Program-made: the position numbers and the translations under genes
DNA from: a virus
Taxonomy: Duplodnaviria > Caudoviricetes
Strand: one strand, 5' to 3'
Virus record (IMG/VR): IMGVR_UViG_3300037047_000246
Length of the DNA stretch: 64,000 nucleotides
In this document: positions 1 to 64,000 of the stretch, piece after piece
Layout of the letters: every line of letters starts with the position of its first letter
Position numbering within the stretch: the first letter of the stretch is position 1
Notes under the pieces: generated by a model
Database searches by the model: none
Seen by the model: only the letters and a program-made list of their open reading frames with translations
Told to the model about the DNA's origin: nothing

Positions 1-956
1 TAGGCATTCTGGTGGGCGGTGGAACTTGGAGTGCTGGGAAAGACAAGTCATTGGTCCAGGTAACTGGAGGGTGCGAACAGTTTCTCCCGCATGTTGAATC
101 TCATTTTCTCAGATACGTCGGTGGCTGCTCCGTTAGGCGGAAGACGGCACATGAGCACAGCACTTGTGAAGTTTCTACTTGGTCAGCAGTAAAGCACTCT
201 CTCCCGTTTCGGACTTTCCTCGATCGCTTAGGCTACAGACTAGACGCGAAGAAATCGACTAAATCCGTCCCGTGGGTAATTTTTAAGAGTTCAAAGCCAG
301 TCGTAGCCGCATTCTTGCGCGGTCTGTTTGAGACTGGTGGCAGGCTAGAGCATGGGGGAAGCGCTATTTCGTTTGCGACTGCCAGCAGTAAGCTGGCCAC
401 GGAAGTCCAGCTTCTTCTTTTGAACTTTGGCATTACCTCGAGCGTACACGTCAAAACCAACAAGAATTATCCTGGTCGGAACTATTACTGCTTGCGTGTC
501 ATCGGTCATGAATCCCGCAAGATCTTTGCCCGAGAGATTCGTTTCATTACCGAACGCAAGAACACTGACCTGGACCATGGGGCGGGATCGGGTCGTGATG
601 CTTCCAATGTCATCCCGAATCAGTATGCGCGGCTTCGACGAATTCTCGAGTCTGTGCCGCATGGCTCGACTCAGAAGAAAGGCGATGGCCCCAGGATTCG
701 CATAACCAAGCTGATTTCCAGCTCTGCTGATCCTGAACGACGAAGCGCCATTTCGTACGATTCGGCCAGGCGTCTGGTTAGTCTTGGACGTGAGCTTGGT
801 GCAGATGTCGTCGCACTCGACGAACTGGACGCCATCTGTCGGGCTAATTACTTCTGGGACTCAGTAGTTTCGGTCAAGGAGAGCGAGGGTGAAGTAGCGG
901 ATTTGTTAGTGCCGAATGGGCATGAATACGTCGCGCAGGGCATGACGAATCATAAC
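1..956 (+). mobile_element. Intein (C-terminal part) in terminase, with LAGLIDADG endonuclease domain
   Basis: Ends ADLLVPNGHEYVAQGMTNHN|S (His-Asn at 951-956, +1 Ser). Second LAGLIDADG-like motif reads FLRGLFETGG. Confidence 0.85.
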
Positions 957-2129
957 TCGTCAGCAGATCAGGTTTATCGCGCTGTCAATCCGTCTATCGC
1001 CCAGTTCTCCCCCAAGGACCCGAAGAACAAGCATAGGGCCACCGGCCCATCAGATGGCCGCGCCATCATGATTTCGTCTCCAGATGCAAGAGACGGGTTT
1101 TTCTACCATCAGTACCAGCTAGCGCTCAGCGGCGGAGTTGCTGCCAAAAACATGCTGATGTTGCAGGCGCCAACTTGGGAAGTCAATCCGACGCTTGACA
1201 AGAGCTACTACGAAGTCGAGTTCAACAAAGATCCTCGGTCGTTCATGACCGAGCATGGCGCCGAGTTTTCTGACCGCGTGCGAGGCTGGATCGAAGACTC
1301 CAGGGACTTGATCGAATGCGTGCGCCCTGGGCTCAGGCCTCTGGTGCGAGGAGCGCCAAGGGAGCTGTTTTGGGCTGGTGTGGACTTCGGGATTGTGCGC
1401 GACGGCACCGCCATTGCTTTGATACACTTTGTCAACGGCAGACTGGAGCTGGCATATCATGAAGTGTGGTATGCCGGCAAGAGTTGGAAGACTGCTAATC
1501 CGCATTTGTCTGTGCCGCCTACGGAGTACGCCAAGAACTTGGAAGGCGTATCTCGCCTCGATGTGGCAGAGATCGCTGAGTGGTTCCGCATTCTGTCGTC
1601 AAGGTTCTACATAGACAAAGGGGTGTTCGATCAGTGGGCAGGGCCGATCTTTGAGCAGGAGCTGCACAAGCGAGGTCTTAAGCAGTTTGAAATGAGAAAT
1701 TTTTCTGTGACAGACTCGTCGCATGCGTACCACATAGCCAAAATGTGCATGTTTGGACGACAACTGAGCTTGTATGACTACCCTCTGCCGCAGCAGATGG
1801 AGTCAGATTCAACAATGATGAAGCACTCCCCGCTCATATCTGAAATGCTGGAGCTTCAGGCTACGTCAGGTGGCAAAAACATAACTGTAGTGGAAGCTCC
1901 CAAAGTTGCAGGCAAACATGATGACCAGTCCGACGCCTTGGTCCGCGGTGTTCTGCTGGCTGCAGAGTATATCAAAGCCCATCCTGGCGTTTTGGAAATA
2001 AGCGCCAACCACATCACGTCGCCTGTTCAGCAGGTTGCTGCCCCATCCAGTTACCACAGGTACCACAGCATGCGAGCTCGCATGCACGGCGGTCCGGACA
2101 AGCACAGGACGGTCACTGCTCGAAGATAG
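1..2129 (+). CDS. terL: Terminase large subunit, 5'-truncated by the window, intein-containing
   Basis: Frame is open from the window start. C-terminal nuclease motifs WAGVDFG..DGTA, DQW and GKHDDQSDAL are present. Lies directly upstream of the portal. Confidence 0.85.
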   Translation, partial: GILVGGGTWSAGKDKSLVQVTGGCEQFLPHVESHFLRYVGGCSVRRKTAHEHSTCEVSTWSAVKHSLPFRTFLDRLGYRLDAKKSTKSVPWVIFKSSKPVVAAFLRGLFETGGRLEHGGSAISFATASSKLATEVQLLLLNFGITSSVHVKTNKNYPGRNYYCLRVIGHESRKIFAREIRFITERKNTDLDHGAGSGRDASNVIPNQYARLRRILESVPHGSTQKKGDGPRIRITKLISSSADPERRSAISYDSARRLVSLGRELGADVVALDELDAICRANYFWDSVVSVKESEGEVADLLVPNGHEYVAQGMTNHNSSADQVYRAVNPSIAQFSPKDPKNKHRATGPSDGRAIMISSPDARDGFFYHQYQLALSGGVAAKNMLMLQAPTWEVNPTLDKSYYEVEFNKDPRSFMTEHGAEFSDRVRGWIEDSRDLIECVRPGLRPLVRGAPRELFWAGVDFGIVRDGTAIALIHFVNGRLELAYHEVWYAGKSWKTANPHLSVPPTEYAKNLEGVSRLDVAEIAEWFRILSSRFYIDKGVFDQWAGPIFEQELHKRGLKQFEMRNFSVTDSSHAYHIAKMCMFGRQLSLYDYPLPQQMESDSTMMKHSPLISEMLELQATSGGKNITVVEAPKVAGKHDDQSDALVRGVLLAAEYIKAHPGVLEISANHITSPVQQVAAPSSYHRYHSMRARMHGGPDKHRTVTARR

Positions 2130-2152
2130 CCCTGTTATCGAGCACACACCGC

Positions 2153-2410
2153 GTGAATGCTGGAATACGAGACACCGCTGCCTGGCAAATAATCGAACAG
2201 CTGCTTGAGCACGTGTGGGGTAAGGACGATATGACAGACAGTCAAATACTGTCTGTCAGCCTCATGTTCCACAAAGCCGGAGGCTCATGGAAGCGTCTTA
2301 TGGAAGGCGAAAGAGACCAGATAGGCATTTTGGAGGAATGTGTGGGAAATGTGCTGCAAGCAGAAAAGCTTGAGAGGATAGCGGCTTCGGTGTCTGGCAA
2401 GCTGGGGTAA
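2153..2410 (+). CDS. Hypothetical protein
   Basis: 85-aa ORF in the co-directional head operon. Confidence 0.6.
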   Translation: MNAGIRDTAAWQIIEQLLEHVWGKDDMTDSQILSVSLMFHKAGGSWKRLMEGERDQIGILEECVGNVLQAEKLERIAASVSGKLG

Positions 2411-2415
2411 CGTTC

Positions 2416-2760
2416 TTGATGTCAGCCTCCAAGCCGATTTCTGCCAAAAAAGACTTCGACCGAGTTCCGGTCGACAACATCTTCGATAAGTACTTAGCCA
2501 TATCGAAGAAGCTGTCTGACGTGTCTGTGGCCATCGGTCAAGTTGTTGAAGAGATAATTTCACTGGACCGAGAGATACGTCAGTGCGATCCCGCCAACAA
2601 GCTCATGATGTCGCAGAAGCTCCGAATGAAGGTATTGATTGGAGCTATCTTTCCAGTCCGTCAACACATCGACAGGCTCACGACCAGAATGAACGCTTGT
2701 GCGGCTTTCCGGGAAGCTGTTGTGACAGACGCGTCGCGTGCTGATCCTGCTTTTGAATGA
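2416..2760 (+). CDS. Hypothetical helical protein
   Basis: Stop overlaps the portal start (ATGA). Confidence 0.6.
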   Translation: MMSASKPISAKKDFDRVPVDNIFDKYLAISKKLSDVSVAIGQVVEEIISLDREIRQCDPANKLMMSQKLRMKVLIGAIFPVRQHIDRLTTRMNACAAFREAVVTDASRADPAFE

Positions 2761-5651
2761 GTAAGACAATGGGCAAAAAAGTTGGCGTGCGGCCTGGTGG
2801 TGCAGTCGGCAAGTCTGTCGCTCGTGTCGACAGTCAGCAGGCAATGAAAAAGCCGCTGACCAAACTTGAACGCCAAGCTCGCAGAGAGGCCAAAAGTCAG
2901 TCAATAAGGGTAGCGGCGTACTACGGCGACATGGGTAACTCAAGTTCCATGGCCATCGGACACGCCGAACAGAATTTTTACAGCCCTCAGCTGTCTTCAG
3001 ATTTCTTGGAGCTGCCTCAGGCAGAGCGAGAAAAGAGAGAGCTGTTCAGGTTCTGGTATACTTCGCATCCAATAGTCGGCGCGTCCATCGACTTCCACTG
3101 CTTTCCGCCCGGGGCCCCGGTAATGATGAAAGACGCCACGGTCAGTCCCGTGGAATCTCTGAAAGTTGGTGATGAGGTCGTCAACGGGTTCGGGGAACCA
3201 ACTAAGGTTGTTCAGACTTTCAAACACCATGTATGCGGGCCTATCACTAGGTTCAAAGTGCGCGGCGTGCAATCGCATATCGATTGCACCGAAAACCACC
3301 CGTTCCTTGTCTATCGCTCTTCCCAGATAGACTGCAAACACAGGAAATGCGCCAGTTCTGACCCTGGAAAGCCACGATTTGTGTTTGCAAGAGATCTGCA
3401 GGTGGGCGACTATATCTGTTCACCTTCTCTGGTCAGTGCCAAGCCTGCGTTCAATAAGCGTCAGTTGCGCTTGCTTGGGTACTATGCGGCTGAAGGGTCG
3501 ATATCATACACGAAGTATCTCAAACTTGATAGAGTTGTGTTCACACTCGGTGCTAGCGAGTTCAATACCATTGCCGATGAAATCGCTGAAGCGTTCAGCG
3601 CCGAGTATGCGCACCCGGCGCGAAAACGTGTTAGGAAAGATTCCAGCGCATGCGAGGTCAGGTGCTACAAGAAAGACTTCGCCGAGTTTTGTCACAAGCA
3701 CGTGGGAAGCGGCTCCCACAACAAACAACTTAGTCTAGACATAATAGACTCCCCCAGGGAAGATATACTTGAATTTTTGGGCGCATATTGGAATGGTGAC
3801 GGGAGCCTCACGAAGAACGGGTACGTCGCCACCACGATATCCAAACAGTTGGCTCATCAAATATTCGCTTTGGCTCTAAAAGTTGGGTGGGCGCCCACAT
3901 TGCACGTGGTGAAGCCAAAACGCCGCGCTAGCGGTTTTAAGCCTAAGGGGGACGTATATAGGGTCATCGTCCCGTACCGTGTGCACTCCGAATTTGCCAA
4001 GTACGCCAACTTTGTGCAAGACGGGTACACCGCCAAGTCCACTCGCGAGTATCAGGTCCGAGTTGACTCCAGCGTGCTAAGGCGGGTCGAAGAAGTCGAG
4101 ACTGTTCAATATGATGGTTTTGTTTACAATATCGAAGTTGATGGCGAAGGAGACCGCAAAAGTTACGTCGCATATGGGTTGGCTACCCACAACACCGATG
4201 TGCCTATGTCCAAGATTCGTCTTGCGGCTCCGAAGGGCAAGGACATAAAGCGCAACAAGCAGATTTTGCACTTCTACGAAAACATGTGCAGGCGTTTGCG
4301 CCTATTCCAAACGCTTTACGACGTGACGCATGAATACTGGCTTCACGGCAACGTGTTCATATTTTGCGAAGATCACGACCTGTCCGACGAGCTGCCAGAA
4401 GAGCTCATGGGAAACGGGTCCGGCGAGGATATGGACGCAGTGGGCGAGATTACTGCAGACGGCGTAGCTGTGCTGAAGCAGGAGCCCAGCGAAGCCCAAG
4501 ACAAGTCCAAGCTGATTCAAAAGTTCGTGCAGGACAAATATGAGGGATGGCACCGTCTGCAAATTTTGCCGCCCGAACAAGTGAAGCTGGAAATCTTCCA
4601 GTACACCAATCGCGTGCAGATGGAGCTGGTACCTAGCGAGAAAGATCGCCTGGCTGTCACTAAAGCTCAAGAGCAAAACGATCCGGAAGCAAAAAGAATC
4701 GCTGACGACATTCCTGATCAAATCAAGGACAACTTGCTAAGCGGCCAGCCGATTCCGCTCAACGCGAGCCCGTACGACGATTTCCTGTGCTCGTCGTTCT
4801 GTTACCATCTGGCGCACAAGCGCTCGCCTTACGACGACCGCGGCGTCTCCATCCTGGAAAGGTGCCTCAGGTCGCTGCTGTATCAGGATAAGCTTCGCCA
4901 GGCCCAGACCTCCATCGCTTCTCGCGCGATGACGCCCAAGCGCATCATTTGGGGCGACAAAATGTCGCAACCCGATGTTGATGACCTCAGAGACCAAATA
5001 GATCAGGCACTAATCGACCCTGACTTCACCATCATCACCAACTTTGAGGTTCATTGGGACGAGATTGGGGCTAGAGACAGGCTGTTGGATCTCAATACGG
5101 AGTATGAGATCACCAACAAGATGCTGTTCATTGGCTTGCGCATCACCGAATCGATGCTGACTGGCGAGTCCACTTACTCGGGCGAGCGCATCCATCTGGA
5201 TGTCATGAACACCATGTACCTGCTCTACCGAGAGACGCTCACCGAATTTGTGGAGCAGCAGCTGTTTGCTCCAGTGGCGGAGAAAAAGGGCTTCTGGGAG
5301 GAAGACGAGTTCGGCAACAGGCAGCTTTTGTATCCTAGGCTCCAGTTCACTCGTTTGGCCCTGCGCGACAACACAGAGATGCAGGACTTCATGTTCAATC
5401 TGTATGGGAAGGGGTCCATGCCGATTGACTACATTTACGATTTGTTGAACATCGATTCTGAAAACGCGCACGAGCTGCTCAAGAGAGATATGTTCGGTCC
5501 GAAGGACGCGACGTTCAACGAGGTATTGAGGTCCATGTACCCGAAGATAGGCGAGAAACTTGCTGAAGACAGCAACGCTACAGGCAAGGTGGCTGGCAAC
5601 ATCGGGCTGACTGTCTCCGACAAGGAGGGAGACAGGTTCGGCAAAGAGTAG
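2757..5651 (+). CDS. Portal protein, intein-containing
   Basis: Position between terminase and protease; about 600 aa after splicing; helical portal-like segments (WYTSHPIVGASIDFH|TDVPMSKI; RG.SIL.RC). Confidence 0.75.
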   Translation: MSKTMGKKVGVRPGGAVGKSVARVDSQQAMKKPLTKLERQARREAKSQSIRVAAYYGDMGNSSSMAIGHAEQNFYSPQLSSDFLELPQAEREKRELFRFWYTSHPIVGASIDFHCFPPGAPVMMKDATVSPVESLKVGDEVVNGFGEPTKVVQTFKHHVCGPITRFKVRGVQSHIDCTENHPFLVYRSSQIDCKHRKCASSDPGKPRFVFARDLQVGDYICSPSLVSAKPAFNKRQLRLLGYYAAEGSISYTKYLKLDRVVFTLGASEFNTIADEIAEAFSAEYAHPARKRVRKDSSACEVRCYKKDFAEFCHKHVGSGSHNKQLSLDIIDSPREDILEFLGAYWNGDGSLTKNGYVATTISKQLAHQIFALALKVGWAPTLHVVKPKRRASGFKPKGDVYRVIVPYRVHSEFAKYANFVQDGYTAKSTREYQVRVDSSVLRRVEEVETVQYDGFVYNIEVDGEGDRKSYVAYGLATHNTDVPMSKIRLAAPKGKDIKRNKQILHFYENMCRRLRLFQTLYDVTHEYWLHGNVFIFCEDHDLSDELPEELMGNGSGEDMDAVGEITADGVAVLKQEPSEAQDKSKLIQKFVQDKYEGWHRLQILPPEQVKLEIFQYTNRVQMELVPSEKDRLAVTKAQEQNDPEAKRIADDIPDQIKDNLLSGQPIPLNASPYDDFLCSSFCYHLAHKRSPYDDRGVSILERCLRSLLYQDKLRQAQTSIASRAMTPKRIIWGDKMSQPDVDDLRDQIDQALIDPDFTIITNFEVHWDEIGARDRLLDLNTEYEITNKMLFIGLRITESMLTGESTYSGERIHLDVMNTMYLLYRETLTEFVEQQLFAPVAEKKGFWEEDEFGNRQLLYPRLQFTRLALRDNTEMQDFMFNLYGKGSMPIDYIYDLLNIDSENAHELLKRDMFGPKDATFNEVLRSMYPKIGEKLAEDSNATGKVAGNIGLTVSDKEGDRFGKE
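3099..4193 (+). mobile_element. Intein (365 aa) in portal, with LAGLIDADG endonuclease
   Basis: Starts CFPPGAPVMMKD, ends SYVAYGLATHN|T. Motifs LLGYYAAEGS and FLGAYWNGDGS. Confidence 0.92.
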
Positions 5652-5674
5652 ACCCCCGTTGCCGGGGTTTGTTT
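5652..5674 (+). terminator. Possible intrinsic terminator after portal
   Basis: ACCCC...GGGGT stem followed by TTGTTT, immediately after the portal stop. Confidence 0.35.
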
Positions 5675-5737
5675 GCATGCCGGCTCGGTCTTCGCCGTCC
5701 ACCATGGCAGTTCTGCCCTTTTGATGCCTGAGCTGCC

Positions 5738-8314
5738 ATGATGGACGACTACGGACTATTTCTGTTGCGCACTGGCGGCGGCAAGACTGTAAGCGAAAAA
5801 GAGGAAGCCGACACTGAAGAACAGTGCTCCGGTCACAGAGACAGGCCGCACAGCCGCGACAAGGCGGGCGTTGGCGCTCCGAAGCATGACAATAGAAGAA
5901 AGCGCATTATGGACTTCGCAGATCCTGATCTGCAGGAGCCGGCGGAGCGCGACGTGGACTTGTCCAAAAACTACAAATCTGCGGCCAATCCTGCGCTCAA
6001 TCCTGCGCTCAAGTCTCAGCCTGAAGAGTCAGCGGACTTCAAAGGGATGCCAGGATTCGTATCTCGCCCTTTGCAGTCTCTCGCTCGAAGGGTGAACAGC
6101 ATCAGTCCTGCCTTCCAGGAGGAGATGAGCGAACAGCAGCATAAGATTCTTGCGCCCTACAGAAGAGCTGTGGAGCAGTCCAAATCGATGTCCAGGGACG
6201 ACAGGAAAGCCTACGTGACTCGGGCCGCCAGGAAGGTGGCCAACGAGGTGGAGATAGCCGTCAACCATTTCGACAAGGCTTCAACGATGACGTTCGGCAA
6301 CCCCAAGACTGCTGCAGAGGACATCGCCGAAGCTTGGGGCATTGAAGGCAATTTCTTTGCTCGCGCCGGGATAGTCGAGGCGCTCAAGGAAGCTGCCATG
6401 AAGTCCGATCTGCCTGCGTCGGTGAAAGTGCCGGTGATGAGCGGCGCCGGCGGCAGGATAGCTAAGCCCGAAGCCGTAAAGGCTTTGCTCAAGAAAGACG
6501 AAAAGAAAACGCATGCTAGCGAAGACGATGTCAAGCGATTTGTCGCCATAGTGACCGCCCACGGGATTTTGCGCAAAAACCCGAGCATGGTCAAGGCTAA
6601 AGACCTGGTGGATCCAAAGCAGCTCACAAAGATCATGGCTCAAGTCAGCGCTGTGCAAGATTTGAACAAGGTCATGAGCTCTTGGCACGACATGGTGAGT
6701 CGTTTCAAGCCAGGCAACAGCGACATAATCGACGTGTCCAGGGGAGAATGGGACGCAGTGTTGAGCAAGCTCAACAGCTTCATGCGAGGCTCCAAGGCTT
6801 TGCAAGTGGACCCTAGTCAGGTGATGTCTGTTGTGGCTGAAGACTACGCAAAAGTGCACGGCAAAGTCCCGAGCGAGTTGAGAGCTGTGTTGGAAGGGTT
6901 CGGCGTACCTCCTAAAAGTTTCGGCGATTCGGAGAAGTCGAGTCGTGGCGAAAGCAAAGGCGGCGGGGGAGTCGGCCAAGAGCTCGGAATTGATTTCGAA
7001 GAGATGTCTGTGGACGACGCGTTCATGGACAGCGTCACTGCCAAGCTGGAGGCGATTCGCAAAGACGAAAAAAGCAGAGAGGACCGCGCGAAGCCGGTTC
7101 CCAGCCCAGCTAAGGGAGCTCGCGGCTTGGATGCCGACCTGGATCGTGATGACGACAACAAGGACTCTCGGCGCCCAATGGTCCGCGGTTTGAGCACGTC
7201 AACTTCTTATGGGGACTCCAGTCACAGCATGATCAAGACATCGACTTACCACGGAGTTGTCAACCAAGGACACCCGACCGACTCTGCCGGAACGTCGTCA
7301 TACAATTATGACAAGCGTTATTTCGGCAAAGAGCACTATGACTCCATCATAGCTGCAGCCAAAAAACTGCTGGATGAAGACTGGTTGAAGTACGGATGGG
7401 GTGAGTCTAGCGACGTTCCTGTGCGCGCGGCTTTGGACCTCGCCGTTTGCACAGCCGACGGCGGATTGTATCAATCCAGGATTGATGCCAACGTTTACAA
7501 CATGCTTCTCAATCGCTTGGCAGGTTGGGACTATGACATGTTCAGTGAGACTATTCTATCGGGTCAGAAGACCAGAAAGGCCGCGTCCATGGCCACCTCC
7601 CCCGCTCGTGCAATTTTGAAGATCGCCGACGACCTGCGCGCGACTCGGCCTGACATGGCTGTGCAAATCATCAAGAACCTGCACGAGCTGGTGCGCGTAT
7701 CGACTGGTGCTCCTGGCGCGTCGGCTGCGGCTCCGGAGCCTGCCCATGGTCATGGCCAGGGACAGTCCACGGATTTCGAGAAGGGCGTGGCTGAAGAGGA
7801 GCGCAAGCTGATCGAACAGATGGTGAACCAGGTGGCGGATCAGTATGCCAAAGAGGGCAGGGACGTCTCCGATGATCAGAAGAGGAGCATGGTTGAAAAG
7901 ATCAGGTCCATGCTCGAACAAGGTCTGGACCCCAAGACTGGCGACGTGAAGTTTGCCAGTCTGATCGGAGAAGCCAGGGCTCTGCTGGCCTTGGCCCGCA
8001 TCGCCAGCATCATTCCTCGGTACAAGGGTCAGCTTCCTGCGATTCTTGCGGCTGCCAATAAGCTCAAGGACAAGAAGAGCGCCGGCAAGGGCAAGGATGG
8101 CAAGAAGCCTGCCAAGGGCAAGGATGACAAGAAGCCTGCCAAGAAGCCTGCCAAGAAGGAAGACAAAGAAGAGGCGCCCAAGCCTGCGATTCCTTCCAAG
8201 AAGGTAAAGGACAGCAAAGTCAAGGGCAGCGGAAAAAAGGTAGACACATCCTGCAATTCGAAGTCCAAGCGCAAGGCGTCTGTCGTCTTGTCTCTTGATG
8301 ATGTCAACTGGTGA
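5738..8314 (+). CDS. Large hypothetical, probably virion (internal head) protein with Lys-rich KKPA-repeat C-terminus
   Basis: 858-aa ORF inside the head module; low-complexity tail GKDGKKPAKGKDDKKPAKKPAKK. Confidence 0.7.
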   Translation: MMDDYGLFLLRTGGGKTVSEKEEADTEEQCSGHRDRPHSRDKAGVGAPKHDNRRKRIMDFADPDLQEPAERDVDLSKNYKSAANPALNPALKSQPEESADFKGMPGFVSRPLQSLARRVNSISPAFQEEMSEQQHKILAPYRRAVEQSKSMSRDDRKAYVTRAARKVANEVEIAVNHFDKASTMTFGNPKTAAEDIAEAWGIEGNFFARAGIVEALKEAAMKSDLPASVKVPVMSGAGGRIAKPEAVKALLKKDEKKTHASEDDVKRFVAIVTAHGILRKNPSMVKAKDLVDPKQLTKIMAQVSAVQDLNKVMSSWHDMVSRFKPGNSDIIDVSRGEWDAVLSKLNSFMRGSKALQVDPSQVMSVVAEDYAKVHGKVPSELRAVLEGFGVPPKSFGDSEKSSRGESKGGGGVGQELGIDFEEMSVDDAFMDSVTAKLEAIRKDEKSREDRAKPVPSPAKGARGLDADLDRDDDNKDSRRPMVRGLSTSTSYGDSSHSMIKTSTYHGVVNQGHPTDSAGTSSYNYDKRYFGKEHYDSIIAAAKKLLDEDWLKYGWGESSDVPVRAALDLAVCTADGGLYQSRIDANVYNMLLNRLAGWDYDMFSETILSGQKTRKAASMATSPARAILKIADDLRATRPDMAVQIIKNLHELVRVSTGAPGASAAAPEPAHGHGQGQSTDFEKGVAEEERKLIEQMVNQVADQYAKEGRDVSDDQKRSMVEKIRSMLEQGLDPKTGDVKFASLIGEARALLALARIASIIPRYKGQLPAILAAANKLKDKKSAGKGKDGKKPAKGKDDKKPAKKPAKKEDKEEAPKPAIPSKKVKDSKVKGSGKKVDTSCNSKSKRKASVVLSLDDVNW

Positions 8315-8357
8315 TACGTCTTCTATGCGAATGTTTCTGGAAGACTTGGAGATGAAC

Positions 8358-8852
8358 ATGAACAAGCGCCTCGCCAATCAGATCCTGACGAATTTGGAAC
8401 ATGCTGCGACTGAGGTCGAGCAGTTGGCCGAGAACGGCCACATCGATGCCAAGACTGCGTCTGAACTCGTGTCGGCCATCGACGGGTTTTCGGATCGCTT
8501 CGAAGTCGCTGCCTTCGGCGCCGACTCGTTCCGTCGTCGTCAGGCCCGCGTGCTGCAGTCCGACAAGGACGAGCCGTACATGTCCACGTTTGACAATCCG
8601 AACAGTGTGCTGCAGTCCGACAAGGACGAGCCGTACATGCACGGAGTGTCTGAAAGCTTCAACAGCAAGGCCATCGGCACGTTCGACGTGGACCGCAGCA
8701 GCACGGTCACTGATCGTGACGAGTACCAGGTGCGCGACCTCAACCCGCACGCCGGCGGCACCAAGAAGCAGCCTTCGTGGACCAAGGGCCCGGCCGGCAA
8801 GAGCACGAAGCTCGGCTCGAATACCAAGCCCGTCAAGACTTGGGCTCCCTGA
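8358..8852 (+). CDS. Hypothetical virion protein with internal VLQSDKDEPYM duplication
   Basis: GGAG RBS before ATG 8358; codon usage like the highly expressed structural genes. Confidence 0.7.
   Translation: MNKRLANQILTNLEHAATEVEQLAENGHIDAKTASELVSAIDGFSDRFEVAAFGADSFRRRQARVLQSDKDEPYMSTFDNPNSVLQSDKDEPYMHGVSESFNSKAIGTFDVDRSSTVTDRDEYQVRDLNPHAGGTKKQPSWTKGPAGKSTKLGSNTKPVKTWAP
8550..8639 (+). repeat. Exact 33-nt direct repeat (8550-8582 and 8607-8639)
   Basis: gtgctgcagtccgacaaggacgagccgtacatg occurs twice, 57 nt apart. Confidence 0.95.
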
Positions 8853-8893
8853 ACTGACGCGGATTTGTGCAAGAGTCAGCTCAGGAGGCCAAG

Positions 8894-9580
8894 ATGCGTC
8901 CGGTAATGGCATTCGTAGATGAAAGAGCTCTAGCCCAGCATTTCAAGACCGGGGACACTGTCCAGAAAGCTAGCTTGAGGGACTTCACCCCGGCCCCATA
9001 CTACGGCCGTGTCTTGTATGCCAACCCTGAAACTGGAGTGGTCGTTGTTCAGTGGCCATGGGGCGCGGAGCAGGAGTATCCCTCCACTCTCAATCGCGTC
9101 ATGGTCGGAGAGGCCGGCAGTCCCACTCCAGACTTCAATCAGTGGTACGAAAATTGGGACGCAGCCAGACACGGAGACGATGCCGACACTGGGTACTCCG
9201 CCATGTCTGCTAAAATCGCGTCCGAATTTGAGCTCAAAACGATGCCGTTGTGGAAGGCTGCTTGCAAGCTCATGCACCACGGCGCTGACGAAGTGGCAGC
9301 GTTTCGCAGTCTTAGCGCCGAATTCGGGGACGAGTTCGGCGCAGACACCATACGGCGCACTGCTGCCAATTTGTACGAAACTTCAAGGCGCATGGCTGTG
9401 TACTGGCACGATTCTAAACGCCGGTACAGGGTGACTCGCCGCGAGCGGGACTCCAAGGTCTATACCTGTCCTCGGTGCAAGTCCATCCTCAAGCCTCGCG
9501 TCTTTAGGCAGAACCAAAAAGTTTTTGCCTGCAGAGGCTGCGGGTTCACAATCCATCCTGAAGACTTGTTGATTGGGTGA
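8894..9580 (+). CDS. Hypothetical protein with C-terminal Zn ribbon
   Basis: AGGAGG RBS; CPRC...CRGC motif. Confidence 0.75.
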   Translation: MRPVMAFVDERALAQHFKTGDTVQKASLRDFTPAPYYGRVLYANPETGVVVVQWPWGAEQEYPSTLNRVMVGEAGSPTPDFNQWYENWDAARHGDDADTGYSAMSAKIASEFELKTMPLWKAACKLMHHGADEVAAFRSLSAEFGDEFGADTIRRTAANLYETSRRMAVYWHDSKRRYRVTRRERDSKVYTCPRCKSILKPRVFRQNQKVFACRGCGFTIHPEDLLIG

Positions 9581-9708
9581 TTTGGATTGGTGGAGTTTAG
9601 TCCACGAGTTTTGCCTAATCCGCCTTTGCTGCTGCGTTGAATTCGGTCTTCGCTGCGTCGGCTCTTGGTTCAAGACGCGTCGTTAGCCTTGTTTTGCGCA
9701 GATCTGGC

Positions 9709-10329
9709 ATGATTGCACAAATCAATGCTCTGTACAGGATCGCCACGGCTCTAGAGAGCATCGACCCGCTGGCGTCTTACGAACTCAGTTCCAATTTGCG
9801 CAAGATGATCGCTGGCGAAGTCAGATTCTTGCTTGAGCTTACGCCGATGAGCAAGAAGCTTTCTCATCCAAATGATCAGTTGGAAATTTCAAAGAGCGCG
9901 GACGGTTGGCACACCACGCACACCAACGTGGATGGTAACTGGACGAGGGAGACCACTGGTTGGCGCCTCACTCCTGCAGATGTGCTCAAAGTGATCAAAA
10001 ACGAAGTTGTGCCTGGTCCGGCCACTGATGAAGCTGTGGCGGTGCTAGAGCAAGACATTTCTTCAGGGAATGCGGTCGGCATTCCTCGCGGCGACGAAAT
10101 GGGCGGCGGCTCAGTGTCTTTGCCCGAGGCTTCCCAAGCCGAGTCGGGCGGCATCATGGACCCTGACGAAGGCACGTGGAGCGCCCAAAGGTACATGAAT
10201 CCGGAGTCAATCTGGGACGTGGCCTCGGTCAACACCGTCAAGCGTGCAATCGCAGCTGCCAAGTTCAACCCGGCACTTCGGGCCAAACTTGCGCCGATGT
10301 TCAAGAAGATCTTGTCGGCCAAGCGCTGA
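9709..10329 (+). CDS. Hypothetical protein
   Basis: Co-directional ORF in the head module; start uncertain (track starts at 9637). Confidence 0.6.
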   Translation: MIAQINALYRIATALESIDPLASYELSSNLRKMIAGEVRFLLELTPMSKKLSHPNDQLEISKSADGWHTTHTNVDGNWTRETTGWRLTPADVLKVIKNEVVPGPATDEAVAVLEQDISSGNAVGIPRGDEMGGGSVSLPEASQAESGGIMDPDEGTWSAQRYMNPESIWDVASVNTVKRAIAAAKFNPALRAKLAPMFKKILSAKR

Positions 10330-10379
10330 CAGCTGAACCCACAGTTCTTTCAGGTTTCTATGCCATGTGACTAGCAGAC

Positions 10380-13300
10380 ATGGCTACTCGACGCTACGCC
10401 AAAGCACTGGTGTCCAATAAAGACATCAAATTTGATCGATGGATGGATGAGATTCGCGCGCAAAATGAAGGCGCGGTCCCCAAGAACCACATCCATCGCG
10501 TCGCTAACGTCATTCTCAGGAAAGCTGATCCGAAGCAGTACCTGCTGAGCCACGCGACGATTGTGGCATCGGTGGACACGTATGCGCCGAAGAATGTGAA
10601 GCTTGGTAGGCAGACCAACCGCGGCGTCCAGATTGACGTCAGGTATCCAGACTTTCGGATTAAGCCTCAAAACCACAGCCTCATTAACAACAACTGCTGT
10701 CCGCCAGACACTATGATTTTGATGCAGGACGGCACAGAGAAGCCGATTCAGAATGTTGTTGTCGGCGACATGGTCATCTCCCACACGGGACACGCTCGCA
10801 AAGTGACGCAGGTCTTTGTCCATCCTCACAAGGGATTCGTTTACTCGGTAAGGCGCCGCGGCGACTCCCGTCGACTCGTGGTGACCGGTGAGCATCCTGT
10901 GCATACGAATAGGCCGACGCGTGTCGGGGCGAGAACATGCTTCAATCCTGCTGCCCCTTTCGAATTCGTATCTGCGGGGCTGCTCAAAAAATTCGACCTG
11001 CTGCATACGCCGAAGCTTCAGTCCTCTTCAGGATTTGAAGTGTCTCCAGGAAAGGCCAAACTCATCGGGTACTTCTTGGCTGAAGGATATTTTTACAAGC
11101 AGTCTCCGAATCGAGTCAGCAGTCTCTTTCGAGACGCGTTTCCTGGCCTGGCCAGCATTCCGTGCAGCTTGGAATTTTCTCTGTGCAAGGACGAATCTGA
11201 TACAATCGCTGCAACGATTGTCAGGCTCCTTAGAGATGAATTCGGTCTCGATGCGGTGGTGAAGCCTTCGCGCACAACTCCGAACGGGATCGTTGTTTCA
11301 AGTTCTCGTTCTCTAGAAGCGGTGCAGTTTTTTCTACATCATTGCGGAGAGGGTGCTGCCACCAAGCGCGTTTCCTTGGACGTGATGGGTATGGATCCAA
11401 CACTGCAGCTTCTAGTGCTGCAGGGTTGGCTGGAAGGTGACGGCACAGTCAAAAAGACTCTCACCGGTTGGCTTTCTGCTTCCAGCTCTTCAAAAGATCT
11501 GGCCTCACAATTGATCCACATTGCTCATCGATGCGGCATCGTGGCTTCACGTTTTTCAATTGTGAGATCTGGCAGAAGGCGCGTGAAGCTAGCTAACGGT
11601 TTCTACTCCACTGTTCAAGATGCTTCGAAAGTTTGTTATTCGAACGTCATCACGATCAATTCTTTGGACGCTGAAGCAGCTGTCCGCGGATCGTGGTTGG
11701 AAGAAGCCCACCGCACAGCCGCTTCCAATTTGAAGAAGCATTCGTTCCTGCAGTTTAGAGTTCAACCCGACAAGATCATCACTCAGATCTTGGACGTTCG
11801 CCGCGAAGATTACGTGGGGACGGTGTACAACTTTGAAACTGAGGTGGACCACAGTTACGTCGCCAATGGTGTCGCTGTGCACAACTCTGACGCGTGGGAG
11901 AGGTCGTTGCTACTCTCCACCTACAGAACGTTCATCGGCGCGCCAAATTACCTCGAGCACATTCAGCTGCCTGAATTGTCCAAGGGCTTCATCATTGACG
12001 CCATCTCGCGGGATCTTGGTCAGACCTGCTACATCGACATCCTAGTTGGCACCGATCGCAAACATGGCAAGCTCGTGTCCGACATCCTGTCCGGCGAGCT
12101 GGCAGCCCTCAGCATGGGCTGCCATTTGCCTGGAACGCGAGTCACGCTCGCTGATGGCACTATCATCCCGATCGAGGACATTCGTCCAAATATGTACGTG
12201 GTGTCCCAGAAGGGCAATCCTTGCCGCGTTGATAACTTGCAAGTCAGGCAAAACCGGTGGTCGATCCGGCGCATTAAGGCGTCGGGGTTGCCCGCGTTGC
12301 TGTCGACAGACAACCACAAATACTATGTGGTGCCCCGCCAAGATCTGAAAACCGAGAAACGGTACGGCCGCAATATTCTTTTGCCTGCGCCATATCGATT
12401 GGAGCACATGGAAGCTGGCGACATCCGAAAAGGAGACGTCGTCGCCACGCCAATCCCCACTGCTGTTGCCGCGCCGACAGTGTCTTTGCAAGAGGCCCGA
12501 CTGCTTGGTCTGTGGATAGGCGATGGATGGAAATGGGAAAACAAGCACGATTCGACTGTTGGCATTGGTGTTTGCTGCGACGCTGCAGACATTGAACTGT
12601 CGAGCGAGATCGAGCAAACGATCAACCAAATCTCCTGGAGCGCAGGAGAAATGCGGCTCGCAGTTGGCGGGCAAACGCCCAAGCGTGTGTCCGTGTCCAC
12701 GCGTCGCAACGCGCGCTATTTGGTGTCATCCAGCCGCGCCGCGCGGCGCATTATTGATGCGCACACCACTGGCAGGAAAGCTCTAGACAAATCCATCGGA
12801 CAAGATGTCATGTCGTGGCCGCAGGCGCATCAATTGGCATTTCTGTCGGGAGTTGTCGACTCTGACGGCTGTGTCAGCACGACCCGTCGCGGCACCAAGC
12901 AAGTATTCATATCGACCCGCAATGAAAACCTGGCCAACCAGTATTTTTTGATGCTCGCCCGATGTGGAATTGTTTCCACGGTGTCGGCTATCAAGCGGGG
13001 CGGCACGCGAATGCTGCCCGGGGCTTCCGGCACAGACTACCAGATACGGATTCGCAATGATCAGGTGACGCAGATTCCGGCGCTCAAGATCCGCCGCCAC
13101 GCTGCCGACATCCGGTACATACCTGGCAACTCCGATCGATGGATTGCAGGCGAATATCTGTTCTCGCGTGTGAAGCAAGTGGATAAGCTTGAGCATTCTG
13201 GATTTGTCTACGACATGGAAGTGGACGACGACCACTCCTATGTGGCAAATGGCGTGGGGGTGTCCAACTGCATCTCTCTGTTCACTATCTGCACCAAGTG

Positions 13301-14420
13301 CGGCAACATTGCAGCCGACGACGCGCAACTTTGCCCGTGCGTGCAATATGAGGGCAAAGGCACTCCGTACGCGGACGAAGACGGCGTTCAGCACCCGATT
13401 TCAGAGTTGATCGGGCATGTGACTGTGCCAAATTCCAATCAGTTCATCGAGGCCTCGTGGGTGAAAAACCCGGCATTTAAGGGTGCCGTGCGGCGGAACT
13501 TCTTGAATGCCGATACCGTGGCCATTGCTTCAAAGCTCGGCGAAGCTGCGCGAGTTTACGAACTCAAGCAAACGGAGTCACATCCTGACGAGCTCAAGCG
13601 CGCAGCATCCACGCTGAGGCGAGCTCAGGGACAAGACGAAGAGATTCCTGTAGACGACTCCGCTGCTGGTCAGGGGCAAAGCACCGATCAGGGGCAAAGC
13701 ACTGACGGCGGACAGAGCGATTTGGACGACCTCAGTCAGAGCGGAGATCTTGGCGGCGACCAAGGCGGAGATCTTAGCGATCTTGGCGGCATGCCTGGGC
13801 CGAGCGGCGGACCCGGTGGACCCGGTGGCGGATCCGGTGGCGGATCCGGTTTAGGTGGCCAAAGCCAAAGCGGACAAGGTCAGGGTCAAGGTCAGGCAGA
13901 CAGCAAAGGTGGCATAGAAGAGATGCTTGAACAAGCTCAACGCATGCTTGTTGAGAATCTTGTCAAAGCTCTCGGAGAAAAGCTCGCCCCCAAGCCTGAA
14001 GACGTGGAGAGCGTTGTGTCGTCTCCTGACTGGGAAGTTGCTGGAGGCAACGACAATTTGGTGCATGCGTCCACGGATTTTTCGGCTAAGCTTCGCAAAA
14101 AGTTTAGCAACAAGAAGCTGATCCGTTGGGCTGAAAACGTCCACCGCATTGTGCATGAAGGCGGACAAAAGGCAATTGCAGCGCACAGGATCAGTACTCG
14201 CGATCTAATAGTCCTTTCATGGATTGAAGATCGCATGAACGGTCGCAGTTATTCGTCAAATCTTTACAAGATAGCGATGAATGTTGGCGCACCGTCTTCG
14301 TACCCCAGCATGAAGTCTTTTGTGGCTGCATGCGACATGAAGCTTGGAAGAGCTTCTACGGACTCAGAGCGAGAGTTTTTCATTCGGAAAGGCAAGATTG
14401 CCTCTCTGGTTGAGTTTTAA
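10380..14420 (+). CDS. Prohead (capsid maturation) protease with two inteins and a G/Q/S-rich C-terminal extension
   Basis: Spliced product of about 566 aa has INNN|SDAW, NYLEH and LSMG|C motifs typical of phage prohead proteases. Lies before scaffold and capsid genes. Confidence 0.75.
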   Translation: MATRRYAKALVSNKDIKFDRWMDEIRAQNEGAVPKNHIHRVANVILRKADPKQYLLSHATIVASVDTYAPKNVKLGRQTNRGVQIDVRYPDFRIKPQNHSLINNNCCPPDTMILMQDGTEKPIQNVVVGDMVISHTGHARKVTQVFVHPHKGFVYSVRRRGDSRRLVVTGEHPVHTNRPTRVGARTCFNPAAPFEFVSAGLLKKFDLLHTPKLQSSSGFEVSPGKAKLIGYFLAEGYFYKQSPNRVSSLFRDAFPGLASIPCSLEFSLCKDESDTIAATIVRLLRDEFGLDAVVKPSRTTPNGIVVSSSRSLEAVQFFLHHCGEGAATKRVSLDVMGMDPTLQLLVLQGWLEGDGTVKKTLTGWLSASSSSKDLASQLIHIAHRCGIVASRFSIVRSGRRRVKLANGFYSTVQDASKVCYSNVITINSLDAEAAVRGSWLEEAHRTAASNLKKHSFLQFRVQPDKIITQILDVRREDYVGTVYNFETEVDHSYVANGVAVHNSDAWERSLLLSTYRTFIGAPNYLEHIQLPELSKGFIIDAISRDLGQTCYIDILVGTDRKHGKLVSDILSGELAALSMGCHLPGTRVTLADGTIIPIEDIRPNMYVVSQKGNPCRVDNLQVRQNRWSIRRIKASGLPALLSTDNHKYYVVPRQDLKTEKRYGRNILLPAPYRLEHMEAGDIRKGDVVATPIPTAVAAPTVSLQEARLLGLWIGDGWKWENKHDSTVGIGVCCDAADIELSSEIEQTINQISWSAGEMRLAVGGQTPKRVSVSTRRNARYLVSSSRAARRIIDAHTTGRKALDKSIGQDVMSWPQAHQLAFLSGVVDSDGCVSTTRRGTKQVFISTRNENLANQYFLMLARCGIVSTVSAIKRGGTRMLPGASGTDYQIRIRNDQVTQIPALKIRRHAADIRYIPGNSDRWIAGEYLFSRVKQVDKLEHSGFVYDMEVDDDHSYVANGVGVSNCISLFTICTKCGNIAADDAQLCPCVQYEGKGTPYADEDGVQHPISELIGHVTVPNSNQFIEASWVKNPAFKGAVRRNFLNADTVAIASKLGEAARVYELKQTESHPDELKRAASTLRRAQGQDEEIPVDDSAAGQGQSTDQGQSTDGGQSDLDDLSQSGDLGGDQGGDLSDLGGMPGPSGGPGGPGGGSGGGSGLGGQSQSGQGQGQGQADSKGGIEEMLEQAQRMLVENLVKALGEKLAPKPEDVESVVSSPDWEVAGGNDNLVHASTDFSAKLRKKFSNKKLIRWAENVHRIVHEGGQKAIAAHRISTRDLIVLSWIEDRMNGRSYSSNLYKIAMNVGAPSSYPSMKSFVAACDMKLGRASTDSEREFFIRKGKIASLVEF
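10695..11885 (+). mobile_element. Intein a (397 aa) in protease, LAGLIDADG
   Basis: CCPPDTMILMQDG ... SYVANGVAVHN|S. Motifs LIGYFLAEG and LQGWLEGDG. Confidence 0.92.
12120..13268 (+). mobile_element. Intein b (383 aa) in protease, LAGLIDADG
   Basis: CHLPGTRVTLADG ... SYVANGVGVSN|C. Motifs LLGLWIGDG and FLSGVVDSDG. Confidence 0.92.
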
Positions 14421-14462
14421 AGCATTGATGAGGAAAGTCCCCAATAGGAGGCATTTCAGGCC

Positions 14463-15632
<1,170 letters not shown>

Positions 15633-15642
15633 TGCAAGGTTT

Positions 15643-15674
15643 GAGGAGCCCAGTACTGCTGGGCTGGGCTCCTC
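15643..15674 (+). terminator. GC-rich hairpin after the scaffold gene
   Basis: GAGGAGCCCAG / CTGGGCTCCTC 11-bp stem; no U-tract. Confidence 0.4.
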
Positions 15675-15849
15675 GGAGACATACGCAAACAGGATACGCA
15701 GACGAGTTAACAGTTACTGAGGTTTGGTCAAAAAGCTGATTGACGACAATCTAATGGGGCAACGGTTTCGCGGCAACGGACTGAAACCACTCCAGAAGTG
15801 AAGCGTCGGACATGACCCGTAGACCAGGCTGAAGGAAGCTGGAGGAACA

Positions 15850-16518
15850 ATGGGAAGCATCGGTGGTCTCGCATCAGGCGACTTTCGCCTCAGCCAAGGG
15901 GCTCTGCGGATCCTGTATCACATTGCGAAGGACAACATTCCGGTCCTGGCAAGTGACGGGTTCACTCAGAACAACCCCAACGTGGTGGTCAACCCGCTCG
16001 CAGTGTCTACTACTCTTCCAACGAACGTGAAGAGGGGCGCTCTTGGCGGATCGGTCGCCTTCACTCGACCCGACGTCGGGTCCAATACCGTAGGCGGCGC
16101 CGTTCTCGTGAACGCGGCTTACGTGGTCAACACTCGGCCTCTCGGTCTCTTCATCAACGATGCGCTCGGCAATTCGTTCGAGAACACGCCCGGCGTGGCC
16201 TCGGGCAAGGGCCCGTTCGTCCGCGGCGGCGCGGCTGGCATCAAGATCTACGAGACCCAGCAGCAGACTCTCGTCGGCGGCGGCGCTGTTGGCGACCCGC
16301 TGGCAGCGTACGGCAATGGACAGAAGCTGTATGCGTCGGTGAATGGCTACCTGACCAATCGTTGGCAGGACTCGTACGAGGCGCAGTGGCTTACCGCGGC
16401 TGTTCTCGGATCTGGCGGCGGCGGCGTTGCCATCGAGCCGGACGTGACCTGTATGGGCATCGTCCTTTCACCCCCTGACGCAACGAGCGCCGAGCTCTTC
16501 GCCGAGCTCAAGTACTGA
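15850..16518 (+). CDS. Putative head decoration / capsid-stabilising protein
   Basis: GGAGGA RBS; Gly/Ala/Val-rich protein immediately before the capsid gene; strong codon bias. Confidence 0.6.
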   Translation: MGSIGGLASGDFRLSQGALRILYHIAKDNIPVLASDGFTQNNPNVVVNPLAVSTTLPTNVKRGALGGSVAFTRPDVGSNTVGGAVLVNAAYVVNTRPLGLFINDALGNSFENTPGVASGKGPFVRGGAAGIKIYETQQQTLVGGGAVGDPLAAYGNGQKLYASVNGYLTNRWQDSYEAQWLTAAVLGSGGGGVAIEPDVTCMGIVLSPPDATSAELFAELKY

Positions 16519-16532
16519 GAGGAGAAGAAGCC

Positions 16533-17420
16533 ATGGCATTCGGCGTACAGGTAGTTGACAACACCATCAAAGAGCAAGTGATCGACAGGTACATCGGTAC
16601 CTCTCAGGGTCGCAAGCGCATCGCTTCGTCGATGATTCAGTCGCTGCGCGAGCGCCGCGACTATAGCTCCGTCGGCCGCAAGACGTTCCTCGTCGAGCAG
16701 CTTCCCGACGGCGCTCTTCCGATCTACGACAAGGACCCTGATGTGGTCGCGTACGTGATCGGCGAGGAAGGCGAGAGTATCACCGCCGTGGCCAAGCCGC
16801 GCCGCGTGATCTTCCCGCTGTTCGAGATCGCGGCTCTGCCCAAGTCCCCGCTGACGCAGGTCAAGGAGCGTCGGTACGACCTCCTGAAGCGCATGCAGGA
16901 CCTCGGCAAGGCCCAGATCCAGGCCGCTGAAGACGACCGCGTCTTCTCGATCATGGACGCCATCGCGATCAACGGTTTCGACTCGCTTCCGGGCGGGACG
17001 AACCCCGACATCCCCGTGGTTGCCCCGATTTCCCCGGCCGTTCTCGCGGACGCCTTCTCGGAGATCGAGCGTCACGACCTGCGCGTCGCTCGCGTTTACA
17101 TGAACGCGACTGACTACGCTGACATCCGCAAGTTCGGCCGCGACGTGCTCGACATCGAGTCGCAGGCGACCCTGTGGAAGACCGGCATGATGGCCACGGG
17201 CTGGAACGCCCAGTTTGTCGTGTCGCGTCTCGTGCCGGCCGGCGTTGTGTACATCTGCTGCGAGCCCGAGCAGTTCGGCCGCATCCCGGTGCGCACTGAG
17301 CTGACCGTGCTGTCGGCGGACAACCCGGAAGAGCGCACGATTGGCTTCAGCATGTTCGAGAACATTGGCATTGGCGCATATAACCCGCGCGGCCTTGTTC
17401 GTCTCATCGTTCAGCGCTGA
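16533..17420 (+). CDS. Major capsid protein (HK97-like fold expected)
   Basis: 295 aa, last gene of the head module, strongest codon bias, GAGGAG RBS; PIYDKD and PLFEIA motifs recalled from large-phage capsid proteins. Confidence 0.8.
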   Translation: MAFGVQVVDNTIKEQVIDRYIGTSQGRKRIASSMIQSLRERRDYSSVGRKTFLVEQLPDGALPIYDKDPDVVAYVIGEEGESITAVAKPRRVIFPLFEIAALPKSPLTQVKERRYDLLKRMQDLGKAQIQAAEDDRVFSIMDAIAINGFDSLPGGTNPDIPVVAPISPAVLADAFSEIERHDLRVARVYMNATDYADIRKFGRDVLDIESQATLWKTGMMATGWNAQFVVSRLVPAGVVYICCEPEQFGRIPVRTELTVLSADNPEERTIGFSMFENIGIGAYNPRGLVRLIVQR

Positions 17421-17438
17421 GAATCGGTTCTGAGGCTT

Positions 17439-17477
17439 TCTTGAGGCCATCCACATAATATGTGGATGGCCTCAAGA
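17439..17477. terminator. Perfect 18-bp inverted repeat after the capsid gene
   Basis: tcttgaggccatccacat-aat-atgtggatggcctcaaga. Confidence 0.7.
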
Positions 17478-17526
17478 CTATTTGCCATTCTCGAACAAAC
17501 TTATTTCTTTTATTGTAAGTTCGAGA

Positions 17527-19146
17527 ATGGACTCTTGCTCCATATGTGGCAAATCAGAACCTGAGGTGGCTTTTTATTTCCGGAAAGCCAAAAACGACAA
17601 ATCCTACGCGTCTCCATACTGCAAGGAATGCGAGCGGAAGAAAGCCCGTGAGGCTAAAAAGCTCAGATATCACGACCCAGTTAAGGGTCAAAATATGAAA
17701 GCACGGGCAGCTGAGAGAGCGTCGCAGCCTGAATATCGGGAGGCAGTCAATTCTGCATTTAGGATCAAGTATTCAACTGACCCACAGTATAGGCAATCGG
17801 TGCTTGACCGTATGCGGGACAACAGGGCAGACGACGTCAAAAACCGGGTAATCAGGAGTAGGGCCGCTGCTTATTACCAGCGCAACCGCAAGCGCATAGT
17901 GGCGCAGAATACTAAGAGGGCGGCGGAAAATCCAAGGATCAGAATTCGCGGCTTCATGCGCGGGAGAATAAGCGAGGCGCTATCCAGTCATGGGAAATTG
18001 AAAGGTGGAGTTGCATCTTTGCAGTATTTGAATTATTCTTGGGAGGATCTATATCGCCACCTGGAGTCTCAATTTGCGGACTGGATGAATTTTTCGAATT
18101 ATGGGTCTGGGCCCGGCACGTGGCAAGTTGACCACATAATCCCGCAGGTTTTCTTTCCGTATGATGACATGGACTCGGAGTTATTTAGGTGGTGCTGGGA
18201 CCTGAAGAATTTGCGCCCACACCCATCAGATCTCAACGCTCAAGAAGACGATAGACGGCATTTACTGGGTGATCCAAGGGACATCCGACTCTTGTTTCAA
18301 GAGTTGCGGTTACCTCGAGTGGAGTTGAAGGAAAATCAGCAGGATGTGCTATGTGCTGCTGCTAGAATCCAGCCAGTGGCTGGAGCCTGCTCAATGTCTA
18401 TGGTTGGTCTGAACTTCCTTGATTCAATATTCACTACCCGATTCGGGTCCAGTACTGCACGATTCCCATCTCTGGAGAAAGCGCTGCTCAACGACCAGAT
18501 GCTGTACGAGGCTGTCATATGTCTAATCAAACGAGAGGAAAGAGTGACCCCAGGGGCAGTCCACTCGGCCATCAGGTACAGAGTTAGGACTCCTGGTCAT
18601 TTCTTTCCGATGGCTGCAGTGTCCGTGCTCAAACGATACGGGATGGGCATGCACGTGTTCGACCCGTTTCTCGGATGGGGCGGTCGATGTATGGCTGCCC
18701 TATGTACGGATGTCTCGAGTTATACCGGGTGTGATTTACAGTCAGAGGTCGTAAACGGGTGTTCGACTCTCGCTCACGCTTTCGGTTCACCACGGCCTGT
18801 AACTGTGCTGCATGTCGATGCGCTGGAGTTTCTGAAATCTACGAGTCAAAAATTTGGGTTGATATTCACAAGTCCCCCGTACATGGACACTGAGGACTAC
18901 GGGATAGAGTCGGATGCTATGCGTGCCGGGTGGTTAGACTCATTTGTTTTCCCGCTAGTGGAACAGTTTAGTACTCACTTGGAACACGGAGGTCGGGTTG
19001 CGCTACACTTGAAAGATGTTAAGGGTGCACCAACTTTTACTGCATATCACGCAGCGATGAAGGCTTATGGGTTTGTCCAAACAGGCAGACACAAGTACGG
19101 CAGAACATGGACGCAATCCGTGTATGTTTATGAACGTCCTTCATGA
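17527..19146 (+). CDS. Zn-finger + HNH-like nuclease fused to an N4C/N6A DNA methyltransferase
   Basis: CSIC..CKEC; WQVDHIIP...NLRP..N (HNH-like); VFDPFLGWGG (motif I); FTSPPY (motif IV). Confidence 0.8.
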   Translation: MDSCSICGKSEPEVAFYFRKAKNDKSYASPYCKECERKKAREAKKLRYHDPVKGQNMKARAAERASQPEYREAVNSAFRIKYSTDPQYRQSVLDRMRDNRADDVKNRVIRSRAAAYYQRNRKRIVAQNTKRAAENPRIRIRGFMRGRISEALSSHGKLKGGVASLQYLNYSWEDLYRHLESQFADWMNFSNYGSGPGTWQVDHIIPQVFFPYDDMDSELFRWCWDLKNLRPHPSDLNAQEDDRRHLLGDPRDIRLLFQELRLPRVELKENQQDVLCAAARIQPVAGACSMSMVGLNFLDSIFTTRFGSSTARFPSLEKALLNDQMLYEAVICLIKREERVTPGAVHSAIRYRVRTPGHFFPMAAVSVLKRYGMGMHVFDPFLGWGGRCMAALCTDVSSYTGCDLQSEVVNGCSTLAHAFGSPRPVTVLHVDALEFLKSTSQKFGLIFTSPPYMDTEDYGIESDAMRAGWLDSFVFPLVEQFSTHLEHGGRVALHLKDVKGAPTFTAYHAAMKAYGFVQTGRHKYGRTWTQSVYVYERPS

Positions 19147-19192
19147 TATTTGTTCTGTAATTGGCGGACACCTCGCCTTGTAAAGTGACTAC

Positions 19193-19492
19193 ATGAGTCG
19201 CCGCCAGTCTCCTTTTCCCAAGTGTGGCCCTGGCAGACCCGAGTTGAGCGCGGCCGAGAAACGGCATCGAGACAAATGCAAGCGCTTGGCGGACAAGCTC
19301 AGACGCACGGGCGTTGACGCCGCATACTACGTGGTTAGCGAATCCGGAAAGCTTTGGGGAGCGTTCGCGGAATTTTCCGGATGGAGCGGCGCAAAGCGGG
19401 CGCTTGACCTGTCCAGTCTGCCGGTCGGTTCTGTGGTCCTTCGGTCAGACGGCGTGGAGCTGGCGAGGCGCCACGCAAAAATTCCCTGCTGA
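19193..19492 (+). CDS. Hypothetical protein
   Basis: 99-aa ORF filling the gap after the methyltransferase. Confidence 0.5.
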   Translation: MSRRQSPFPKCGPGRPELSAAEKRHRDKCKRLADKLRRTGVDAAYYVVSESGKLWGAFAEFSGWSGAKRALDLSSLPVGSVVLRSDGVELARRHAKIPC

Positions 19493-19806
19493 CCCGCTGG
19501 CATGCCATCGACGTTTTGTCGGCAGGCTGTGCGATGCCTGCAAATCGCAAGTCTTCCGTGGCCAAGCGGAGCCCCGGCCCCATCGGGCGCTACCTTGACT
19601 TGATCAGGCGCCGCAAGGTGCGCTCCTTGCTGGTGCTGTGCAGGTTGAGAAAACACATCTCCGCAGCAGAGTTCAGCTCCGCGTGCAAGGAGGAGCTGGA
19701 GTGCGCGTTCGCCCTGGCTGCCACCTTCTTTGCTCTCGGATTGGTTGCGGGAGCAGCGGCTGCGCTGCTCGCCTGGCGGTGAACGTCCTGGAAAGTCCTG
19801 CCCGGA

Positions 19807-20406
19807 TCAGTCGCTTATTGTGACCCTCAGCAGCTGGCCGCCTACAAGCGGCACTTGGATTCCGTCTTTGATCTGCATGAACGTCTTCTTGACGTCCATC
19901 TTGACGTCCAGGGCGTCCAGCACGCCTTTCACCTGCGTCCAGCTGATGGACGCCGTGCGGCTCGCTCCACCCGCGGATGCGATCCGGTCAGAGCTCTTCT
20001 TTATAGCTCTCAGCACATCTGCCGGAGACTCGAACAACCCCATGTCCCTGTCCATCGAGCCGCCAAGTTGGGTGACGTCGTACCCCTCCTTGTACCGGCT
20101 TATGCCGAACATGGCATGTGCGCCGCTCGGTGTGACTCTGAGAATGTTGAACACCCCGTGGTTCAAATTCGGCAGATATACGCTCAGAAGCTCCTTCTCA
20201 GGCACTTCAGTCGCCTTTTCCGGGCTCCAGATGTCGCTGACCAATTTCCAGCTGCCGGCGGCAGGTGCGCTGGGGTCTTTGCCGGTGCCGTTGCAGCGCA
20301 GGCAGTCCTCCAGCGTTCTTGCATCAAACCCGCTGCCTCTGCACTGACTGCACTGCTCCGGACCGCGCACGGCGGCTACTCTTGCGGCGATGGCGAAGAC
20401 GTTCAT
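19807..20406 (-). CDS. Hypothetical protein with DnaJ-type CxxCxGxG zinc-finger repeats
   Basis: CSQCRGSG and CLRCNGTG; N-terminal IAARVA motif. Confidence 0.7.
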   Translation of the reverse strand: MNVFAIAARVAAVRGPEQCSQCRGSGFDARTLEDCLRCNGTGKDPSAPAAGSWKLVSDIWSPEKATEVPEKELLSVYLPNLNHGVFNILRVTPSGAHAMFGISRYKEGYDVTQLGGSMDRDMGLFESPADVLRAIKKSSDRIASAGGASRTASISWTQVKGVLDALDVKMDVKKTFMQIKDGIQVPLVGGQLLRVTISD

Positions 20407-20508
20407 GACCGAGTCTGCCGATTAAAAATTCGGCAGACGAATTGGCGCTAAGTTTTGCCGGGGCTACGTTCGGTATGGTTCGTACTGAAACCCATACTGG
20501 AGACCCAC

Positions 20509-22863
20509 ATGGCGCCCATAAGTTACAAAATCGCAGAAAATCTGTACCTCGTCGAGCAGGTAGTTTGCAACAAAGCCCCTCAGGCAAAGCCAGCAGACGT
20601 TCCGACCAATCACATCGTCGTCATCGACTGCTCCGGGAGCATGTCCGGGGACTTGCCCAAGATCAGGGAGCAGCTCAAGCGCAAGATGCCCAAGCTGCTT
20701 GGCGAAAAGGACACACTGTCTGTGGTCTGGTTCTCCGGCCGAGGTCAGTTCGGCACTCTGCTGGAGGCCGAGCCAGTTTCGACTCTTGCCGACCTGCAGC
20801 AGGTCAATCAAGCAATCGACAGGTGGCTGAGGCCTGTGTGTCTCACCGGCTTCAAAGAGCCCTTGGAAGAGGTATCCCGGCTTGTCGAGAGGATCGCTAA
20901 GAAGCACCCTGGCGCTTTCTCCATGTTCTTTATGTCCGATGGGTGCGACAACTGCTGGTCGCGCCAAGACATCATGCAAGCGGCGCAGCAGGCCGCCGGC
21001 GGTCTGGCTGCTGCCACCTTTGTCGAGTACGGATATTATGCGGACCGGCCGCTGCTGGCTGCCATGGCGGAGAAGTCTTCCGGCGCGCTGATATTTTCGG
21101 AGGATTTTGACCGGTACGCGCCGCAGTTCGAGTCGGCCATGCAGAAGCGCCCGATTGGTGCCAAGCGCATCGAGGTGGCGGTGGCCGGAAATCCTGTCGG
21201 AGGGTTTGCGTTCGCTTTGTCTGGCGCAGACCTTCTCACTTTCGCAGTCGAAGACGGCAAAGCGTCGGTGCCCGAGGGCACGAGCACTGTCGCGTACCTG
21301 TCCTCCTCCGGTGTCGGAGTGGTGGCCAAGGACCAGCTGACCATGTCGGCGAAGGATGCCGCCCGTGGCGACAAAGGCGACGGCACGCTGGCACTAGCTT
21401 ACGCGGCCGCGTCGCTTTATGCTGTGCGCATGCGTGCCGACGTGGTGCTCCCAGTGCTCAAGAGCTTGGGCGACGTCGCATTCATCGAGCAGTTCGCCAA
21501 CTGCTTCGGTCGCCAAAAGTATTCGGAGTTCACGGATGCGACCAAAGCGGCGGCGGCGGAAAAAGATCGGCGCTGGACTCTGGGTTACGATCCGGACCGC
21601 GTGCCGCCGGAAAATGCCTTCACGGTGCTTGATCTGCTGCAGATGCTGCAGTCGGACGAGGGCAACCGGGTGCTGATGGAGCATCCGAGCTTCAAGTACA
21701 GCGCCATCGGCCGAGGCCGCATCGACGCCTCCGAGCAGCTGACGCCTGAAGAGCAAGCCGAGGTGGAGCGGCTCACCGCGCAAATCGCTGCAGCTGGCAA
21801 GAACACCAAAAAGGTGGCGGAGCTCACAGCCAGGATAGCATCTATTGCTGCCAACAAGCCGAAGGCTTTGGAGTTTGAGGCCGATCCGGCTCCGGACGGT
21901 TACCCTATTTCGAGTCTGACGTTCAACGAGGACCGACCCAACGTCTCCATTCTGGTTAGAAAGCCTGGGACTGTGGATTTGTCGAGTCGCGTGGCTGAAG
22001 AGCTGGACGGGCAGTTCCCGGGCCATTTCCCAACGTTTATCTGGCGCAACTACGCCATCATCAAAGACGGCTTGGTGAACGTCGACGAGCTGCCAGTGCG
22101 CGTGACGTACAGCACCGAAAAAATTTTGCAACAGTACGAGTCCGATGGCACTCTGCCGCGCGCCGCTTTCGACGACATCGGTTGCGGCGTAGTTGTGTTC
22201 CACCTGCGCAAGCTGCCGGTCGTCAACCGCCAGATGGTGCGATCGGTGTCGGCGGCAAAGTTTTTTGCCACAAAGTACGAGCTCGTCCAGGCCCAGGCTG
22301 CCCAAAAGGTGTTCAACGGCTTCACCAAGGAGCTGCTGCTTGCCAAGAAGGCAGAAGGCATCGCAGCGCAGTACGGAGACGAGGCCGCCGCTTGGCTCAA
22401 GGAGCAGGGCATCAGCGACGGCGGATTCTCGCCCAAGACGGTGCAGGCAGAAGCGACTGACTTTTATATGGGCAAATGCCTGAAGGTGTCTCTCAAAGGC
22501 TTGTCTAGCTTGCCTTCGCTCAAGGACCTGCGCGAGCAAATCAAGAAGGGCAAACTCAACGCGGCCGGCAAGCTCATGAAGCCGCATTTCGACCGGGTTG
22601 AGGCTTTCTTGGCCAGCGACATCTCCCAGTCAGCAAACAGGGACGCGGTGCTCGAAACGTGGCTTGAAGTGCAGGCCAACGCAGCCCGGGACAGGGCCCG
22701 GGGTCTGATCTACCAGATCGCGCAGACCACGTTCTGCTTGGTGGTGGGGCAAGTCTGGTTTTCAGAATTCTCGTCGCTCGACGAGAACTCCATGGCCATC
22801 GACACCGATGAAGGGCGCGTCGAATGCAAGGCGGAGCTTTTGGAAACGCGCATCAAGTTGTGA
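20509..22863 (+). CDS. VWA (von Willebrand A) domain protein
   Basis: MIDAS VIDCSGSM and FMSDG; GGAG RBS before ATG 20509. Confidence 0.85.
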   Translation: MAPISYKIAENLYLVEQVVCNKAPQAKPADVPTNHIVVIDCSGSMSGDLPKIREQLKRKMPKLLGEKDTLSVVWFSGRGQFGTLLEAEPVSTLADLQQVNQAIDRWLRPVCLTGFKEPLEEVSRLVERIAKKHPGAFSMFFMSDGCDNCWSRQDIMQAAQQAAGGLAAATFVEYGYYADRPLLAAMAEKSSGALIFSEDFDRYAPQFESAMQKRPIGAKRIEVAVAGNPVGGFAFALSGADLLTFAVEDGKASVPEGTSTVAYLSSSGVGVVAKDQLTMSAKDAARGDKGDGTLALAYAAASLYAVRMRADVVLPVLKSLGDVAFIEQFANCFGRQKYSEFTDATKAAAAEKDRRWTLGYDPDRVPPENAFTVLDLLQMLQSDEGNRVLMEHPSFKYSAIGRGRIDASEQLTPEEQAEVERLTAQIAAAGKNTKKVAELTARIASIAANKPKALEFEADPAPDGYPISSLTFNEDRPNVSILVRKPGTVDLSSRVAEELDGQFPGHFPTFIWRNYAIIKDGLVNVDELPVRVTYSTEKILQQYESDGTLPRAAFDDIGCGVVVFHLRKLPVVNRQMVRSVSAAKFFATKYELVQAQAAQKVFNGFTKELLLAKKAEGIAAQYGDEAAAWLKEQGISDGGFSPKTVQAEATDFYMGKCLKVSLKGLSSLPSLKDLREQIKKGKLNAAGKLMKPHFDRVEAFLASDISQSANRDAVLETWLEVQANAARDRARGLIYQIAQTTFCLVVGQVWFSEFSSLDENSMAIDTDEGRVECKAELLETRIKL

Positions 22864-23123
22864 TGCAACTTGTAGTGCCTCACCACATAGAGTTTCAACA
22901 GCATCCGGACGTGCTTGACATTCGCGTAATCAGGTACAGAGTTTTGTGCCGCAGGTGCGGATGCTGTTGTGAAGCTTCCCTGGACACATATTCGTACCTC
23001 AGCACTGGTGCGGGCGACAACAGGATACTGAGGCAGCTCATGCAGGAGTGGGAGATCGCGTTCCCCGCAGATTGCGACGAAGCTGCCTCTCTGAACCTAA
23101 TCAGGTCTGTGCAAGAAACCTAA
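22863..23123 (+). CDS. Small Cys-rich protein (CRRCG), paralog of the next gene
   Basis: TGATG overlap with the VWA stop; C-terminus DCDEAASLNLIRSVQET. Confidence 0.7.
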   Translation: MQLVVPHHIEFQQHPDVLDIRVIRYRVLCRRCGCCCEASLDTYSYLSTGAGDNRILRQLMQEWEIAFPADCDEAASLNLIRSVQET

Positions 23124-23137
23124 GGGTCCGGCCAAGC

Positions 23138-23398
23138 ATGACTGCTCACCAAGTCCAGTTCCACGCCTCGTCGGATGTTGCGACGAGCTTGCGGATGGGA
23201 TATGCTCTGCGGTGCCGCAGATGCGGCTCCAACGTCGCGGCATGGCTCGACATGAGGCATTTCAGGAACGTTCTCGGCACCAAAAGTCTCGAAGAGCGGA
23301 TGCACGTCAAGCTCGAGCTGGAGTGGACGCACCAAGTGCCTCATGACTGCGACGAAGCCATGGCGATCAACACGGTGCGCATGGTGCAAGAGTCGTGA
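23138..23398 (+). CDS. Small Cys-rich protein (CRRCG)
   Basis: C-terminus DCDEAMAINTVRMVQES. Confidence 0.7.
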   Translation: MTAHQVQFHASSDVATSLRMGYALRCRRCGSNVAAWLDMRHFRNVLGTKSLEERMHVKLELEWTHQVPHDCDEAMAINTVRMVQES

Positions 23399-23441
23399 GT
23401 CTCGCGCATTTTGTGGTTCGAATTCCGGCGCTTGGGCTACC

Positions 23442-23470
23442 TTGACTCGACCCGGACGAAGTGTTATTTT
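23442..23470 (+). promoter_or_regulatory. Sigma70-like promoter
   Basis: TTGACT-17 nt-TATTTT with extended -10 TG; predicted +1 near 23477, the A of an ATG. Confidence 0.6.
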
Positions 23471-23476
23471 TGAATT

Positions 23477-23515
23477 ATGCACTCGCTTAGATCTGACTGG
23501 AACTGCCACTTGTAA
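23477..23515 (+). CDS. Probable leaderless leader peptide MHSLRSDWNCHL (UAA stop; read-through gives LPRGPP...)
   Basis: ATG 6 nt after the -10 box, no SD; in frame with the downstream gene. Confidence 0.5.
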   Translation: MHSLRSDWNCHL

Positions 23516-23587
23516 CTACCTCGCGGTCCCCCGTCGCCGTCGCTGCTACCAACACCAGAGCAAGTGACGATTGAGACGGAGGACATC

Positions 23588-23953
23588 ATGAAGCAGTCAG
23601 TTGTAAGCATCAAGCATTGGATTAAGGCCAGCATGGCCGAATCGCTCGAGATCCGCAAGCAGATACGCGCATCTGAGGGCGACGAACGCTCCCGCCTCTG
23701 GGGATGTAAGCGCAGCCTTGGTGACGACACTCGCCATATGCTGCTTGCCTACGCGTTTCTGCGCGGCAGGCTGTACTCGGCGACAGAGTGGAAGTGCGCC
23801 CCCAATAACAAACCCCGCCCCTCCTTCGTGCAGCATTTCCTTGAGGTCTCTTTGCCCAAGGGAGAGCCTTTGCCGGCCGAGTGGGATAAAGATAGCATCA
23901 AGGCGTGGCTGGCCCGCCCGATGGCCTCCGAGGCCAAGGAGCAGGCAGCATGA
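23588..23953 (+). CDS. Conserved phage hypothetical protein (RHxxLAYAFLRG type)
   Basis: GGAGGA RBS; motif recalled from genes next to PTH2 in phages. Confidence 0.75.
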   Translation: MKQSVVSIKHWIKASMAESLEIRKQIRASEGDERSRLWGCKRSLGDDTRHMLLAYAFLRGRLYSATEWKCAPNNKPRPSFVQHFLEVSLPKGEPLPAEWDKDSIKAWLARPMASEAKEQAA

Positions 23954-24396
23954 GGACGATTGTCAAGACCGAGCTTGTGCCAGCCGAGGAGGTCACTTAC
24001 ACGACGTACGGCTGCGACCTGTGCGACTTCACGTCGGACGATGAAGACAACATCAAGCTGCACCACGGCAAGGAGCATGCGTGCAAGCGCAAGATGGAAG
24101 TGGACGGTGTCGAACTGTATTGGTTCGACACGGAGGAGGATGCCCAGACCTGGATCGAGCAGGATGAGTACGGCGCCGATGAGCGCAAGGTGCGTTGGTC
24201 TGACCCCGGATGGTACACCGCCTCGTGGTCGACCGGGCCGTGCAGGCGCGGCTGCTGTACGCGAAGCTGCCGATCGCTCGAATCTGTGGGCTCCTACCTG
24301 TCTGAACTGGAGTACGCGGCCGAGCAGGCCGAACAGCAGGCTGACAAGAAGCGCCGCCTGGCTCAGGCGATTCGCCAGGAGGTTGGCGATGGCTGA
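23950..24396 (+). CDS. Hypothetical protein with C2H2-like zinc finger
   Basis: CDLCDF...HHGKEH; ATGA overlap with the previous gene. Confidence 0.7.
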   Translation: MRTIVKTELVPAEEVTYTTYGCDLCDFTSDDEDNIKLHHGKEHACKRKMEVDGVELYWFDTEEDAQTWIEQDEYGADERKVRWSDPGWYTASWSTGPCRRGCCTRSCRSLESVGSYLSELEYAAEQAEQQADKKRRLAQAIRQEVGDG

Positions 24397-24715
24397 GAAG
24401 CTCTTTCTGGTCACTCGCGCAGATCTGCGGCCGGGTCAGCAGGCGGTTCAGGCTGCCCACGCAGCACACCAGTTTTGTGTCGATTTCCCAACTGAGTTCG
24501 CGGCCTGGTTTGAACGTTCCAACACTTTGGCAATGCTCACTGTGCCCGACGAACAGGCGCTGCGGCAGTTGGCTGACCTGGCAGATGACTGGGACTTGAA
24601 GTTGTCGATGTTTCGCGAGCCTGACCTTGGCAACGCTTTGACTGCTTTGGCGCTCGAGCCAGGTTCAGGCACCAGAAGGCTGTGCCGCAATCTGCCGCTA
24701 GCTCTCGGCGGCTGA
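24389..24715 (+). CDS. Peptidyl-tRNA hydrolase, PTH2 family
   Basis: LVTRADL.PGQQAVQAAHA, FREPDLGNALTALA; AGGAGG RBS. Confidence 0.85.
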   Translation: MAEKLFLVTRADLRPGQQAVQAAHAAHQFCVDFPTEFAAWFERSNTLAMLTVPDEQALRQLADLADDWDLKLSMFREPDLGNALTALALEPGSGTRRLCRNLPLALGG

Positions 24716-24788
24716 CTACCTCGGAAATTTAGCTGCCTGGAGCGTAGCGGCGGCCAGTGGAAGCCATCCGCGCGAAAGGTATCAAGAA

Positions 24789-25022
24789 GTGACATTCCCG
24801 GTGACCGAATCAGACCTGTGGAGCGTATACCCACGGGCGACCCACTGCTGGAGGCTCGTATCCACTGACGCGGACCGGGTCGAAGTGTACGAATGCGATC
24901 GGTGCTCGGCCAGGAAGTTCATCTACAACGACGTGAACGTTCAAGTGTATGACGCGGCTGGCCGAGAAGCGTCCATGGTCGAGTGCGAATACTACGGGAT
25001 AGCGAACGTTATGGAAGAGTGA
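24789..25022 (+). CDS. Small Cys-containing hypothetical protein
   Basis: HCW...CDRC; C-terminus CEYYGIANVMEE. Confidence 0.6.
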   Translation: MTFPVTESDLWSVYPRATHCWRLVSTDADRVEVYECDRCSARKFIYNDVNVQVYDAAGREASMVECEYYGIANVMEE

Positions 25023-25069
25023 CTCTCGGCGCATTTGTCGCGCAGTTTGCGAACAAGGATAGCACACAA

Positions 25070-25159
25070 GCCCTCGTAGCCCAGCGGTCGAAGGCAGGCG
25101 GCTTTAAACCGTCCACGAGCGAGAGCTCGTCACCGGGGGTTCGACTCCCTCCGAGGGCA
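25070..25159 (+). tRNA. Class II tRNA with anticodon UUA (ochre suppressor); amino acid uncertain (Tyr/Leu/Ser-like)
   Basis: Acceptor GCCCTCG/CGAGGGC with A73; D arm GCC/GGC; anticodon stem GGCGG/CCGTC with loop CT-TTA-AA; variable arm ACGAGC-GAGA-GCTCGT; T arm GGGGG-TTCGACT-CCCTC; CCA not encoded. Confidence 0.9.
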
Positions 25160-25160
25160 C

Positions 25161-25721
25161 TTACTGCGATCGTGACAGCTTGGCAGCTATTTTTTCGAGC
25201 TGAAGCTGGAAATTTTGCAAAACAAACGGCAGCGCTATGGAAACCCTGCCGTCTCCACGGTCCGCGCCGTATATTGTCAGATCGAACGCTCCCCAAGACA
25301 CTGGCGCAGGCAGCGGTCCTGCCGTTTTGGCACCAGGCATGTACGACAGCGTCACGTGCGGCTTGAACTCAGGCCATTTGGCGCTGTACGACACTCCTGA
25401 GAGGTCGAGCTCCTCTTTCAGGTCTCGCTCCAACTGCATGAGCTCAGGGGACTGCACCGGCAGGATAACTGGGGTGCCGTGGTGGCCCGGGTCGAACGAA
25501 GCCACTTCGCTGCATGTTAGCGTGAACGGCGACGTTCGGCGCGTGACCTTGTGGCAAGCCACCATTGCAGCCGCAAGCTGCTCCATCGATGCTCCGTCGC
25601 CGAGGTACACCACAGTCACGTGCATTTCAGACGCTGCTTGAACGTCGCCCGGCAGCGCGCCTGACATTTGCGCCAGAAGTCTGCCGACTTCCTGCGGGAC
25701 TCGCAGAGCTATCATGGCCAT
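25161..25721 (-). CDS. 2H phosphoesterase (LigT / Acb1-like)
   Basis: Two HxT motifs: MHVTVVY and KPHVTLSY. Confidence 0.85.
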   Translation of the reverse strand: MAMIALRVPQEVGRLLAQMSGALPGDVQAASEMHVTVVYLGDGASMEQLAAAMVACHKVTRRTSPFTLTCSEVASFDPGHHGTPVILPVQSPELMQLERDLKEELDLSGVSYSAKWPEFKPHVTLSYMPGAKTAGPLPAPVSWGAFDLTIYGADRGDGRVSIALPFVLQNFQLQLEKIAAKLSRSQ

Positions 25722-25753
25722 AAGGCCTGCAATCGACAAAACGTTTATCGAGC

Positions 25754-26650
25754 ATGCAGCGTGTGAACGATTTGTATTTGGGCCGCAACGCGCTTGGGCA
25801 CGCCGCATATGCCGGGCGCAATTTCGCTGTCGGAGACCTCGTGGCGCAGTTCTCTGGCGACATCTGCTCAGCTGAGGATCTGCCGGAAATATCGTCCCCG
25901 GAGGACGACAGGTACATGCAGGTGGGCAGAAGCGTCTACATGGGCCCTTCTGGCTGGTTCGACGATTACTGCAACCACTCGTGCGATCCGAACGCCGGCG
26001 TGGCGGACGTCGACGGGTCCATGTGGCTGATTGCCATTCGGCCGATTGAGGCCGGAGATGAAATCGTGTGGGACTACTCCACCACGATGGACGAAGACGA
26101 CTGGGAGATGGATTGCCGGTGCGGCAGCCCTGCGTGCAGAGGCCGAATCCGAGACTTCAAGCACCTGGAGCTCGGCTTGCAGCTCAAGTACGTCAGCCTA
26201 GGCATAGTGCCGGACTTTGTCCTGCAATCAGTGTCGCCTGACCTGCTGTCCTCGGCTCTCCGGTTCATGTCCGGGCAAGAGCCGGACGCGCCTTTGCTGG
26301 AGAAGCTTGCGCTGTCCATAGACGGCCCAAGCAAAAAGAAAAGCAAGGGCAAAGGGGGCAAGTCGCCTCCGACTGTGACTCTGCTCGACGTTGAAATGAC
26401 CGAGGACGGCGGCGTCAAACAGAGCTGGGGCGTGTACGCTGAGGGGCAGAAAGTTGGCGTACACTCGGTGACCGACGCCGAGGGGGACACGAAGATACTG
26501 GGCAACGATCTGGACCTTGGCGAAGGCGGATTGACCGCGCAGCAAGCAGTTGCCCACATCCTGCAGGGTGCCCATCCGAGGTACTATCCGAAGCCTGGGA
26601 AAACTGTGGTGCTGGACAGCGCATTCGTGCACAGCGCCTCTCGGAGCTGA
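25754..26650 (+). CDS. SET-domain protein-lysine methyltransferase with post-SET Cys cluster and C-terminal extension
   Basis: YCNHSCDPN, IEAGDEIVWDY, CRCGSPAC. Confidence 0.9.
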   Translation: MQRVNDLYLGRNALGHAAYAGRNFAVGDLVAQFSGDICSAEDLPEISSPEDDRYMQVGRSVYMGPSGWFDDYCNHSCDPNAGVADVDGSMWLIAIRPIEAGDEIVWDYSTTMDEDDWEMDCRCGSPACRGRIRDFKHLELGLQLKYVSLGIVPDFVLQSVSPDLLSSALRFMSGQEPDAPLLEKLALSIDGPSKKKSKGKGGKSPPTVTLLDVEMTEDGGVKQSWGVYAEGQKVGVHSVTDAEGDTKILGNDLDLGEGGLTAQQAVAHILQGAHPRYYPKPGKTVVLDSAFVHSASRS

Positions 26651-26699
26651 GCCGGCGCGTGCGCTTCGCTGGACCTGGAGAACGTTTGAGAGGGGGGTT

Positions 26700-26927
26700 T
26701 TACTGCTTGGCCCAGCGGCCGCCGGCTGCCTTCTTGTAGACCCACCTGCCGCTGCATGCGCCGTCGACGTTGATGGAGTAGAACGCAACCTTGGTGTTGC
26801 CGGGCGACGAATCGTAGTTCTGGAGGCAGATGCGGCGGCCCGCGTTGTCCATATGGCCGGGGATCACTTGCGGTTCGCTCTTGCCGGCCACGATCACGGT
26901 GATCTTCTGCATGCTTTTCTTATTCAT
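26700..26927 (-). CDS. Small hypothetical protein
   Basis: 75-aa ORF with a purine-rich RBS filling the gap. Confidence 0.5.
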   Translation of the reverse strand: MNKKSMQKITVIVAGKSEPQVIPGHMDNAGRRICLQNYDSSPGNTKVAFYSINVDGACSGRWVYKKAAGGRWAKQ

Positions 26928-26992
26928 GATTTGCCTTCTTTGCCGTTGTGCCCCCATGCAGAACATTACAACTTGCATGGTCCGTCCGTGAC

Positions 26993-27409
26993 ATGGACAA
27001 CATGACTCGGCGACAGCGGTCCAGGCACATGTCTCAGATCAAGGTGTCTGGCACCAGACCTGAACGGGTGCTCAGGCAAATGCTGAAGCAGCTCACCGAG
27101 TCCAGGATGCTGTACAACGTGCGCGGCATGCCCGGCAAGCCAGACGTCGTGGTACCTGCCCTCAAGCTTGCCGTGTTTGTCGACGGATGCTTTTGGCACG
27201 GATGTCCGGAGCACGGCAAAATGCCTAAAAGCCACAAAGAGTACTGGGTGCCTAAAATAGTCGGCAACATGATAAGAGACGAGGACAACGTTGTGGAGTT
27301 GGAAGGCCTTGGATGGACCGTATGGAGGGTATGGGAGCACGACTTGCAGCCCGGCTCTGCATTCAACACCAAGCGCAGGTTGGCTCGCAGGTTGGCTCGA
27401 CTGATTTGA
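26993..27409 (+). CDS. vsr: Very short patch repair endonuclease
   Basis: RSRHMSQIK...TRPE, PGKPDVV, FVDGCFWHGCP, RD..N...L...GW.V.RVWEH. Confidence 0.92.
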   Translation: MDNMTRRQRSRHMSQIKVSGTRPERVLRQMLKQLTESRMLYNVRGMPGKPDVVVPALKLAVFVDGCFWHGCPEHGKMPKSHKEYWVPKIVGNMIRDEDNVVELEGLGWTVWRVWEHDLQPGSAFNTKRRLARRLARLI

Positions 27410-27432
27410 ATTTTGATGCTGCTCGCTCGAAT

Positions 27433-28461
27433 ATGGATCTTGCTCAAAGAGTAGCTGCGCTGTACTGGGAGCTGAACAAAAAGACGTCGTGCGGAGACAG
27501 TTCTCTGGCCGAGTGCCCACAAGGCGCCGAGCCGGCCGACGTCGACCCCAGCAGCGCAGCCCAGCAGCTCAGAGACATTGCGGACCGGATCGACAACTCA
27601 TCGGCGCCATCGCTGATGCTAGTGACCGGGTCTTTGGCCAGGCTTGCTCGCCGCATCAGGCAAGCCGACGCCAACTCGCTCGCCAAGAGCATTCAAGAGC
27701 GCATCTGGCAGGAGCTGATCTCATTGATGCCTGACGGCACTTGGGACTTTTCGGTGGGCCGCGGCTCTTCGGGCGGCTTGTACGACACCAGCTGGTCCGG
27801 CAAGGGATGGAGAGACGGGTACGTGTCTTTTGGGGCCAAGCCCGCCGCATGGTCCAATGCAGCGCTCATAGGCGGCATTCTGTTCAGGTTCAGGTACCAG
27901 TCAGAAGGGGTCATTCCGGCGAAGGGCACTCCGGAGCACAGCCAGTGGCTGCAGAACCGGGATCTCGGCTTCGAGGGGAATGTGGCCGAGAACGGCGTGC
28001 TCAGCGGCGGATACTACAACCACCAGCCCGGCGGCACGGTCGACACGTTTTCTGCCGGGTCCTCTCCCTCCGGCAGCACAGGGCTGCCGAAGTTGCAAGA
28101 CACTTGGTTCGGCGACGCCGTGTTCGAAGTAGCCAGAGACGAGTCAGTTCTGAGCTGGAACTGGAGCGACCCCTCAGGCACCAGGCGAAGCATCCAAGAA
28201 GTGATAGACAGCATTGCTGCCCACCCTCCTGTCGGGGCGATGTCCAAGAATAAGCAGACTCTGCTGAAGATGAACCCCTACACCAGCGTGCGCAAGTTCG
28301 TCAACCAGTTGGTGAAAGAGCGCAGGAATCAGTTCTACACTGACGAGGCCGCGATGGTGGCTCAAGCCGAGGGCACGGTCGTCAATTCTGTCGTGGAGTC
28401 TCTGAAGAAGAAGGGCTTCGAGTACGTGGTCGGCAAGTCGCCACATCTCGCCAAAGTCTAG
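27433..28461 (+). CDS. Hypothetical (putative virion-internal) protein
   Basis: Starts MDLAQRVAALYW; shares an AAQ.LR.IA..IDNSS.P module with 55379-55855. Confidence 0.7.
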   Translation: MDLAQRVAALYWELNKKTSCGDSSLAECPQGAEPADVDPSSAAQQLRDIADRIDNSSAPSLMLVTGSLARLARRIRQADANSLAKSIQERIWQELISLMPDGTWDFSVGRGSSGGLYDTSWSGKGWRDGYVSFGAKPAAWSNAALIGGILFRFRYQSEGVIPAKGTPEHSQWLQNRDLGFEGNVAENGVLSGGYYNHQPGGTVDTFSAGSSPSGSTGLPKLQDTWFGDAVFEVARDESVLSWNWSDPSGTRRSIQEVIDSIAAHPPVGAMSKNKQTLLKMNPYTSVRKFVNQLVKERRNQFYTDEAAMVAQAEGTVVNSVVESLKKKGFEYVVGKSPHLAKV

Positions 28462-28513
28462 CCCGGCGTGCGTGCGACTGGCAGGTCTTTGCCCGCAATG
28501 CTCGCGCCGCGCG

Positions 28514-28813
28514 CTAGACGTCCATCACCTGCCTGACCGCCACCCATTTGCGAAGCTCCGACACGGCGCACCCAAATCTCCCTTTAACTCGCCGACTCCG
28601 GCCGTAGTCGGTCAAGAAAACGAACACTCCGGTATCCGACATATGTCCGAAAAGTCGCGTATGGAATCCTGCGCGCACAGCCACAGCGTACGTCCTTCTC
28701 GGTCTGCCCGAATACGGTTCCATGACGGCCAAGACAATCAGGTCTGCGCCGGCGCCTACCGGGTGGGACCACATGACGGGCGGAATTTGTATCGGCGCTT
28801 TGGCCAGCTTCAT
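28514..28813 (-). CDS. Small hypothetical protein
   Basis: ORF ends ..AVRQVMDV, resembling the shared C-terminal motif. Confidence 0.5.
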   Translation of the reverse strand: MKLAKAPIQIPPVMWSHPVGAGADLIVLAVMEPYSGRPRRTYAVAVRAGFHTRLFGHMSDTGVFVFLTDYGRSRRVKGRFGCAVSELRKWVAVRQVMDV

Positions 28814-28979
28814 TTTTCCATCATTTCCTGCAGCAGATGCTGATCGCACCCGAGCGCTAGCGCACGCGATTGAGTGCGCATCCCGCACACGTGCGTCGCG
28901 ACCTCGCCGCAGACGGCAGCAGTTTCCCGGACAAACGTCCACTGGTGCATAGCCCCGGATACGTCTGCCGAGTCCGAAT

Positions 28980-30824
28980 TTACTCGGTCGTCCATTCAGA
29001 AGCGTCCAGTTCGCCCACGCCAGACTCTGGGCTGCCCAGCACCAGGTCTTCCTCTTTCGCCATTCTGCATTCCTCGTCTGTGATGGACCCGCGCCGAAGC
29101 ATCAGGTCCAGGATCAGGTTGACGTGGTTGCGCTTGGCTTCATGCATTTTGCCTGATGCGCCAAAGTAGGAGGCTCTCGGCCTGGGCAGAATAGACGCCA
29201 GGAACACTGACTGGGCAAGAGACAGTCGAGAAGGGTCTGTGCCGAAGTAGTGATTGGCCGCTTGCCCGATGCCCCAGATATCTGGGCCGAACTCCACGGC
29301 GCTCAGGTACGCTTCCAGTATCCTGTCCTTGGTCATGCGCTGCTCTATCGCCATGACCAGAAAGAACTCTTGGACTTTGCGAGACGCTGTTTTGTCCCTG
29401 CTCAAGAACATGTTTTTGGCCAGCTGCATGGTGATCGTGCTGGCCCCACGAACGAACTTTCTGTCTTTGACATTATCCCGGATGGAGTTTCGCACAGCTT
29501 CCACGTCGATGCCTTTGTGGCCCCAGAATCCGGGGTCTTCTGTGGTCACCACGGCTTTCGCCATGTACGGGGAGACGTCGGCCAAAGACACTTTGGCTGG
29601 CCATCCGGCAGCGGCTGACTTGCCTGTGCGGCGGCCTGTGGAGGAGTAGATCGTGCGCGCAAAAGGTTTGCCGGACAGGGCTGCAGACACTTTGTCCGGC
29701 AGCTCCAGCACCTTGCATTTGTTGACGAGCTCGAAGAAAGCCTCAGGCGTTTTTCCGCTTTGCTCGCTCACTTTCGCCGCGCTTCGCATCTCCCCTCCCA
29801 GGCGCATGCCTACAAGCTCTTGCTTCATCGAGTCCGGCACAGCTTGCAGCACGTCTGAACACGGCGTCCAGCCCATGCTGGCTTCCAGCTTCCAGCTCTC
29901 TGCGTCTCTCGACGCCAGCATTTTCAGCGGCACCTGCCCCGCAGTCACGTCTGCCGACCACGACCAGCGGCGGGCAGACTGCACCAGCATCTCTCCGCTC
30001 ACGCAGGTCTCAGGCAGCGTCACAGAGTCTTCTGCCACGGCCCCGTGCTGGCCTGTGGCAGACTTGAACTGGGCCTGGACCGAGATTCGGGCGCCGCCTT
30101 CGCCGGGCGCCGCCGTCACCGCTGCCTGCGCGCCGGCTACGGACAGACCCCAAGGCAAGTCTGCTCTGGCCGCCGCAGCCGAGAACGACACCGAGCCGCC
30201 TTGAGACTGCACGTCCATCACCTCGAGTTCGTGCAGCCGGATGCTGTGGCCCCGGGCAAACAAAATGACTTCTGGCGACTTGGCTTCAGTCTTCCCTGAG
30301 CCTTTGATCACGCGCATGGAGTGGCTCTTTGCCTGACCCCATTTGGACTGCACGATCAGACCCTCCAGCAGCACTTCGACCGAGGTGTCCAGGTTCGCGG
30401 TCACGCAGTCCGCTTCCACCTTTGTGCCGCTGCCGTCGATATCCTCCCACAGCAGCGGCACATTCTTTATTCGAATGCGCATTGATCGGCCAGACGCCCC
30501 AGCCTCGCTCTTGGCTTTCGGCCACCGGCCGCTCATGGTGATTTTGCCGCCTTCAGCGGTCACCTGCTTCGGGGAGAGCTTGTAGTCGAGTTCGATCAAA
30601 GCGAAGCTCAGCACAACGTGCCGAGCCTTGTCTTTGGACGTCATGTCGAGACCGCTCAGCCGAACCCCGCTTCTGGTCAAGGACACCTGTTGCACGGCGG
30701 CGTCCCATCCCCTGGCCTCGAGCTCGCCAATCAGCGCTCTCTTCGCCAAGACAGGAGCGGACAGGTATGCTGCCGCCCCGAGTGCAAAGACAGACAGGGC
30801 GGCCGCTTTTGCGCGTTTTCGCAT
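28980..30824 (-). CDS. Peptidoglycan transglycosylase (GT51, MtgA-like) with N-terminal membrane anchor and beta-rich domain
   Basis: TEDPGFWGHKGID, GASTITMQLAKN, RKVQE, KDRILEAYLS.VEFG; no transpeptidase domain. Confidence 0.9.
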   Translation of the reverse strand: MRKRAKAAALSVFALGAAAYLSAPVLAKRALIGELEARGWDAAVQQVSLTRSGVRLSGLDMTSKDKARHVVLSFALIELDYKLSPKQVTAEGGKITMSGRWPKAKSEAGASGRSMRIRIKNVPLLWEDIDGSGTKVEADCVTANLDTSVEVLLEGLIVQSKWGQAKSHSMRVIKGSGKTEAKSPEVILFARGHSIRLHELEVMDVQSQGGSVSFSAAAARADLPWGLSVAGAQAAVTAAPGEGGARISVQAQFKSATGQHGAVAEDSVTLPETCVSGEMLVQSARRWSWSADVTAGQVPLKMLASRDAESWKLEASMGWTPCSDVLQAVPDSMKQELVGMRLGGEMRSAAKVSEQSGKTPEAFFELVNKCKVLELPDKVSAALSGKPFARTIYSSTGRRTGKSAAAGWPAKVSLADVSPYMAKAVVTTEDPGFWGHKGIDVEAVRNSIRDNVKDRKFVRGASTITMQLAKNMFLSRDKTASRKVQEFFLVMAIEQRMTKDRILEAYLSAVEFGPDIWGIGQAANHYFGTDPSRLSLAQSVFLASILPRPRASYFGASGKMHEAKRNHVNLILDLMLRRGSITDEECRMAKEEDLVLGSPESGVGELDASEWTTE

Positions 30825-30864
30825 CACAGATCTGACATTTGAGTTTTGATTACTTTCGTGCTGC

Positions 30865-31074
30865 ATGGCAATTAAATTCTTCAACATAGCTGCCCGCGTG
30901 GCGTGCTTGGCGCAGCCGCTGTCCGATCGTCCGGACTACGGTTCAAACACCAACCCGGCTCTGCCCCGCGGCGGCGAATGCGGATGCGGCGGGGAGTGCA
31001 AATGCGGGGGCGGAGAGTGCGAAGGCGGGTGCAAATGCTGCGCCAGCAAGACTTCGAAACCGCTGCCTACTTAA
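30865..31074 (+). CDS. Small Cys-rich, metallothionein-like peptide
   Basis: GGECGCGGECKCGGGECEGGCKCC tail; N-terminal IAARVA. Confidence 0.55.
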   Translation: MAIKFFNIAARVACLAQPLSDRPDYGSNTNPALPRGGECGCGGECKCGGGECEGGCKCCASKTSKPLPT

Positions 31075-31666
31075 TCGTGGCTCTGGCTCTGGCTTTGGCT
31101 CTGGCTCTGGCTCTGGCTGGAATTTCTTCTCGCCATTTCCCGAATAATCCGAGCTTGCTGGCATGATATACCGCCGGTGCTAGGTACACCCATGCATCCC
31201 ATGGCATATCTGATTTGAGAGTGTTGCACCTCCAGCAGCATGGAACTACATTACTTTTCAAGTATCCGATGCTGCTATCCTTTCGATCCAAAGTAATTTC
31301 CGAATCTCTACTTCTACAATAGTAGCACGGGCATCCTAGCAGCATTCGTATATCTGATAATTTCAGGTTGCTTTTTTGCCCCTTGTTTCGTACTTTGTTC
31401 CAGTATCCGCACGCTCTTCTATATGCATCGTCGTGTGCCTTTGCCGTGGCTACATTCTTGACATTCTTCTGACTATCGCATTTTTTACAGGTTGTCCTGA
31501 AAGACACGAAAAGATATTCCATGTGTTTTATGACATGACCACTGAACATGGTTAAGAGTTTTTCAGTTTTGCAAACCACACAAACTCTCTTTTCTGTCTG
31601 CTGTCGCTTTTCTAGATGGACAATGGCCTCACCCATCTTGTTTGACTCAAATTTATTGTTAGTCAT
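31067..31666 (-). CDS. HNH endonuclease (free-standing, homing-type)
   Basis: CVVC..CKKC; CYYC..ITLDRKDS.IGY..NVVPCCWRCNTLKSD; AT-richer than flanks. Confidence 0.85.
   Translation of the reverse strand: MTNNKFESNKMGEAIVHLEKRQQTEKRVCVVCKTEKLLTMFSGHVIKHMEYLFVSFRTTCKKCDSQKNVKNVATAKAHDDAYRRACGYWNKVRNKGQKSNLKLSDIRMLLGCPCYYCRSRDSEITLDRKDSSIGYLKSNVVPCCWRCNTLKSDMPWDAWVYLAPAVYHASKLGLFGKWREEIPARARARAKARARATIK
31078..31117. repeat. Hexamer tandem repeat (CTCTGG)n encoding the Ala-Arg tail of the HNH gene
   Basis: tggctctggctctggctttggctctggctctggctctggc. Confidence 0.85.
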
Positions 31667-31769
31667 GTGCTGGTAACGTCATAAACGTTTTATGGGAAGT
31701 ATTAGCACAATGACCTTGTCACCATTTGTGCAGGTAAAGTCTCATGTGTCAACTGCACAGGAGACTTTC

Positions 31770-32795
31770 ATGGAAATCAAGTGGCAGCGCGGCAAGTTCC
31801 ATACTTTCTTCGCAAAGATGAAGATTCGGATCGGCGGCAAAGACAACACCGTCGATGTGATCCACCAGAACGACGAATTCGAGTACGACGGGTCGATCCT
31901 GAAGTACGCTGGCGCTGAAGTGCCGTCCACACACCTGCGCGGAGCTATCGAGAGCGGATGGGCCAGCCAGGTGCAGTACGACGAGACGCCGGTGGACAGG
32001 TTTGTTGCGGACAGGGACGTGGCTAAGGCCACGACCGTCAACCGGGACCTGAGCCGCGTGCAGCGCGGCGGCATCAAAATGGATACGGACAGCCTTGACG
32101 AGGAGACCGTGCTGGAAGTCAATGACCGCGGCAAGATTGAAAAGGCCAGCGCCGGCGTTCGGCCAAAGGTATTGACCAAGCAGGACAATCGCCGCGGCAT
32201 GTCGATGTCCACCAGCGACGCGGATTCTCAGGAAGGCGTTGTCGTGGGCAGGGTCAGGTCTGCCGCCAAGATCAAGGTGGAGGACGTGACCAAGGAGCAC
32301 GGCCTGGCTAGGCAAATCGAAAACCGCGGCCTCGGCAAACCCATACTGGACAAGAGCAAGATCAGGCAGGTGGAAGGCATCACCATCAAGACCAGCGTGT
32401 CCAACATCGATCGGTCGGCAGCGGTGTCCGACGTCAGCGACGGCGAAGGCGTGGTTGTTGGCAAGGTGCGCCGGTCGGAAAAGGTGTCCACGGGAGGCAT
32501 CGAAGTCAAGGACACCAGCAACGTGCGGGCCGGATCCGTGGCCGCAGAAGCGTTCCAGCCTCGCAAGGGCGCGATTGCTATCGACACCAAGCTGCCGCCC
32601 AAGATCCGGATGGCCAGGCGCATCGATCCTGCGTTCCCCGCTGATTGGTCTTTTACCGGCAAGCTTGCCGAGCGCCTCGCCGCGGCCAAAGCCCACGGCA
32701 TCACCCCGCAGTTCCTGGAAGCTCTGTACGCGGCCGAAGGCGACCAGTTCAGGAAACTCTTGGAAAAGACCTTCCCCAAGCAGTTCAGCGGCTGA
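31770..32795 (+). CDS. Hypothetical protein with internal SD...EGVVVG.VR repeats
   Basis: AGGAG RBS; strong codon bias. Confidence 0.75.
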   Translation: MEIKWQRGKFHTFFAKMKIRIGGKDNTVDVIHQNDEFEYDGSILKYAGAEVPSTHLRGAIESGWASQVQYDETPVDRFVADRDVAKATTVNRDLSRVQRGGIKMDTDSLDEETVLEVNDRGKIEKASAGVRPKVLTKQDNRRGMSMSTSDADSQEGVVVGRVRSAAKIKVEDVTKEHGLARQIENRGLGKPILDKSKIRQVEGITIKTSVSNIDRSAAVSDVSDGEGVVVGKVRRSEKVSTGGIEVKDTSNVRAGSVAAEAFQPRKGAIAIDTKLPPKIRMARRIDPAFPADWSFTGKLAERLAAAKAHGITPQFLEALYAAEGDQFRKLLEKTFPKQFSG

Positions 32796-32842
32796 AGCCT
32801 CCGCCGCTCCCCATCGCCCTTTGATGCTCCGTGTGTGCCAAC

Positions 32843-33184
32843 ATGAGCACCACTCGCTTGGCAGGCCCGATAGTCTACATCCAAGAAGAGCTGTCCGATG
32901 CGCGCCTGCGGTGCGACGAGCTCAAGCACATGATGGTGCGGGCAGTGGAGCTCATCAACGCGAGCAAAAAGTCTGACCACTTCTACGCCGTGGCCGGCGA
33001 CATCATTTACAACGCGCCCCAAACTCTGGTCAAGCTCGAGAAGGCGCTGGACGCGGCTGCAATGGCCGTCAACCACATGGACTCGGAAGAGATCCGAGCG
33101 CTGATACGTCCTGAGAAAGTGGACGCGCTCGAAAGAATCCTGGACGAAGTCAGGATGAAGCTGCCGCGCCGAACTGGCGGATGA
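32843..33184 (+). CDS. Hypothetical helical protein
   Basis: Co-directional ORF with biased codons. Confidence 0.7.
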   Translation: MSTTRLAGPIVYIQEELSDARLRCDELKHMMVRAVELINASKKSDHFYAVAGDIIYNAPQTLVKLEKALDAAAMAVNHMDSEEIRALIRPEKVDALERILDEVRMKLPRRTGG

Positions 33185-33194
33185 GGACACACAA

Positions 33195-34397
33195 GTGAAC
33201 AAAGACGACTCCGATCCCAGCGGGTTCGTGCTGAGCGACGCGGCGATGTACGCGTTTCAGTGCCAAGAGGTGTACCCGGACTTGCTCAGTTTTGCTGTGG
33301 CGATCCCGGATCACCTCAAGCCGCTGTTTCTAATTCCTGTGATGGTGCAGACAGCTTCCGAGCCCTCGGACGAGCTTGTGCATATCGCCGCCCGGGTGGC
33401 CAGGCAGCACCTGCCTCCAGTGCAGAGCTTGCCCACTGGAGGCCCAGGACTGACCCCTTCTGGCAGCAGCGACGCCACGGACATGTTCGGCGGATACTCG
33501 ACGTTCGACAACAGGGACACCGAGCCGAACGTGCCTCCGGTCGCAGAGGGGTCTGTCAACGACGCATACCTGGATCCCGGGTCTTTGCCCGCAGCGCAGC
33601 CGCAAGACCAGTTCGTGGACGGCGAGCCCCGGTACGACGCCAGAGTGTGGAATCCTGACAGCACCAGCTACATGACAGACGGAGACTCCGCCGACATTTT
33701 CGACGAGGGATATCCGTACAGGTCAGATCACCAGGTGCGTCACTCGAGCCAGCTGCGCCCGGTGAAGGTGCGCATCGCGATCAAGCCAGAGATCCTGCAG
33801 GAGCACGCCCCGGGCAACATCCAGGACAACGCGGAGAGCTGCTCTTGCAGCTTCGTGTCGTACATGAAGCGCACCCGGATGTACACGTTCTCTGTGCACT
33901 GCGGCAACGTTCCTCACATGGTGCGCGCCGTGCTGTCGGCGATCGACGAAATCACCATGACCTGCGACTGCCCGTTCTGGCGCTGGGGCGGCCCCGAGTA
34001 CCACGCGAAGCAGAACGAGTATATGCTCGGCCGGCCCCGCGGCACTGCAGGGCCGCCTGACATCAGGGATCCGGACCGCAAGAACTGGCTGTGCAAGCAC
34101 GCGTACGCCGTGCTGCGCCATTTGGAGCGGCACGTGCAGCGCATCGTGGACGAGAATTGGGCCCTGGACGACGATGACCTGCTGCTTGAAATCGACGCGG
34201 AGTGGGACAGGTTGAGCGAAGAGGCTGCGACTCCCATGCAGAAGGTGGAAGAGCAAGACCCGGACGTCATCGAACCTGCGGAAGAGCCTGTCGAAGCGCA
34301 AGAAGAGCCGGAGCCTGAAGAAACCGAGCCAGAGCTCGAGCAAGACCCCGGCGCAGAGCCTCCGGAAGCCACAGTCAAGCTCCACATCCGCAGGTAG
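33195..34397 (+). CDS. SWIM-type zinc-finger protein with acidic tail
   Basis: MTCDCPFW...LCKHAYAVL. Confidence 0.75.
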   Translation: MNKDDSDPSGFVLSDAAMYAFQCQEVYPDLLSFAVAIPDHLKPLFLIPVMVQTASEPSDELVHIAARVARQHLPPVQSLPTGGPGLTPSGSSDATDMFGGYSTFDNRDTEPNVPPVAEGSVNDAYLDPGSLPAAQPQDQFVDGEPRYDARVWNPDSTSYMTDGDSADIFDEGYPYRSDHQVRHSSQLRPVKVRIAIKPEILQEHAPGNIQDNAESCSCSFVSYMKRTRMYTFSVHCGNVPHMVRAVLSAIDEITMTCDCPFWRWGGPEYHAKQNEYMLGRPRGTAGPPDIRDPDRKNWLCKHAYAVLRHLERHVQRIVDENWALDDDDLLLEIDAEWDRLSEEAATPMQKVEEQDPDVIEPAEEPVEAQEEPEPEETEPELEQDPGAEPPEATVKLHIRR

Positions 34398-34398
34398 A

Positions 34399-36090
34399 CT
34401 ATAGCTTTTTGAACCACAACACCTTCTCTGATTCCATCACTTTAGTCAAGCCTGCAAATTTGACCAATTCTTGCTCTGTCAAACCCATGTTGCTGGCTTG
34501 GGCATATACGGTCTTCTTATGTATGGCCTTGATCGTCACTGGATCAAGATAGTGATATGATTTGTCTGTGTTGCCTAGTTTAACCCAACCAGCTGCCGCG
34601 TATATTGTGCCTGAGTGTCCTACAGTCGGGTCACTGAAACTAGTGATGGCAATGGTTTCACGTTTTTCTTTCTTGAATGCCTTAACAAACCTGTTGATCA
34701 AATTAGAGCCAGCGTTACTGGTTTTGAATGATGGGGATATACAAAATCGTTTGAGCTCTCTCAGACTCTTGTTCGTGAGTGTGGTTCCGGATAGCCTGCT
34801 TACTTTGGCACACGTGCACTGTCTGATCGGAGAACCGAATGAGCATGCCGCCACTAGTATTCCTGACTGAGTGAATGCTCCATAGTGACAGGCATTTTTG
34901 GTGAAACCTATGTAATGGTATTGGCTGAAGAATGCGCAAGCCGCGTCGGCAGATATCGAGCTGATTGTTAGACTGTTCAGGTCGTCTGTGATTGGATCCA
35001 CTGTGATGGACAGATGTCTGCTTAGGATCGCAAAGACTCTTCCAAGGTTTATTTCATGTTCCCAAATTGATATGAGCTTGTAGTTTGTGTGCCTCTGAAC
35101 ATAAGTGGCTTTGCCTCTATCTCGTGACGTTCCAACATATCCATTGTGCTTGAAATCATGCCAAAAGTCCCCCTGACATTCTACAAGTAAATTCGCTTTG
35201 GGAATATAGAAATCGAACGAATATGGGCCCACTTCATACTGGCGTTCATATTTCGTTCCGATTCTTTCTAATGTTGATTTGACCAGTCGCTCTGTCAGTG
35301 GATCAGATAATTTGGCTTTCACTGCCGGAATGTTTACGATTGATGATACGCCATACTTTGTCCGTATCGTGTTTTTTAGTTTTATGCTTTCACATTTTTT
35401 ACATGTTACCTGTCCAGCTTGACTAACGAAATATGCTATCGTTGTTGGTTTGCGAGTCGAGCAGTGTGGACAGATATGGATTATCTTTTTGCTTGAGTGA
35501 AGAGTTAACGTTGCGGGATCGTATCCGAATTTGATCTTGGTAGCTTCTGTGTCGATCAGATGGACTAACCCACAGATCATATTTCGGTTTTTGGCGCCGT
35601 AATCTGACGCAAAGGATTTTTTGTTCACATCCGATTTTGTTGTCGCATGCAGCGAGGCAAGTCCGATGCAGTCTTGGCATGCGGCTGACTTACGCTTACT
35701 GAGCGTGTTTAAGCATGACTCATACCTTTCGTCGCAAAATTCACATATTGCAACTACTCTTTTAGCAGAGAACGGGCCTAATGAATTCGGCAGGTATCCG
35801 AATTTAGTTAGTGTTGCCTCTGAATCTATTAATTCGCTTTTGGCACGTGAGCTAGTGACCTTCAGAAAAAACTCGTGCCTATCTTCATCGGTGTTTTTCA
35901 TAGAGTACGAAGTAGATATCGAGTTGCATTTCTTGCAAGCTATTGGCACTCTCCTACGTTGCGTAGCGAATCTGTTCATGCAAAATTGGCAGACCGCAAT
36001 TACCTTTCTGTGAGATGACTGACTAAGACTGCTCGGCAAATAGCCGAACTGCAGTAACGTTGATTCAGAGTCAATCACTGAGGTTAGCAT
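34399..36090 (-). CDS. Zn-ribbon repeats + Vsr/DUF559-like nuclease + Mom-like GNAT domain
   Basis: Three ID.E.T...FGY.P..L...S.K..I..C..C repeats; FDFYIP...LLVECQGDFWH; FFSQYHYIG..ELKRFC..SFSDPTVGHSGTIYAAAGW. Markedly AT-rich and antisense to flanks. Confidence 0.8.
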   Translation of the reverse strand: MLTSVIDSESTLLQFGYLPSSLSQSSHRKVIAVCQFCMNRFATQRRRVPIACKKCNSISTSYSMKNTDEDRHEFFLKVTSSRAKSELIDSEATLTKFGYLPNSLGPFSAKRVVAICEFCDERYESCLNTLSKRKSAACQDCIGLASLHATTKSDVNKKSFASDYGAKNRNMICGLVHLIDTEATKIKFGYDPATLTLHSSKKIIHICPHCSTRKPTTIAYFVSQAGQVTCKKCESIKLKNTIRTKYGVSSIVNIPAVKAKLSDPLTERLVKSTLERIGTKYERQYEVGPYSFDFYIPKANLLVECQGDFWHDFKHNGYVGTSRDRGKATYVQRHTNYKLISIWEHEINLGRVFAILSRHLSITVDPITDDLNSLTISSISADAACAFFSQYHYIGFTKNACHYGAFTQSGILVAACSFGSPIRQCTCAKVSRLSGTTLTNKSLRELKRFCISPSFKTSNAGSNLINRFVKAFKKEKRETIAITSFSDPTVGHSGTIYAAAGWVKLGNTDKSYHYLDPVTIKAIHKKTVYAQASNMGLTEQELVKFAGLTKVMESEKVLWFKKL

Positions 36091-36478
36091 GATTTATGAA
36101 TACCATTGTGTGGCATGCGGTAAATCCCAGGATGAAGAGTGTTCGGTGGACACTTTCAAATCTTACAGGCCGGTCTGCCAAGACTGTGGGGGCTTGTGCG
36201 AATATGTGTTCAATCCATCCGGGGTGCAGTTTGTGCTGAAAGATGGTCCTAGTGGGTCATGGCCATCTAAAGGCGAACGCATAAAGAAACAGCGCGCGGC
36301 TTCCTCCGCAGCAGCCGGCAAAAGGCAAAAAGAGCGGTACAAGAATCCGTCGCTTGTTCCCAACTATCTAGGCCGAGAGACGGGAACCTGGGCCGAAGCT
36401 CAACAAGAAGCTGCAAAAGACAAGGGTCAGGAAAGCGCCGCGACGTACTCTGCACTGATCAACAAGACAAAGAGCTGA
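36089..36478 (+). CDS. FmdB-family zinc-ribbon protein
   Basis: MIYEYHCVACG...CQDCGG. Confidence 0.85.
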   Translation: MIYEYHCVACGKSQDEECSVDTFKSYRPVCQDCGGLCEYVFNPSGVQFVLKDGPSGSWPSKGERIKKQRAASSAAAGKRQKERYKNPSLVPNYLGRETGTWAEAQQEAAKDKGQESAATYSALINKTKS

Positions 36479-36609
36479 GAAGGTCCCTCCGGGGCTGCGC
36501 AGTGGCGGAGTCCGCATTCAGGACGTCCCATGGCTGCAGCCGGCTGCGGGACCTGTCGGTTTTTTATCAATCGCGTACTTGAGCTCGCCCGTGGCGCAGC
36601 TGGAAGGAA

Positions 36610-37242
36610 TTGCCGATGCGACAGTTGTCGATTCAGCGCCGCAAACCGGGGCTCGTGGACTTGCTGATCATCAGGACGGCCAACGCTGTGGCCTACAAGC
36701 TCCGGTGGTCCAACAATTTCGACGCCGCGGTCCCGGTGAATTTTCTCGAAGTGCCCCAATCCGGCTACAGGGACCCCGCGGTGTCTGATGCCGGCGACAC
36801 GACTTTGTACGGAAACAGGGTGCGCGCGGTGTTCAACCCTGCGACGTTCGGCATCCCGGACGACTCTCCGTGGTGGCTTCGGGTCTCTCCGCTCAACGCC
36901 GCAGGTGCGGAAATTCACACCACGCCGCCGCTCATGGTGGTGGCGCCCGACCCTAGCGGCTCGTATTTGCCTCAGCTCTCCGTCACCGGAGTCGCCCCGA
37001 ACGTGGTGGACCTCGCCCACGCGCTCGAGTTTCATCTGCCTCGGCAGATGAAGCATTTCAGAGTGCAAAACCTGGCCTCCATGTTCGTGGCGTTTCACCC
37101 CGGCGGGCCAGAGATGCAAGTGCCGGCGTCGCCCACGCCAAAGGACCTGAGCTGGGGATCCACGAGCTCCTCCATTTTCGTTCGAGGAGACGGCGCCGCT
37201 GTACCATTCTCCATGATGTTCGCGCCGGCATACACGATCTGA
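36610..37242 (+). CDS. Hypothetical beta-rich (probably virion) protein
   Basis: Biased codons; within the structural cluster. Confidence 0.7.
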   Translation: MPMRQLSIQRRKPGLVDLLIIRTANAVAYKLRWSNNFDAAVPVNFLEVPQSGYRDPAVSDAGDTTLYGNRVRAVFNPATFGIPDDSPWWLRVSPLNAAGAEIHTTPPLMVVAPDPSGSYLPQLSVTGVAPNVVDLAHALEFHLPRQMKHFRVQNLASMFVAFHPGGPEMQVPASPTPKDLSWGSTSSSIFVRGDGAAVPFSMMFAPAYTI

Positions 37243-37263
37243 AGCTGAGCGCGGGAGACCAAC

Positions 37264-37770
37264 GTGCCGAACGACAGCACAGAATCTCAGCAGGCGCCCT
37301 CGACGAGGACCCGGTCCAGGGCTGTGGAGCTGCAAATTGCGGAGATTGAGCTGGAGACAGCCAAAGTGGAGAAGCTGCACGCGCAGCGGCAGGCCGAGCT
37401 TCAGATAGAGCAGCAGCGCATGCAGCTCAGGCAGCAGCGAGTGCAGTTGGCCATCACGTTCGTCGGCCTTTTGGCAGCTGCCGCCGCCTTGTACAGCAGC
37501 TGGTCCACTAGCCGCAAAAGCGACGAGAGGTACGAAAAGACCAGCCGCGCTGTTGTCGCCATTGGCTCGGCGCAAGTCGAGCAGTACAAGGCGGTGGAAG
37601 ACCTGAGAGGCTACACGGCCGAGGTGGCGAGCGCTGCCCCGGTCTTGATTATTGTCCCGGCTTCGGCGTCTGCTGCGCAGCCCAGAGTCGCCGCGTCCGT
37701 GTCGAGAACGCCCGTTCGCAGACCTCCTCCGGCGGCACCAGCTCCGCCGCCAGATGTGCCGACCTTTTAG
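37264..37770 (+). CDS. Coiled-coil, single-transmembrane protein
   Basis: Q/E-rich helix, TM segment LAITFVGLLAAAAALYSSW, Pro-rich tail. Confidence 0.65.
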   Translation: MPNDSTESQQAPSTRTRSRAVELQIAEIELETAKVEKLHAQRQAELQIEQQRMQLRQQRVQLAITFVGLLAAAAALYSSWSTSRKSDERYEKTSRAVVAIGSAQVEQYKAVEDLRGYTAEVASAAPVLIIVPASASAAQPRVAASVSRTPVRRPPPAAPAPPPDVPTF

Positions 37771-38167
37771 GGCGCTGTGGCAAGTTTGCCCACAATCTGC
37801 AGCAGTCCGTACCAGGTCTCGGTCTGGACAAACTCCGGTGCGTGCGTGACTGCCGCCCCGACCTCGCACACGGTGCATTTTCCGTGCAGGCCGGTCGGCG
37901 ACCCTCTGCGCCTCGTCTTGTGGCAAGCCAGATACGAAGCTGCAGGCTTGTCCAGGAGCTTGTCCAAGGCGCCTATGGCAGAGCGCAGCCCTGCAGACTT
38001 CGTCCGGAGCTCCAAACCCGCGTGGTGGGCGCACCGGCAAAGGTGCCCCGACAGGCGCCCCAAGCTCAGTTTGGCGGACAGGGTCCGCGCGCAGTGACCG
38101 GTCTGCAGTCTGCAGCCTAGACAATGATGCGTTTTTTATTCGGCGTGCTACGTCAGGAGAACTGCAC

Positions 38168-39295
38168 ATGTCCATCAATCTCATCCGAGTTATCAACCAG
38201 CAGACGACTCATCGTTCAATTCTGTTGGACAAATTGGACGACGGCCAAGCGAACACCGAAGGGTACGCGCACAAGAATGTGAAGCAGAAGGTGTACGTGC
38301 CTTTTGCCAATCCGCTCAATCCGGCCGTGCGCGGCTACACTGACCTCGTGCTGACCGACCGCGTTCTTCTGTCGTCTGACGTCGGCGGCACGATCAGCGG
38401 CCTCGTGGCTGCCGGGCGCGTCCTCGCCTTCGCTTTCAGCTCCGCTCTGAAGGCGACGCCCACGATTTCTTCGGTGGCCCACGTCGCTGGCGAAACAACC
38501 ATCACGGGCACGACGTACCTGTCGGTTGTGCCGGACATCACCTACGTGGTGTTCAGGACTCCGGGCGGAGTGACGCAGAAGGTGCCGTCTGCGGCGTTCG
38601 CGTTCTTCAACGCCACACAGATCAGGGTGCAAGACGCGGCTGTCACCATCGGCGTCCCGACCGAAGGCTGGACTGTGACTGTGGAAGCGAACTGCGCGCT
38701 CAGCAACGTGCACCCGATCGGCAATGTGGCGACGATCACCACGGCGATCCTTGAAGTCAACGGAGACGTCACGATTTCCGGCGCGAACTTCACCTCCACT
38801 CCGCCGCTCACTTCGTCTGTCGAAGTCATCGGACTCGGCCCCGTGCCTCCTCTGACTCAGGCGGCAATTCTGGCTGGCGGCGGCGTCTTCACCGACGTGT
38901 CCATCGTCATCCCGGCTGCCATGATTGCCGGCGCCGCGGAAACCACCACCATGGTGCAGATTGTGGCAGAAGGCTTCACCTCTGTGGCCACCGCCTTGAT
39001 CATGACTCCTGTGCTGACTTCGGCGCAGAAGGACGTGCCTATGGCCGGAGACTTGACCATCACCGGATCGAGCTTCCTGTCGACTGCGCCCGAGGTGTCC
39101 AGCGTGGTCATCACTGGCACTGGAGCGATCACGCTCACGTCCGCGGAAATCATTGGCGGCGGCGGCACGTTCCTCGACGCTTCGATCGTCATCCCGGCCG
39201 CTCTGTTCACCAACGGTCCAATCGCTGCGGCCACTTCGTCGGCCCAAGTCTTGGCAGACGGCCTGTCGTCGGCAGTGGTTGCCGTCATCCCGTAG
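38168..39295 (+). CDS. Virion protein with three IPT/TIG-like (Ig-like) repeats
   Basis: AGGAG RBS; repeats P.I.S.....G..TITG..F.S..P. Confidence 0.7.
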   Translation: MSINLIRVINQQTTHRSILLDKLDDGQANTEGYAHKNVKQKVYVPFANPLNPAVRGYTDLVLTDRVLLSSDVGGTISGLVAAGRVLAFAFSSALKATPTISSVAHVAGETTITGTTYLSVVPDITYVVFRTPGGVTQKVPSAAFAFFNATQIRVQDAAVTIGVPTEGWTVTVEANCALSNVHPIGNVATITTAILEVNGDVTISGANFTSTPPLTSSVEVIGLGPVPPLTQAAILAGGGVFTDVSIVIPAAMIAGAAETTTMVQIVAEGFTSVATALIMTPVLTSAQKDVPMAGDLTITGSSFLSTAPEVSSVVITGTGAITLTSAEIIGGGGTFLDASIVIPAALFTNGPIAAATSSAQVLADGLSSAVVAVIP

Positions 39296-39674
39296 CGCAC
39301 TCTTCGCACAGCGCCAAGCATCCCGCCGGAAACCCATCTCGCCTGAGCTGGGCGCACCGGCGCGCTCCCAGCTTGCGGCCTGACTCGTCGGCCGGGACTG
39401 CGGCCGGGCGAACGCCGCACAGACAGCATATTTTTCCAGCGCAGTATGCAGCGGCCGCTTCGCTCGCAGCGCGCCGCCTGTACGCGGCCTGGCGCCCTGC
39501 CGACGACGCTTTCTGCCGCTGCATGATCCGAGCGGAGTTGCGCTCGTAGTACTGCCTCTTGCACACAGCGCACCGGTACTGCATAAGCTTCATCCCGGCG
39601 CAGTCTGCAGTTTCAATTTCGTAGAAAATTTGCATTCCGTGCCAGCGACAGCTTCTGACTACGATGTTTTTCAC
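39285..39674 (-). CDS. Small Cys-rich hypothetical protein
   Basis: GTG start with GGGAGG RBS; CRWHG...RCAVC. Confidence 0.45.
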   Translation of the reverse strand: MKNIVVRSCRWHGMQIFYEIETADCAGMKLMQYRCAVCKRQYYERNSARIMQRQKASSAGRQAAYRRRAASEAAAAYCAGKICCLCGVRPAAVPADESGRKLGARRCAQLRRDGFPAGCLALCEECATG

Positions 39675-39773
39675 GCATGCACCTCCCCATTAACGCGTTA
39701 TTTTCCTTGATTGAGTCTGTTATGCATATTTACATATGAACCACTGAATACTCATCGATAAGGCAGGTACACA

Positions 39774-40583
39774 ATGCGCGTTGGAATCGTTCGCTCGGAC
39801 ATCAGCAAGATTTTTCTAAACGACGTGGAGAGCCGATCCCAGCGCTGCTTCTCGATGGAGCCGCCCGGCCAGACCAGGTACCTGCACAAGCCCAGCTCGG
39901 TGGAGCTCCTTGCGGTGCTCAATCAGCATGCGTGCTTGACTTTTCAGGGCGCGGACCAGAACGCGGCAGTCGCAACCAACGGCCTGGACGGCGACAAGCT
40001 CAACATCCGCACCAGCCCGACTGCCAACTTCGTTCAGGTGACTGTGACGGCCGGCGCAGCAGTGACCAAGGTCCAGATTGCGGCTGAGCTCAACGCGGCT
40101 TTCCGCGCGGCCGGGCTTCCGCTCGTCGCTCGCATTTCGGGCTTGAACCAGCTGACGATCGACACCACGACCAAGGGTCCCGGCGCGTACGTCGAAATCA
40201 GCGCAGTGCTGCCTGCTGCTGGCGCTTTGCACGTCGTGCTCGGTCTGGCCGCGGCGTCTGCCACCGGCCTGTCCGTTGCGGCCTTGCAGGCAGTGACTTA
40301 CCCGACTCCCGTCACTGTGGACGTGTCGATTCTTTCGCTCACTGCGCTTAGCACTTTCGCGCTCATGGCGCTTCCGGCCCAGCTTGCTATGTACGAAGCC
40401 ATTGCTGACGTCGTTGCGCCCAGGTTTGTGGAAACCGGCATGGCGCTGCTGTCGTTCGCATACGGCAACCTGTCCAAGATGCGCTCTGCCTCGTTCCAGC
40501 CTGGCGGCGCCCACGGCGGACTGCCAGCCGGTATCTGCGCAGCCATTGTGGACGACGACGGCGTCACTCCTATGGTTGTTTAG
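39774..40583 (+). CDS. Hypothetical virion structural protein
   Basis: Ala/Val-rich, biased codons. Confidence 0.7.
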   Translation: MRVGIVRSDISKIFLNDVESRSQRCFSMEPPGQTRYLHKPSSVELLAVLNQHACLTFQGADQNAAVATNGLDGDKLNIRTSPTANFVQVTVTAGAAVTKVQIAAELNAAFRAAGLPLVARISGLNQLTIDTTTKGPGAYVEISAVLPAAGALHVVLGLAAASATGLSVAALQAVTYPTPVTVDVSILSLTALSTFALMALPAQLAMYEAIADVVAPRFVETGMALLSFAYGNLSKMRSASFQPGGAHGGLPAGICAAIVDDDGVTPMVV

Positions 40584-40616
40584 TTCCGCGAAGATTGTTA
40601 CTGGTAGAGTTCGTTC

Positions 40617-40652
40617 ATGAGCTCTGCTAAAACTATCCGCTTCATCATCTGA
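40617..40652 (+). CDS. Possible leaderless uORF MSSAKTIRFII (UGA stop) upstream of the release factor
   Basis: TGgTAGAGT extended -10 ends 6 nt before the ATG. Read-through would stop at TGA 40692-40694, overlapping the RF start ATG. Confidence 0.35.
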   Translation: MSSAKTIRFII

Positions 40653-40690
40653 CATAAGCTCGTGCTGAGCTTCCAATGTAATTTCCTTGC

Positions 40691-41351
40691 ATGATCATCG
40701 AAATACGCGCAGCAGAAGGTGGACAGGACGCCAAACTTCTCGTGCTGGAACAGCTGAGCGTGTACGCAAAGCGCGCCGCTCGCCACTGTCTTTGACCTCG
40801 AAATCTTGGACCAGCGCCCAGGGTCGGTGACCCTGCGGTCCACAAGCCCCAAAGCAGAAGAGTTTTTCCGGAACGAATCAGGAGGTATGCGCTGGCAGCG
40901 GGTGCCGCCCACCGAGAAGCGCGGGCGTGTGCAGACCAGCACAGTTACTGTGGCAGTCTTGCCGGAGCCCGATTTCGAGCAGATGCGCATCAGAGACAGC
41001 GACCTGTCTTTTCGCACCTGCAGAGGGTCCGGGCCTGGCGGACAGAATCGCAACAAGCTCGAGACTGCTGTGCAGGTCACGCATGTGCCGACTGGGCTCT
41101 GCGTCCGGTGCGAGACTGAGCGGTCGCAGCTGCAAAACAAGCAGGGAGCGTTGGCGCTGCTCCGAGCTCGGTTGTGGCAAATTCAGCTGCAGGGGCGCAT
41201 CGACGCGCGTGCTGCTGACCGGAGGCAGCAGATAGGTTCCGGAGAGCGCGGAGACAAGCGCCGGACCATAGCTTTGCAGCGAGACCAAGTTGTCGATCAC
41301 GTGACTGGCCAGACCTGGAAAGCGAAAGCGTATTTGCGAGGTGAGTGGTAA
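40691..41351 (+). CDS. Class I peptide release factor, RF1-like (PxT, GGQ), lacking domain 1; split by a +1 frameshift at CTT-TGA-C (40790-40796)
   Basis: 0 frame MIIEIRAAEGGQDAK...ARHCL*; +1 frame DLEILDQ...ESGGMRWQRVPPTEKRGRVQTSTVTVAVLPE...GSGPGGQNRNK...SQLQNK. Confidence 0.85.
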
Positions 41352-41400
41352 TGCCTTTATGGGACCATTCCAGCATGAGCTGGGGGTGTGGAATCCTCGG

Positions 41401-43146
41401 CTAAGGGTTCCACACCCAGCGCTTCTTTCCCAAATCCCAGATTTTGCTGTAGCCCTGGCTTTCGCGCAGTTCAGTTTCGGTGTGCGTGCTTTCGCGTTCT
41501 TGTCCGCGTTTGCGCAACCCCGATTTGTTGTACCTTTTGCCAGCTTTTGTCCAGTAATAGCTTTGCGGCACGCAACCGTCGTTTTTGAACCCTAGCCGGT
41601 CGTACACTCGTCCGGTAAACAGCCTGTTGTCAGAGAACGAGACTATGGACGCCGGACGAGCGTCCGCCACAAACCGGCGCAGCAGTCTCGACCACACTCC
41701 ATGGACTTTGTAGTCAGGGTCCGATGCCATTCGAATGAGTTCCCACGGGTGAGCTGACTGCCTAGTCGGTTTTGCAAACGAGCAGCAAGCAACCATTTTC
41801 CCGTTTGCAAAGGCTCCGTAGCTGGCGGCAGACCTACATCGGCCAAGATAGTGGAAAGACTCGTAGAACGCATTGGCGCTGGAGTTGGGTACTCGCTCTA
41901 TCTTTGCTTCGGAAGCTCTCCACGCGTGCGCCGGACGGCTCTTCATCAGCCTATTTCGGACGATTTGCTTGATTTGCTGCTGGCGCAGCAGCCATTCGTC
42001 TTCGTACACTGCCATTACGCCGAGCCCGCGTTGCACGGCGTTCTGGTACTTGGTCCAATCGCGCTGTTTGGATCCAGGAAGGGAATGCCACTTCGTGCCC
42101 TGGAACTCCAGCACGATTGCATGCGTCTCGACGAACATGTCGTACGACAGCTTTCCTATTTTATGCTCCAGACGCACGTCCAATCCCAAGCTTCGCACGA
42201 ATTCGGCCAGTTCTAGTTGGCCGCTGGACGTGCGATTGGTGCTACATCCGCATGTCAGCGCTGCACCTGCTCTTATGTGGTCCCAGCGAGGCGCATACTC
42301 TTTGCCGCACGCGCCGCATAAAGCCAAAACAGGACTGGACGTTCGCGTAACTTTGTCCAGGATGGCGAAAGGGCCCGCCGGCAAGTCGCTTGGGCTGATC
42401 GGGGGCTTCATGGCCCGAAGTTGTTCCCTGTGTTTGGCGAACCAGCTGTCCACGCCGCTTCGGCATTTGCCGCAACACACTGTGCGACCTCGCGTCACAT
42501 TTTGCACGACAGCCTGAAAGACGCCTCCGCAATCGCACTGCCACTCCAGTTTTTTGTTCGATCGCAACGCCAGCTCCGTTGCAAAACGCAGTCGCAATCG
42601 TCCAAACTTTGTGTTTGCCCAAAACTCGGCAGGCATCGTGTTGCATTTGCCGCACGAAGTGCGGTGGCCTCGCGTCACCTCAACCATGGTCGCCTGCGTG
42701 TCTTTGCCGCAGTCGCACACCCACCAAACGCGTTTGCTGGACGCCCGAAGCACGCTCTCCGGGAATTTCATTCGGAGCTTGCCGAATTTGGACTGCTCCA
42801 TGGTGCTGGAGTCCACTTCGTTGCATCTGCCGCAAGACTTGGCGCGTCCGTTGGCTACCCGAACGATGGGAAGCATGGCGGTTTTGCCGCAGTCGCACAG
42901 CCATTCGACCACCTTGTTGGATCCATTCTTGTGGTCCTGAGGGTGCGCCATGGATAGGTGGCCGTATCGGGTAGTCTCCCAATGCGACTGCGGCAGCAGG
43001 TTGCACTGGCCGCACGACTTGATTTTTCCATTGAACACGCTTGACCACGGACGTAGTACGCCTTTGCGTCCGCAAGAGCAGTCGTACCTGGTGAGCTGCC
43101 CTGACCATCTGGTCTTTACGGTTTCGCCTGCAGACAGCGTTAGCAT
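41401..43146 (-). CDS. FG.L...W.CDCG zinc-finger repeats + PD-(D/E)xK nuclease + Mom-like GNAT domain
   Basis: Four CDCG/CSCG repeats; YDMFV...VLEFQGTKWH; FYESFHYLG..WELIRMAS..SFSDNRLFTGRVYDRLGF. Confidence 0.8.
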   Translation of the reverse strand: MLTLSAGETVKTRWSGQLTRYDCSCGRKGVLRPWSSVFNGKIKSCGQCNLLPQSHWETTRYGHLSMAHPQDHKNGSNKVVEWLCDCGKTAMLPIVRVANGRAKSCGRCNEVDSSTMEQSKFGKLRMKFPESVLRASSKRVWWVCDCGKDTQATMVEVTRGHRTSCGKCNTMPAEFWANTKFGRLRLRFATELALRSNKKLEWQCDCGGVFQAVVQNVTRGRTVCCGKCRSGVDSWFAKHREQLRAMKPPISPSDLPAGPFAILDKVTRTSSPVLALCGACGKEYAPRWDHIRAGAALTCGCSTNRTSSGQLELAEFVRSLGLDVRLEHKIGKLSYDMFVETHAIVLEFQGTKWHSLPGSKQRDWTKYQNAVQRGLGVMAVYEDEWLLRQQQIKQIVRNRLMKSRPAHAWRASEAKIERVPNSSANAFYESFHYLGRCRSAASYGAFANGKMVACCSFAKPTRQSAHPWELIRMASDPDYKVHGVWSRLLRRFVADARPASIVSFSDNRLFTGRVYDRLGFKNDGCVPQSYYWTKAGKRYNKSGLRKRGQERESTHTETELRESQGYSKIWDLGKKRWVWNP

Positions 43147-43218
43147 GCTCGATCTTTGGTAGTGTTTTCTTGCAGCCACGTCCGGGAAACAAAGAGCTGA
43201 GGCATACGCGGAAAATAC

Positions 43219-43461
43219 ATGAACACTAATACAGAAAACGAGTTTGAGACGCACGACATTTACCTGGCTGCCTTTCTGGCTGTGTCGTCATGCACCCTGC
43301 TGCGCCGGCGCAAGCAAGCCAACCGCGTCTACTTCATCTTCACCAACCCTGCCGGTCCAGTCCAAGACCTCCGGGAAGCCTTCTTTTCGGGGCAAGCTAA
43401 AGTGTCCGCTCATGAGTACGCACAGCGCATCGTGGCGTTTAAGCAGTTGTGTTACGAGTGA
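43219..43461 (+). CDS. DUF5659-like small protein
   Basis: FETHDIYLAAFL...RVYFIF pattern. Confidence 0.7.
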   Translation: MNTNTENEFETHDIYLAAFLAVSSCTLLRRRKQANRVYFIFTNPAGPVQDLREAFFSGQAKVSAHEYAQRIVAFKQLCYE

Positions 43462-43527
43462 TCGAAGGCAAGACGCTTGCGCGAGTCAGAGGCGTAGTTG
43501 CGTCCCCTCTGAGCGCCAGGCGCTCGG

Positions 43528-43770
43528 CTACGGTTCCACGGCTTGTTGGACGACTAGCTCGTCGAAGCTCATTTCCCGCACTTTCACGCTTTTGACGTTC
43601 TTGTCCTTTGCATGGGAAAGAACGTGCTGCATGAGTTTATCAACAGCCTCGTCCTCGCTCAGGCCGTCAGCTCGCAGCTGCGGATTGCTGGCGGCGTAGG
43701 CCAAGAAGGGTTTGTGGAAGGCCACAGGGTAAATCGGGTCCTGCTCGGTTTCCACCACGATGATTTCCAT
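43528..43770 (-). CDS. Small hypothetical protein (possibly HicB-like N-domain)
   Basis: A...G.SEDEAV..L pattern. Confidence 0.45.
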   Translation of the reverse strand: MEIIVVETEQDPIYPVAFHKPFLAYAASNPQLRADGLSEDEAVDKLMQHVLSHAKDKNVKSVKVREMSFDELVVQQAVEP

Positions 43771-43805
43771 GAGAGAGTTTACACTTTCGATTGGCCGTCT
43801 GGAGC

Positions 43806-44171
43806 ATGGCAAGGGTAATCGTAGCCGGTCGGTGCTCGTTCTTTCAGCCAGACTTCTTTGAAGCCGGCCAGCGCAAAACAGGAGTCACCTGGGCTGAACT
43901 GACTTTGCGAGCTTTTTCCAACGGCGCTCTGCTCGCTTGGCCCCTTGCAAACGGCGCCGGCGTGCCGGACTCTTCCGTGTCTTCAGGCGCTGTGTACTTC
44001 GACGAGGTGGTCGGATGCGCCGGATTTTACCGCCTCAGGTTCTTTCCGGACAGGGTTGGATACTGGCGCCTGGTTCTGCAGCACCCGACAGCCGGCGAAT
44101 GCTCGCTGGAGTTTGACTCTGTGCCTGCTCAACCGTCTTCATCCGGGCTGACGGCCCAGTTTGGACCATGA
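43806..44171 (+). CDS. Virion protein with a beta-sandwich module
   Basis: GGAG RBS; FY.L.F...G.W module like those in 44168 and 52642. Confidence 0.6.
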   Translation: MARVIVAGRCSFFQPDFFEAGQRKTGVTWAELTLRAFSNGALLAWPLANGAGVPDSSVSSGAVYFDEVVGCAGFYRLRFFPDRVGYWRLVLQHPTAGECSLEFDSVPAQPSSSGLTAQFGP

Positions 44172-45388
44172 CTGCTTTTTTGCGACGCACTGTCCCCTCA
44201 GAGCTGCTGCTGACGCTCCGAAATGACCTCGGCCAAGCGCAGGACGCGGACGAAGTCGTATGGACTGTGCTTTCGTCCAGCGATGGCCATCCGGCGTCAG
44301 GCGTCCGAATGCGGGCCGTCCGCACCGGAGTGGGGTCTTATGCGGCAACTTGGTATGCAGACTGCCCAACAGGCCCTTACGAAATCGCTTGGGAGTACAA
44401 GCAAGACCCGGGCGACGCATGGTCCAAGGCTACAGATCATTTTTTCGTGATAGATCCGGACCAGATCGCTCGTGCGGGTCGCGTCGTCGGCCTTCCCGCT
44501 CCGGGCACGCTGGCGTTCGAGTCGGGTTCGCTTGTCGAAGGGCAAGACGGCCTTGTTTTGCGCTTGTTGCAAGACGGTGTGCCTGTGGACGCGTTCGACG
44601 TGTCCTGGACCATCCTTGACTCGGCTGGACGCCAGGTCACCGCCAAAACCGCGGCCGCCAGGGCAGCCGTCGGCGTCTACTGCGTCGTTTGGCATGCGGC
44701 CGGAGCCACGAGCTACATGGTGTTGTGGGAATTCAGGCAGTCTGCAAACTCCCCGCTGCAATCGACCAAACAGGACTTTTGCGTCGTCAGCCGGTCGTTG
44801 CCGTACGCAGTGGTGGTGAAGCAGTATTACCCGACGTTCGCCAGAAGCTCTGGACCTAGCAGAGCCTTCGCACATGTGGCCTGCCCCGCCAGCTGCTCTA
44901 CGCACACGTCCTCGTGCGGCTCGTGGACGTCGTTTGGCCCGTGCGTCTCTTGGCAGCCTAGCTGCGCCGTTTCCAGCGACTGCGTGTGCAGGTGCGACGC
45001 CGCGCAACCAGTTGCGAGGTCTGTACACCTGCCCCGCACTGTGCTGCCCAGCGGCGGAGAGTATACGGACCAGGCAAAGTTTATCATTCCCGCTGGCATC
45101 AGTCGAGTCGTCTTTTGGGTAGAATATGAGCGGGGGTCTGAAGATGGGCAAGCCATAGTCAGGCTCATGTGGAGCAACGGCGTAGACGAGGTTCACGACA
45201 CCAGATGTCAAGACGGGACTTTGCTTGCAGAAGACATGCTTGTGCCGTTTCCTGAATCTGGCGGCGTTGCGTCTTTCTCGGTGTCTGCTGACGTCATAGG
45301 TGGTATGACAGGAGTTAGACTGCTGGTTGCTGAGTGCGGAGATGCTAGCAACCCTGGTATAGCGGAGATTTATGTGACAGCTAGTTAG
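44168..45388 (+). CDS. Virion protein with two repeated beta-sandwich modules and a Cys-rich linker
   Basis: YAATW..GPYEIAWEY and VYCVVW..SYMVLWEF repeats. Confidence 0.65.
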   Translation: MTAFLRRTVPSELLLTLRNDLGQAQDADEVVWTVLSSSDGHPASGVRMRAVRTGVGSYAATWYADCPTGPYEIAWEYKQDPGDAWSKATDHFFVIDPDQIARAGRVVGLPAPGTLAFESGSLVEGQDGLVLRLLQDGVPVDAFDVSWTILDSAGRQVTAKTAAARAAVGVYCVVWHAAGATSYMVLWEFRQSANSPLQSTKQDFCVVSRSLPYAVVVKQYYPTFARSSGPSRAFAHVACPASCSTHTSSCGSWTSFGPCVSWQPSCAVSSDCVCRCDAAQPVARSVHLPRTVLPSGGEYTDQAKFIIPAGISRVVFWVEYERGSEDGQAIVRLMWSNGVDEVHDTRCQDGTLLAEDMLVPFPESGGVASFSVSADVIGGMTGVRLLVAECGDASNPGIAEIYVTAS

Positions 45389-45395
45389 GTCGCCA

Positions 45396-45857
45396 ATGTC
45401 AACCAGATCAGTTGAAAAGTCAGAGTCCGCAGTTTACCACGTTTATTTGTCGTGGCCTGAGTTTCGCAAACTGATTGACGGGTCTATTGCTAGCTTGGCT
45501 TATGTGCACATCAATCAAGCCAGGAATGGCTTGAAGGTGTTGACGCAAGAAGCAAGTGGCATACGTTATTGCTGTACGCTCCTAGGCAGTGATCAGGTTG
45601 CGCTCGAGGATTGGCGTCAGAATTTCGAAAACAACACCGTGGTGGCAGGGGTTCTCAGTCGACTGCTTATGATAAAGTTGTTTGACATGTCTAGCTCTGA
45701 TGCCAGCTACGTCGGCACGGCACCAAGGGGTTCCAGCGCAGAGGATCCAGTGTGGATGGTGAACAGAATTAGTTTCGACGAAAGCGGTACTCCGGTCGAC
45801 AGTTTGTGGGCCGGACCGGCGAAGTGGTCCGATAGAACTGCGCTGACCTATAGTTGA
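45396..45857 (+). CDS. Hypothetical virion-associated protein
   Basis: YVGTA..GS....W...RI...W.DR..LTY motif recalled from tail-gene clusters. Confidence 0.6.
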   Translation: MSTRSVEKSESAVYHVYLSWPEFRKLIDGSIASLAYVHINQARNGLKVLTQEASGIRYCCTLLGSDQVALEDWRQNFENNTVVAGVLSRLLMIKLFDMSSSDASYVGTAPRGSSAEDPVWMVNRISFDESGTPVDSLWAGPAKWSDRTALTYS

Positions 45858-45927
45858 AACAGACCTGACTCTGTTGCTGAATTGAATCATTATTTGGTAG
45901 GATGTCTCACGAGTTTTTATTGAAGCC

Positions 45928-47496
45928 ATGGCTGCTCCTGTCTACAGCACCGACCTTCAGGATATCGCGACTGCGGACAACGTGCCCGCAGAGACGTGGA
46001 ACGAGCCTACAGGGTCTGTGGCCGGCGCCGTGCCCGCCCCTGGCGACACTGAAAACCTGATCCAGGGCGTAGGTGGCGTCAGCAAGGCGTGCGCTGTTGC
46101 AGGCGGCGGACTTTGCGGTATGGGCTTCGCTGCTGCGGCACCCAAGACCATCGCAAGTCCGAACGCGATCTTCTCGTGGATCTTCTTCGCGTCTCCTGGC
46201 GCGCTGCAGACTGAAGCAAACGGCGGGCTCCAGATCATCGCTGGCAACACGGCAGCGAACTACAAGCGGTTCTACATCCGGGGCAAGGACACGTACGCGT
46301 ACTCCGGGTGGATTTGTGTGCCGGTGGATCCGAACACGACTGCGCAGGCTACGTACGGATCTCCCAGCGGGGTCTGGCAGTACTTCGGCGGCGTTGCGTC
46401 GACGACCGTGACGATCTCCAAGGGCAGCCCGTTCGCAATGGACGTGATTCGGTTCGGCCGCACCCTGCAGTGCGTCGGTGGTGATCTCGCCAACGGCTAC
46501 GCGACCTTCGTGGGAGCTGCCGAGAAGAACGACATGAATGTCGTCGGCAACTACAACCGCTGGGGCCTGCTCCAGGACATCGGCGGCAGCTACCTGCAGC
46601 AAGGTCTGTTCTTGATGGGAACGGCTACCACAGCCGTGGACTTCAGGGATGCGAACAGGACAATCAGCATCGCGGACACCAAGCGGGTGACGGCAGCGTT
46701 CAACGCTTTCGAGGTTCGCAACGCAAGCAGCCGCGTCGACTGGGCGAACTGCAACTTCACGGCGCTCGGCACCACGTCTCGTGGCAACCTGATCGTGACT
46801 GACAACGCCACGGTGAACCTAACCACATGCGTGTTCACCGGCATGGGGACGTTCGCGTTCCAGTCGAACAGCACGATCCTGACATCGACGTTCCGCCGCT
46901 GCGACATGGTAACGACGGGCGGGGCGACCTTCACCGGTTGTACGTTCGACGGCAGCTACGGTGTAGCCGCAGTCAGGACCACCAGCATCAGCGTGGTGAC
47001 GGGCTGCGAGTTCGTTTCGGCTGGCACCGGCCACGCGGTAGAGGCCACCGTTGCTGGGTCGTACAACTCGAACAACACGTACACCGGGTACGCGACGAAC
47101 AGCGGTACCGCTGAGAACCGCGCGTTCCACAATTCGTCTGGCGGGCACATCGACCTGACGATCACGGGTGGGGACACGCCGTCAGTGCGGAACAGCGGCG
47201 GCAGCACGACGAACGTGATCGTGCCGGAAGTGACGCTGACCGTTAGCAGCCAGGTCAGCTTGGCGGGCGCCGAGATCCGCGTCTACGACATGGACGGCGC
47301 TCTGCCCAGTCTGGGGACAGAGCTTGCGGGGGTGGAGTCGAACGTGGGGGCGAGCTTCAGCTTCTCGACCTCGGCGGGCAACCAGGTCTGGCTGCAGATC
47401 ATGCTCGACGGGTACAAAGAGTTTGGTCAGCAGCTTACGATGCCAGCCACGAACGGCAGTTTTATTGCGTTGCTCCGAGTTGAGACGAACGCGTAG
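45928..47496 (+). CDS. Tail/fibre-associated protein, probable beta-helix
   Basis: T/G/N-rich repeats (CNFT, CVFTG, STFRRC, CTFDG). Confidence 0.65.
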   Translation: MAAPVYSTDLQDIATADNVPAETWNEPTGSVAGAVPAPGDTENLIQGVGGVSKACAVAGGGLCGMGFAAAAPKTIASPNAIFSWIFFASPGALQTEANGGLQIIAGNTAANYKRFYIRGKDTYAYSGWICVPVDPNTTAQATYGSPSGVWQYFGGVASTTVTISKGSPFAMDVIRFGRTLQCVGGDLANGYATFVGAAEKNDMNVVGNYNRWGLLQDIGGSYLQQGLFLMGTATTAVDFRDANRTISIADTKRVTAAFNAFEVRNASSRVDWANCNFTALGTTSRGNLIVTDNATVNLTTCVFTGMGTFAFQSNSTILTSTFRRCDMVTTGGATFTGCTFDGSYGVAAVRTTSISVVTGCEFVSAGTGHAVEATVAGSYNSNNTYTGYATNSGTAENRAFHNSSGGHIDLTITGGDTPSVRNSGGSTTNVIVPEVTLTVSSQVSLAGAEIRVYDMDGALPSLGTELAGVESNVGASFSFSTSAGNQVWLQIMLDGYKEFGQQLTMPATNGSFIALLRVETNA

Positions 47497-47507
47497 GAGA
47501 AGTAGTC

Positions 47508-49007
47508 ATGCCTCTGATCGACCACACGAATTTCGACACGATGCTCAAGCAGTCGAGCAGCCCCCGAAACGGGACGCCCGATGGCAATGTGTACTTCGAC
47601 ATGGTGAACAATGAGATCCAGCTCATTGGCGCCAATGAGCTGGCCCAGGTCAACTTTGGGGCGGGGATGGTCGACAACCCGCTGAACAACTTCGACGGGA
47701 TCACGCTCCGAGCGCTGTACAACTTCGAGAACGCGCGCCGCAGGGTTGACGAGACGCTGCGGTCCTTCCTGCGTGCCACGGACGGCGTGTTTCGGTTCGC
47801 AGGCGCGTTCGCGTTCATCAACGGCGTGAAGCTCGATGGGACCGACCGCAACAAGATCCGCAGCTCTGGCTGGATCGAGTACGCCGACACTCCCGGCGGA
47901 ACAGATGTGGACCGCATCTATCACGGGGTACTTTCACTGGTCGACATCCAGAACACGACGGTGCCGCTCTACGCGCTTGTGGAGACAACGGACGAAGCGT
48001 CGCTCCAGGCAGCCACCTGGTCTGCGTTCGTGCGCGAGGGCGACATCAACGAAGCCGTACAGGTGTACGGCGACACAGCCTACGGAGACATGGGGGCAGG
48101 CGACTTCGACTACACGTCTCGCACCTTGGTCGTGCGCGTCCGGTCCTGGGGCTACAACCCCGGTGAGACGACCAGCATCCTGACTGGTATCTCGGAGTTC
48201 AGCGGGTTCTCGGCAGGCTACGGCGTTGGCGAAACCGTCAACCCGGCCAACATCTACCAGCTCGCGGACGTGTTCGGTGGTGCTCAGATCGCTCCGTGGA
48301 CCGGCATGAAGGTGGAGAAGCTCGCGTCTCCGCAGACCGAGACTGGCTTCAACGAGGCGGACGGCAGTTTTACTTGGGTGCTGCACAACACGGGCGGCGG
48401 CACGGTGCAGGAGTGCGCGGCCTACCTGGACGCGCTTACGCTCCAGAACGCCGATGTTGATGATGGTGACGGCAGCTACAACGGCCAGAAGGGCCGCGTG
48501 TGGTACAGCCGCAACGCGTCCGGTAAGGTCGTCACCGCCTCGATTGGTGGGGACGGCCTGTTCATCGAAGGCCTGTCGACTGCTGAAAAGCAGAACGTCA
48601 TCATGACGGACGACAGCGGGGCGACGAAGACCTACCCGTACTTCCCGGAGATCCAGATCACGGTCGGCGCCGCTGCCGTCGCGGATCCACTGGCCTGGTG
48701 GCACGTGTTTTACGCGAACGGCGCAGGCGATCTCGACTTCGACAAGGCGGGTGCCGTCACGGTCAACGACGCCGACGGCGATCCGATGAAGGGGATCGTG
48801 TCGGTGGACCACGTGGCGGGCAAGATCTCAGTCCCCTACGCGTTCGACACCAACACGCAGGCGGGCCTTCCTGCCGGGCAGCCCAAGGACATGGTCGTCC
48901 AGGTGGAAGGCGACGGCGGCTGTGCACAGGCAATCTCGTACTTCACCGTGACCCGCACCGCTGTGGTGCCCGTCATTTGCGCACCGCCCGCTGACTCCAA
49001 CGCGTAA
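47508..49007 (+). CDS. Tail-associated structural protein
   Basis: AGGAG RBS; in operon with flanking fibre-like genes. Confidence 0.65.
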   Translation: MPLIDHTNFDTMLKQSSSPRNGTPDGNVYFDMVNNEIQLIGANELAQVNFGAGMVDNPLNNFDGITLRALYNFENARRRVDETLRSFLRATDGVFRFAGAFAFINGVKLDGTDRNKIRSSGWIEYADTPGGTDVDRIYHGVLSLVDIQNTTVPLYALVETTDEASLQAATWSAFVREGDINEAVQVYGDTAYGDMGAGDFDYTSRTLVVRVRSWGYNPGETTSILTGISEFSGFSAGYGVGETVNPANIYQLADVFGGAQIAPWTGMKVEKLASPQTETGFNEADGSFTWVLHNTGGGTVQECAAYLDALTLQNADVDDGDGSYNGQKGRVWYSRNASGKVVTASIGGDGLFIEGLSTAEKQNVIMTDDSGATKTYPYFPEIQITVGAAAVADPLAWWHVFYANGAGDLDFDKAGAVTVNDADGDPMKGIVSVDHVAGKISVPYAFDTNTQAGLPAGQPKDMVVQVEGDGGCAQAISYFTVTRTAVVPVICAPPADSNA

Positions 49008-49017
49008 GGTAGGGCAC

Positions 49018-51189
49018 ATGAGTGTCCTCGCCCCGGTCATCGATCACCTAAACCCCGTCACGAGGTACGTGCACCTCCGGGCGGGGTGCAGGGCGTATCA
49101 CCCGGTGGACGACATCTACGCCGAGATCAGAAACCTGCGCCGCACCGACGAAACGCTGCGCAGGTACCCGGTGCAGTGCGTGGCGGCAGGCAACGTGCCC
49201 AAGGGCGGCGGCAAGTTCACGCCGCGGTACATCGTGCTTCAGCACGGCTGGCGGATCGTGCCCGAAGACGTGTCGCACGTCCTGTCGGTCACGGGCGAGC
49301 AGCTCACGGCCGAGGGCGGGGCGGGACCCGACTGCTTCGACCTGTCCACTATCTCAGCCAGCTCGAAGGTGATCATCCAGTACGAGCCCCCGGCGGCCGA
49401 GGTGATCGTGATCAGCAGCACCCCTGGCGGCGACGCTCCCACCGTGCAGGAGATCGACGCCCAGCTCAGCGCAACCCACGGAGCGGGCGCCTGGGGCGGG
49501 ACGGCTAACGTCGACTACCCGGCCGTGGCCGATGCGGTCCGCACCAACTTGACCACCGAGCTGGGGCGCATCGACGCGGCCGTCAGCTCACGTGCCGCCC
49601 CTGGCGCCGCCATGGCGCTCACCGTAGCGGAGCGGGCGGCAATCGACACGGCGCTGTCCGCCGTTCACGGGTCTGGCGTCTGGGTGGACAGCGGTGCCGC
49701 GCCAGATGCCGGCCAGGTTGCTTCTGCGGTACGAGCCGAGCTGGCCACAGAACTTGGGCGCGTGGACGCAGCCGTGTCCACCAGAAGCTCCCACAGCGCT
49801 GCGGACGTCAACGTGGCCGTGACCAACGCGCACGGGGCCGGGTCGTGGGTGGACACGGGAGCCGCCCCCACTGCCAGCCAGGTGGCGACGGCCGTCCGTT
49901 CGGAGCTCACCACGGAGCTGGGGCGGGTGGACGCCGCCGTCTCCTCCCGCAGCAGCCACAGCGCGTCCGATGCAGCTGCTGCCGTGCGGTCCAACCTGTC
50001 GACCGAGCTGGGGCGGATGGATGCGGCCGTCTCGACGCGCAGCGCGCACAGCCCAGCTGACGCTGCGTCTGCCGTCAGAATAAATCTCGCTGCAGAGCTG
50101 GGGCGCATCGACGCTGCCGTTAGCACTAGAAGCTCGCATGCGCCCGCGGATGTGGACGCCGCGCTGGTTGTGTCGCACGGAGCAGGGTCATGGGTGGACA
50201 GCGGCGCTGCGCCTGCAGCTGACCAAGTTGCGCAAGCAGTGCGGTCCAATTTGGTCACAGAGCTTGCGCGACTGGACGCTGCTGTGAGCACCAGAAGTTC
50301 GCACACGGCAGCAGGCGGGGCATCTGCCGTGCGGTCCGAACTGGCGGCGGAGCTTGCGCGACTGGACGCTGCTGTGAGCACCAGAAGTTCGCACACAGCT
50401 CTGGATGTGGACGCTGCACTAGCAGCGACCCATGGCGCCGGCTCTTGGGTCGACAGCGGCGCACCCCCGTCAGTCGCTCAGACGGCGGCTGGGGTCAGGT
50501 CTGAGCTTGCGTTAGAGCTCGGCAGGGTGGACGCAGCCGTGAGCACCAGAAGTTCGCACACTGCGGCGGACGCTGCGCTCGCAGTCAGAACAAATCTCGC
50601 TGCAGAGCTAAGCAGAATGGACGCAGCTGTCAGTTCGCGCGCCGCTCCCGGAGACGCCATGGCGCTCACCGCGAACGAGAGGACTGCCCTGGACGCTGCC
50701 CTGTCCGCGTCCCACGGGTCGGACTCGTGGGAGGGAGCGGACGCTCTGAGCGCGCAAGACGTGGCGCAAGCGGTGCGGGCGGAAATTGCGGCTGAGTTGG
50801 GGCGCGTGGACGTTGCTGTATCTACCCGGAGCTCGCATATGCCGGCGGATGTGGACGCAGCCTTGTCGGTTTCTCACGGCGCAGGGGCTTGGGGCGACGC
50901 TTCTTCAGATCCGGCAGCCCTGGCTGCAGAGCTCGACAGCGTGCTCAGCGCGTCTCACGGAGCCGGTGCTTGGGGCGCGTCAGTAGACGCGCCCACCCCG
51001 GAGCAAGTGTCGGCTGCCGTATGGAGCGAGCCTGATTCGAATGCTGGGGCGGGCACGATGGGGGCTCGCATGCAGCGATTGGATGCGCTTGTGAGTTCAA
51101 GAGCAACGGCCGGGCAGGGCTTGACTCCTGAGCAGGCGGCGGCTCTGGACGCGGCCAAGAAACTAATCATGCTTGTGTTTGCCAAGTAG
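49018..51189 (+). CDS. Fibre-like protein with about 10 tandem AVRxELxxELGRxDAAVSTRSSH repeats
   Basis: Repeats visible directly in the translation. Confidence 0.75.
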   Translation: MSVLAPVIDHLNPVTRYVHLRAGCRAYHPVDDIYAEIRNLRRTDETLRRYPVQCVAAGNVPKGGGKFTPRYIVLQHGWRIVPEDVSHVLSVTGEQLTAEGGAGPDCFDLSTISASSKVIIQYEPPAAEVIVISSTPGGDAPTVQEIDAQLSATHGAGAWGGTANVDYPAVADAVRTNLTTELGRIDAAVSSRAAPGAAMALTVAERAAIDTALSAVHGSGVWVDSGAAPDAGQVASAVRAELATELGRVDAAVSTRSSHSAADVNVAVTNAHGAGSWVDTGAAPTASQVATAVRSELTTELGRVDAAVSSRSSHSASDAAAAVRSNLSTELGRMDAAVSTRSAHSPADAASAVRINLAAELGRIDAAVSTRSSHAPADVDAALVVSHGAGSWVDSGAAPAADQVAQAVRSNLVTELARLDAAVSTRSSHTAAGGASAVRSELAAELARLDAAVSTRSSHTALDVDAALAATHGAGSWVDSGAPPSVAQTAAGVRSELALELGRVDAAVSTRSSHTAADAALAVRTNLAAELSRMDAAVSSRAAPGDAMALTANERTALDAALSASHGSDSWEGADALSAQDVAQAVRAEIAAELGRVDVAVSTRSSHMPADVDAALSVSHGAGAWGDASSDPAALAAELDSVLSASHGAGAWGASVDAPTPEQVSAAVWSEPDSNAGAGTMGARMQRLDALVSSRATAGQGLTPEQAAALDAAKKLIMLVFAK
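49528..50850 (+). repeat. Modular coding tandem-repeat array, including an exact 47-nt duplication (50260-50306 and 50350-50396)
   Basis: gagcttgcgcgactggacgctgctgtgagcaccagaagttcgcacac occurs twice. Confidence 0.85.
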
Positions 51190-51203
51190 GAGCGCATCCC
51201 GGG

Positions 51204-51446
51204 TCACGATAGCATCACAGCCTGCACTACCCACTCGTCGAGGCCATCGCGCACCGGGACGTAGTTGTCTGCGCAAAATCCACGTGGATTGTGGTCTATC
51301 AGCCACTCGACGCCCTGCTGAAGATGCTTCGGGCATAGCGGCTTGAGCACCCCGTCGTATTTGCGTCGGAACATGTACGCAGCATCGCCGCAGTGGGCGC
51401 ATTTCGTTTCGCCGGCCGACTTGAATGAGCCGGAGGCAGGATTCAT
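51204..51446 (-). CDS. Small Zn-binding hypothetical protein
   Basis: CAHC..LCPKH; C-terminus LDEWVVQAVMLS. Confidence 0.65.
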   Translation of the reverse strand: MNPASGSFKSAGETKCAHCGDAAYMFRRKYDGVLKPLCPKHLQQGVEWLIDHNPRGFCADNYVPVRDGLDEWVVQAVMLS

Positions 51447-52117
51447 CGGATCTGCCCGGACTCCATGCCGTCGAACACAATCTTCACCCAGTCCGGGTGC
51501 TCAGTGCTGCGGGTCGGGTGGTCTCTGCGCGGAGACCCCAGCCGCTTGAGCACTACGCCGTGAATGAAGCCGGACTTCGAATCGGTCGTGTCGCGATGCG
51601 CCTTGGCCACCCGAAGCGCTTCTTCGAGGTTCTCGGGGGTCGCCGCTTGCTGCTCCACTGCGCGGACGTTCTCTGTTCCTTCGCCAAGGAGCTCCACTAG
51701 CCTGTCGTGGCGTTTCTCTAGCCTCTCCTGGCTCACGTCTTCGGACCCGGCCCGAATGACGTCCCAGAACGTCAGGTTGCAGACGACCCCCTTGTCGTGT
51801 CGCCACGACCCCCTCTTGGTGGGGGTCCAAATCTCGCCATCCAGCACAGTCCCAGCCGGCAGGTTCAGAGCGGCAACCTGGTCTTGCAGGTTGTCTGGCA
51901 TGGCAATGGGTTTGCGCTCGCGCGTCCACAGGGCGGCCGAGCCCTTGGTGTCGACGATCAGCAGGCACCGGAAACCATCAAATTTGTGCTCGAGGACGTA
52001 GCCTTCGAACCCGCCTTTCATGAAGAGGGCCATGCTGATTCGGATTGGCTTGAACGGATAAAGCCACCATTTCATGGCGCTTGGTACTTGGTTGGGTTCT
52101 TGATTTACGTTAGACAC
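51443..52117 (-). CDS. ATP-dependent ligase, adenylation domain only
   Basis: EHKFDG (motif I), VLDGEI (III), FWDV (IIIa), HGVVLK (IV variant), WVKI (V); no OB-fold. Confidence 0.8.
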   Translation of the reverse strand: MSNVNQEPNQVPSAMKWWLYPFKPIRISMALFMKGGFEGYVLEHKFDGFRCLLIVDTKGSAALWTRERKPIAMPDNLQDQVAALNLPAGTVLDGEIWTPTKRGSWRHDKGVVCNLTFWDVIRAGSEDVSQERLEKRHDRLVELLGEGTENVRAVEQQAATPENLEEALRVAKAHRDTTDSKSGFIHGVVLKRLGSPRRDHPTRSTEHPDWVKIVFDGMESGQIR

Positions 52118-52122
52118 TCCGC

Positions 52123-52599
52123 CTATGTCTGCCTATGGGGCGTGGCTGTGAACTTGTGCTTCTCCGGCACAGCGACTCGCTTCATGACTTCGTACAGCAT
52201 TTGCCGCGCTTCTTGCCGCCTGCGCGAAATCTCTTCGCGATGTGTTTTTCTGCTAAGTATGGTTTTTTGTCGGCCGCTCGTACGCTTCCGCTCCAGGTAT
52301 GCGGTCATCTTGGCGGATTTGTAGTATTCTGCCATACATGACTTGCACTTTTGATCTCGTCCATCGGACGACGTCGGGTGCTTGCGGAATTGTGAAACAG
52401 GCAGGCGTTTGCCGCACCCTCGACAGTCTTTGGTGGCGAGAGTTTGTTTCGGCTTCAATTTGCGTGCTTCATACCGGTTTTTTGCAATCTGTTTCGCACA
52501 ATCTGGGCACTCTGTGCGTCTGCGGCCAACACCTCGGCTCGCGAACTGTGTTTCTGGGAAAGATTCCTTGCATACTATGCAAGTTTTGTGAACTATCAT
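52123..52599 (-). CDS. Double zinc-finger protein resembling a homing-endonuclease N-terminus without a nuclease domain
   Basis: CIVC..CPDC and CRGC..CKSC; AT-rich. Confidence 0.55.
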   Translation of the reverse strand: MIVHKTCIVCKESFPETQFASRGVGRRRTECPDCAKQIAKNRYEARKLKPKQTLATKDCRGCGKRLPVSQFRKHPTSSDGRDQKCKSCMAEYYKSAKMTAYLERKRTSGRQKTILSRKTHREEISRRRQEARQMLYEVMKRVAVPEKHKFTATPHRQT

Positions 52600-52641
52600 T
52601 TGTTCCCAAAATACAATAAACTTACTGTAGAGAAGATCTGC

Positions 52642-53541
52642 ATGAGCGTCGTTTTCAAACGTGGTCAGGAAATGACCCGCGCCGAGGGATTGAATGTCTT
52701 CCTGAAGAAGCGGGACGGCACCCCGAAGAACGCGGCTGAAATCGCGTACGACATTTACGATTTCACCACAGGCGCCGAGATTCTTCTTCCTCCCTCTAGC
52801 CGCGTGCCGCAAAATCCGGCTGTGGGCGAGTACTTCGCGGCTTTTCGCATTCCGCCAGACGCCAACATCGGCAAATATCGCATTCGTTGGCGCTTCCGCG
52901 AATACCTGAATTCGAAGCAGGCCGAGATCATGCAAGAGTTCGCCATCGTCGGCGACTCGACTCAGGTCATCACCGCCCCTGGTGTGACGCCGACCGAATA
53001 TGACCTCATCCGCGGTCTTCGCATCATGCTGCGTGACGCGAATCCAGACAGAAATTATCATTTTGTCCCACCGGCGGGCGAGGAGTCCACAGATCAGTTC
53101 ACCAGGGTGTTCGGATATCTGTGGCTTGACGATGAGCTCAAAGAGTTTTTGCGCGTCTCCTTGGACTCTGTGAACATGTACGCTCCGCAGACGTTCTACG
53201 ACACTCTGGACCAGCTCATGCAGCAGCACCGCAATTGGCGGACCTTGCTGTTCACCGGGGCGATGGTGCACTCCATCAACGCCCTGGCGCTGAACTGGGT
53301 GGCAGATGAGTTTGACTACTCAATCGGTGGTGTTTCGCTCAATCTAGAAAAGTCGTCAAAGTATCAGTCGATGGCGAACGATGCGCAGACCAGATTCACC
53401 GACATGGTCACAGCAGCTAAAGAAACGGTCAAAGTGATTAGGGGCCTCAAGCAGTCTCGCTACGGCATGGGTATTCGCTCATCGTTCGGCCCGAGTGTAG
53501 GACGCGGTGCTCTGACGCCAAGACGGTTCCTTGGTATATGA
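52642..53541 (+). CDS. Putative head-tail connector / neck protein
   Basis: N-terminal beta module plus helical C-terminus (LRIMLRD..P; DYSIGGVSL); biased codons. Confidence 0.55.
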   Translation: MSVVFKRGQEMTRAEGLNVFLKKRDGTPKNAAEIAYDIYDFTTGAEILLPPSSRVPQNPAVGEYFAAFRIPPDANIGKYRIRWRFREYLNSKQAEIMQEFAIVGDSTQVITAPGVTPTEYDLIRGLRIMLRDANPDRNYHFVPPAGEESTDQFTRVFGYLWLDDELKEFLRVSLDSVNMYAPQTFYDTLDQLMQQHRNWRTLLFTGAMVHSINALALNWVADEFDYSIGGVSLNLEKSSKYQSMANDAQTRFTDMVTAAKETVKVIRGLKQSRYGMGIRSSFGPSVGRGALTPRRFLGI

Positions 53542-53594
53542 TTTTCTCCACGACCCAGTTGTGCCCCAACTAAGAACATACTAGACTTCTTTGC

Positions 53595-55220
53595 ATGACC
53601 CAGCAGATCTGCAAAGCATGCGGGCAATCGAAGGAGCTAGAGGGCGGGTTCTTTAGGAACTCAGTGAAGCTTAGCGGCTACGATGCTAAATGCAAAGAAT
53701 GCCGCGGCGCCAAAGCCAAGGCATATAGAGCAGCGCATGCAGAAGAGATCGCCAAACATCGACAAGAATACTACACTGATAACAGGGAAGTTATCCTGGC
53801 CAACAAGTGTTCATACTATCGGGATCACGTGGGAGAACTTGCGCGCCGTAAGTCAGAATACTGGCAAAGCAACAAGGATGAGATCAAAAAGCGTACATCT
53901 GAGTGGAGAGGGCGCAACAAAGAACTGCTGGCTCTGCGAGCAAAGCAATATAGGGACGCCATACTGAAATCGGCCATCGCCGTCTTGGGAGGAAAGTGTG
54001 CTGTGTGCGGCGAGGTAGAGCCTGAATTTCTGACTGTGGACCACATAAACAACGACGGCGCCTCTGAGAGGCGTTTGGGCGCCGTCAGTTGGAAGCGGCT
54101 GATTCTGGACGGGACTGCTGACCCTTCCAGATACCAGGTGTTGTGTCACAATTGCAACCTCGGGAAATATCGCCTAGACCCCGTCCATCACTTCAAGGAT
54201 GGAGCTGCTGTAGGTAAAGTACGCTCCTGTCCTACATGCGGCGTTGACAAAGATGAGTCTGAGTTCCGGGTTGGTCATACGCGACGGTGCCTGGAATGTG
54301 CCAGGCCATACCAGATTGAGCGCCGCAAAGCCATGATCCACGCACTCGGCGGGGCGTGCGTGTGCTGCGGGCTGGATGAATGGCACAAGCTCGTCGTGGA
54401 TCATGTCAATAATGACGGATTTGCAGCCAGAGCTTTGGGGGCGCGCAGCGGCGTGGACCTCTTGGCTGCCATAACGTGCGGCAAACTGAAGCGAGCTGAT
54501 CACCAGTTGATGTGTTGGAACTGCAACCACAGCAAGCATCGTGGTGGCGGATTGTGCGTACATCAGCGCAACGGTGTGTCGCTGCTTGGGGGAGTCACGC
54601 CGACCATCAGGAACACGCAAAACACGACGCCTATCGATGCGACCGATTTTCTGTTGTGGAGTGTACGCACAGGTAAGGCCGATCTCGGCGTCGCAAAGCC
54701 ATTTTTGGACGCTCACCACTATGCCGGGTTCGGTCGCGCCTCCAGCATTGTTTACGGTGCATGGGCGGATGAACTGCTGATAGGCATTGCGAAATTCGCT
54801 TCGCCGGTGCGCCAGGGCGTTGCCAAGTCTATTGGCCTGAGCGATTCGCAGGTGCTTGAGCTCGATCGATTCTGCATACACCCTGCATACCATGCCAAGA
54901 ATTTCGCGTCATACTTCATGGCAAAAGCTATCAAGCTGGTTGCTGCCAACAAGCCAGGCGTTCTGAAGCTGGTGTCGTTTGCCGATCCTCGATTCGGGCA
55001 TGTCGGCACTGTTTATGAGGCTTCCAACTGGCAAAAGCTGGGCGAGACGGCACGCAGCTATTACTACGAGGACGCGCAAGGTCAAGAAATCAACAAGAAA
55101 ACCCTGTATGATTTCGCGAAGCGCCGCAAGCTAACAGAGCGCCAATGTGCCGAAGCGCTAGGATATGAGAAGGTACGTACCCCTCCTAAGATCAAGTTCG
55201 TTTATATCATCAAGAAATAG
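53595..55220 (+). CDS. Zn finger + two EndoVII-type HNH domains + Mom-like GNAT domain
   Basis: GGKCAVCG..LTVDHINNDG..QVLCHNCN; GGACVCCG..VVDHVNNDG..LMCWNCN; FLDAHHYAG..LELDRFC..SFADPRFGHVGTVYEASNW. Confidence 0.85.
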   Translation: MTQQICKACGQSKELEGGFFRNSVKLSGYDAKCKECRGAKAKAYRAAHAEEIAKHRQEYYTDNREVILANKCSYYRDHVGELARRKSEYWQSNKDEIKKRTSEWRGRNKELLALRAKQYRDAILKSAIAVLGGKCAVCGEVEPEFLTVDHINNDGASERRLGAVSWKRLILDGTADPSRYQVLCHNCNLGKYRLDPVHHFKDGAAVGKVRSCPTCGVDKDESEFRVGHTRRCLECARPYQIERRKAMIHALGGACVCCGLDEWHKLVVDHVNNDGFAARALGARSGVDLLAAITCGKLKRADHQLMCWNCNHSKHRGGGLCVHQRNGVSLLGGVTPTIRNTQNTTPIDATDFLLWSVRTGKADLGVAKPFLDAHHYAGFGRASSIVYGAWADELLIGIAKFASPVRQGVAKSIGLSDSQVLELDRFCIHPAYHAKNFASYFMAKAIKLVAANKPGVLKLVSFADPRFGHVGTVYEASNWQKLGETARSYYYEDAQGQEINKKTLYDFAKRRKLTERQCAEALGYEKVRTPPKIKFVYIIKK

Positions 55221-55378
55221 AGCGGCTTTGTGCTCACTTGCCAGAGCGGCTTCGCGGCCGAGGAGCCGTCGAACGCATGATCTAACCCTGGTGCTGCACT
55301 TCGCAGAGCCGACATCCGCACTTTGCAGCTTTAATCAATAAGCTCTTTGTGTTGTGTTTGGGCAAATTGGAGGATCCC

Positions 55379-55855
55379 ATGACACCTGTCCAGGCAGCAC
55401 AAAGACTTAGGCATATTGCAGCGATGATCGACAATTCGAGCAGGCCCCACCGGGAGCTTGTGGCTGCCGAAATCCGCCGTGTGCTGGCCGCGATGGATAG
55501 CACCAAGTTCTTCATCTACGCGCAGACCTCCAGCGAAGGCAAGGATGTGGCGGGCAAGTCCTTCAATGTCGAGCAGTTCGGCGACGAGAGCGGACAGGAC
55601 GCTGCGAAGCGCACTGAGCTGGAGAAGGGCAAGGAGCAGGAAGTTGCTGCCGTCAAAACTTTGTACGTCGTGATGAAGAATGCGCCCGGAGTCCAGGCTG
55701 TCAAGAGGGCGGACGACAAGAACGCAGTATTTGTCCAGTTTGACAAGTCGATGTCCGAAGAGGCCGTTCTTGATATTGCCAAGAAGGCGATCCAGGGCGA
55801 CATGGTTGCGAAGAAGTCGATCGACGTGGGTAGTCTCAAGGTCGAAGCTGCTTGA
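55379..55855 (+). CDS. Hypothetical (putative virion-internal) protein
   Basis: GGAGGA RBS; N-terminal module shared with 27433-28461. Confidence 0.7.
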   Translation: MTPVQAAQRLRHIAAMIDNSSRPHRELVAAEIRRVLAAMDSTKFFIYAQTSSEGKDVAGKSFNVEQFGDESGQDAAKRTELEKGKEQEVAAVKTLYVVMKNAPGVQAVKRADDKNAVFVQFDKSMSEEAVLDIAKKAIQGDMVAKKSIDVGSLKVEAA

Positions 55856-55885
55856 CATCCAGATGCGCCGGCGCACATGTAATGT

Positions 55886-56257
55886 GTGTGCGTGAATTAC
55901 TGCGTCAAATGCTGGCAAAAGAGTGAGCTGAAAGTTCACCCTGACGGTCGCCTAGACTGCCCTTCATGCGGCAGCGTCGAAATTCCAAGGCACATGCACT
56001 GCGCCCGTTGCGGATTCGCATGCTTGCATGTGGAGGCAGGCGGAATTTACGGCTGTCCCAACTGCGGGGATCCTACGGACGTCGGTAGGCACAAAGTCAG
56101 GTACGAGTTCAATCAAGGGTGCGGCATTTGCGGCTTGCCTGGCCATATGCCAAAACCCGGGTTTATGGAGCCTGTTCCGTGCGGACACCCGAGGGTATTG
56201 TTCGGCTTGGCTCCAGGATTTTGCGAGCAAGACGTCGAAGAAATCATGAATGAATAG
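55886..56257 (+). CDS. Multi-CxxC zinc-ribbon protein
   Basis: Five CxxC pairs; C-terminus FCEQDVEEIMNE. Confidence 0.65.
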   Translation: MCVNYCVKCWQKSELKVHPDGRLDCPSCGSVEIPRHMHCARCGFACLHVEAGGIYGCPNCGDPTDVGRHKVRYEFNQGCGICGLPGHMPKPGFMEPVPCGHPRVLFGLAPGFCEQDVEEIMNE

Positions 56258-56486
56258 ATTGCCTAAATGTCTGTGCGAGTGGTGCCTGACGTACCAACTC
56301 ACCGAGTTTGGCCTGGATGCGCAAAACCGCGTGCCCGACGCAGCCGGAGTTGCCTTGCTGAGCGAAGGATTCTCGCTTCTGTGCAACGGGTGCGGCGCAT
56401 ACTTCAAGCAGCAAGGCAACTTTATCGACTTGGACTCGCCAGAGGGCGCGGCCATGCTCGCGGCTTCGGAAGTGCACAACAGCTGA
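56250..56486 (+). CDS. Small zinc-ribbon protein
   Basis: CLCEWC..LCNGCG; overlaps the previous stop. Confidence 0.6.
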   Translation: MNRLPKCLCEWCLTYQLTEFGLDAQNRVPDAAGVALLSEGFSLLCNGCGAYFKQQGNFIDLDSPEGAAMLAASEVHNS

Positions 56487-56561
56487 ATGTAAGCACAGTG
56501 TTGACTCAGCTGTTGTGCGCGCCAGCACTTCCCCGTAAGACTAGGTTTTGGAGGCGGTTCA

Positions 56562-56942
56562 GTGGTTGAATTGAATGACAGAGAAAGCGCCGTGCTGCGC
56601 ATTTTGATGGAAGTGCTGTGTCTTCTGCCCCCGAGCTCCAGAAGCAACGTGATCAAATCGTTTTGCGAGATCGCCCCAGACATGGCGGAGGAGCCGGAGG
56701 AAGCCGGAGACGTTTCTGACAAAGCTACGGCAAGCCCAAAAGAACGATCGGGCTCTCTCGTGGAGAGAGCCGTGGACATCCTCAGAAAGCACCCACAAGG
56801 AATGCCGGCCGCGCAGCTGATGCGACAGCTTGGGGTGCCGCGGCGAGCAACCTTCGCCGCGGCAATGGCTCGGGGAAAGCAAGCCGGTTTGATAGTGTCC
56901 GAGGGGCACACCCGTTGGACTCGCTACAGAGCGGCGAACTGA
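56562..56942 (+). CDS. Putative winged-helix DNA-binding protein
   Basis: DILRKHPQGMPAAQLMRQLG pattern; GGAGG RBS. Confidence 0.55.
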   Translation: MVELNDRESAVLRILMEVLCLLPPSSRSNVIKSFCEIAPDMAEEPEEAGDVSDKATASPKERSGSLVERAVDILRKHPQGMPAAQLMRQLGVPRRATFAAAMARGKQAGLIVSEGHTRWTRYRAAN

Positions 56943-57691
56943 CGGCGGCGCAAGAGCGGGCGCTGGTGCTGCAGGCGCAGCAGGGGTCGCAAGACGCCAT
57001 GAAAGCGCTTGTTGCCGCCAATTTCAAGCACGTCAAGTCGATTGTTGCTCGCTATGGGGCAAAGAACTCCGCCATAGAGGCGGAAGATCTGGTGAGCGAG
57101 GGGCTTGTTGGCCTGGTGCGAGCTGTGCCGAAGTTTGACCCCGGCGTCGGCACAAGGTTCATCACATACGCCGCGTTCTGGATTCGAGCCCACGTCATGA
57201 ACTTCATGACGTACAACCGCAGCGCGGTATACGGCGGCGGCGCGGTGCGCAGCAAGAACTTCTTCGCTATGCGCAGGGAGGCATCCAAAATGGTCGGCGG
57301 CGGCGCGAGCTACGACGACGTTGTGGACGCCATGCAGCGCAAGTTCGGTATCAAAAACCGCGCCGTCGCAGAGACGGAGCTCGTCCGGATATTTTCTAAG
57401 GACGTTCGTCTTGACGAGCCCGGGGACACCGGGGCGACCATGCTGGACACTCTTCGCGGCCCATACGATCCGGAGCAGCTTGCCGGGCAGCACGAGCGGG
57501 AGCAAAATCTTCGCAAAGTTCTGCTCAAGCTCCGGCCCAGGGATAGGTCCATCATAGAGAAGACCTTTTTGCACTCGGAGTCTACGCTCGCAGACGTCGC
57601 CAGAGGCATGGGCGTGAGTAGAGAGCGCGTGAGGCAGCTACAAAACAGAGCGCTTCGGCGGCTGAAAGACGAGCTGCAGCACCTGAATTGA
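56915..57691 (+). CDS. Sigma-70 family factor (RpoH/SigB-like; regions 2 and 4)
   Basis: EDLVSEGLVGLVRAVPKFDP..GTRFITYAAFWIRA; TLADVARGMGVSRERVRQLQNRAL. Confidence 0.92.
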   Translation: MDSLQSGELTAAQERALVLQAQQGSQDAMKALVAANFKHVKSIVARYGAKNSAIEAEDLVSEGLVGLVRAVPKFDPGVGTRFITYAAFWIRAHVMNFMTYNRSAVYGGGAVRSKNFFAMRREASKMVGGGASYDDVVDAMQRKFGIKNRAVAETELVRIFSKDVRLDEPGDTGATMLDTLRGPYDPEQLAGQHEREQNLRKVLLKLRPRDRSIIEKTFLHSESTLADVARGMGVSRERVRQLQNRALRRLKDELQHLN

Positions 57692-57717
57692 TTGACTTCC
57701 GATAGCTTCTGTTTTGC

Positions 57718-57918
57718 ATGGATAAGAACAACGGCGCGTGCAGCAACTGCGTAGACGAGCTTTTGCTGCGGCATAGGCGGGTCATATTCACCAGAATCGG
57801 GGAGCACAAGGTGACCATGCAGCTTGTGGCAGACGTGGACCCGGACTCCACAGAAACGATAGTGGACAGCAATGCTGCGAACTGCTTGAGCCGGGTGAAC
57901 ACGGACAACCACAAGTGA
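57718..57918 (+). CDS. Small hypothetical protein
   Basis: 66-aa ORF after the sigma gene. Confidence 0.45.
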   Translation: MDKNNGACSNCVDELLLRHRRVIFTRIGEHKVTMQLVADVDPDSTETIVDSNAANCLSRVNTDNHK

Positions 57919-57955
57919 CGTTCGGCGATTGGAGCTTTTGTCCGGCAGCCTGCGC

Positions 57956-58228
57956 ATGAAGTACGATTTCGGCACAAAGATGAGGCTCAATGCCTTTGTC
58001 ATTGACGAAATCGCGAACGCTCTGCATCCGTCGTTTAGCGATGTGGACCGCGGGGCGGCGCAAAACGCCGTCGCCGTAGGCATGTCTGCCAATGCAGAGC
58101 TGCACGGTCTGATAGGCAAGCTGTCAGAAGCTATGAAATCTGAAGTCGACAGGCAGAGGTCCGAAATGGACATACTGCCGTCCTTGTCCGAGCGCGTTGC
58201 CGCTGTTTGGCTCCATGGACGAAGATAG
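57956..58228 (+). CDS. Small hypothetical protein
   Basis: Helical ORF ending LSERVAAVWLHGRR. Confidence 0.55.
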   Translation: MKYDFGTKMRLNAFVIDEIANALHPSFSDVDRGAAQNAVAVGMSANAELHGLIGKLSEAMKSEVDRQRSEMDILPSLSERVAAVWLHGRR

Positions 58229-58305
58229 CCTCTGGCCACTGATTTTGATGACCGGCTTGCCTGTCATACTTGCTTTGGCTGCCGTGTGGTGCAGTTAGGG
58301 CAAAG

Positions 58306-58680
58306 TCACTTGGACGGCTTCTTCATTGGAGCTCTGCGGTTGCGTTCCTGTCTGAGCTCCTCTTGCATTGCCACGAGAAAAGAGCTTGTCTGGAAAGCCA
58401 CGAACGCTTCCGGATGACTGAGCAGCGCCATTTCGAACTCATGCTTGCGCTGCGCTCTGATCCCGGCCAGCTCCTCCGGGGCTGCTTTCGGCGGATCCAC
58501 GCCCAGTTTGGTGATCCAGGCTGTCATCAGCGGCTTGTTGTTTTTGAGACATTGCGACACCTTTTTCTTGGCGTCTTTGATGCGGGTGACCATGGCTGCA
58601 AGAAGCTCTTTCAGCTTGTCGTCAGGAATGTCGCCCAGACTGCCCAGTTCAAACTGCATGGGATACTTTACATGTAGCAT
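58306..58680 (-). CDS. Hypothetical helical protein
   Basis: 124-aa ORF filling the gap. Confidence 0.6.
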   Translation of the reverse strand: MLHVKYPMQFELGSLGDIPDDKLKELLAAMVTRIKDAKKKVSQCLKNNKPLMTAWITKLGVDPPKAAPEELAGIRAQRKHEFEMALLSHPEAFVAFQTSSFLVAMQEELRQERNRRAPMKKPSK

Positions 58681-58819
58681 CTGGCATGCGGTTCCGATTG
58701 ATGGAGTTTAGGTTTCAGCCGGTCATGCGGGTCGTGGATACTGTGTGCACGGAAGCCGGACGTAAACAGATTGACCCGGAGTGTGACGAATTCTTGATTT
58801 TTCATCGCCCTGCTCGGAC

Positions 58820-59230
58820 ATGGATCTGATCCGAATAGCTCGCCGTGTGAACGACAAAGGCAAGAGTAAGAGCAAGTCAAAAAGCGCGCCTAAACCACGA
58901 GCCAAGCCGCCGGCAAAAACGTCGTTGCGAAAGACGGCGCCGGATTTGGACGTGCCGGAGGTGATGTCGGATGTGCTGGACCCCGGGGTCGAGTACTCGT
59001 TCAGTGTCAGCCTGTCTCTGACGGTGGACTTCGAAGGCGACACGCATGAGGTATCGGAGGATCGTCTTCGCAAGAAGCTGAAGGCTGAGGTCGTGGCGGC
59101 GCTCAAGGGGGCGGCGCTCATTACCGGCAATGACTTCCAGCTGCGCACCAACCGGATCCTCATAAATCCAGTCACCGTGGAATCGGCCATGAACGACCAA
59201 ACTTCGGTCGGAGACAAGGAAGGCCGGTAA
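58820..59230 (+). CDS. Hypothetical protein with Lys/Pro-rich N-terminal segment
   Basis: MDLIRIARRVNDKGKSKSKSKSAPKP. Confidence 0.7.
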   Translation: MDLIRIARRVNDKGKSKSKSKSAPKPRAKPPAKTSLRKTAPDLDVPEVMSDVLDPGVEYSFSVSLSLTVDFEGDTHEVSEDRLRKKLKAEVVAALKGAALITGNDFQLRTNRILINPVTVESAMNDQTSVGDKEGR

Positions 59231-59239
59231 CGTCGTCGT

Positions 59240-59536
59240 ATGGAATCTAACACCATCAAACTCAGAGAAGAAACCACCAAGAAAATCAACCACATCGACA
59301 ACTCCATCATGTTTTGGTCGCTGCAACTGGGCCAAATTATGATGAAGATGCGAGAGATCGAGTCCCAGATTGGTAGTTTGTACGATTTCAAGAAGTCAGC
59401 AGTGCTGGAAGACCTGAAGGCTCAGGATATCGACATCAAAGACTGCGACGTATCCACCTTGGACTCTTCCACCGTGATCATCAAGAAGTCGCCCCCAACC
59501 GGCGAACCTGGCGAACTCAAGACTCCTGGAGAGTGA
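59240..59536 (+). CDS. Coiled-coil hypothetical protein
   Basis: In frame with the previous gene across TAA-CGT-CGT-CGT. Confidence 0.7.
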   Translation: MESNTIKLREETTKKINHIDNSIMFWSLQLGQIMMKMREIESQIGSLYDFKKSAVLEDLKAQDIDIKDCDVSTLDSSTVIIKKSPPTGEPGELKTPGE

Positions 59537-59537
59537 T

Positions 59538-60860
59538 ATGCCGTGGCCGCGGGACAGAAATCCAGACCCGAGAGAGCGGATGCAGCCGGCCTGGCCGCTT
59601 TCGCCTCTGCAGGCTTTCTGCCTCTCTGGATTGCGGCTCGGCGTCTGCGATGTGCGCTGGACTGATCCGGCCGAGTTGCCAGGCAACAGCCGGTTCACAA
59701 TACTAGGCGTCAACGTGTACCGAAGCTTTGGGTCCGAATATGGCCCCTACTACCGAGTCAATGCCGTGCCGGTGGGGGCCATGTTTTGGCGAGACGCGGC
59801 GGCGTCCAAAGTCGTTCTGCAGGAAGACGTCTCCAGCAGTTTTTTGCTCAATCCTGGCGGCGAATATTTTTTCAGGACAATGCACAGCCCGGTGGTTGTG
59901 GACCCGGTGCCGGGGGGCACCAACTGCGTGTCCATGAACGTGCAAGTGACTGTTGGCGGACAACCAGCGGCTGTGGACTGGATGGATCCTGCTAACGGCA
60001 TAATCAGGCTGTCGGCTTCAGGTACGTGGGACGTGATAAATCAGCATCTGTCGAGAGCCGCTGTGGATGCCGCTTTCGGCGGGCAGGCTGGGTCGTCGAC
60101 CGCGCTGCCAGCCGGAACCGTGTTGGCTAGTTACAGGTATCTGGACAACCAGTTGCCTGTATTGGACAAAAGGATTTTTTACAAGGTCACCACCGTAGCC
60201 AGCGATGCGGACGGCAGTTTGCTGGAAACGCCGTTGGAAGAGGCAGCTGGCTGCAACGCCTACGAAATAGAGAAGCTCAACTATATCTGGCGAGAGGCCA
60301 TACGCAGAAACCACTGGATGCTGGAGCACGGAGGCGAGAGAGTCAAAGCATTCATACGAAAGAATGCAGGATTCAGTTGCGGCTGCGGTTCCGACATGCA
60401 CGGGCAGGCCAAATCTGACTGCACGGTCTGCTTCGGCACAGGCTTCATCGGCGGATACGATGGTCCGTACGACATAATGTTGGCCCCGGACGACGCAGAA
60501 ATGGGCTACAAGCAAGACATGCGCGGCAGGTCGATGGTCAAGCAATACGAGACCTGGACGGGACCAAGTCCCCTCCTGTCTCAACGGGACTTTGTGTTGA
60601 AGCTCAACGGAGACAGGTACGGCATCGGACCGGTGCGCATGCCGAGCAACCGGGGCATGCAGCTGCAGCAGTTTTTCGTAGTGTCCCACTTGGACTCTGC
60701 CGACGTTCGCTACAAGGTGCCCGCTCTGGATCCTGCGACGTTCGCCTACCCACAGACAAGATACATGGTGTCAGGTCGCGGAGATGTCGTACCCATGATC
60801 ACAGATTCAAGGGTGCACGCTGAGCGAAGCAACACGCCGGCCGGCAAAAATGAAAGCTGA
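59538..60860 (+). CDS. Putative neck / head-closure protein with CxC..CxxCxGTG zinc motif
   Basis: WXDP..NVYRS (FN3-like) N-terminus; CGC...CTVCFGTGFIGGYDGP. Confidence 0.55.
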   Translation: MPWPRDRNPDPRERMQPAWPLSPLQAFCLSGLRLGVCDVRWTDPAELPGNSRFTILGVNVYRSFGSEYGPYYRVNAVPVGAMFWRDAAASKVVLQEDVSSSFLLNPGGEYFFRTMHSPVVVDPVPGGTNCVSMNVQVTVGGQPAAVDWMDPANGIIRLSASGTWDVINQHLSRAAVDAAFGGQAGSSTALPAGTVLASYRYLDNQLPVLDKRIFYKVTTVASDADGSLLETPLEEAAGCNAYEIEKLNYIWREAIRRNHWMLEHGGERVKAFIRKNAGFSCGCGSDMHGQAKSDCTVCFGTGFIGGYDGPYDIMLAPDDAEMGYKQDMRGRSMVKQYETWTGPSPLLSQRDFVLKLNGDRYGIGPVRMPSNRGMQLQQFFVVSHLDSADVRYKVPALDPATFAYPQTRYMVSGRGDVVPMITDSRVHAERSNTPAGKNES

Positions 60861-60865
60861 CGCCC

Positions 60866-61522
60866 ATGCCTGACGTGTCGACTACGGCCCTTCGTGCGGC
60901 CGTGTCCAGAATCGCAGACGACATGGTGGAGAACCTGGCTGTGCAGGGCCTGAGGGTACTCAAGAAGACTCTTGACGAAGCTGGCGTCCCGGAGAGTTTG
61001 AAGCAATACGAAGTTTACTCGCATGTGTCCGGCAACTCGGTGATTTTCGAAATAATTGTGGACGCAGACAAAGTAATGGCCACAGATCCGAGGACCATGG
61101 CTGCCATCAGTACTGAGTCGTCCAAGCTGCGAAAGCAAATGATGGCCAAGGTCTCTAAATCGTTCGAAATGGGCTCAGAAGGCCCTAGGCGGGTTGTCAG
61201 AGACGCCAGGACAGGAACTGCAGACGCCCGCAGCAGAGCCTCAGACTCCAGGAAACCGGCGCTTGATGCGCGACGCAGGATGGGTACAGGCGGCAGCGCT
61301 GCCATGGACCAGATAGAAAACCCTCGCGGCATGGAGCTCACGCCTAGCGGCAAACTGTCCGTGACTTTGGAGCGGTCGACTGTAAGCGGCAAATTCGGAC
61401 TGAAGTTGCCAAAAGACTCGTTTCAGGGCATTATGGGCGAGTTTATGACGAGGATCGAAAAGGTCTTATCCAACAGGTTTGTCGAAGAGATGAGCTCCAT
61501 ACTGGCTAGTCGTTCGCCATGA
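60866..61522 (+). CDS. Hypothetical protein
   Basis: Co-directional; ATGA overlap with the next gene. Confidence 0.65.
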   Translation: MPDVSTTALRAAVSRIADDMVENLAVQGLRVLKKTLDEAGVPESLKQYEVYSHVSGNSVIFEIIVDADKVMATDPRTMAAISTESSKLRKQMMAKVSKSFEMGSEGPRRVVRDARTGTADARSRASDSRKPALDARRRMGTGGSAAMDQIENPRGMELTPSGKLSVTLERSTVSGKFGLKLPKDSFQGIMGEFMTRIEKVLSNRFVEEMSSILASRSP

Positions 61523-62094
61523 AAATGTGCAGGATCACTAACCTGACTTCGATGAGTCTGGTCATCGAAGATATAGGAGTGCGGCTGCAGCCGGCAGGCG
61601 GTTTGAGCTCAGTAGTTGTGCAGGCGTCCACTGCCGAAGCGTCCATAGACTTGAAACGGTATGCCAAATGGCTGCGCATGGACAGTTTCGAAATAACTGC
61701 GCCGCGTGCAATGCCGCGCGCAGACCAGAGCCCGAGTGCGGCTCCGAGGCCGGCCCCCGCTGTAGCGGCCCCAGCCGTGCCGCCCCCGCCCCATGACAGA
61801 GACAAGCCTGAGCTGGATATGCTTCGACAGTCCGTGGACCGTATGCAGTCTCGCCAAGAAGAGCTGTTCGACATGCTGCGAGCAGCGTTTCGCGGGAGGC
61901 CTCAAGAGTCTTCTGCTGGTCAGACCAATACGGGGGCCCGCCCAGCGCCAGAGCCGGCGCCAGAGCCTGTCGTGCTCGTAGGCAATATTGTGCCAAAATC
62001 AGTGGAAGTGGCCGTGCACGCCAAAGAAGATGTGCACCAGAGAGACGACTTTGACTCGGCTCTGGCTGCTTTGAAAAAAGCCAGAGGCAAGTAA
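61519..62094 (+). CDS. Hypothetical protein with Pro-rich linkers and a coiled segment
   Basis: Directly upstream of the actin-like gene. Confidence 0.65.
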   Translation: MKMCRITNLTSMSLVIEDIGVRLQPAGGLSSVVVQASTAEASIDLKRYAKWLRMDSFEITAPRAMPRADQSPSAAPRPAPAVAAPAVPPPPHDRDKPELDMLRQSVDRMQSRQEELFDMLRAAFRGRPQESSAGQTNTGARPAPEPAPEPVVLVGNIVPKSVEVAVHAKEDVHQRDDFDSALAALKKARGK

Positions 62095-62124
62095 AGTAGT
62101 ACTCGATACGCAAATGGAGAAGTT

Positions 62125-63147
62125 ATGTCCAAGGACGACAAGCTGAAGAGTGACGCTAGCCAGGACGCTGGGGCGGGTCTTGACTGCGGCACTATGAACT
62201 TCGTGGCAGCGCGGCGCGGCAGCAACAAGGGCGTAAAGACGTCTAGGCTTCGCAATGCGTTTCTTGATTTGCCGCCAGAGCACAAGCGCATGCTCAAGCT
62301 GTCGAAGACGAGCTACATAGAATACGACGGACGTCTGCTTGTGATTGGTGACGAAGCCATTTCAACCGCCAATTTGTTCAACAAAGAGGCTCGCAGACCG
62401 ATGGCAGCCGGCATCATTGCGGCAGGCGAAATCGATGCTCAAGGGGTCATGGCTGTCATGGTCAGGCACTTGCTCGGAGACCCGAGACACGGCGAACCAT
62501 GTTGCTTTTCCGTGCCCGCGCCGGCGCTGGACGTGCAGGAGTCCGACACCACGTACCACAAAGCCGTGCTGTCGAAAATACTGACTGAGCTCGGGTACTC
62601 GCCTCAGCCAGTGAATGAAGCCCTGGCGGTTGTGTACTCGGAATGCGTCCAGGAGAACTTCTCAGGACTTGCGCTGTCGTTCGGGTCAGGTATGACCAAC
62701 GTGTGCCTTGCCTGCAACGCGATGTCTGCCCTTGAATTCAGCTTGGCACGAGGCGGCGACTGGGTGGATAGAGGAGCGGCGCGTGCAGTAGGTACGACTT
62801 CGGCCAAAATCTGCGCAATCAAGGAAGCTGGAGTGGACCTGGCTGCGACCAAGTCTCGAGAGGAAGAAGCCATCGCGTTGTATGTGCAAGCGCTTATCGA
62901 CTACGCCATGGACAACATCATCGCTCGCTTCTCCAGCGCCCGCGGGGAAATTCTCGTTCCGAAGCCGATACCGATCGTCATTAGCGGAGGAACCTCTCTC
63001 GCTGGCGGATTCGTCGACAAGTTCAAAGAGAGGTTTGAGCTGTACCGGAGCAAGTTCCCCGTGCAAGTGTCGGACATCAGACCCGCGAAGGATCCGATGA
63101 CTGCTGTTGCGTCTGGACTGCTTCTGTACTCGCAAATGGAAGACTAG
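62125..63147 (+). CDS. Actin-like ATPase (ParM/MreB/AlpC superfamily)
   Basis: GLDCGTMN (phosphate 1), SFGSGMTN (phosphate 2), ISGGTS (adenosine), DPMTAVASG (connect 2); GGAG RBS. Confidence 0.85.
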   Translation: MSKDDKLKSDASQDAGAGLDCGTMNFVAARRGSNKGVKTSRLRNAFLDLPPEHKRMLKLSKTSYIEYDGRLLVIGDEAISTANLFNKEARRPMAAGIIAAGEIDAQGVMAVMVRHLLGDPRHGEPCCFSVPAPALDVQESDTTYHKAVLSKILTELGYSPQPVNEALAVVYSECVQENFSGLALSFGSGMTNVCLACNAMSALEFSLARGGDWVDRGAARAVGTTSAKICAIKEAGVDLAATKSREEEAIALYVQALIDYAMDNIIARFSSARGEILVPKPIPIVISGGTSLAGGFVDKFKERFELYRSKFPVQVSDIRPAKDPMTAVASGLLLYSQMED

Positions 63148-63170
63148 TCCCTTTATTGATAGGCACGAAC

Positions 63171-63593
63171 ATGAACAAGTTTAGAGGCCTCACCATTCCA
63201 GTTTTGACCGAAACCGGTCTGTTCAGCCTTCAAGGCAAAACTCCTGCGGCTCCTGCGGCTCCTGCGGCTCCTGCGGCTCCTGCGGCTCCTGCGGCTCCTG
63301 CGGCTCCTGCAGCTCCTAAGACCGCGACCCCTGCGACCCCTGCGGCTCCTGCTTCGGCGCCCAAGACCATGCCGTCCGCCGCTCCGGTAGATTCGGCGGA
63401 ATACCTGAAGGAAGACTTTTCCGACGCACTCGCCGCTCAGGCAGTCGTAGCCGCGGAAGAAGAGCCGATGCTGCTCGAGGAAAAGCGTGTCTTGGACGCC
63501 GATTCGGAGTCCGATTCCGCGACCAGTGCGAGCACCACCCCCGCAGCGTCTGTCAAAGATCATCAGGATAAGGCCAAGAAACGCCGCAGGTAA
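63171..63593 (+). CDS. Low-complexity (PAA)8 protein
   Basis: Translation shows PAA repeats then an acidic segment. Confidence 0.7.
   Translation: MNKFRGLTIPVLTETGLFSLQGKTPAAPAAPAAPAAPAAPAAPAAPAAPKTATPATPAAPASAPKTMPSAAPVDSAEYLKEDFSDALAAQAVVAAEEEPMLLEEKRVLDADSESDSATSASTTPAASVKDHQDKAKKRRR
63243..63314 (+). repeat. 9-nt tandem repeat (cctgcggct) x7 plus one variant copy
   Basis: Seen directly in the sequence. Confidence 0.95.
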
Positions 63594-63599
63594 TACCTC

Positions 63600-64000
63600 A
63601 TGATGATGTCGTGGCTCACGAACGCCTCCAAGAGGCGTGTGATCGAGGAGCTCCGCAGCATACTGCATGAGCATCCTAGGTATAGATCTGACTCCAAGAA
63701 CGTAGTCAACAAGTTCTCGTTCAAAGAGCGGCCTCAGCGCGGCATCGTGGTGAGCGGCACATCAGCCGACCGGGTTGGCCTTTCGGCATCTGACTATGTT
63801 GGGCGGTTGTCGTCCTTTGTGATGCTGACCCAATACAAGGACTGTCCTGGCACGACAGTGGAGTGGGTGAGGGAAAACTTCCCTTTGCTGGAGCAATACT
63901 CGAAACGCAGAGACGTATTCCCCAGCCCTCCCGGCGCGTACCTCATAGAGGTGCAAAGTCTGCCTGATCAAGCCAGGGGCGTGCCCGGCAAATTCGTTGT
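63600..64000 (+). CDS. Hypothetical virion protein, 3'-truncated; not in the supplied track
   Basis: Open frame MMMSWLTNASKRRVIEELRSILHEHPRY... running to the window end. Confidence 0.7.
   Translation, partial: MMMSWLTNASKRRVIEELRSILHEHPRYRSDSKNVVNKFSFKERPQRGIVVSGTSADRVGLSASDYVGRLSSFVMLTQYKDCPGTTVEWVRENFPLLEQYSKRRDVFPSPPGAYLIEVQSLPDQARGVPGKFV

What the first reader, a model, noticed from the sequence alone, without database searches (positions are those of the whole stretch)
23442..23590. Stop-codon read-through attenuator: leaderless uORF, UAA, RGPP arrest-like motif and anti-SD stem
Seen: promoter TTGACT-17-(TG)TATTTT, with ATG 23477 at the predicted +1. The frame reads MHSLRSDWNCHL-TAA(23513)-LPRGPPSP... 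and continues with no other stop into the gene at 23588. The Gly-Pro-Pro-Ser codons GTCCCCCGTC (23526-23535) pair 9/10 with GACGGAGGAC (23575-23584), which contains that gene's SD. Known: RAPP-like motifs (ApdA/ApdP RAPP, SecM RAGP; RGPP is a variant) stall ribosomes, and stalling opens SD-sequestering stems in secM- and ermC-type attenuators. Inference: only ribosomes that fail to terminate at UAA reach RGPP, melt the stem and switch on the downstream genes (hypothetical, Zn finger, PTH2). This would sense termination failure or ochre suppression, with the UUA tRNA 1.5 kb downstream as a possible feedback input.
Basis: partly seen in the sequence, partly recalled or inferred. Interest (0 to 1): 0.92.

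Follow-up and report, generated by a model that had tools for sequence, protein, structure and literature searches.

The report
Stop-gated ribosome-arrest leader in phage
A 362-kb phage starts a small operon with a tiny leader whose UAA stop probably has to be read through by the phage's own UAA-reading tRNA before the ribosome reaches a stalling Arg-Gly-Pro-Pro motif that uncovers the next gene's ribosome-binding site, and 20 of 20 related phage loci keep the leader's stop matched to their suppressor tRNA, so it looks like a natural sensor of stop-codon read-through.

Summary
These are a sigma-70-type promoter, ATG 23477 six bases after the -10 box, a 12-codon mini-ORF, TAA 23513, in-frame RGPP (23522-23533), and a hairpin pairing the Gly-Pro-Pro codons with the SD of the gene at 23588.

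The design is conserved. I found it in front of the same gene family (P0001 family, unknown function) in 27 further distinct phage loci.

- In all 20 loci where both a leader and a suppressor tRNA were seen, the leader's stop matches the anticodon: 8 TAA/UUA, 10 TAG/CUA, 2 TGA/UCA, none discordant.
- Three of these matches were blind predictions, checked afterwards on whole phage records.
- On the family tree the stop type changes at least 5 times and the anticodon at least 4 times, always together.
- Arg is encoded by five codons from both codon families, so the RxPP motif is selected as peptide.
- Masking the footprint of a ribosome arrested at RGP/P raises the SD's unpaired probability from 0.19 to 0.82. 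A ribosome terminating at UAA leaves it at 0.17.

Six literature searches found no natural switch of this kind. Earlier notes of this scan describe the same design on other genomes.

The parts
23394..23416 (+). Terminator-like hairpin and T-rich tail right after the upstream gene (stop at 23396-23398). It suggests the leader begins its own transcription unit.
   Evidence: Consensus scan
23442..23470 (+). Sigma-70-type promoter: TTGACT, a 17-nt spacer, then TG-extended TATTTT.
   Evidence: Sequence and scan. The -35 TTGAC, the 17-nt spacing and the TAnnnT box recur in 17 relatives without an adjacent upstream tRNA.
23477..23515 (+). Mini-ORF MHSLRSDWNCHL plus the gating stop TAA (23513-23515). 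The ATG lies 6 nt after the -10 box and has no SD, so a leaderless start is predicted.
   Evidence: Relatives carry 2-8 codon mini-ORFs ending in a stop at the same place. The 6-nt gap is shared with L002, L009, L013 and L030.
23516..23533 (+). Read-through codons L-P-R-G-P-P. RGPP (23522-23533) is the predicted arrest motif.
   Evidence: Conserved as peptide with synonymous differences. RGPP and RAPP are documented robust arrest cores (PMC12992588).
23526..23584 (+). SD-sequestering hairpin. Outer stem 23526-23535 / 23575-23584 pairs the Gly-Pro-Pro codons with the SD. Inner stem is 23538-23549 / 23558-23569.
   Evidence: Folds. Consensus structure with compensatory pairs. Pro-Pro codons pair with the SD in 20 of 25 loci, mean z -3.5.
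23578..23590 (+). SD GGAGGA (23578-23583) and start codon ATG 23588 of the regulated gene.
   Evidence: Unpaired probability of the SD is 0.19 free, 0.17 with a ribosome at UAA and 0.82 with a ribosome at RGP/P.
23588..23953 (+). P0001, 121 aa, first regulated gene. The family has unknown function and is linked to suppressor tRNAs in many phages.
   Evidence: (290 representatives at E<=1e-3). AF2 model with pLDDT 94 has no functional match.
23950..24396 (+). 148-aa Cys/His (zinc-finger-like) protein. Its start overlaps the P0001 stop (ATGA), so it is translationally coupled.
24389..24715 (+). PTH2-type peptidyl-tRNA hydrolase, 108 aa, overlapping the previous gene by 8 nt.
   Evidence: Pfam PF01981 and NCBIfam Pth2, which is weak. 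It is present downstream in 21 of 28 related loci.
24789..25022 (+). 77-aa ORF of unknown function between PTH2 and the tRNA.
   Evidence: Homologues occur in L002, L013, L030 and L033.
25070..25160 (+). Ochre-suppressor tRNA, anticodon UUA, 91 nt with a long variable arm, at the 3' end of the gene run.
   Evidence: ARAGORN and Rfam tRNA at 50.6 bits. The anticodon loop is canonical, C-U-UUA-A-A.

Best explanation
The region 23442-23587 is a cis-acting translational switch for a small operon. The operon holds P0001, a Zn-finger-like protein, PTH2 and a 77-aa ORF, and the gene run ends with the tRNA(UUA).

Proposed mechanism:
1. A host-type promoter makes an mRNA that starts at or next to AUG 23477.
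2. Ribosomes translate the 12-codon mini-ORF.
3. Without suppression they terminate at UAA 23513. Their footprint ends just before the hairpin base at 23526, so the Gly-Pro-Pro codons stay paired with the SD GGAGGA and P0001 is not translated.
4. When the phage's own tRNA(UUA) is made, charged and decoding, some ribosomes read the UAA and go on six codons to Arg-Gly-Pro-Pro. They arrest there as RAPP/RGPP peptides do, with Pro codons in the P and A sites.
5. The arrested ribosome holds the anti-SD arm in its mRNA channel, so the SD and AUG 23588, 45-55 nt downstream, are free for other ribosomes.
6. Overlapping stop and start codons pass the signal on to the Zn-finger and PTH2 genes.

A long-lived arrest would turn rare ochre read-through events into sustained opening of the SD.

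What is shown: the anatomy, its conservation, the stop-anticodon matching, peptide-level selection on RxPP, and the predicted structure with its in-silico opening. What is inferred: the transcription start, read-through by this tRNA, the arrest itself, and the ON direction of the switch.
For: Anatomy is at the stated coordinates.

Conservation:
- The same leader sits upstream of P0001-family genes in 27 further distinct loci, spanning GC-rich to AT-rich phages.
- Geometry is fixed: stop to start 70-91 nt, end of the Pro-Pro codons to start 44-61 nt.

Stop matches anticodon in 20 of 20 distinct loci:
- TAA/UUA: window, L002, L012, L013, L014, L030, L033, L045.
- TAG/CUA: L015, L017, L018, L020, L023, L024, L026, L043, L047, and phage DLP_5.
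- TGA/UCA: L016, L038.
- Blind test: the whole records behind L014, L015 and L016 turned out to hold UUA (their only tRNA), CUA (their only tRNA) and UCA (the only suppressor among 38 tRNAs), as the leaders predicted.
- Tree: at least 5 changes of leader stop and at least 4 of anticodon, always together. For example, L015 (TAG/CUA) is sister to L038 (TGA/UCA).
- The tRNA class differs between close relatives (91 nt here, 74 nt in L002, L030 and L033) while the anticodon and the leader stop stay the same.

Peptide-level selection: Arg uses CGC, CGT, CGA, AGA and AGG, and the second position is Gly, Ala or Ser with free third bases. All 4 differences between the window and L002 in LPRGPPSPSL are synonymous.

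Structure:
- Pro-Pro codons pair with the SD in 20 of 25 MFE folds, mean z -3.5.
- The consensus fold has 3 compensatory pairs among 6 close sequences.
- Masking an arrested ribosome's footprint raises the SD's unpaired probability from 0.19 to 0.82. A terminating ribosome leaves it at 0.17.

Background: 4 pattern hits in the whole genome, 1 upstream of a gene.

Literature: RAPP and RGPP give robust arrest that EF-P does not relieve, in several sequence contexts. RSPP and RDPP are partly permissive (PMC12992588; PMC7897499).
Against: - There is no experimental datum. The one RNA run holding this phage covers only 23000-23127 and 24673-24898 and says nothing about the transcription start.
- The mini-ORF has no SD, so its translation depends on an unverified leaderless start.
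- RAPP-type arrest has been studied with longer nascent chains. Here the chain is 19 residues, and as short as 9-12 in relatives.
- Some family members have weaker or untested cores: TGPP, RPPP, RDPP, and KKPP or YKPP in cultured phages. Slow Pro-Pro decoding or mere passage of the ribosome might therefore be enough.
- The window's hairpin z-score is only moderate (-2.5 to -2.7).
- UAA is read by both release factors, and ochre suppression is usually inefficient (general knowledge).
- In 5 of 25 MFE folds the Pro-Pro codons do not pair directly with the SD.
- L025 has no leader, L029 only a doubtful one (MHC-TGA-PTSPP), and in L028 RGPP lies in the +1 frame.
- The phage shows no in-frame TAA use, so what the suppressor tRNA is for remains unexplained.
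Confidence: 0.72

Rival explanations
1. The gate is the same but there is no durable arrest. Ribosomes that read through the stop unwind the hairpin as they pass, slowed at Pro-Pro. They allow initiation at the P0001 start by transient opening or by termination-reinitiation coupling.
For: - In L002 and L012 the read-through frame ends at a TGA overlapping the start (ATGA), and in the window it runs in frame into the gene.
- Several relatives have weak cores such as TGPP, KKPP and YKPP.
Against: - The end of the read-through frame is not conserved. In L018 and L019 it stops right after RAPP, about 55 nt before the start, and in L009 it stops in the loop. Coupling by proximity therefore cannot be the common mechanism.
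- What is conserved is Arg-x-Pro-Pro, selected at the amino-acid level. This is the documented arrest core (PMC12992588).
Confidence: 0.13
2. The leader mainly senses release-factor activity rather than the phage tRNA. The signal would be host RF depletion or inhibition, or the phage's own RF1-like factor, and the tRNA merely co-occurs.
For: - Read-through reflects competition between tRNA and release factor.
- The phage encodes a truncated RF1-like GGQ protein at 40691-41351.
Against: - Stop type and suppressor anticodon co-vary 20 of 20 times and switch together at least 4 times.
- The tRNA is physically part of the cassette: 1.5 kb downstream here, and directly upstream of the leader in L024, L026 and L045.
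- UAA is read by both release factors, so an RF-specific signal fits the TAA class poorly.
Confidence: 0.06
3. The logic is inverted. A ribosome stalled at RGPP, or the read-through itself, represses the downstream genes, by blocking or by triggering mRNA cleavage. The operon would then be shut off once the suppressor tRNA works.
For: Stalled ribosomes can recruit rescue and cleavage pathways (general knowledge; PMC8012679 was listed).
Against: - The free leader already hides the SD (unpaired probability 0.19), and only the arrested-ribosome state frees it (0.82).
- The stall site is 44-61 nt from the start, leaving room for an initiating ribosome.
- The layout matches known ON switches such as secM-secA and ermC (general knowledge).
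Confidence: 0.04
4. This is only an SD-masking hairpin in a 5' UTR. The mini-ORF, the stop and the RGPP reading would be by-products of the CCUCC anti-SD sequence and chance.
For: - CCUCC read in one of three frames gives Pro-Pro.
- Twenty-four stop-free codons at 58% GC are not unusual.
Against: - This reading does not explain why the start, stop and RxPP share one frame in 26 loci.
- It does not explain Arg encoded by five codons of two families.
- It does not explain the stop-anticodon match, including the blind predictions.
- It does not explain the rarity of the pattern in the genome.
Confidence: 0.02

Closest known systems
RAPP/RGPP-type regulatory arrest peptides (ApdA, ApdP, ApcA; SecM with RAGP; Streptomyces RAPP/RGPP uORFs). 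Sources: PMC7897499, PMC10951233, PMC12992588.
   Same: - An Arg-(Ala/Gly)-Pro-Pro core at the end of a short upstream ORF.
- The motif is placed so that a stalled ribosome would expose the downstream gene's SD.
- RGPP is reported as the most robust core, and EF-P does not relieve it.
   Different: - The known peptides are secretory or membrane 'monitoring substrates' whose arrest is released by Sec/YidC pulling force.
- This leader has no signal sequence and a 19-residue chain that never leaves the tunnel.
- Access to the motif is gated by an in-frame stop codon.
- The regulated genes are phage genes linked to a suppressor tRNA, not localisation machinery.
ermC / secM-secA type translational attenuation
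   Same: A leader ORF, ribosome stalling inside one arm of a hairpin, and release of a sequestered SD for a second ribosome.
   Different: The inducing signal there is an antibiotic or secretion status acting on the stalled ribosome. Here the signal would act one step earlier, deciding whether the ribosome can pass a stop codon and reach the stall site at all.
prfB (RF2) autoregulatory in-frame UGA
   Same: An in-frame stop codon early in a message serves as a sensor of decoding versus termination at that codon.
   Different: - prfB responds by a +1 frameshift within its own coding sequence and senses RF2.
- Here the response is read-through into an arrest motif in a separate leader.
- The matched partner here is a dedicated tRNA.
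Synthetic amber-gated leader switches (UAG placed in the tna leader; Liu, Yanofsky, Arkin et al. 2011, as reviewed in PMC6412442, section 6)
   Same: Expression of downstream genes is made dependent on suppression of a stop codon inside a regulatory leader peptide.
   Different: That switch is engineered, acts on transcription through Rho and a rut site, and uses an orthogonal tRNA with an unnatural amino acid. This one is natural, translational and phage-encoded.
Phage stop-codon recoding with suppressor tRNAs (TAG or TGA reassignment; bioRxiv 10.1101/2021.08.26.457843)
   Same: A phage-encoded suppressor tRNA, and the idea that read-through capacity times gene expression.
   Different: - This phage shows no in-frame TAA in its genes. 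Of 482 predicted genes, 69 end in TAA.
- To my knowledge the reassignments described for phages are TAG and TGA, not TAA.
- In my six searches I found no description of a cis leader that reads out the suppressor.

Membership tests
RAPP-like ribosome arrest peptides | C-terminal core R-(A/G)-P-(P/G), conserved as amino acids | tested here: met
   RGPP lies at 23522-23533. Of 26 loci, 25 have Arg, encoded by 5 codons, followed by G, A, S, D or P and then PP.
RAPP-like ribosome arrest peptides | Elongation arrest with peptidyl-tRNA in the P site and Pro-tRNA in the A site | not testable with these tools
   This needs toeprinting or peptidyl-tRNA detection. It is inferred only from the motif (PMC7897499, PMC12992588).
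RAPP-like ribosome arrest peptides | Monitoring-substrate features: N-terminal signal or TM segment, encoded upstream of Sec/YidC pathway genes | tested here: not met
   The leader peptide has 19 residues up to the second Pro and no hydrophobic segment. The downstream genes are P0001, a Zn-finger-like protein and PTH2. It therefore works like an arrest peptide but is not a Sec/YidC monitoring substrate.
SD-sequestering translational attenuator (ermC/secM type) | A hairpin pairs the SD of the regulated gene with leader codons at or next to the stall site | tested here: met
   20 of 25 loci; compensatory pairs; SD unpaired probability 0.19 rising to 0.82.
SD-sequestering translational attenuator (ermC/secM type) | Induction of the downstream gene upon stalling | not testable with these tools
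   Reporter assays are needed.
Nonsense-suppressor tRNA | tRNA cloverleaf with a 7-nt anticodon loop, U33, an anticodon complementary to a stop codon, and a purine at position 37 | tested here: met
   ARAGORN gives anticodon tta. Rfam RF00005 scores 50.6 bits. The loop reads C-U-UUA-A-A.
Nonsense-suppressor tRNA | Aminoacylation and decoding of UAA in vivo | not testable with these tools
   The amino-acid identity is unresolved. It is a class II tRNA with A73, so Leu, Tyr or Ser type.
Peptidyl-tRNA hydrolase PTH2 (PF01981) | Match to the family profile above the curated cut-off | tested here: met
   Pfam gives 28.6 bits against a cut-off of 23. The NCBIfam Pth2 equivalog gives only 23.7 bits against 126. 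It is a divergent member.
Stop-codon-reassigned phage (alternative genetic code) | In-frame use of the stop codon inside conserved genes; longer ORFs when the codon is read as sense | tested here: not met
   Standard-code coding density is 0.91. There are 69 TAA stops among 482 genes, and no TAA-specific excess of coding extensions.

The most novel reading that the evidence does not exclude
The cassette (leader, P0001-family protein, PTH2, suppressor tRNA) may be a self-contained 'decoding-state checkpoint'. The leader would license P0001 and PTH2 only once the phage's stop-reading tRNA is functional. These proteins would then act on termination or on its by-products. For example, P0001 might antagonise release factors or assist the tRNA, and PTH2 might clear dropped-off or arrested peptidyl-tRNAs. 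The result would be a feedback loop that flips the infected cell into a read-through state. This would be a natural regulatory circuit that measures the meaning of a codon, present for all three stop codons.
Probability: 0.2. Interest if true: 0.95.

Novelty: new variant of a known kind. Interest (0 to 1): 0.86.

Why it matters
Arrest-peptide attenuators are known to sense antibiotics, metabolites and secretion. A leader that senses whether a stop codon is being decoded, matched codon for codon to a phage-borne suppressor tRNA, would be a new input class for translational control.

It bears on three open points.
- It gives a directly testable handle on why many standard-code phages carry suppressor tRNAs.
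- It names an unknown protein family, together with PTH2, as the likely effectors of that biology.
- It suggests how a virus could time or check a change in decoding.

It is also a ready-made natural part for synthetic biology, where stop-gated leaders have so far been engineered. Cultured phages with variant leaders (Stenotrophomonas phages DLP_5, DLP_3 and Summit; Agrobacterium phages OLIVR1-3) make the idea testable at the bench.

Tried and rejected
Searches that found nothing useful:
- Single-protein scan of viral contigs: no relatives.
- The 20-sequence alignment was too diverse for the locus finder. A 6-sequence alignment worked.
- DNA search of GenBank phages with 5 kb of the window: no match.
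- tblastn of P0001 and of the L020 homologue against GenBank phages: no match. Only the L026-type homologue found cultured phages.

Expression data:
- The one metatranscriptome run (X7) holds only contigs over 23000-23127 and 24673-24898. It gives no information on the transcription start or on expression of the leader.

Function of P0001:
- Pfam, PHROGs and NCBIfam give nothing.
- The AF2 model is confident, but Foldseek against PDB and AFDB clusters gives no functional match.
- The ESM Atlas gives nothing.

Ideas considered and dropped:
- The leader as a degenerate N-terminal extension of P0001, because some homologues are 150-190 aa. Rejected: in most of the longer homologues the extra residues are a family-internal helical segment, and in none of them do they resemble the leader.
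- TAA reassigned genome-wide. Rejected: no TAA-specific signal.
- tRNA-like elements upstream of the L027 and L028 leaders. Relaxed ARAGORN runs gave only noise, so they are left unresolved.
- Genome-wide enrichment of extended -10 boxes 5-8 nt before starts, prompted by an earlier first-reader note on this genome. Inconclusive, because my SD-biased gene starts gave only 3 cases.
- Intrinsic terminator reading of the hairpin. Rejected: no U-run follows it.
Full report
**Setting.** The window is the minus strand of a 362.5-kb IMG/VR phage record with direct terminal repeats. GC content is 57%. The finding lies in the 189-nt spacer between a small gene ending at 23398 and a 121-aa gene, P0001, at 23588-23953. 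Downstream, with overlapping stops and starts, come a 148-aa Cys/His protein (23950-24396) and a PTH2-type peptidyl-tRNA hydrolase (24389-24715). A 77-aa ORF (24789-25022) and a tRNA with anticodon UUA (25070-25160) follow. A terminator-like hairpin sits right after the upstream gene at 23394-23406.

**Observation.**
- TTGACT at 23442, a 17-nt spacer, and TG-extended TATTTT ending at 23470.
- ATG 23477 six bases later, with no SD.
- Twelve codons, then TAA 23513.
- L-P-R-G-P-P-S-P-S-L and an open frame into ATG 23588.
- GTCCCCCGTC (23526-23535) pairs 9/10 with GACGGAGGAC (23575-23584), which holds the SD.
- The MFE fold makes this stem plus an inner stem, with z = -2.5.
- The pattern 'M, up to 13 codons, stop, 1-8 codons, R[AGS]PP' occurs four times in the whole genome on both strands, and only here in front of a gene.

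**First relatives.** P0001 has one close homologue (68% identity) on a 430-kb metagenome contig, L002, in the same gene order. In the alignment of the two spacers these features are conserved:
- the -35 box, the 17-nt spacing and a TG-extended -10 box;
- a short ATG ORF six bases after it (MMHFM);
- the same TAA;
- LPRGPPSPSL, with four differences that are all synonymous third-position changes;
- the hairpin.

The hairpin is perfect in L002 (z = -5.8). It also shows a C-G to U-A compensatory change in the inner stem. After SPSL a 1-nt indel shifts the frame, so conservation there is at the RNA level. L002 also has a tRNA(UUA) at the same place, but of a different class: 74 nt against 91 nt here.

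**Wider family.** An exhaustive profile search found 290 representatives of the P0001 family. Loci came from identity look-ups, from scans of IMG/VR and of metagenome contigs, and from GenBank phages. They show the same leader in 27 further distinct loci. Its parts are:
- a mini-ORF of 2-12 codons;
- a stop;
- 2-6 codons;
- then RGPP, RAPP, RSPP or RDPP, and more rarely TGPP, RPPP, KKPP or YKPP.

Arg is encoded by CGC, CGT, CGA, AGA and AGG. The next residue varies freely in its third base. Nucleotide-level constraint from the anti-SD cannot produce this. It is the signature of selection on the peptide.

Geometry is tight: stop to start is 70-91 nt, and the end of the Pro-Pro codons to the start is 44-61 nt. 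In 20 of 25 MFE folds the Pro-Pro codons pair with the SD, although the stems differ completely in sequence. The mean z-score is -3.5. Six close sequences give a consensus fold with three compensatory pairs.

**The key result.** Many of these loci carry a suppressor tRNA, and the leader's stop always matches it.

| Leader stop / anticodon | Loci |
|---|---|
| TAA / UUA | window, L002, L012, L013, L030, L033, L045 |
| TAG / CUA | L017, L018, L020, L023, L024, L026, L043, L047, Stenotrophomonas phage DLP_5 |
| TGA / UCA | L038 |

For three loci no tRNA lay in the fetched DNA, so I predicted the anticodon from the leader and then listed all tRNAs of the whole records.
- The record of L014 (leader TAA) has a single tRNA, and it is UUA.
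- The record of L015 (leader TAG) has a single tRNA, and it is CUA.
- The record of L016 (leader TGA) has 38 tRNAs. Its only suppressor is UCA, about 5 kb downstream on the same strand.

That makes 20 concordant loci and none discordant. On a maximum-likelihood tree of the proteins, the stop type changes at least five times and the anticodon at least four times, always together. For example, L015 (TAG/CUA) is sister to L038 (TGA/UCA). The tree used a quick search, and several branches are weakly supported.

**Start of the leader.** In the 17 loci without a tRNA directly upstream, TTGAC lies at a fixed distance and a TAnnnT box ends 6-11 nt before the leader ATG. The gap is 6 nt in the window, L002, L009, L013, L030 and L037 (with nearer ATGs read by eye for L030, L033 and L038). 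This fits a leaderless or nearly leaderless mRNA. In L024, L026 and L045 the suppressor tRNA itself lies about 20 nt upstream and the leader ATG has an SD. This fits a tRNA-mRNA co-transcript.

**Mechanism.** I modelled three states of the window's leader.

| State | Mean unpaired probability of GGAGGA |
|---|---|
| Free RNA | 0.19 |
| Footprint of a ribosome terminating at UAA masked (23498-23525) | 0.17 |
| Footprint of a ribosome with the first Pro codon in the P site masked (23516-23543) | 0.82 |

The stop is thus placed so that a terminating ribosome ends just short of the stem, which begins at 23526. A ribosome at RGP/P holds the anti-SD arm. RAPP and RGPP are documented as versatile, robust arrest cores that EF-P does not relieve. 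RSPP and RDPP are partly permissive (PMC12992588; PMC7897499; PMC10951233, listed).

Because the frame after RxPP is not conserved, the common denominator is reaching RxPP, not translating through to the start. It ends right after RAPP in L018 and L019, in the loop in L009, at an ATGA overlap in L002 and L012, and in frame with the gene here. A long arrest would also amplify the weak read-through expected at UAA.

**What is regulated.** P0001 folds confidently (pLDDT 94) as a long helical hairpin plus a small helical bundle. It has no match of known function. PTH2 follows the family gene in 21 of 28 loci. Three AT-rich relatives also have a tmRNA gene nearby. The phage itself uses TAA as an ordinary stop in 69 of 482 predicted genes and shows no in-frame TAA signal. 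Why a standard-code phage keeps an ochre suppressor remains open. A role for PTH2 in clearing short peptidyl-tRNAs from the leader or from read-through products is my inference only.

**Exceptions and limits.**
- L025 has no leader, and L029 has only a doubtful one (MHC-TGA-PTSPP).
- In L028, RGPP lies in the +1 frame relative to GTG-TAT-TAG.
- L027 (TGA leader, RPPP) has an unresolved tRNA-like element.
- The RSPP group (L012, L014, L035) pairs the SD with bases just 3' of the Pro-Pro codons.
- No RNA or ribosome data exist for this phage.

**Novelty.** Six full-text searches found papers on RAPP/RGPP arrest peptides, on phage stop-codon recoding and on engineered amber-gated leaders (PMC6412442). 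None described a natural stop-gated arrest leader. Earlier notes of this scan describe the same design on other genomes. I formed my reading before seeing them, and they are not independent evidence.

**Verdict.** It is best classed as a new variant of arrest-peptide attenuation.

Noticed in passing
window 40618-41351 (+): A truncated RF1-like factor. NCBIfam prfA matches at E 2e-51 over RF1 positions 169-320, with a PPT codon-recognition tripeptide, GGQ present, and no domain 1. A 34-codon ORF from ATG 40691 ends at CTT TGA C (40790-40796), the heptamer of the prfB frameshift site, and the RF domain continues in the +1 frame. An 11-codon ATG ORF ending in TGA (40618-40653) lies six bases after a TGgTAGAGT box.
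   Followed up: partly
window 25070-25160; L002:6577-6650; L030, L033, L012, L013: The suppressor tRNA was exchanged between close relatives. It is a 91-92-nt class II tRNA here and in L012 and L013, but a 74-nt class I tRNA in L002, L030 and L033. The UUA anticodon and the TAA leader are the same in all. What is kept is the decoding property, not the tRNA body or, presumably, the amino acid.
   Followed up: partly
window 25161-25721 (-): A 2H phosphoesterase (LigT / RNA 2',3'-cyclic phosphodiesterase, also matching Acb1) lies convergent to the tRNA and abuts its 3' end. It is conserved at this place in L002, L013, L030 and L033.
   Followed up: partly
P0001 family (window 23588-23953 and homologues P0004-P0153): Many family members end in ...E-A-A or ...A-A at the C-terminus. 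This recalls the AA-COOH end of ssrA-type degradation tags, so they might be unstable proteins.
   Followed up: no
L017:50-409, L018:1882-2235, L020:273-636: Phage-encoded tmRNA genes lie 0.7-2.5 kb upstream of the leader cassette in the AT-rich relatives, next to tRNA arrays.
   Followed up: no
window 23485-23499 with 23594-23608: The window's mini-ORF carries a 21-nt insertion relative to L002. In the MFE fold, bases of the mini-ORF within or next to this insertion pair with codons 3-7 of P0001 (CUGACUG with CAGUCAG, plus GCUUA with UAAGC). This closes the whole leader in a second, outer helix. I did not look for this pairing in the relatives.
   Followed up: no
L028:2850-2950: An odd leader: GTG TAT TAG followed by ...LPRGPP-stop in the +1 frame. 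A tRNA-like element with the loop CUUCUAA lies just upstream but is not called at default thresholds. This could be a frameshift-gated or degenerate variant.
   Followed up: partly
L078 (MG189906, Stenotrophomonas phage DLP_5) 2340-2872; L079 (MT234338, Agrobacterium phage OLIVR1) 2324-2500: Cultured phages carry variant leaders. DLP_5 has MK-TAG-VYKPP-TAA, with an annotated tRNA-Sup-CTA right after the gene. OLIVR1 has (GTG)IEPL-TAG-IKKPP-TAG, with an upstream tRNA whose 8-nt loop contains CUA. In DLP_5 the annotated CDS DLP05_071 starts upstream of the start I infer for the family gene, inside the leader region.
   Followed up: partly
window 62125-63147 (+) and 25763-26650 (+): A Volactin-family protein (PF25216, E 2e-71) and a SET-domain protein (PF00856, E 1e-10) are encoded in this phage.
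   Followed up: no

What the first reader, a model, noticed from the sequence alone, without database searches (positions are those of the whole stretch)
25070..25159. Intact ochre-suppressor tRNA (anticodon UUA) in a phage that appears to use the standard code
The cloverleaf is fully paired, with canonical C32 U33 [UUA] A37 and a long variable arm closed by a GNRA loop. G1-C72, A73 and U35 are compatible with Tyr identity; Leu or Ser is possible. UUA reads UAA and, by wobble, UAG. Recoded phages are known for TAG and TGA; I know of no TAA reassignment in phages. Long ORFs here translate normally and TAA remains a minority stop, so the tRNA likely serves regulated read-through or interferes with host termination.
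Basis: partly seen in the sequence, partly recalled or inferred. Interest (0 to 1): 0.85.

Follow-up and report, generated by a model that had tools for sequence, protein, structure and literature searches.

The report
Ochre suppressor tRNA gating phage operon
A 362-kb phage that uses the normal genetic code keeps an intact tRNA that reads the stop codon UAA, and its conserved target appears to be a single UAA at the head of its own operon, which would explain why standard-code giant phages carry "orphan" suppressor tRNAs.

Summary
The tRNA is real: ARAGORN calls tRNA-Stop(tta) and Rfam tRNA scores 50.6 bits. A 377-kb relative keeps it at the same place. Seven stem pairs there changed on both sides and the anticodon loop is identical.

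The genome uses the standard code. TAA ends 14% of genes, and no conserved gene holds an in-frame TAA.

The tRNA is the last gene of a plus-strand operon:
- a promoter-like site,
- a 12-codon mini-ORF closed by TAA,
- in-frame L-P-R-G-P-P, whose codons pair with the next gene's ribosome-binding site,
- gene A, gene B, a Pth2-fold hydrolase and gene D,
- the tRNA.

In 91 related Pth2 loci, 43 of 73 with enough downstream DNA carry a suppressor tRNA. All 19 distinct loci with both parts match leader stop to anticodon (5 TAA/UUA, 12 TAG/CUA, 2 TGA/UCA).

My reading: read-through by the tRNA carries the ribosome onto an RGPP arrest motif, which unmasks translation of the operon. The switch itself is inferred, not shown.

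The inserted amino acid is unresolved. The body is Ser-like; Tyr is not supported.

This scan had already noted the same pairing, here and in other phages. I re-tested it independently.

The parts
23442..23470 (+). Sigma-70-like promoter TTGACT-17 nt-TATTTT with TG, ending 6 nt before the leader ATG (implies a leaderless mRNA)
   Evidence: It is the only promoter-like site in 23300-25900. G001 has TTGACA-17-TACCAT at the same place (read from the sequence).
23477..23515 (+). Leader mini-ORF MHSLRSDWNCHL closed by TAA (23513-23515), the proposed client stop of the tRNA
   Evidence: G001 has MTHFL-TAA. The leader stop matches the suppressor anticodon in 19 of 19 distinct loci.
23516..23587 (+). 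In-frame read-through segment L-P-R-G-P-P... (RGPP codons at 23522-23533), running without a stop into gene A. The RGPP codons form the anti-Shine-Dalgarno arm.
   Evidence: The MFE fold pairs GGUCCCCCGUC with GACGGAGGAC, z -2.5. G001 shows the same pairing, z -3.3. In 25 distinct leaders the RGPP codons mostly pair in the MFE fold with a GGAG/AGGA-type segment just upstream of an AUG; about 20 by my reading of the list, with no shuffle control. It is the only such mini-ORF leader in the genome.
23575..23590 (+). Shine-Dalgarno (GGAGG 23578-23582) and ATG (23588-23590) of gene A, sequestered by the RGPP-coding segment
23588..23953 (+). Gene A, 121 aa, unknown function; a conserved partner of the Pth2 gene
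   Evidence: Homologues lie upstream of Pth2 in 24 other loci. No Pfam or PHROG hit. The model (pLDDT 91) is a long helical hairpin plus small helices with no convincing fold match.
23950..24396 (+). Gene B, 148 aa, start overlaps the stop of gene A (ATGA); not conserved in relatives
24389..24715 (+). Pth2-type peptidyl-tRNA hydrolase, 108 aa
   Evidence: Pfam PF01981, 28.6 bits. The model (pLDDT 96) matches archaeal Pth2 3erj_A at TM 0.84, E 5e-07, and the top 14 PDB hits are all Pth2/Bit1.
24777..25022 (+). Gene D, about 81 aa (start uncertain), with a CxxC motif; conserved in G001 and L112 only
25070..25159 (+). Class II-shaped tRNA, anticodon UUA (25104-25106), discriminator A, no encoded CCA: the ochre suppressor
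25161..25808 (-). Convergent 2H phosphoesterase (LigT/ThpR/Acb1-like) whose TAA stop abuts the tRNA 3' end. Its link to the module is uncertain.
   Evidence: Pfam PF13563, PF02834 and PF23474. NCBIfam RNA 2',3'-cyclic phosphodiesterase, below cut-off. It is syntenic only in G001 and L112.

Best explanation
The tRNA is a functional phage-encoded ochre suppressor. It serves one conserved stop codon, not a changed genetic code. It is the last gene of the operon promoter / leaderless mini-ORF / TAA / in-frame x-P-R-G-P-P / gene A / gene B / Pth2 hydrolase / gene D / tRNA.

Proposed mechanism (inferred):
1. Without the tRNA, ribosomes terminate at the leader TAA, two codons before the Arg codon. 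The RGPP-coding RNA stays paired with the Shine-Dalgarno sequence of gene A.
2. Host enzymes must process the tRNA, add its CCA and charge it; the aminoacyl-tRNA synthetase Pfam families and the CCA-adding family I searched for gave no hit in the phage.
3. Once the tRNA is available, it reads the TAA. The ribosome runs onto the RGPP arrest motif and stalls there.
4. The stall holds the anti-SD arm open, so gene A and the coupled downstream genes, including Pth2, are translated.

The suppressor thus acts as a trans-acting signal, or as a gauge of suppression against release-factor activity, for its own operon.

Shown here:
- the gene's integrity and conservation;
- standard code;
- operon layout and synteny;
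- stop/anticodon co-variation;
- the Pth2 fold;
- predicted SD pairing.

Inferred:
- co-transcription;
- actual read-through, arrest and activation;
- the direction of regulation.

The inserted amino acid is unresolved, with Ser the most likely.
For: - tRNA calls and orthologue. Seven stem pairs changed on both sides and the anticodon loop is invariant.
- Standard code: ORF coverage is 0.89 under the standard code against 0.91 with TAA read as sense. Stops are TGA 248, TAG 77, TAA 54.
- No in-frame TAA lies inside genes conserved with G001. There is no TAA-specific conserved extension.
- Operon layout.
- Of 91 Pth2-homologue loci, 43 of 73 with at least 700 nt downstream carry a same-strand suppressor tRNA within 2.5 kb (38 cta, 7 tta, 3 tca).
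- All 19 distinct loci with both a stop-x(<=10)-R[GA]PP leader and a suppressor match: 5 TAA/tta, 12 TAG/cta, 2 TGA/tca. Ignoring relatedness, the odds of a full match under random assignment are about 1 in 10^6 (my arithmetic).
- UUA modules fall in 3 places on the Pth2 tree. They use at least three unrelated tRNA scaffolds: class II in G000 and G001, and different class I bodies among L112, L113, L116 and L181. The anticodon is what is kept.
- The RGPP codons pair with the SD.
- RAPP and RGPP are the strongest arrest motifs of their class (PMC12992588, PMC10951233).
- Module loci are standard-code locally: 0.88 coverage and no specific gain when the matched stop is read as sense.
Against:
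- Co-transcription rests only on the absence of a detected promoter or terminator between Pth2 and the tRNA.
- Pro-Pro codons are inherently complementary to GGAGG, so some of the SD pairing comes for free.
- Many Pth2 loci showed no RGPP leader under my regular expression.
- Eight loci have a leader but no detected suppressor. L172 and L182 have a TAA leader with no UUA tRNA within 3 kb.
- The Pth2 backbone tree is poorly resolved, so the number of independent switches is uncertain.
- A tRNA that reads every UAA, and by wobble UAG, cannot be strictly private. A second, global role is not excluded.
Confidence: 0.68

Rival explanations
1. Global read-through. The main job of the tRNA is to suppress UAA (and UAG) genome-wide. 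It would either derange host termination during takeover or extend some phage proteins. The leader would then be only a gauge that scales Pth2 and gene A to the resulting load of stalled or dropped-off peptidyl-tRNA.
For: - Any charged UUA tRNA competes with release factors at every UAA (established knowledge of ochre suppressors).
- The co-regulated enzyme is a peptidyl-tRNA hydrolase.
- The phage also carries an RF1-type factor.
- Published guesses for orphan phage suppressors go in this direction (PMC8386662, PMC6102473).
Against: - 38 of 48 sister modules use CUA. From general knowledge it reads the rarest bacterial stop, a poor weapon.
- The phage shows no TAA depletion, no excess of nearby back-up stops and no conserved extensions after TAA.
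- G001 has the module but no RF homologue.
- The host and its stop usage are unknown.
Confidence: 0.2
2. Code change or its precursor. TAA is, or is becoming, a sense codon in part of the genome, as TAG and TGA are in recoded phages. The tRNA would be the enabling step.
For: Standard-code relatives of recoded phages can carry a suppressor tRNA, read there as a possible precursor of code change (Borges et al. preprint, 10.1101/2021.08.26.457843).
Against: - Reading TAA as sense gains only 2% coverage, less than reading TGA as sense.
- No in-frame TAA lies in genes conserved between G000 and G001.
- TAA still ends 14-20% of genes.
- The module occurs in standard-code loci with all three stops.
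- No jumbo phage with TAA recoding was found in a survey of 10,754 genomes (PMC13037316).
Confidence: 0.04
3. Accident. The gene is a recently mutated or decaying sense tRNA (for example Ser UGA changed to UUA), or an assembly error, without function.
For: A single base change from Ser(UGA), Leu(UAA) or Tyr(GUA) gives UUA. Raw reads could not be inspected.
Against: - The same anticodon and an identical loop occur in an orthologue whose neighbouring proteins are only 47-71% identical. That orthologue has 7 compensatory stem changes.
- The matching TAA leader is present in both genomes.
- Co-variation holds across 19 loci.
Confidence: 0.03
4. Counter-defence. The tRNA is a decoy or spare for a host anticodon nuclease, and the abutting 2H phosphoesterase is part of a tRNA repair or anti-CBASS unit.
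For: The 2H enzyme's stop codon abuts the tRNA 3' end, and it is syntenic in G001 and L112. Jumbo-phage Pth2 has been discussed in the context of rescuing ribosomes after tRNA cleavage (PMC7824862).
Against: - The 2H gene is absent from the other module loci, whereas the leader, Pth2 and the tRNA persist.
- A decoy gives no reason for the anticodon to track the leader stop.
Confidence: 0.05

Closest known systems
Orphan suppressor tRNAs of cultured standard-code jumbo phages: XacN1 (two CUA), Atu_ph07 (UCA), phiKp24 (tRNA-Sup-TTA)
   Same: A suppressor tRNA in a large phage whose genes read normally under the standard code. For XacN1 the authors looked for read-through targets and found none (PMC5852040). 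See also PMC6102473 and PMC8386662.
   Different: Here the tRNA has a specific conserved client (the leader stop) and a fixed genomic partner (Pth2). I did not test whether those three phages have the same module. Their Pth2 genes, if any, were not hit at E <= 1e-3.
Suppressor tRNAs of stop-codon-recoded phages (TAG to Gln, TGA to Trp; crAss-like, Lak, Jade, Agate and others)
   Same: A phage-encoded tRNA overrides a stop that the host reads as stop. It is proposed to time the expression of particular genes (10.1101/2021.08.26.457843, PMC9523058).
   Different: Those phages carry many in-frame stops in structural and lysis genes and show low standard-code coding density. This phage has one gated leader and normal density. 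The stop is TAA, for which no phage recoding is reported (PMC13037316).
RAPP/RGPP regulatory arrest peptides (ApdA, ApdP; SecM-like monitoring substrates)
   Same: A short upstream ORF with R-[A/G]-P-P, whose stalling ribosome would open a structure that hides the next gene's ribosome-binding site (PMC7897499, PMC10951233, PMC12992588).
   Different: Known examples sense protein export and are translated constitutively. Here the arrest motif lies behind a stop codon, so it is reached only by read-through. The regulated genes are a Pth2 hydrolase and an unknown protein, in a phage.
Laboratory ochre suppressors (E. coli supC/supM tRNA-Tyr, supG/supL tRNA-Lys, supB tRNA-Gln; phage T4 psu tRNA-Ser and tRNA-Gln derivatives). 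Cited from my own knowledge, not re-checked here.
   Same: Anticodon UUA in an otherwise normal tRNA that reads UAA and, by wobble, UAG. The A36-A37-A38 context fits an efficient suppressor.
   Different: Those arose by single mutations under selection in the laboratory and have a sense-tRNA parent in the same genome. This one is a conserved natural gene. Its class II, Ser-like body is joined to an acceptor stem (GCCCUCG, C2-G71) unlike the bacterial tRNA-Ser sequences I retrieved (GGAGAGG, GGATGGG).
prfB (RF2) autoregulation through an in-frame UGA. Cited from my own knowledge.
   Same: A single in-frame stop early in a transcript acts as a gauge of termination efficiency and sets the expression of a translation-termination protein.
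   Different: prfB uses a +1 frameshift and senses RF2. Here the stop is read by a dedicated tRNA encoded in the same operon, and the output goes through an arrest peptide.

Membership tests
tRNA (Rfam RF00005) | Cloverleaf that scores above the family's gathering threshold | tested here: met
   50.6 bits against a threshold of 29, with model positions 1-71 all matched. ARAGORN agrees.
Ochre suppressor tRNA | Anticodon 5'-UUA-3' in a 7-nt loop with U33 and a purine at position 37 | tested here: met
   The loop is C-U-UUA-A-A, identical in the G001 orthologue.
Ochre suppressor tRNA | Is aminoacylated and inserts an amino acid at UAA in vivo | not testable with these tools
The aminoacyl-tRNA synthetase Pfam families searched for and the CCA-adding family gave no hit in the phage, so host enzymes must do this.
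Bacterial tRNA-Ser (class II) | Long variable arm with a stem of about 5-7 bp, and a Ser-type D arm | tested here: met
   The variable stem has 6 bp plus a GAGA loop. The only full-length BLAST hits in 401 Pseudomonadota genomes are tRNA-Ser(gct, tga).
Bacterial tRNA-Ser (class II) | Acceptor identity elements G2-C71 and G73 (E. coli rules, from my own knowledge) | tested here: not met
   The pair is C2-G71 in both phages. The discriminator is A here and G in G001. Serylation is therefore likely but not assured.
Bacterial tRNA-Tyr | A73 kept, with a Tyr-type body (short variable stem) and Tyr tRNAs as nearest relatives | tested here: not met
   The orthologue has G73. No tRNA-Tyr appears among the BLAST neighbours. 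The variable stem has 6 bp.
Stop-codon-recoded phage (TAA as sense) | Clear gain in coding density when the stop is read as sense, and in-frame stops inside conserved genes | tested here: not met
   Coverage goes from 0.894 to 0.913 for TAA, less than for TGA. No internal TAA appears in alignments with G001 genes.
Stop-gated Pth2 / suppressor-tRNA module (described so far only in this scan's notes) | Pth2-fold gene with a same-strand suppressor tRNA just downstream | tested here: met
   The Pth2 model matches 3erj_A at TM 0.84. The tRNA lies 354 nt downstream of the Pth2 stop (24715 to 25070). 43 of 73 related loci have the same arrangement.
Stop-gated Pth2 / suppressor-tRNA module (described so far only in this scan's notes) | Upstream mini-ORF whose stop matches the tRNA anticodon and is followed within 10 codons by R-[G/A]-P-P | tested here: met
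   TAA followed by LPRGPP, 876 nt upstream of Pth2. 19 of 19 distinct loci match.
RAPP/RGPP arrest peptides | R-[A/G]-P-P motif in an upstream ORF coupled to a structure that masks the downstream ribosome-binding site | tested here: met
RAPP/RGPP arrest peptides | Demonstrated ribosome stalling at the motif | not testable with these tools
   This needs toeprinting or ribosome profiling.

The most novel reading that the evidence does not exclude
Phage suppressor tRNAs in standard-code genomes are not relics or code-change tools. They are dedicated trans-acting regulators. The phage reserves one stop codon in a leader as a private switch, its own tRNA flips that switch, and an arrest peptide converts the read-through into translation of a Pth2-centred operon. 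This would be a tRNA-operated translational switch found across many giant phages with all three stop codons. It would give a general answer to the 'orphan suppressor tRNA' puzzle raised for XacN1, Atu_ph07 and phiKp24.
Probability: 0.5. Interest if true: 0.85.

Novelty: new variant of a known kind. Interest (0 to 1): 0.74.

Why it matters
Suppressor tRNAs have been reported repeatedly in cultured and metagenomic giant phages that plainly use the standard code. Published work either found no target or only speculated (PMC5852040, PMC6102473, PMC8386662).

This locus and its relatives give such a tRNA a concrete, testable client: one leader stop that co-varies with the anticodon. They also give it a fixed enzymatic partner, Pth2. 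If the mechanism holds, three things follow:
- It is a natural gene switch operated by a tRNA.
- It is a natural precedent for synthetic suppressor-tRNA gene circuits, such as the feedforward loop described in the abstract of PMC7969014.
- It changes how suppressor tRNAs should be read when phage genetic codes are inferred, because the presence of such a tRNA is not evidence of recoding.

The UUA form is the rarer one, 7 of 48 modules here.

Tried and rejected
- **TAA as sense.** Coding coverage under four codes gave no case for recoding.
- **First two in-frame-stop screens.** These used six-frame windows and all ORFs of at least 80 aa against G001. They were swamped by conserved non-coding frames and I discarded them. 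The repeat with codon-model gene calls found only alignment-end artefacts, plus one in-frame TAG.
- **Conserved C-terminal extensions after TAA.** 1-2 of 31 against similar rates for TGA and TAG. The best case is simply the next gene in another frame.
- **Back-up stops, +4 context and TAA avoidance.** Nothing specific.
- **GC content against stop choice across modules.** No relation, p 0.85.
- **Direct sequence searches with the tRNA.** No match in the phage collection, in E. coli genomes, or for an exact anticodon-arm pattern in viral contigs.
- **D-arm pattern searches.** These returned class-II-shaped phage tRNAs with Cys or Asn anticodons, not suppressors. The D arm alone therefore does not define the family.
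- **Single-protein Pth2 query in viral contigs.** Found nothing. The two-sequence alignment worked.
- **Function of gene A.** No Pfam, PHROG or Atlas hit and no convincing fold match. The best PDB rows have E >= 0.5, including a 54-residue overlap with the SerRS helical arm, which I do not rely on.
- **Phage-encoded charging or maturation enzymes.** No hit for six Pfam families: five aminoacyl-tRNA synthetase families (PF00587, PF00749, PF00152, PF00579, PF00133) and the CCA-adding family PF01743.
- **My regular expression for the C-terminal tag noted by others.** It matched only 4 genes, so I drew no conclusion.

Full report
**1. The observation**

ARAGORN finds exactly one tRNA in the 64-kb window, tRNA-Stop with anticodon tta, at 25070-25160 on the plus strand. 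Rfam's tRNA model matches 25070-25159 end to end at 50.6 bits (gathering score 29, E 6.8e-08).

Read from the sequence, the features are:
- **Acceptor stem:** 7 bp, GCCCUCG/CGAGGGC.
- **D stem:** 3 bp plus a C.A mismatch.
- **Anticodon stem:** 5 bp.
- **Anticodon loop:** C-U-UUA-A-A.
- **Variable arm:** 6-bp stem closed by GAGA.
- **T arm:** normal.
- **Discriminator:** A, with no encoded CCA.

**2. The genome**

The window lies in a complete 362,524-bp virus record with direct terminal repeats and 57% G+C. The record has only four tRNAs: Leu(cag), Gln(ttg), Met(cat) and this one.

The code is standard:
- Standard-code ORFs cover 0.89 of the genome. Reading TAA as sense adds 0.02, less than reading TGA as sense adds.
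- A codon-model gene call gives 379 genes, ending in TGA 248, TAG 77 and TAA 54.

**3. Conservation**

A 376,674-bp relative, G001 (IMGVR_UViG_3300036987_000310), has proteins 47-71% identical in this region. It carries a tRNA-Stop(tta) at the syntenic position.

The two tRNAs align without gaps:
- 98% of stem cells pair.
- 7 of 26 pairs changed on both sides, spread over the acceptor, anticodon, variable and T stems.
- The anticodon loop is invariant.
- Slid-partner controls give 0-1 such pairs.

This rules out a recent accident. The discriminator differs, A here and G there.

**4. No recoding and no other client found**

I used codon-model gene calls of each genome as queries against the other. 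The only stops inside alignments were at alignment ends, plus one in-frame TAG outside the window.

Alignments that run past a stop are no more frequent for TAA than for TGA or TAG, and the best TAA case is the next gene in another frame.

TAA-ending genes show no excess of nearby back-up stops.

**5. Context**

The tRNA closes a plus-strand operon:
- **Promoter-like site:** TTGACT-17-TATTTT at 23442-23470, the only one in 23300-25900, ending 6 nt before an ATG.
- **Leader mini-ORF:** 12 codons, 23477-23512, closed by TAA at 23513-23515.
- **Read-through segment:** in-frame L-P-R-G-P-P-..., running without a stop into gene A.
- **Gene A:** 23588-23953.
- **Gene B:** 23950-24396.
- **Pth2-type hydrolase:** 24389-24715.
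- **Gene D:** about 24777-25022.
- **The tRNA:** 25070-25159.

G001 has the same layout, with M-T-H-F-L-TAA-M-P-R-G-P-P.

The Pth2 assignment rests on Pfam PF01981 and on a confident model (pLDDT 96). That model matches archaeal Pth2 3erj_A at TM 0.84, and the top 14 PDB hits are all Pth2/Bit1.

That note changed my reading, so I tested it independently.

**6. Test of the link between tRNA and leader**

I collected 91 Pth2 loci with a Pth2 alignment, 10 from viral contigs and 80 from metagenome contigs, plus this window.

- Of 73 loci with at least 700 nt downstream, 43 carry a same-strand suppressor tRNA within 2.5 kb. The first-listed anticodons are cta 38, tta 7 and tca 3.
- I then looked up to 1.4 kb upstream for a stop followed within 10 codons by R-[G/A]-P-P. 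22 loci (19 distinct) have both a leader and a suppressor.
- All 19 match: 5 TAA/tta, 12 TAG/cta and 2 TGA/tca. With these class sizes, a full match under random assignment has odds of about 1 in 10^6 if relatedness is ignored (my arithmetic).

On relatedness:
- On a Pth2 tree the UUA modules fall in three places, but the backbone is weak.
- The UUA tRNAs use unrelated scaffolds. The body is class II (91 nt) only in G000 and G001. It is class I (73-75 nt) in L112, L113, L116 and L181, and those class I sequences differ from one another.
- L112 is the closest Pth2 relative of this phage and nevertheless has a different tRNA body.

So the anticodon is conserved and not the tRNA.

Exceptions:
- Eight loci have a leader but no detected suppressor. 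These include L172 and L182, which have a TAA leader.
- Two distant stop-RGPP matches more than 1.6 kb upstream do not match the anticodon, and I regard them as chance.

**7. How the leader would work**

- In this phage the MFE fold pairs the RGPP-coding RNA (GGUCCCCCGUC) with the Shine-Dalgarno region of gene A (GACGGAGGAC), z -2.5.
- G001 shows the same pairing, z -3.3.
- In 25 distinct leaders the RGPP codons mostly pair with a GGAG/AGGA-type segment just upstream of an AUG. That is about 20 by my reading of the list, and there is no shuffle control.
- RAPP and RGPP are the most arrest-prone motifs of their class and act at the peptidyl-transferase centre (PMC12992588, PMC10951233).
- Only one such mini-ORF leader exists in each genome.

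The most economical reading is this. Termination at TAA leaves the stem closed. Read-through by the tRNA carries the ribosome onto RGPP, where it stalls and frees the ribosome-binding site of gene A. Genes B and Pth2 overlap their upstream genes and would follow by translational coupling.

Co-transcription of the tRNA, the arrest itself and the sign of the regulation are all inferred.

**8. Why a Pth2 operon?**

This is not settled. Two readings fit:
- The tRNA is essentially a private signal, or a timer, for this operon.
- It also causes some general read-through, and the leader scales Pth2 and gene A to that load.

So does the lack of any TAA adaptation in the phage.

The module loci are standard-code locally: coverage is 0.88, with no specific gain when the matched stop is read as sense. 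The module is therefore a feature of standard-code phages.

**9. Amino-acid identity**

- The body is Ser-like. The only full-length BLAST neighbours in 401 Pseudomonadota genomes are tRNA-Ser(gct, tga). The acceptor and T arm resemble tRNA-Arg.
- The acceptor stem (C2-G71) lacks the E. coli Ser determinants, and the discriminator varies.
- A GCYCYYG-type acceptor stem followed by G recurs among class I suppressors of the module.
- The five aminoacyl-tRNA synthetase Pfam families and the CCA-adding family I searched for gave no hit in the phage.

I rate Ser most likely, at about 0.45. Tyr is not supported. Because the scaffolds differ between loci, the inserted residue probably does not matter.

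**10. Literature**

- Recoded phages use TAG or TGA. TAA recoding was not found among 10,754 jumbo phage genomes (PMC13037316; 10.1101/2021.08.26.457843).
- Orphan suppressor tRNAs in standard-code jumbo phages are on record: XacN1 (CUA, targets sought and not found, PMC5852040), Atu_ph07 (UCA, PMC6102473) and phiKp24 (Sup-TTA, PMC8386662).
- Pth2 is known to be common in jumbo phages (PMC7824862).
- My searches turned up no paper linking a suppressor tRNA, a stop-gated arrest leader and Pth2.
- Within this scan the pairing had been noted before, in this genome and in other phages (e1-5411531, e1-5364107, e1-5364104).

**11. Verdict**

The tRNA itself belongs to a known kind, the phage suppressor tRNA. 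Its apparent use is new: it would operate a switch on one matched stop codon in the leader of its own Pth2 operon. This reading still needs experimental proof.

Noticed in passing
window 40691-41351 (+): A short RF1-type release-factor gene: PF00472 at 101 bits, best NCBIfam match RF1, with P-P-T and GGQ motifs. It is preceded by CTT TGA C, the motif of the RF2 frameshift site. tblastn finds no homologue in the related phage G001.
   Followed up: partly
L055:5296-5381, L056:4998-5083, L100:2108-2195, L099:418-502, L101:4430-4514; G001 tRNA-Gly at 139641-139722 and 151019-151102: Phage or prophage tRNAs with long variable arms but Cys, Asn or Gly anticodons. The Cys and Asn ones share the exact D arm GTAGCCYAGYGGTCGAAGGCA with the suppressor. 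This points to a class-II-shaped scaffold that carries many anticodons in phages.
   Followed up: partly
L192 (Mycobacterium phage QBert, MK359345) 2599-3737: In cultured Bixzunavirus phages the annotated peptidyl-tRNA hydrolase is followed 310 nt downstream by a CUA tRNA annotated 'tRNA-OTHER'. A two-codon mini-ORF ATG TTT TAG sits 27 nt before the upstream gene. There is no RGPP, so this may be a variant of the module in a tractable host.
   Followed up: partly
G000 genome coordinate 336195 (+), outside the window: An in-frame TAG in a small gene aligns with Trp in a G001 paralogue, with good conservation on both sides. A UUA tRNA could read it by wobble, or it may be a pseudogene.
   Followed up: no
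L104:4192-4265: A tRNA-like gene with a 9-nt anticodon loop CCUCUAGUG lies directly after a CUA suppressor tRNA in a sister module. ARAGORN could not assign an anticodon.
   Followed up: no
L172 and L182: These loci have a TAA-RGPP leader and a Pth2 gene but no UUA tRNA within 3 kb. The only tRNA has the loop AUUUUAA (called Lys UUU) and lies 1.7 kb downstream.
   Followed up: no
window 25161-25808 (-), 25754-26650 (+), 26948-27409 (+): A 2H phosphoesterase (LigT/Acb1-like) whose stop abuts the tRNA, then a SET-domain protein and a Vsr-type mismatch endonuclease.
   Followed up: partly
window 23588-23953 (+): Gene A, the first gene behind the leader, is conserved next to Pth2 in at least 24 other loci. 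It folds confidently (pLDDT 91) as a long antiparallel helical hairpin plus small helices, with no known relative.
   Followed up: partly

Follow-up and report, generated by a model that had tools for sequence, protein, structure and literature searches.

Nuclease–Mom-family fusion genes as candidate mobile homing elements in the genome of an uncultured phage

The window analysed here, a stretch of 64,000 nucleotides from an uncultured phage (Duplodnaviria; Caudoviricetes; IMG/VR record IMGVR_UViG_3300037047_000246), holds three genes, P0001, P0002 and P0003, whose products combine a DNA-reading head and a nuclease with a C-terminal domain of about 180 residues common to all three. A further ORF had been counted as a fourth fusion of nuclease and modifier in a preliminary description of the window. 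The features are the following, with residues of P0002 domains in the numbering of its longer, GTG-initiated frame:

17482..19146, plus strand: ORF with an EndoVII-like N-terminus and a methyltransferase-like C-terminus (PHROG, Pfam)
34399..36090, minus strand: P0001, 563 aa, class B nuclease–Mom fusion, ORF intact
35392..35991, minus strand: P0001 head, aa 34-233, with three treble-clef Zn units of the CxxC...CxxC type (regex; Pfam DUF4379, E=3e-7)
35047..35304, minus strand: P0001 Vsr-like (EDxHD) nuclease, aa 263-348 (weak Pfam MTES_1575, DUF559 and Vsr; D...VECQGDFWH motif; joint profile matching 3r3p and Vsr)
34402..34983, minus strand: P0001 predicted Mom-family GNAT, aa 370-563 (Pfam Mom, 75.1 bits)
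41401..43146, minus strand: P0002, 581 aa from ATG, class A nuclease–Mom fusion (matched from end to end by PHROG 559 and 3339)
42244..43080, minus strand: P0002 head, aa 59-337, with five Zn-finger units of the form CxCG...CGxC that recur about every 60 aa (regex; Pfam DUF4379, E=5e-12)
41935..42234, minus strand: P0002 Vsr-like (EDxHD) nuclease, aa 341-440 (class A motifs; profile against PDB 3r3p, E=2.8e-11)
41404..41934, minus strand: P0002 predicted Mom-family GNAT, aa 441-617 (AF2 model; Foldseek to 8bv8 Mom, E=8e-7)
53595..55220, plus strand: P0003, 541 aa, twin-HNH–Mom fusion, directly downstream of a highly conserved gene (52633-53541)
53610..54167, plus strand: P0003 Zn ribbon and first EndoVII-type HNH module, aa 6-191 (phrog_2255 in two stretches, phrog_1035, phrog_2633; DH...CHNCN motif)
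54228..54536, plus strand: P0003 Zn ribbon and second HNH module, aa 212-314 (PHROG matches, HNH motif, Cys-pair regex)
54645..55217, plus strand: P0003 predicted Mom-family GNAT, aa 351-541 (Pfam Mom, 90.2 bits; phmmer to 8bv8_A, E=2.6e-8)

All three frames are intact as first described, the start of P0002 at 43146 being an internal ATG, residue 37 of a frame of 617 aa that opens with GTG at 43254. P0001 and P0002 are indeed antisense to co-oriented conserved neighbours. P0001 lies between two such genes, with its stop codon 1 nt from the stop of the upstream gene and its ATG overlapping that of the downstream gene as CATG, and it is the gene that had been singled out as strongly AT-rich (43.5% GC against 60% in the flanks). 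The ORF at 17482-19146 matches phrog_1035 at its N-terminus (aa 16-98, E=1e-10) and Pfam Cons_hypoth95 at its C-terminus (aa 381-498, 29.5 bits), in agreement with its description as an HNH–methyltransferase fusion; in G001, the closest complete relative and our reference for the comparison of empty sites, the methyltransferase part alone is matched, at 33% identity.

The three proteins had been described as carrying three different nucleases, each with Zn-finger repeats of its own. The latter holds, with three, five and two CxxC...CxxC units outside the HNH cores of P0001, P0002 and P0003, respectively, and four to six Zn-finger units in each of the class A paralogs. The former holds for the twin HNH of P0003 but not for P0001 and P0002, whose nucleases are homologous and Vsr-like (EDxHD) with the common motif D...[LVI]E.xG..WH...RD; among the three proteins the nuclease folds number two and the head architectures three. 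By sequence, the nuclease of P0001, P0002 and their paralogs matches I-Bth0305I best in the PDB (3r3p, E=2.8e-11 with the joint profile), with the catalytic Asp and His aligned, followed by Vsr (1cw0, 5e-5). I-Bth0305I is the prototype of the EDxHD (Vsr-like) family, in which Hef-type enzymes have also been placed (PMC3239194); unlike the proteins described here it is intron-encoded, lacks a Mom domain and binds DNA through NUMOD and HTH motifs instead of Zn fingers. The core D...E.xG..WH...RD is kept in 11 of 11 Vsr-type copies, and in the nine class A proteins E, D, E.xG..WHS, RD and EDEW are invariant, the upstream E being so in class A only. In P0003 the HNH core is matched by phrog_2255 in two stretches (E=1e-23) and has two DH[IV]NNDG...C.NCN motifs. 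Pfam HNH (PF01844) gives no match on P0003 itself; a full-length homolog with 51% identity carries PF01844 in a precomputed table, and there are at least 55 full-length homologs of P0003 in metagenomes.

The shared C-terminal domain had been likened to phage Mu Mom from the motifs HY.G, EL.R and SF[AS]D...G.[IV]Y, all of which occur in the three proteins, although SF[AS]D is followed by a spacing of 5-6 residues and not 4. Comparison of profiles and structures with Mom, proposed at that stage, points the same way. P0001 and P0003 score well above the curated cut-off of 27.1 bits for Pfam Mom (PF25680), and the P0003 domain has Mu Mom (8bv8) as its sole phmmer match in the PDB. P0002 scores 13.3 bits, below the cut-off, and passes Acetyltransf_1; it was placed in the Mom family through a profile of its paralogs and through structure. 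An AF2 model of its residues 330-617 (pLDDT 89.5, pTM 0.83) has 8bv8_A and 8bv8_B as the top two Foldseek matches in the PDB (E=8e-7, TM by target 0.53-0.57), ahead of generic GNATs.

A search of the whole 362,524-bp genome with a profile of the C-terminal domain extends the set beyond the three intact genes first described to 13 nuclease–Mom genes. Their Mom domains share a mean pairwise identity of 39% (range 21-65%), and 16-23% with Mu Mom. Twelve alignment columns are invariant among the 13 paralogs, and five of these correspond to H58, Y59, R111, D149 and Y159 of Mu Mom, residues that matter by mutagenesis; S124 and R151, which Mu Mom also needs for activity, are kept in 12 and 9 of the 13, respectively. 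All seven positions are kept in P0002 and P0003, and six in P0001 (H58, Y59, R111, S124, D149 and Y159). Mu Mom also has an essential HTH-like insertion between its last beta strands. A possible counterpart here is a helical stretch of about the same length that aligns to Mom residues 175-209 and forms three short helices between strands in the model. Mu Mom and these domains are alike in predicted fold and active-site residues, and may be alike in the insertion between the last strands. Sequence, predicted fold and active-site residues all support a Mom-like assignment, and the putative Mom-family GNAT looks catalytically competent.

The distribution of these genes among relatives supports the proposal that they are mobile single genes set between conserved genes in the manner of homing endonucleases. 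Five complete related genomes have 13 copies, one copy plus a remnant, none, none and six. At least eight of the 13 sites show a clean absence of the gene in G001, the flanking orthologs lying 10-400 bp apart; one site holds a remnant and one a head-swapped gene. Presence and absence thus vary at fixed sites in otherwise syntenic genomes: the flanking orthologs of P0001 are adjacent in G001, and at the site of P0002 only a 42-aa C-terminal remnant is found, 81% identical. The neighbours of the 13 genes are better conserved than the average gene (median best-flank identity 74% against 65%, p about 0.009), and g122425, like P0001, has an atypical GC content, at 47.7%. The 13 genes behave as mobile single-gene insertions.

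The third site adds a different kind of change. At the locus orthologous to that of P0003, G001 codes for a protein whose Mom domain is 61% identical to that of P0003 and is its sister in the Mom-domain tree, yet stands behind an unrelated DUF7487 and Vsr-type head. This supports the suggestion in the preliminary description that nuclease heads are swappable. With one site empty, one holding a remnant and one with a swapped head in G001, both mobility and head swapping are supported. Of the 150 cluster representatives that score best, 143 likewise have the Mom-family domain at the C-terminal end of a longer protein.

Neither the domain nor this type of gene is new, as had been recognized for the former. 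Jumbo-phage fusions of Mom and endoDNase have been published, together with the cut-and-protect hypothesis (Iyer, Anantharaman, Krishnan, Burroughs, Aravind 2021 Viruses 13:63; PMC7824862), and phage PA5oct has five Mom-REase fusion genes (PMC7824862). Those fusions are alike in joining a Mom-family GNAT to a REase-fold nuclease, in occurring in jumbo phages and in being present in several copies per genome. That paper names REase-fold partners only, and the twin-HNH partner of P0003 is absent there; going beyond that account, from sequence alone, are the 13 copies in one genome, the empty and remnant sites and the head swap at an orthologous locus. We found no published description of the twin-HNH head or of a head swap in situ.

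Phages of Campylobacter, Klebsiella, Vibrio and Dickeya code for full-length relatives that, as anticipated, carry the annotation of Hef-like homing endonucleases and that keep most of the Mom residues. P0002 aligns with the Hef-like genes of Campylobacter phages over 93% of its length, C-terminal domain included, at about 24% identity; such matches occur at 9-11 places per genome in Campylobacter phages and in 354 phage records. The systems named include Hef of phage U5, which cleaves nrdB (PMC2988022), Campylobacter phages CPX and NCTC12673, and the F-Lim genes of Dickeya phage LIMEstone1. The Campylobacter phage genes are intergenic, free-standing and adjoin conserved structural genes. The CPX protein keeps H58, R111, S124, D149, R151 and Y159; with Pfam Mom, the Campylobacter Hef-like protein gives no match at E<=0.01. 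P0003 is unlike the Hef-like proteins in that HNH modules replace the Vsr-like domain.

Type IIG/IIL enzymes such as MmeI also unite a nuclease, a modifier and a shared specificity module in one polypeptide; they are cellular defence genes built on a SAM-dependent methyltransferase and a TRD. By contrast, the proteins described here have a predicted GNAT as modifier and a Zn-finger array as reader, and their genes behave as mobile elements; Pfam finds no methyltransferase domain in P0001, P0002 or P0003. The resemblance is an analogy of logic only.

We consider these genes best explained as free-standing mobile elements of the homing-endonuclease type, combining a reading head, a nuclease and a Mom-family GNAT with a proposed role in self-protection, and put the probability of this reading at about 0.5. 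During co-infection the head, a Zn-finger array or Zn ribbons, would bind at a specific site, within a conserved gene or next to it, in a relative lacking the element. The nuclease would then break the DNA and repair would copy the element into the break, a course suggested by the nuclease family and by the pattern of presence and absence. Brought to that site by the same head, the Mom domain would acylate the N6 of an adenine there with an aminoacyl-tRNA donor, much as Mu Mom, a Gly-tRNA(Gly)-dependent N6-adenine modifying GNAT, does with Gly-tRNA(Gly) (PMC13219725). In the carrier genome the site, together with its hemi-modified daughters, may then resist the nuclease, a single-chain version of restriction-modification logic. 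That the Mom domain modifies DNA and protects its carrier has already been proposed (PMC7824862). The modules may recombine at the junction of head and Mom domain, which is how we propose that one Mom lineage came to stand behind different nucleases.

Several observations count against this reading. R151 is replaced by T in P0001 and both other class B copies and by M in g122425. Mu Mom is a stand-alone homodimer with a loose sequence preference that needs W48 to dimerize, whereas in the present proteins it is joined to a nuclease and a DNA-reading head, and W48 is kept in none of the 13 copies, the aligned position being D, G, S, T, A or R. The scores of the Pfam Mom model also count against it, being too low on P0002 and absent for the Campylobacter Hef-like protein. 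To our knowledge, ordinary homing endonucleases manage without a modifier. In a mixed infection the same enzyme would meet both genomes, so that protection could be allele-specific only if modification is pre-existing or if hemi-modification matters. The lineage also carries a gene of the PurA/PurZ family, and if its DNA has 2-aminoadenine in place of adenine, the substrate of these Mom domains would differ from that of Mu.

Rather than being selfish, these elements may serve the phage as weapons, an alternative to which we give perhaps half the credence of homing. The nuclease would strike host DNA or superinfecting phages while momylation shields the phage's own genome, possibly against host restriction, and the large number of copies would let more sequences be covered. 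Such a role has been predicted in print for jumbo-phage Mom-REase fusions such as the five genes of PA5oct (PMC7824862); it fits the conservation of both the Mom and the nuclease active sites, and thirteen different heads imply thirteen specificities. Yet two complete relatives have none of these genes and the closest has one, so they are dispensable for the lineage, and insertion of single genes beside conserved genes, with a remnant and empty sites, is the signature of homing elements. Modification confined to particular sites by Zn-finger arrays would, besides, give little general protection from restriction.

Other readings concern the Mom domain itself. It is rather unlikely to be a non-protective helper of the nuclease, which would flip bases or clamp DNA, or modify cut or target DNA and so bias repair, even though Mu Mom binds double-stranded DNA, is modelled to flip its target adenine and needs its HTH-like insertion for activity, the fusions have a helical insertion of similar length, and the domain lies C-terminal to the nuclease in every fusion protein examined. 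Pure binding would leave near-invariant Ser, Asp, Arg, His and Tyr unexplained in paralogs only 21-65% identical. We regard it as very improbable that the GNAT acts on tRNA or protein in the manner of TacT-type toxins, delivered with the nuclease. Mom is structurally close to the tRNA-binding GNATs FemX and TacT, and the remaining structural matches are ordinary N-acetyltransferases; Mom itself, however, is the best match by both sequence and structure, most copies retain the DNA-facing R111 and R151 and apparently the Mom-specific insertion, and a domain joined to sequence-specific DNA-binding heads is more likely to have DNA as its substrate.

What is new here is the twin-HNH variant, the head swap in situ and the map of gain and loss. 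The chemistry of Mom was solved only recently, as the transfer of glycine from charged tRNA to adenine in DNA, and a Zn-finger array joined to a cutter and a putative writer would be a natural analogue of engineered zinc-finger nucleases. If the Mom domain of these homing-type genes gives site-specific self-immunity, this would explain how free-standing homing endonucleases can occupy intergenic sites with their target kept, and the aminoacyl mark would join the known labels by which self and non-self DNA are told apart. More speculatively, and in our estimate doubtful, Mom may be a stable, locus-resident immunity part around which nuclease and reading heads are exchanged, each of the 13 proteins placing an aminoacyl-type mark on adenine at a sequence specified by its Zn fingers. 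If so, nature would have provided in these genes a set of DNA hypermodifiers, programmable and site-specific, with matching cutters, and offer homing endonucleases a way to invade sites that their own insertion leaves intact; should 2-aminoadenine replace adenine in this lineage, as it may, the mark would be placed on a non-canonical base.

Three intact open frames in the window encode nucleases joined to a common Mom-like C-terminal domain, so that the fusion genes of the preliminary description are real:

34399-36090, minus strand: P0001, 563 aa, intact open frame
41401-43146, minus strand: P0002, 581 aa from its ATG, intact open frame, with a longer frame from a GTG at 43254
53595-55220, plus strand: P0003, 541 aa, intact open frame

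The count of three was too low. The window corresponds to positions 137348-201347, read on the minus strand, of a complete virus record of 362,524 bp that has terminal repeats and a GC content of 57%, and a profile of the C-terminal domain, run against all open reading frames of this genome, finds 13 nuclease–Mom genes of 509-704 aa each and no stand-alone Mom domain. By their heads, the N-terminal DNA-reading parts, they fall into four groups:

Group 1: eight P0002-like genes, with 4-6 zinc fingers and a Vsr-like nuclease
Group 2: three P0001-like genes
Group 3: P0003
Group 4: one other gene with twin HNH modules, of another HNH subtype

A Mom domain is joined to each of the 11 strong Vsr-like domains of the genome. 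Foreign composition is seen in P0001 (GC 43.5%) and in the second HNH copy (47.7%).

The assignment of the C-terminal domain to the Mom family is supported by profile and structure comparison. Against a cut-off of 27.1 bits, the Pfam Mom model (PF25680) gives P0001 75 bits and P0003 90 bits; P0002, at 13 bits, lies below this cut-off but over that of the general GNAT model, and PHROG 1384 (“Mom-like DNA modification protein”) matches all three. In a phmmer search of the PDB, the sole entry matched by the P0003 domain is 8BV8, the crystal structure of phage Mu Mom (E=2.6e-8). A model of the weakest case, P0002 residues 330-617, built with eight paralogs as alignment (pLDDT 89.5, pTM 0.83), places chains A and B of 8BV8 at the top of a Foldseek search, before every ordinary acetyltransferase.

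Mu Mom moves glycine from Gly-tRNA(Gly) onto N6 of adenine in double-stranded DNA; H58, Y59, R111, S124, D149, R151 and Y159 are important for this enzyme, and its HTH-like insertion is essential (2026 paper, PMC13219725). In an alignment with Mu Mom, all seven of these residues are present in P0002 and P0003 and six in P0001, where threonine replaces R151, a position substituted in four of the 13 copies. The Mu Mom dimer residue W48 is not retained in the copies. The 13 domains are diverse, with a mean pairwise identity of 39% and a minimum of 21%, and have only 12 invariant columns. Five of these 12 are functionally proven Mom residues, which argues that selection acts on the catalysis of the domain and not on folding or DNA binding alone.

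The nuclease parts had been described as three different nucleases; they comprise two folds. P0001 and P0002 have in common a D...[LVI]E.xG..WH...RD core, and a Vsr-like nuclease profile built from 13 proteins matches the catalytic domain of the homing endonuclease I-Bth0305I (3R3P, E=2.8e-11), followed by Vsr (1CW0, 1VSR) and a DUF559 protein. This homologous domain, which rules out three separate folds, belongs to the EDxHD family, where Taylor et al. also put the Hef-type phage endonucleases (PMC3239194). The nuclease part of P0003 consists of two zinc-ribbon-plus-HNH modules of the T4 EndoVII type. The heads themselves are distinct, as had been noted, with zinc units that differ in type and number: P0001 has three CxxC...CxxC units, P0002 has five CxCG...CGxC fingers that recur every ~60 aa, and in P0003 each HNH is preceded by one ribbon.

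Relatives of this genome could be obtained only via the volactin gene. Cultured phages gave no megablast match to 8 kb of the window, and viral contigs scanned with single proteins of two neighbouring genes yielded no relatives. The comparison covers four complete related genomes and one incomplete record. The closest relative, G001, was fetched whole (376,674 bp) and its gene order compared; the median ortholog identity between the two genomes is 56%. One frame of the window, 44168-45388 on the plus strand (406 aa), gives no synteny information, since a search of 5.8 billion proteins finds no homolog of it at E<=1e-5; against the closest relative it gives only a partial 41% match.

Empty-site comparison in these relatives supports the proposal that the genes are mobile. 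Mom-domain genes number one plus a remnant of ~42 aa in the closest relative and 0, 0 and 6 in the other complete relatives, giving a range of 0-13 copies, and the incomplete record has none. The P0001 site is empty in the closest relative, where the flanking orthologs (63% and 65% identical) are directly adjacent; P0001 takes up that spacer in the reverse orientation, with its stop 1 nt from the stop of the upstream gene and its ATG overlapping that of the downstream gene. At the P0002 site the closest relative retains the C-terminal ~42 aa of a P0002-type gene, 81% identical (L040:2926-3051, equal to G001:358925-359050, inside a 122-aa open frame and syntenic with window 41401-43146), which is a decayed copy. 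At least eight of the 13 sites are cleanly empty there, with gaps of 10-400 bp, and the flanking genes are better conserved than average (median best-flank identity 74% vs 65% for random adjacent pairs, p ~0.009). Taken together, the copy numbers, the empty and remnant sites, the conserved flanks and the foreign GC content are the pattern of free-standing homing endonuclease genes, with invasion, decay and loss.

The proposal of swappable nuclease heads is directly supported at the P0003 locus. The gene immediately upstream of P0003 is 87-90% identical in the closest relative, where the P0003 position is occupied by a 627-aa gene with a Mom domain 61% identical to that of P0003 over 174 residues. 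Its N-terminal part, DUF7487 repeats and a Vsr-like nuclease, is unrelated to that of P0003, and the similarity between the two proteins starts where the Mom domain starts. A third genome has a twin-HNH–Mom gene (38% identical) at this site, and two others are without such a gene. A maximum-likelihood tree of 20 Mom domains groups the Vsr-headed protein with P0003 as its sister (support 96/94), within a clade otherwise HNH-headed; on this tree the head type must have changed at least twice.

Selfish endonucleases of several classes have colonised the genome heavily, and the window also holds the following nuclease genes:

3-2129, 2757-5651 and 10380-14420, plus strand: three large genes with intein (Hint) and LAGLIDADG homing-endonuclease domains
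17482-19146, plus strand: EndoVII-like N-terminus and methyltransferase-like C-terminus, just after a gene 95% identical in the closest relative
31067-31666, minus strand: free-standing EndoVII-type HNH gene of 199 aa, matching phrog_1035 at E=1e-20, in a stretch of low GC (48%)
~52123-52620, minus strand: small free-standing EndoVII-type HNH gene, flanked by a ligase-like gene and the conserved gene 52633-53541

For 17482-19146 the closest relative has a match to the methyltransferase part only, at 33% identity, and the HNH gene at 31067-31666 is missing from the syntenic position there. The minus-strand frame 52123-53271 (382 aa) was rejected as a nuclease gene, since its residues 1-220 are the antisense shadow of the conserved plus-strand gene 52633-53541. 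The conserved 224-aa protein of 51443-52117 (minus strand) has an ATP-dependent DNA ligase/nucleotidyltransferase domain (29.7 bits, cut-off 26.2) and is found in ten related loci. Adjoining P0002, 40806-41351 (plus strand) encodes a 181-aa RF-1/PCRF-domain protein resembling peptidyl-tRNA hydrolase, for which the closest relative has no match at the corresponding position. The 153-aa stand-alone protein of 26948-27409 (plus strand) has a weak Vsr-like profile match (E=2.6e-5) and is the only Vsr-like domain of the genome without a Mom domain; the closest relative carries an ortholog at 64% identity, and the gene appears to belong to the core.

The interpretation given in the preliminary description holds up for the most part, but most of it is already in print. 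The “Hef-like homing endonuclease” genes of Campylobacter phages align with P0002 over 93% of its length, at 9-11 places per Campylobacter phage genome and in 354 phage records overall. One of them, the Hef-like protein of Campylobacter phage CPX, retains six of the seven key Mom residues; the Pfam Mom model has no match on it, and the kinship of its C-terminal domain rests on tblastn and residue alignments. The Hef of phage U5, which cuts nrdB, has experimental support as a homing endonuclease (PMC2988022), and one phage with five such Mom–nuclease enzymes was described by Iyer et al. (PMC7824862). The Mom-domain profile finds 4,102 cluster representatives at E<=1e-10, and 143 of the best 150 have the domain at the C-terminal end of a longer protein. 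The new elements are the twin-HNH head and the head swap in situ: metagenomes hold at least 55 full-length relatives of the P0003 type of twin-HNH–Mom protein, all of them unnamed, and a literature search found no description of this architecture.

The main rival to a selfish element is a phage weapon against host or competitors. Iyer et al. proposed in this sense that the phage is shielded by momylation and that the nuclease is directed at host or superinfecting DNA (PMC7824862), and the two readings differ mostly in the beneficiary. The selfish reading is favoured because two complete relatives are without these genes. These same two relatives, and the linkage of each copy to a sequence-specific head, make a genome-wide anti-restriction role as in Mu Mom unlikely. 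A PurA/PurZ-family gene is present, by family match, in all five genomes and here (G000:C1:249203-250210, outside the window) directly abuts g250358, one of the 13 nuclease–Mom genes; if the DNA holds 2-aminoadenine, the Mom substrate differs from plain adenine. The genes are modular and mobile, have intact catalytic motifs in both enzymatic domains and exchange modules. In a selfish element of this kind the head would steer cutter and writer alike to one site, where the mark would block the cutter.
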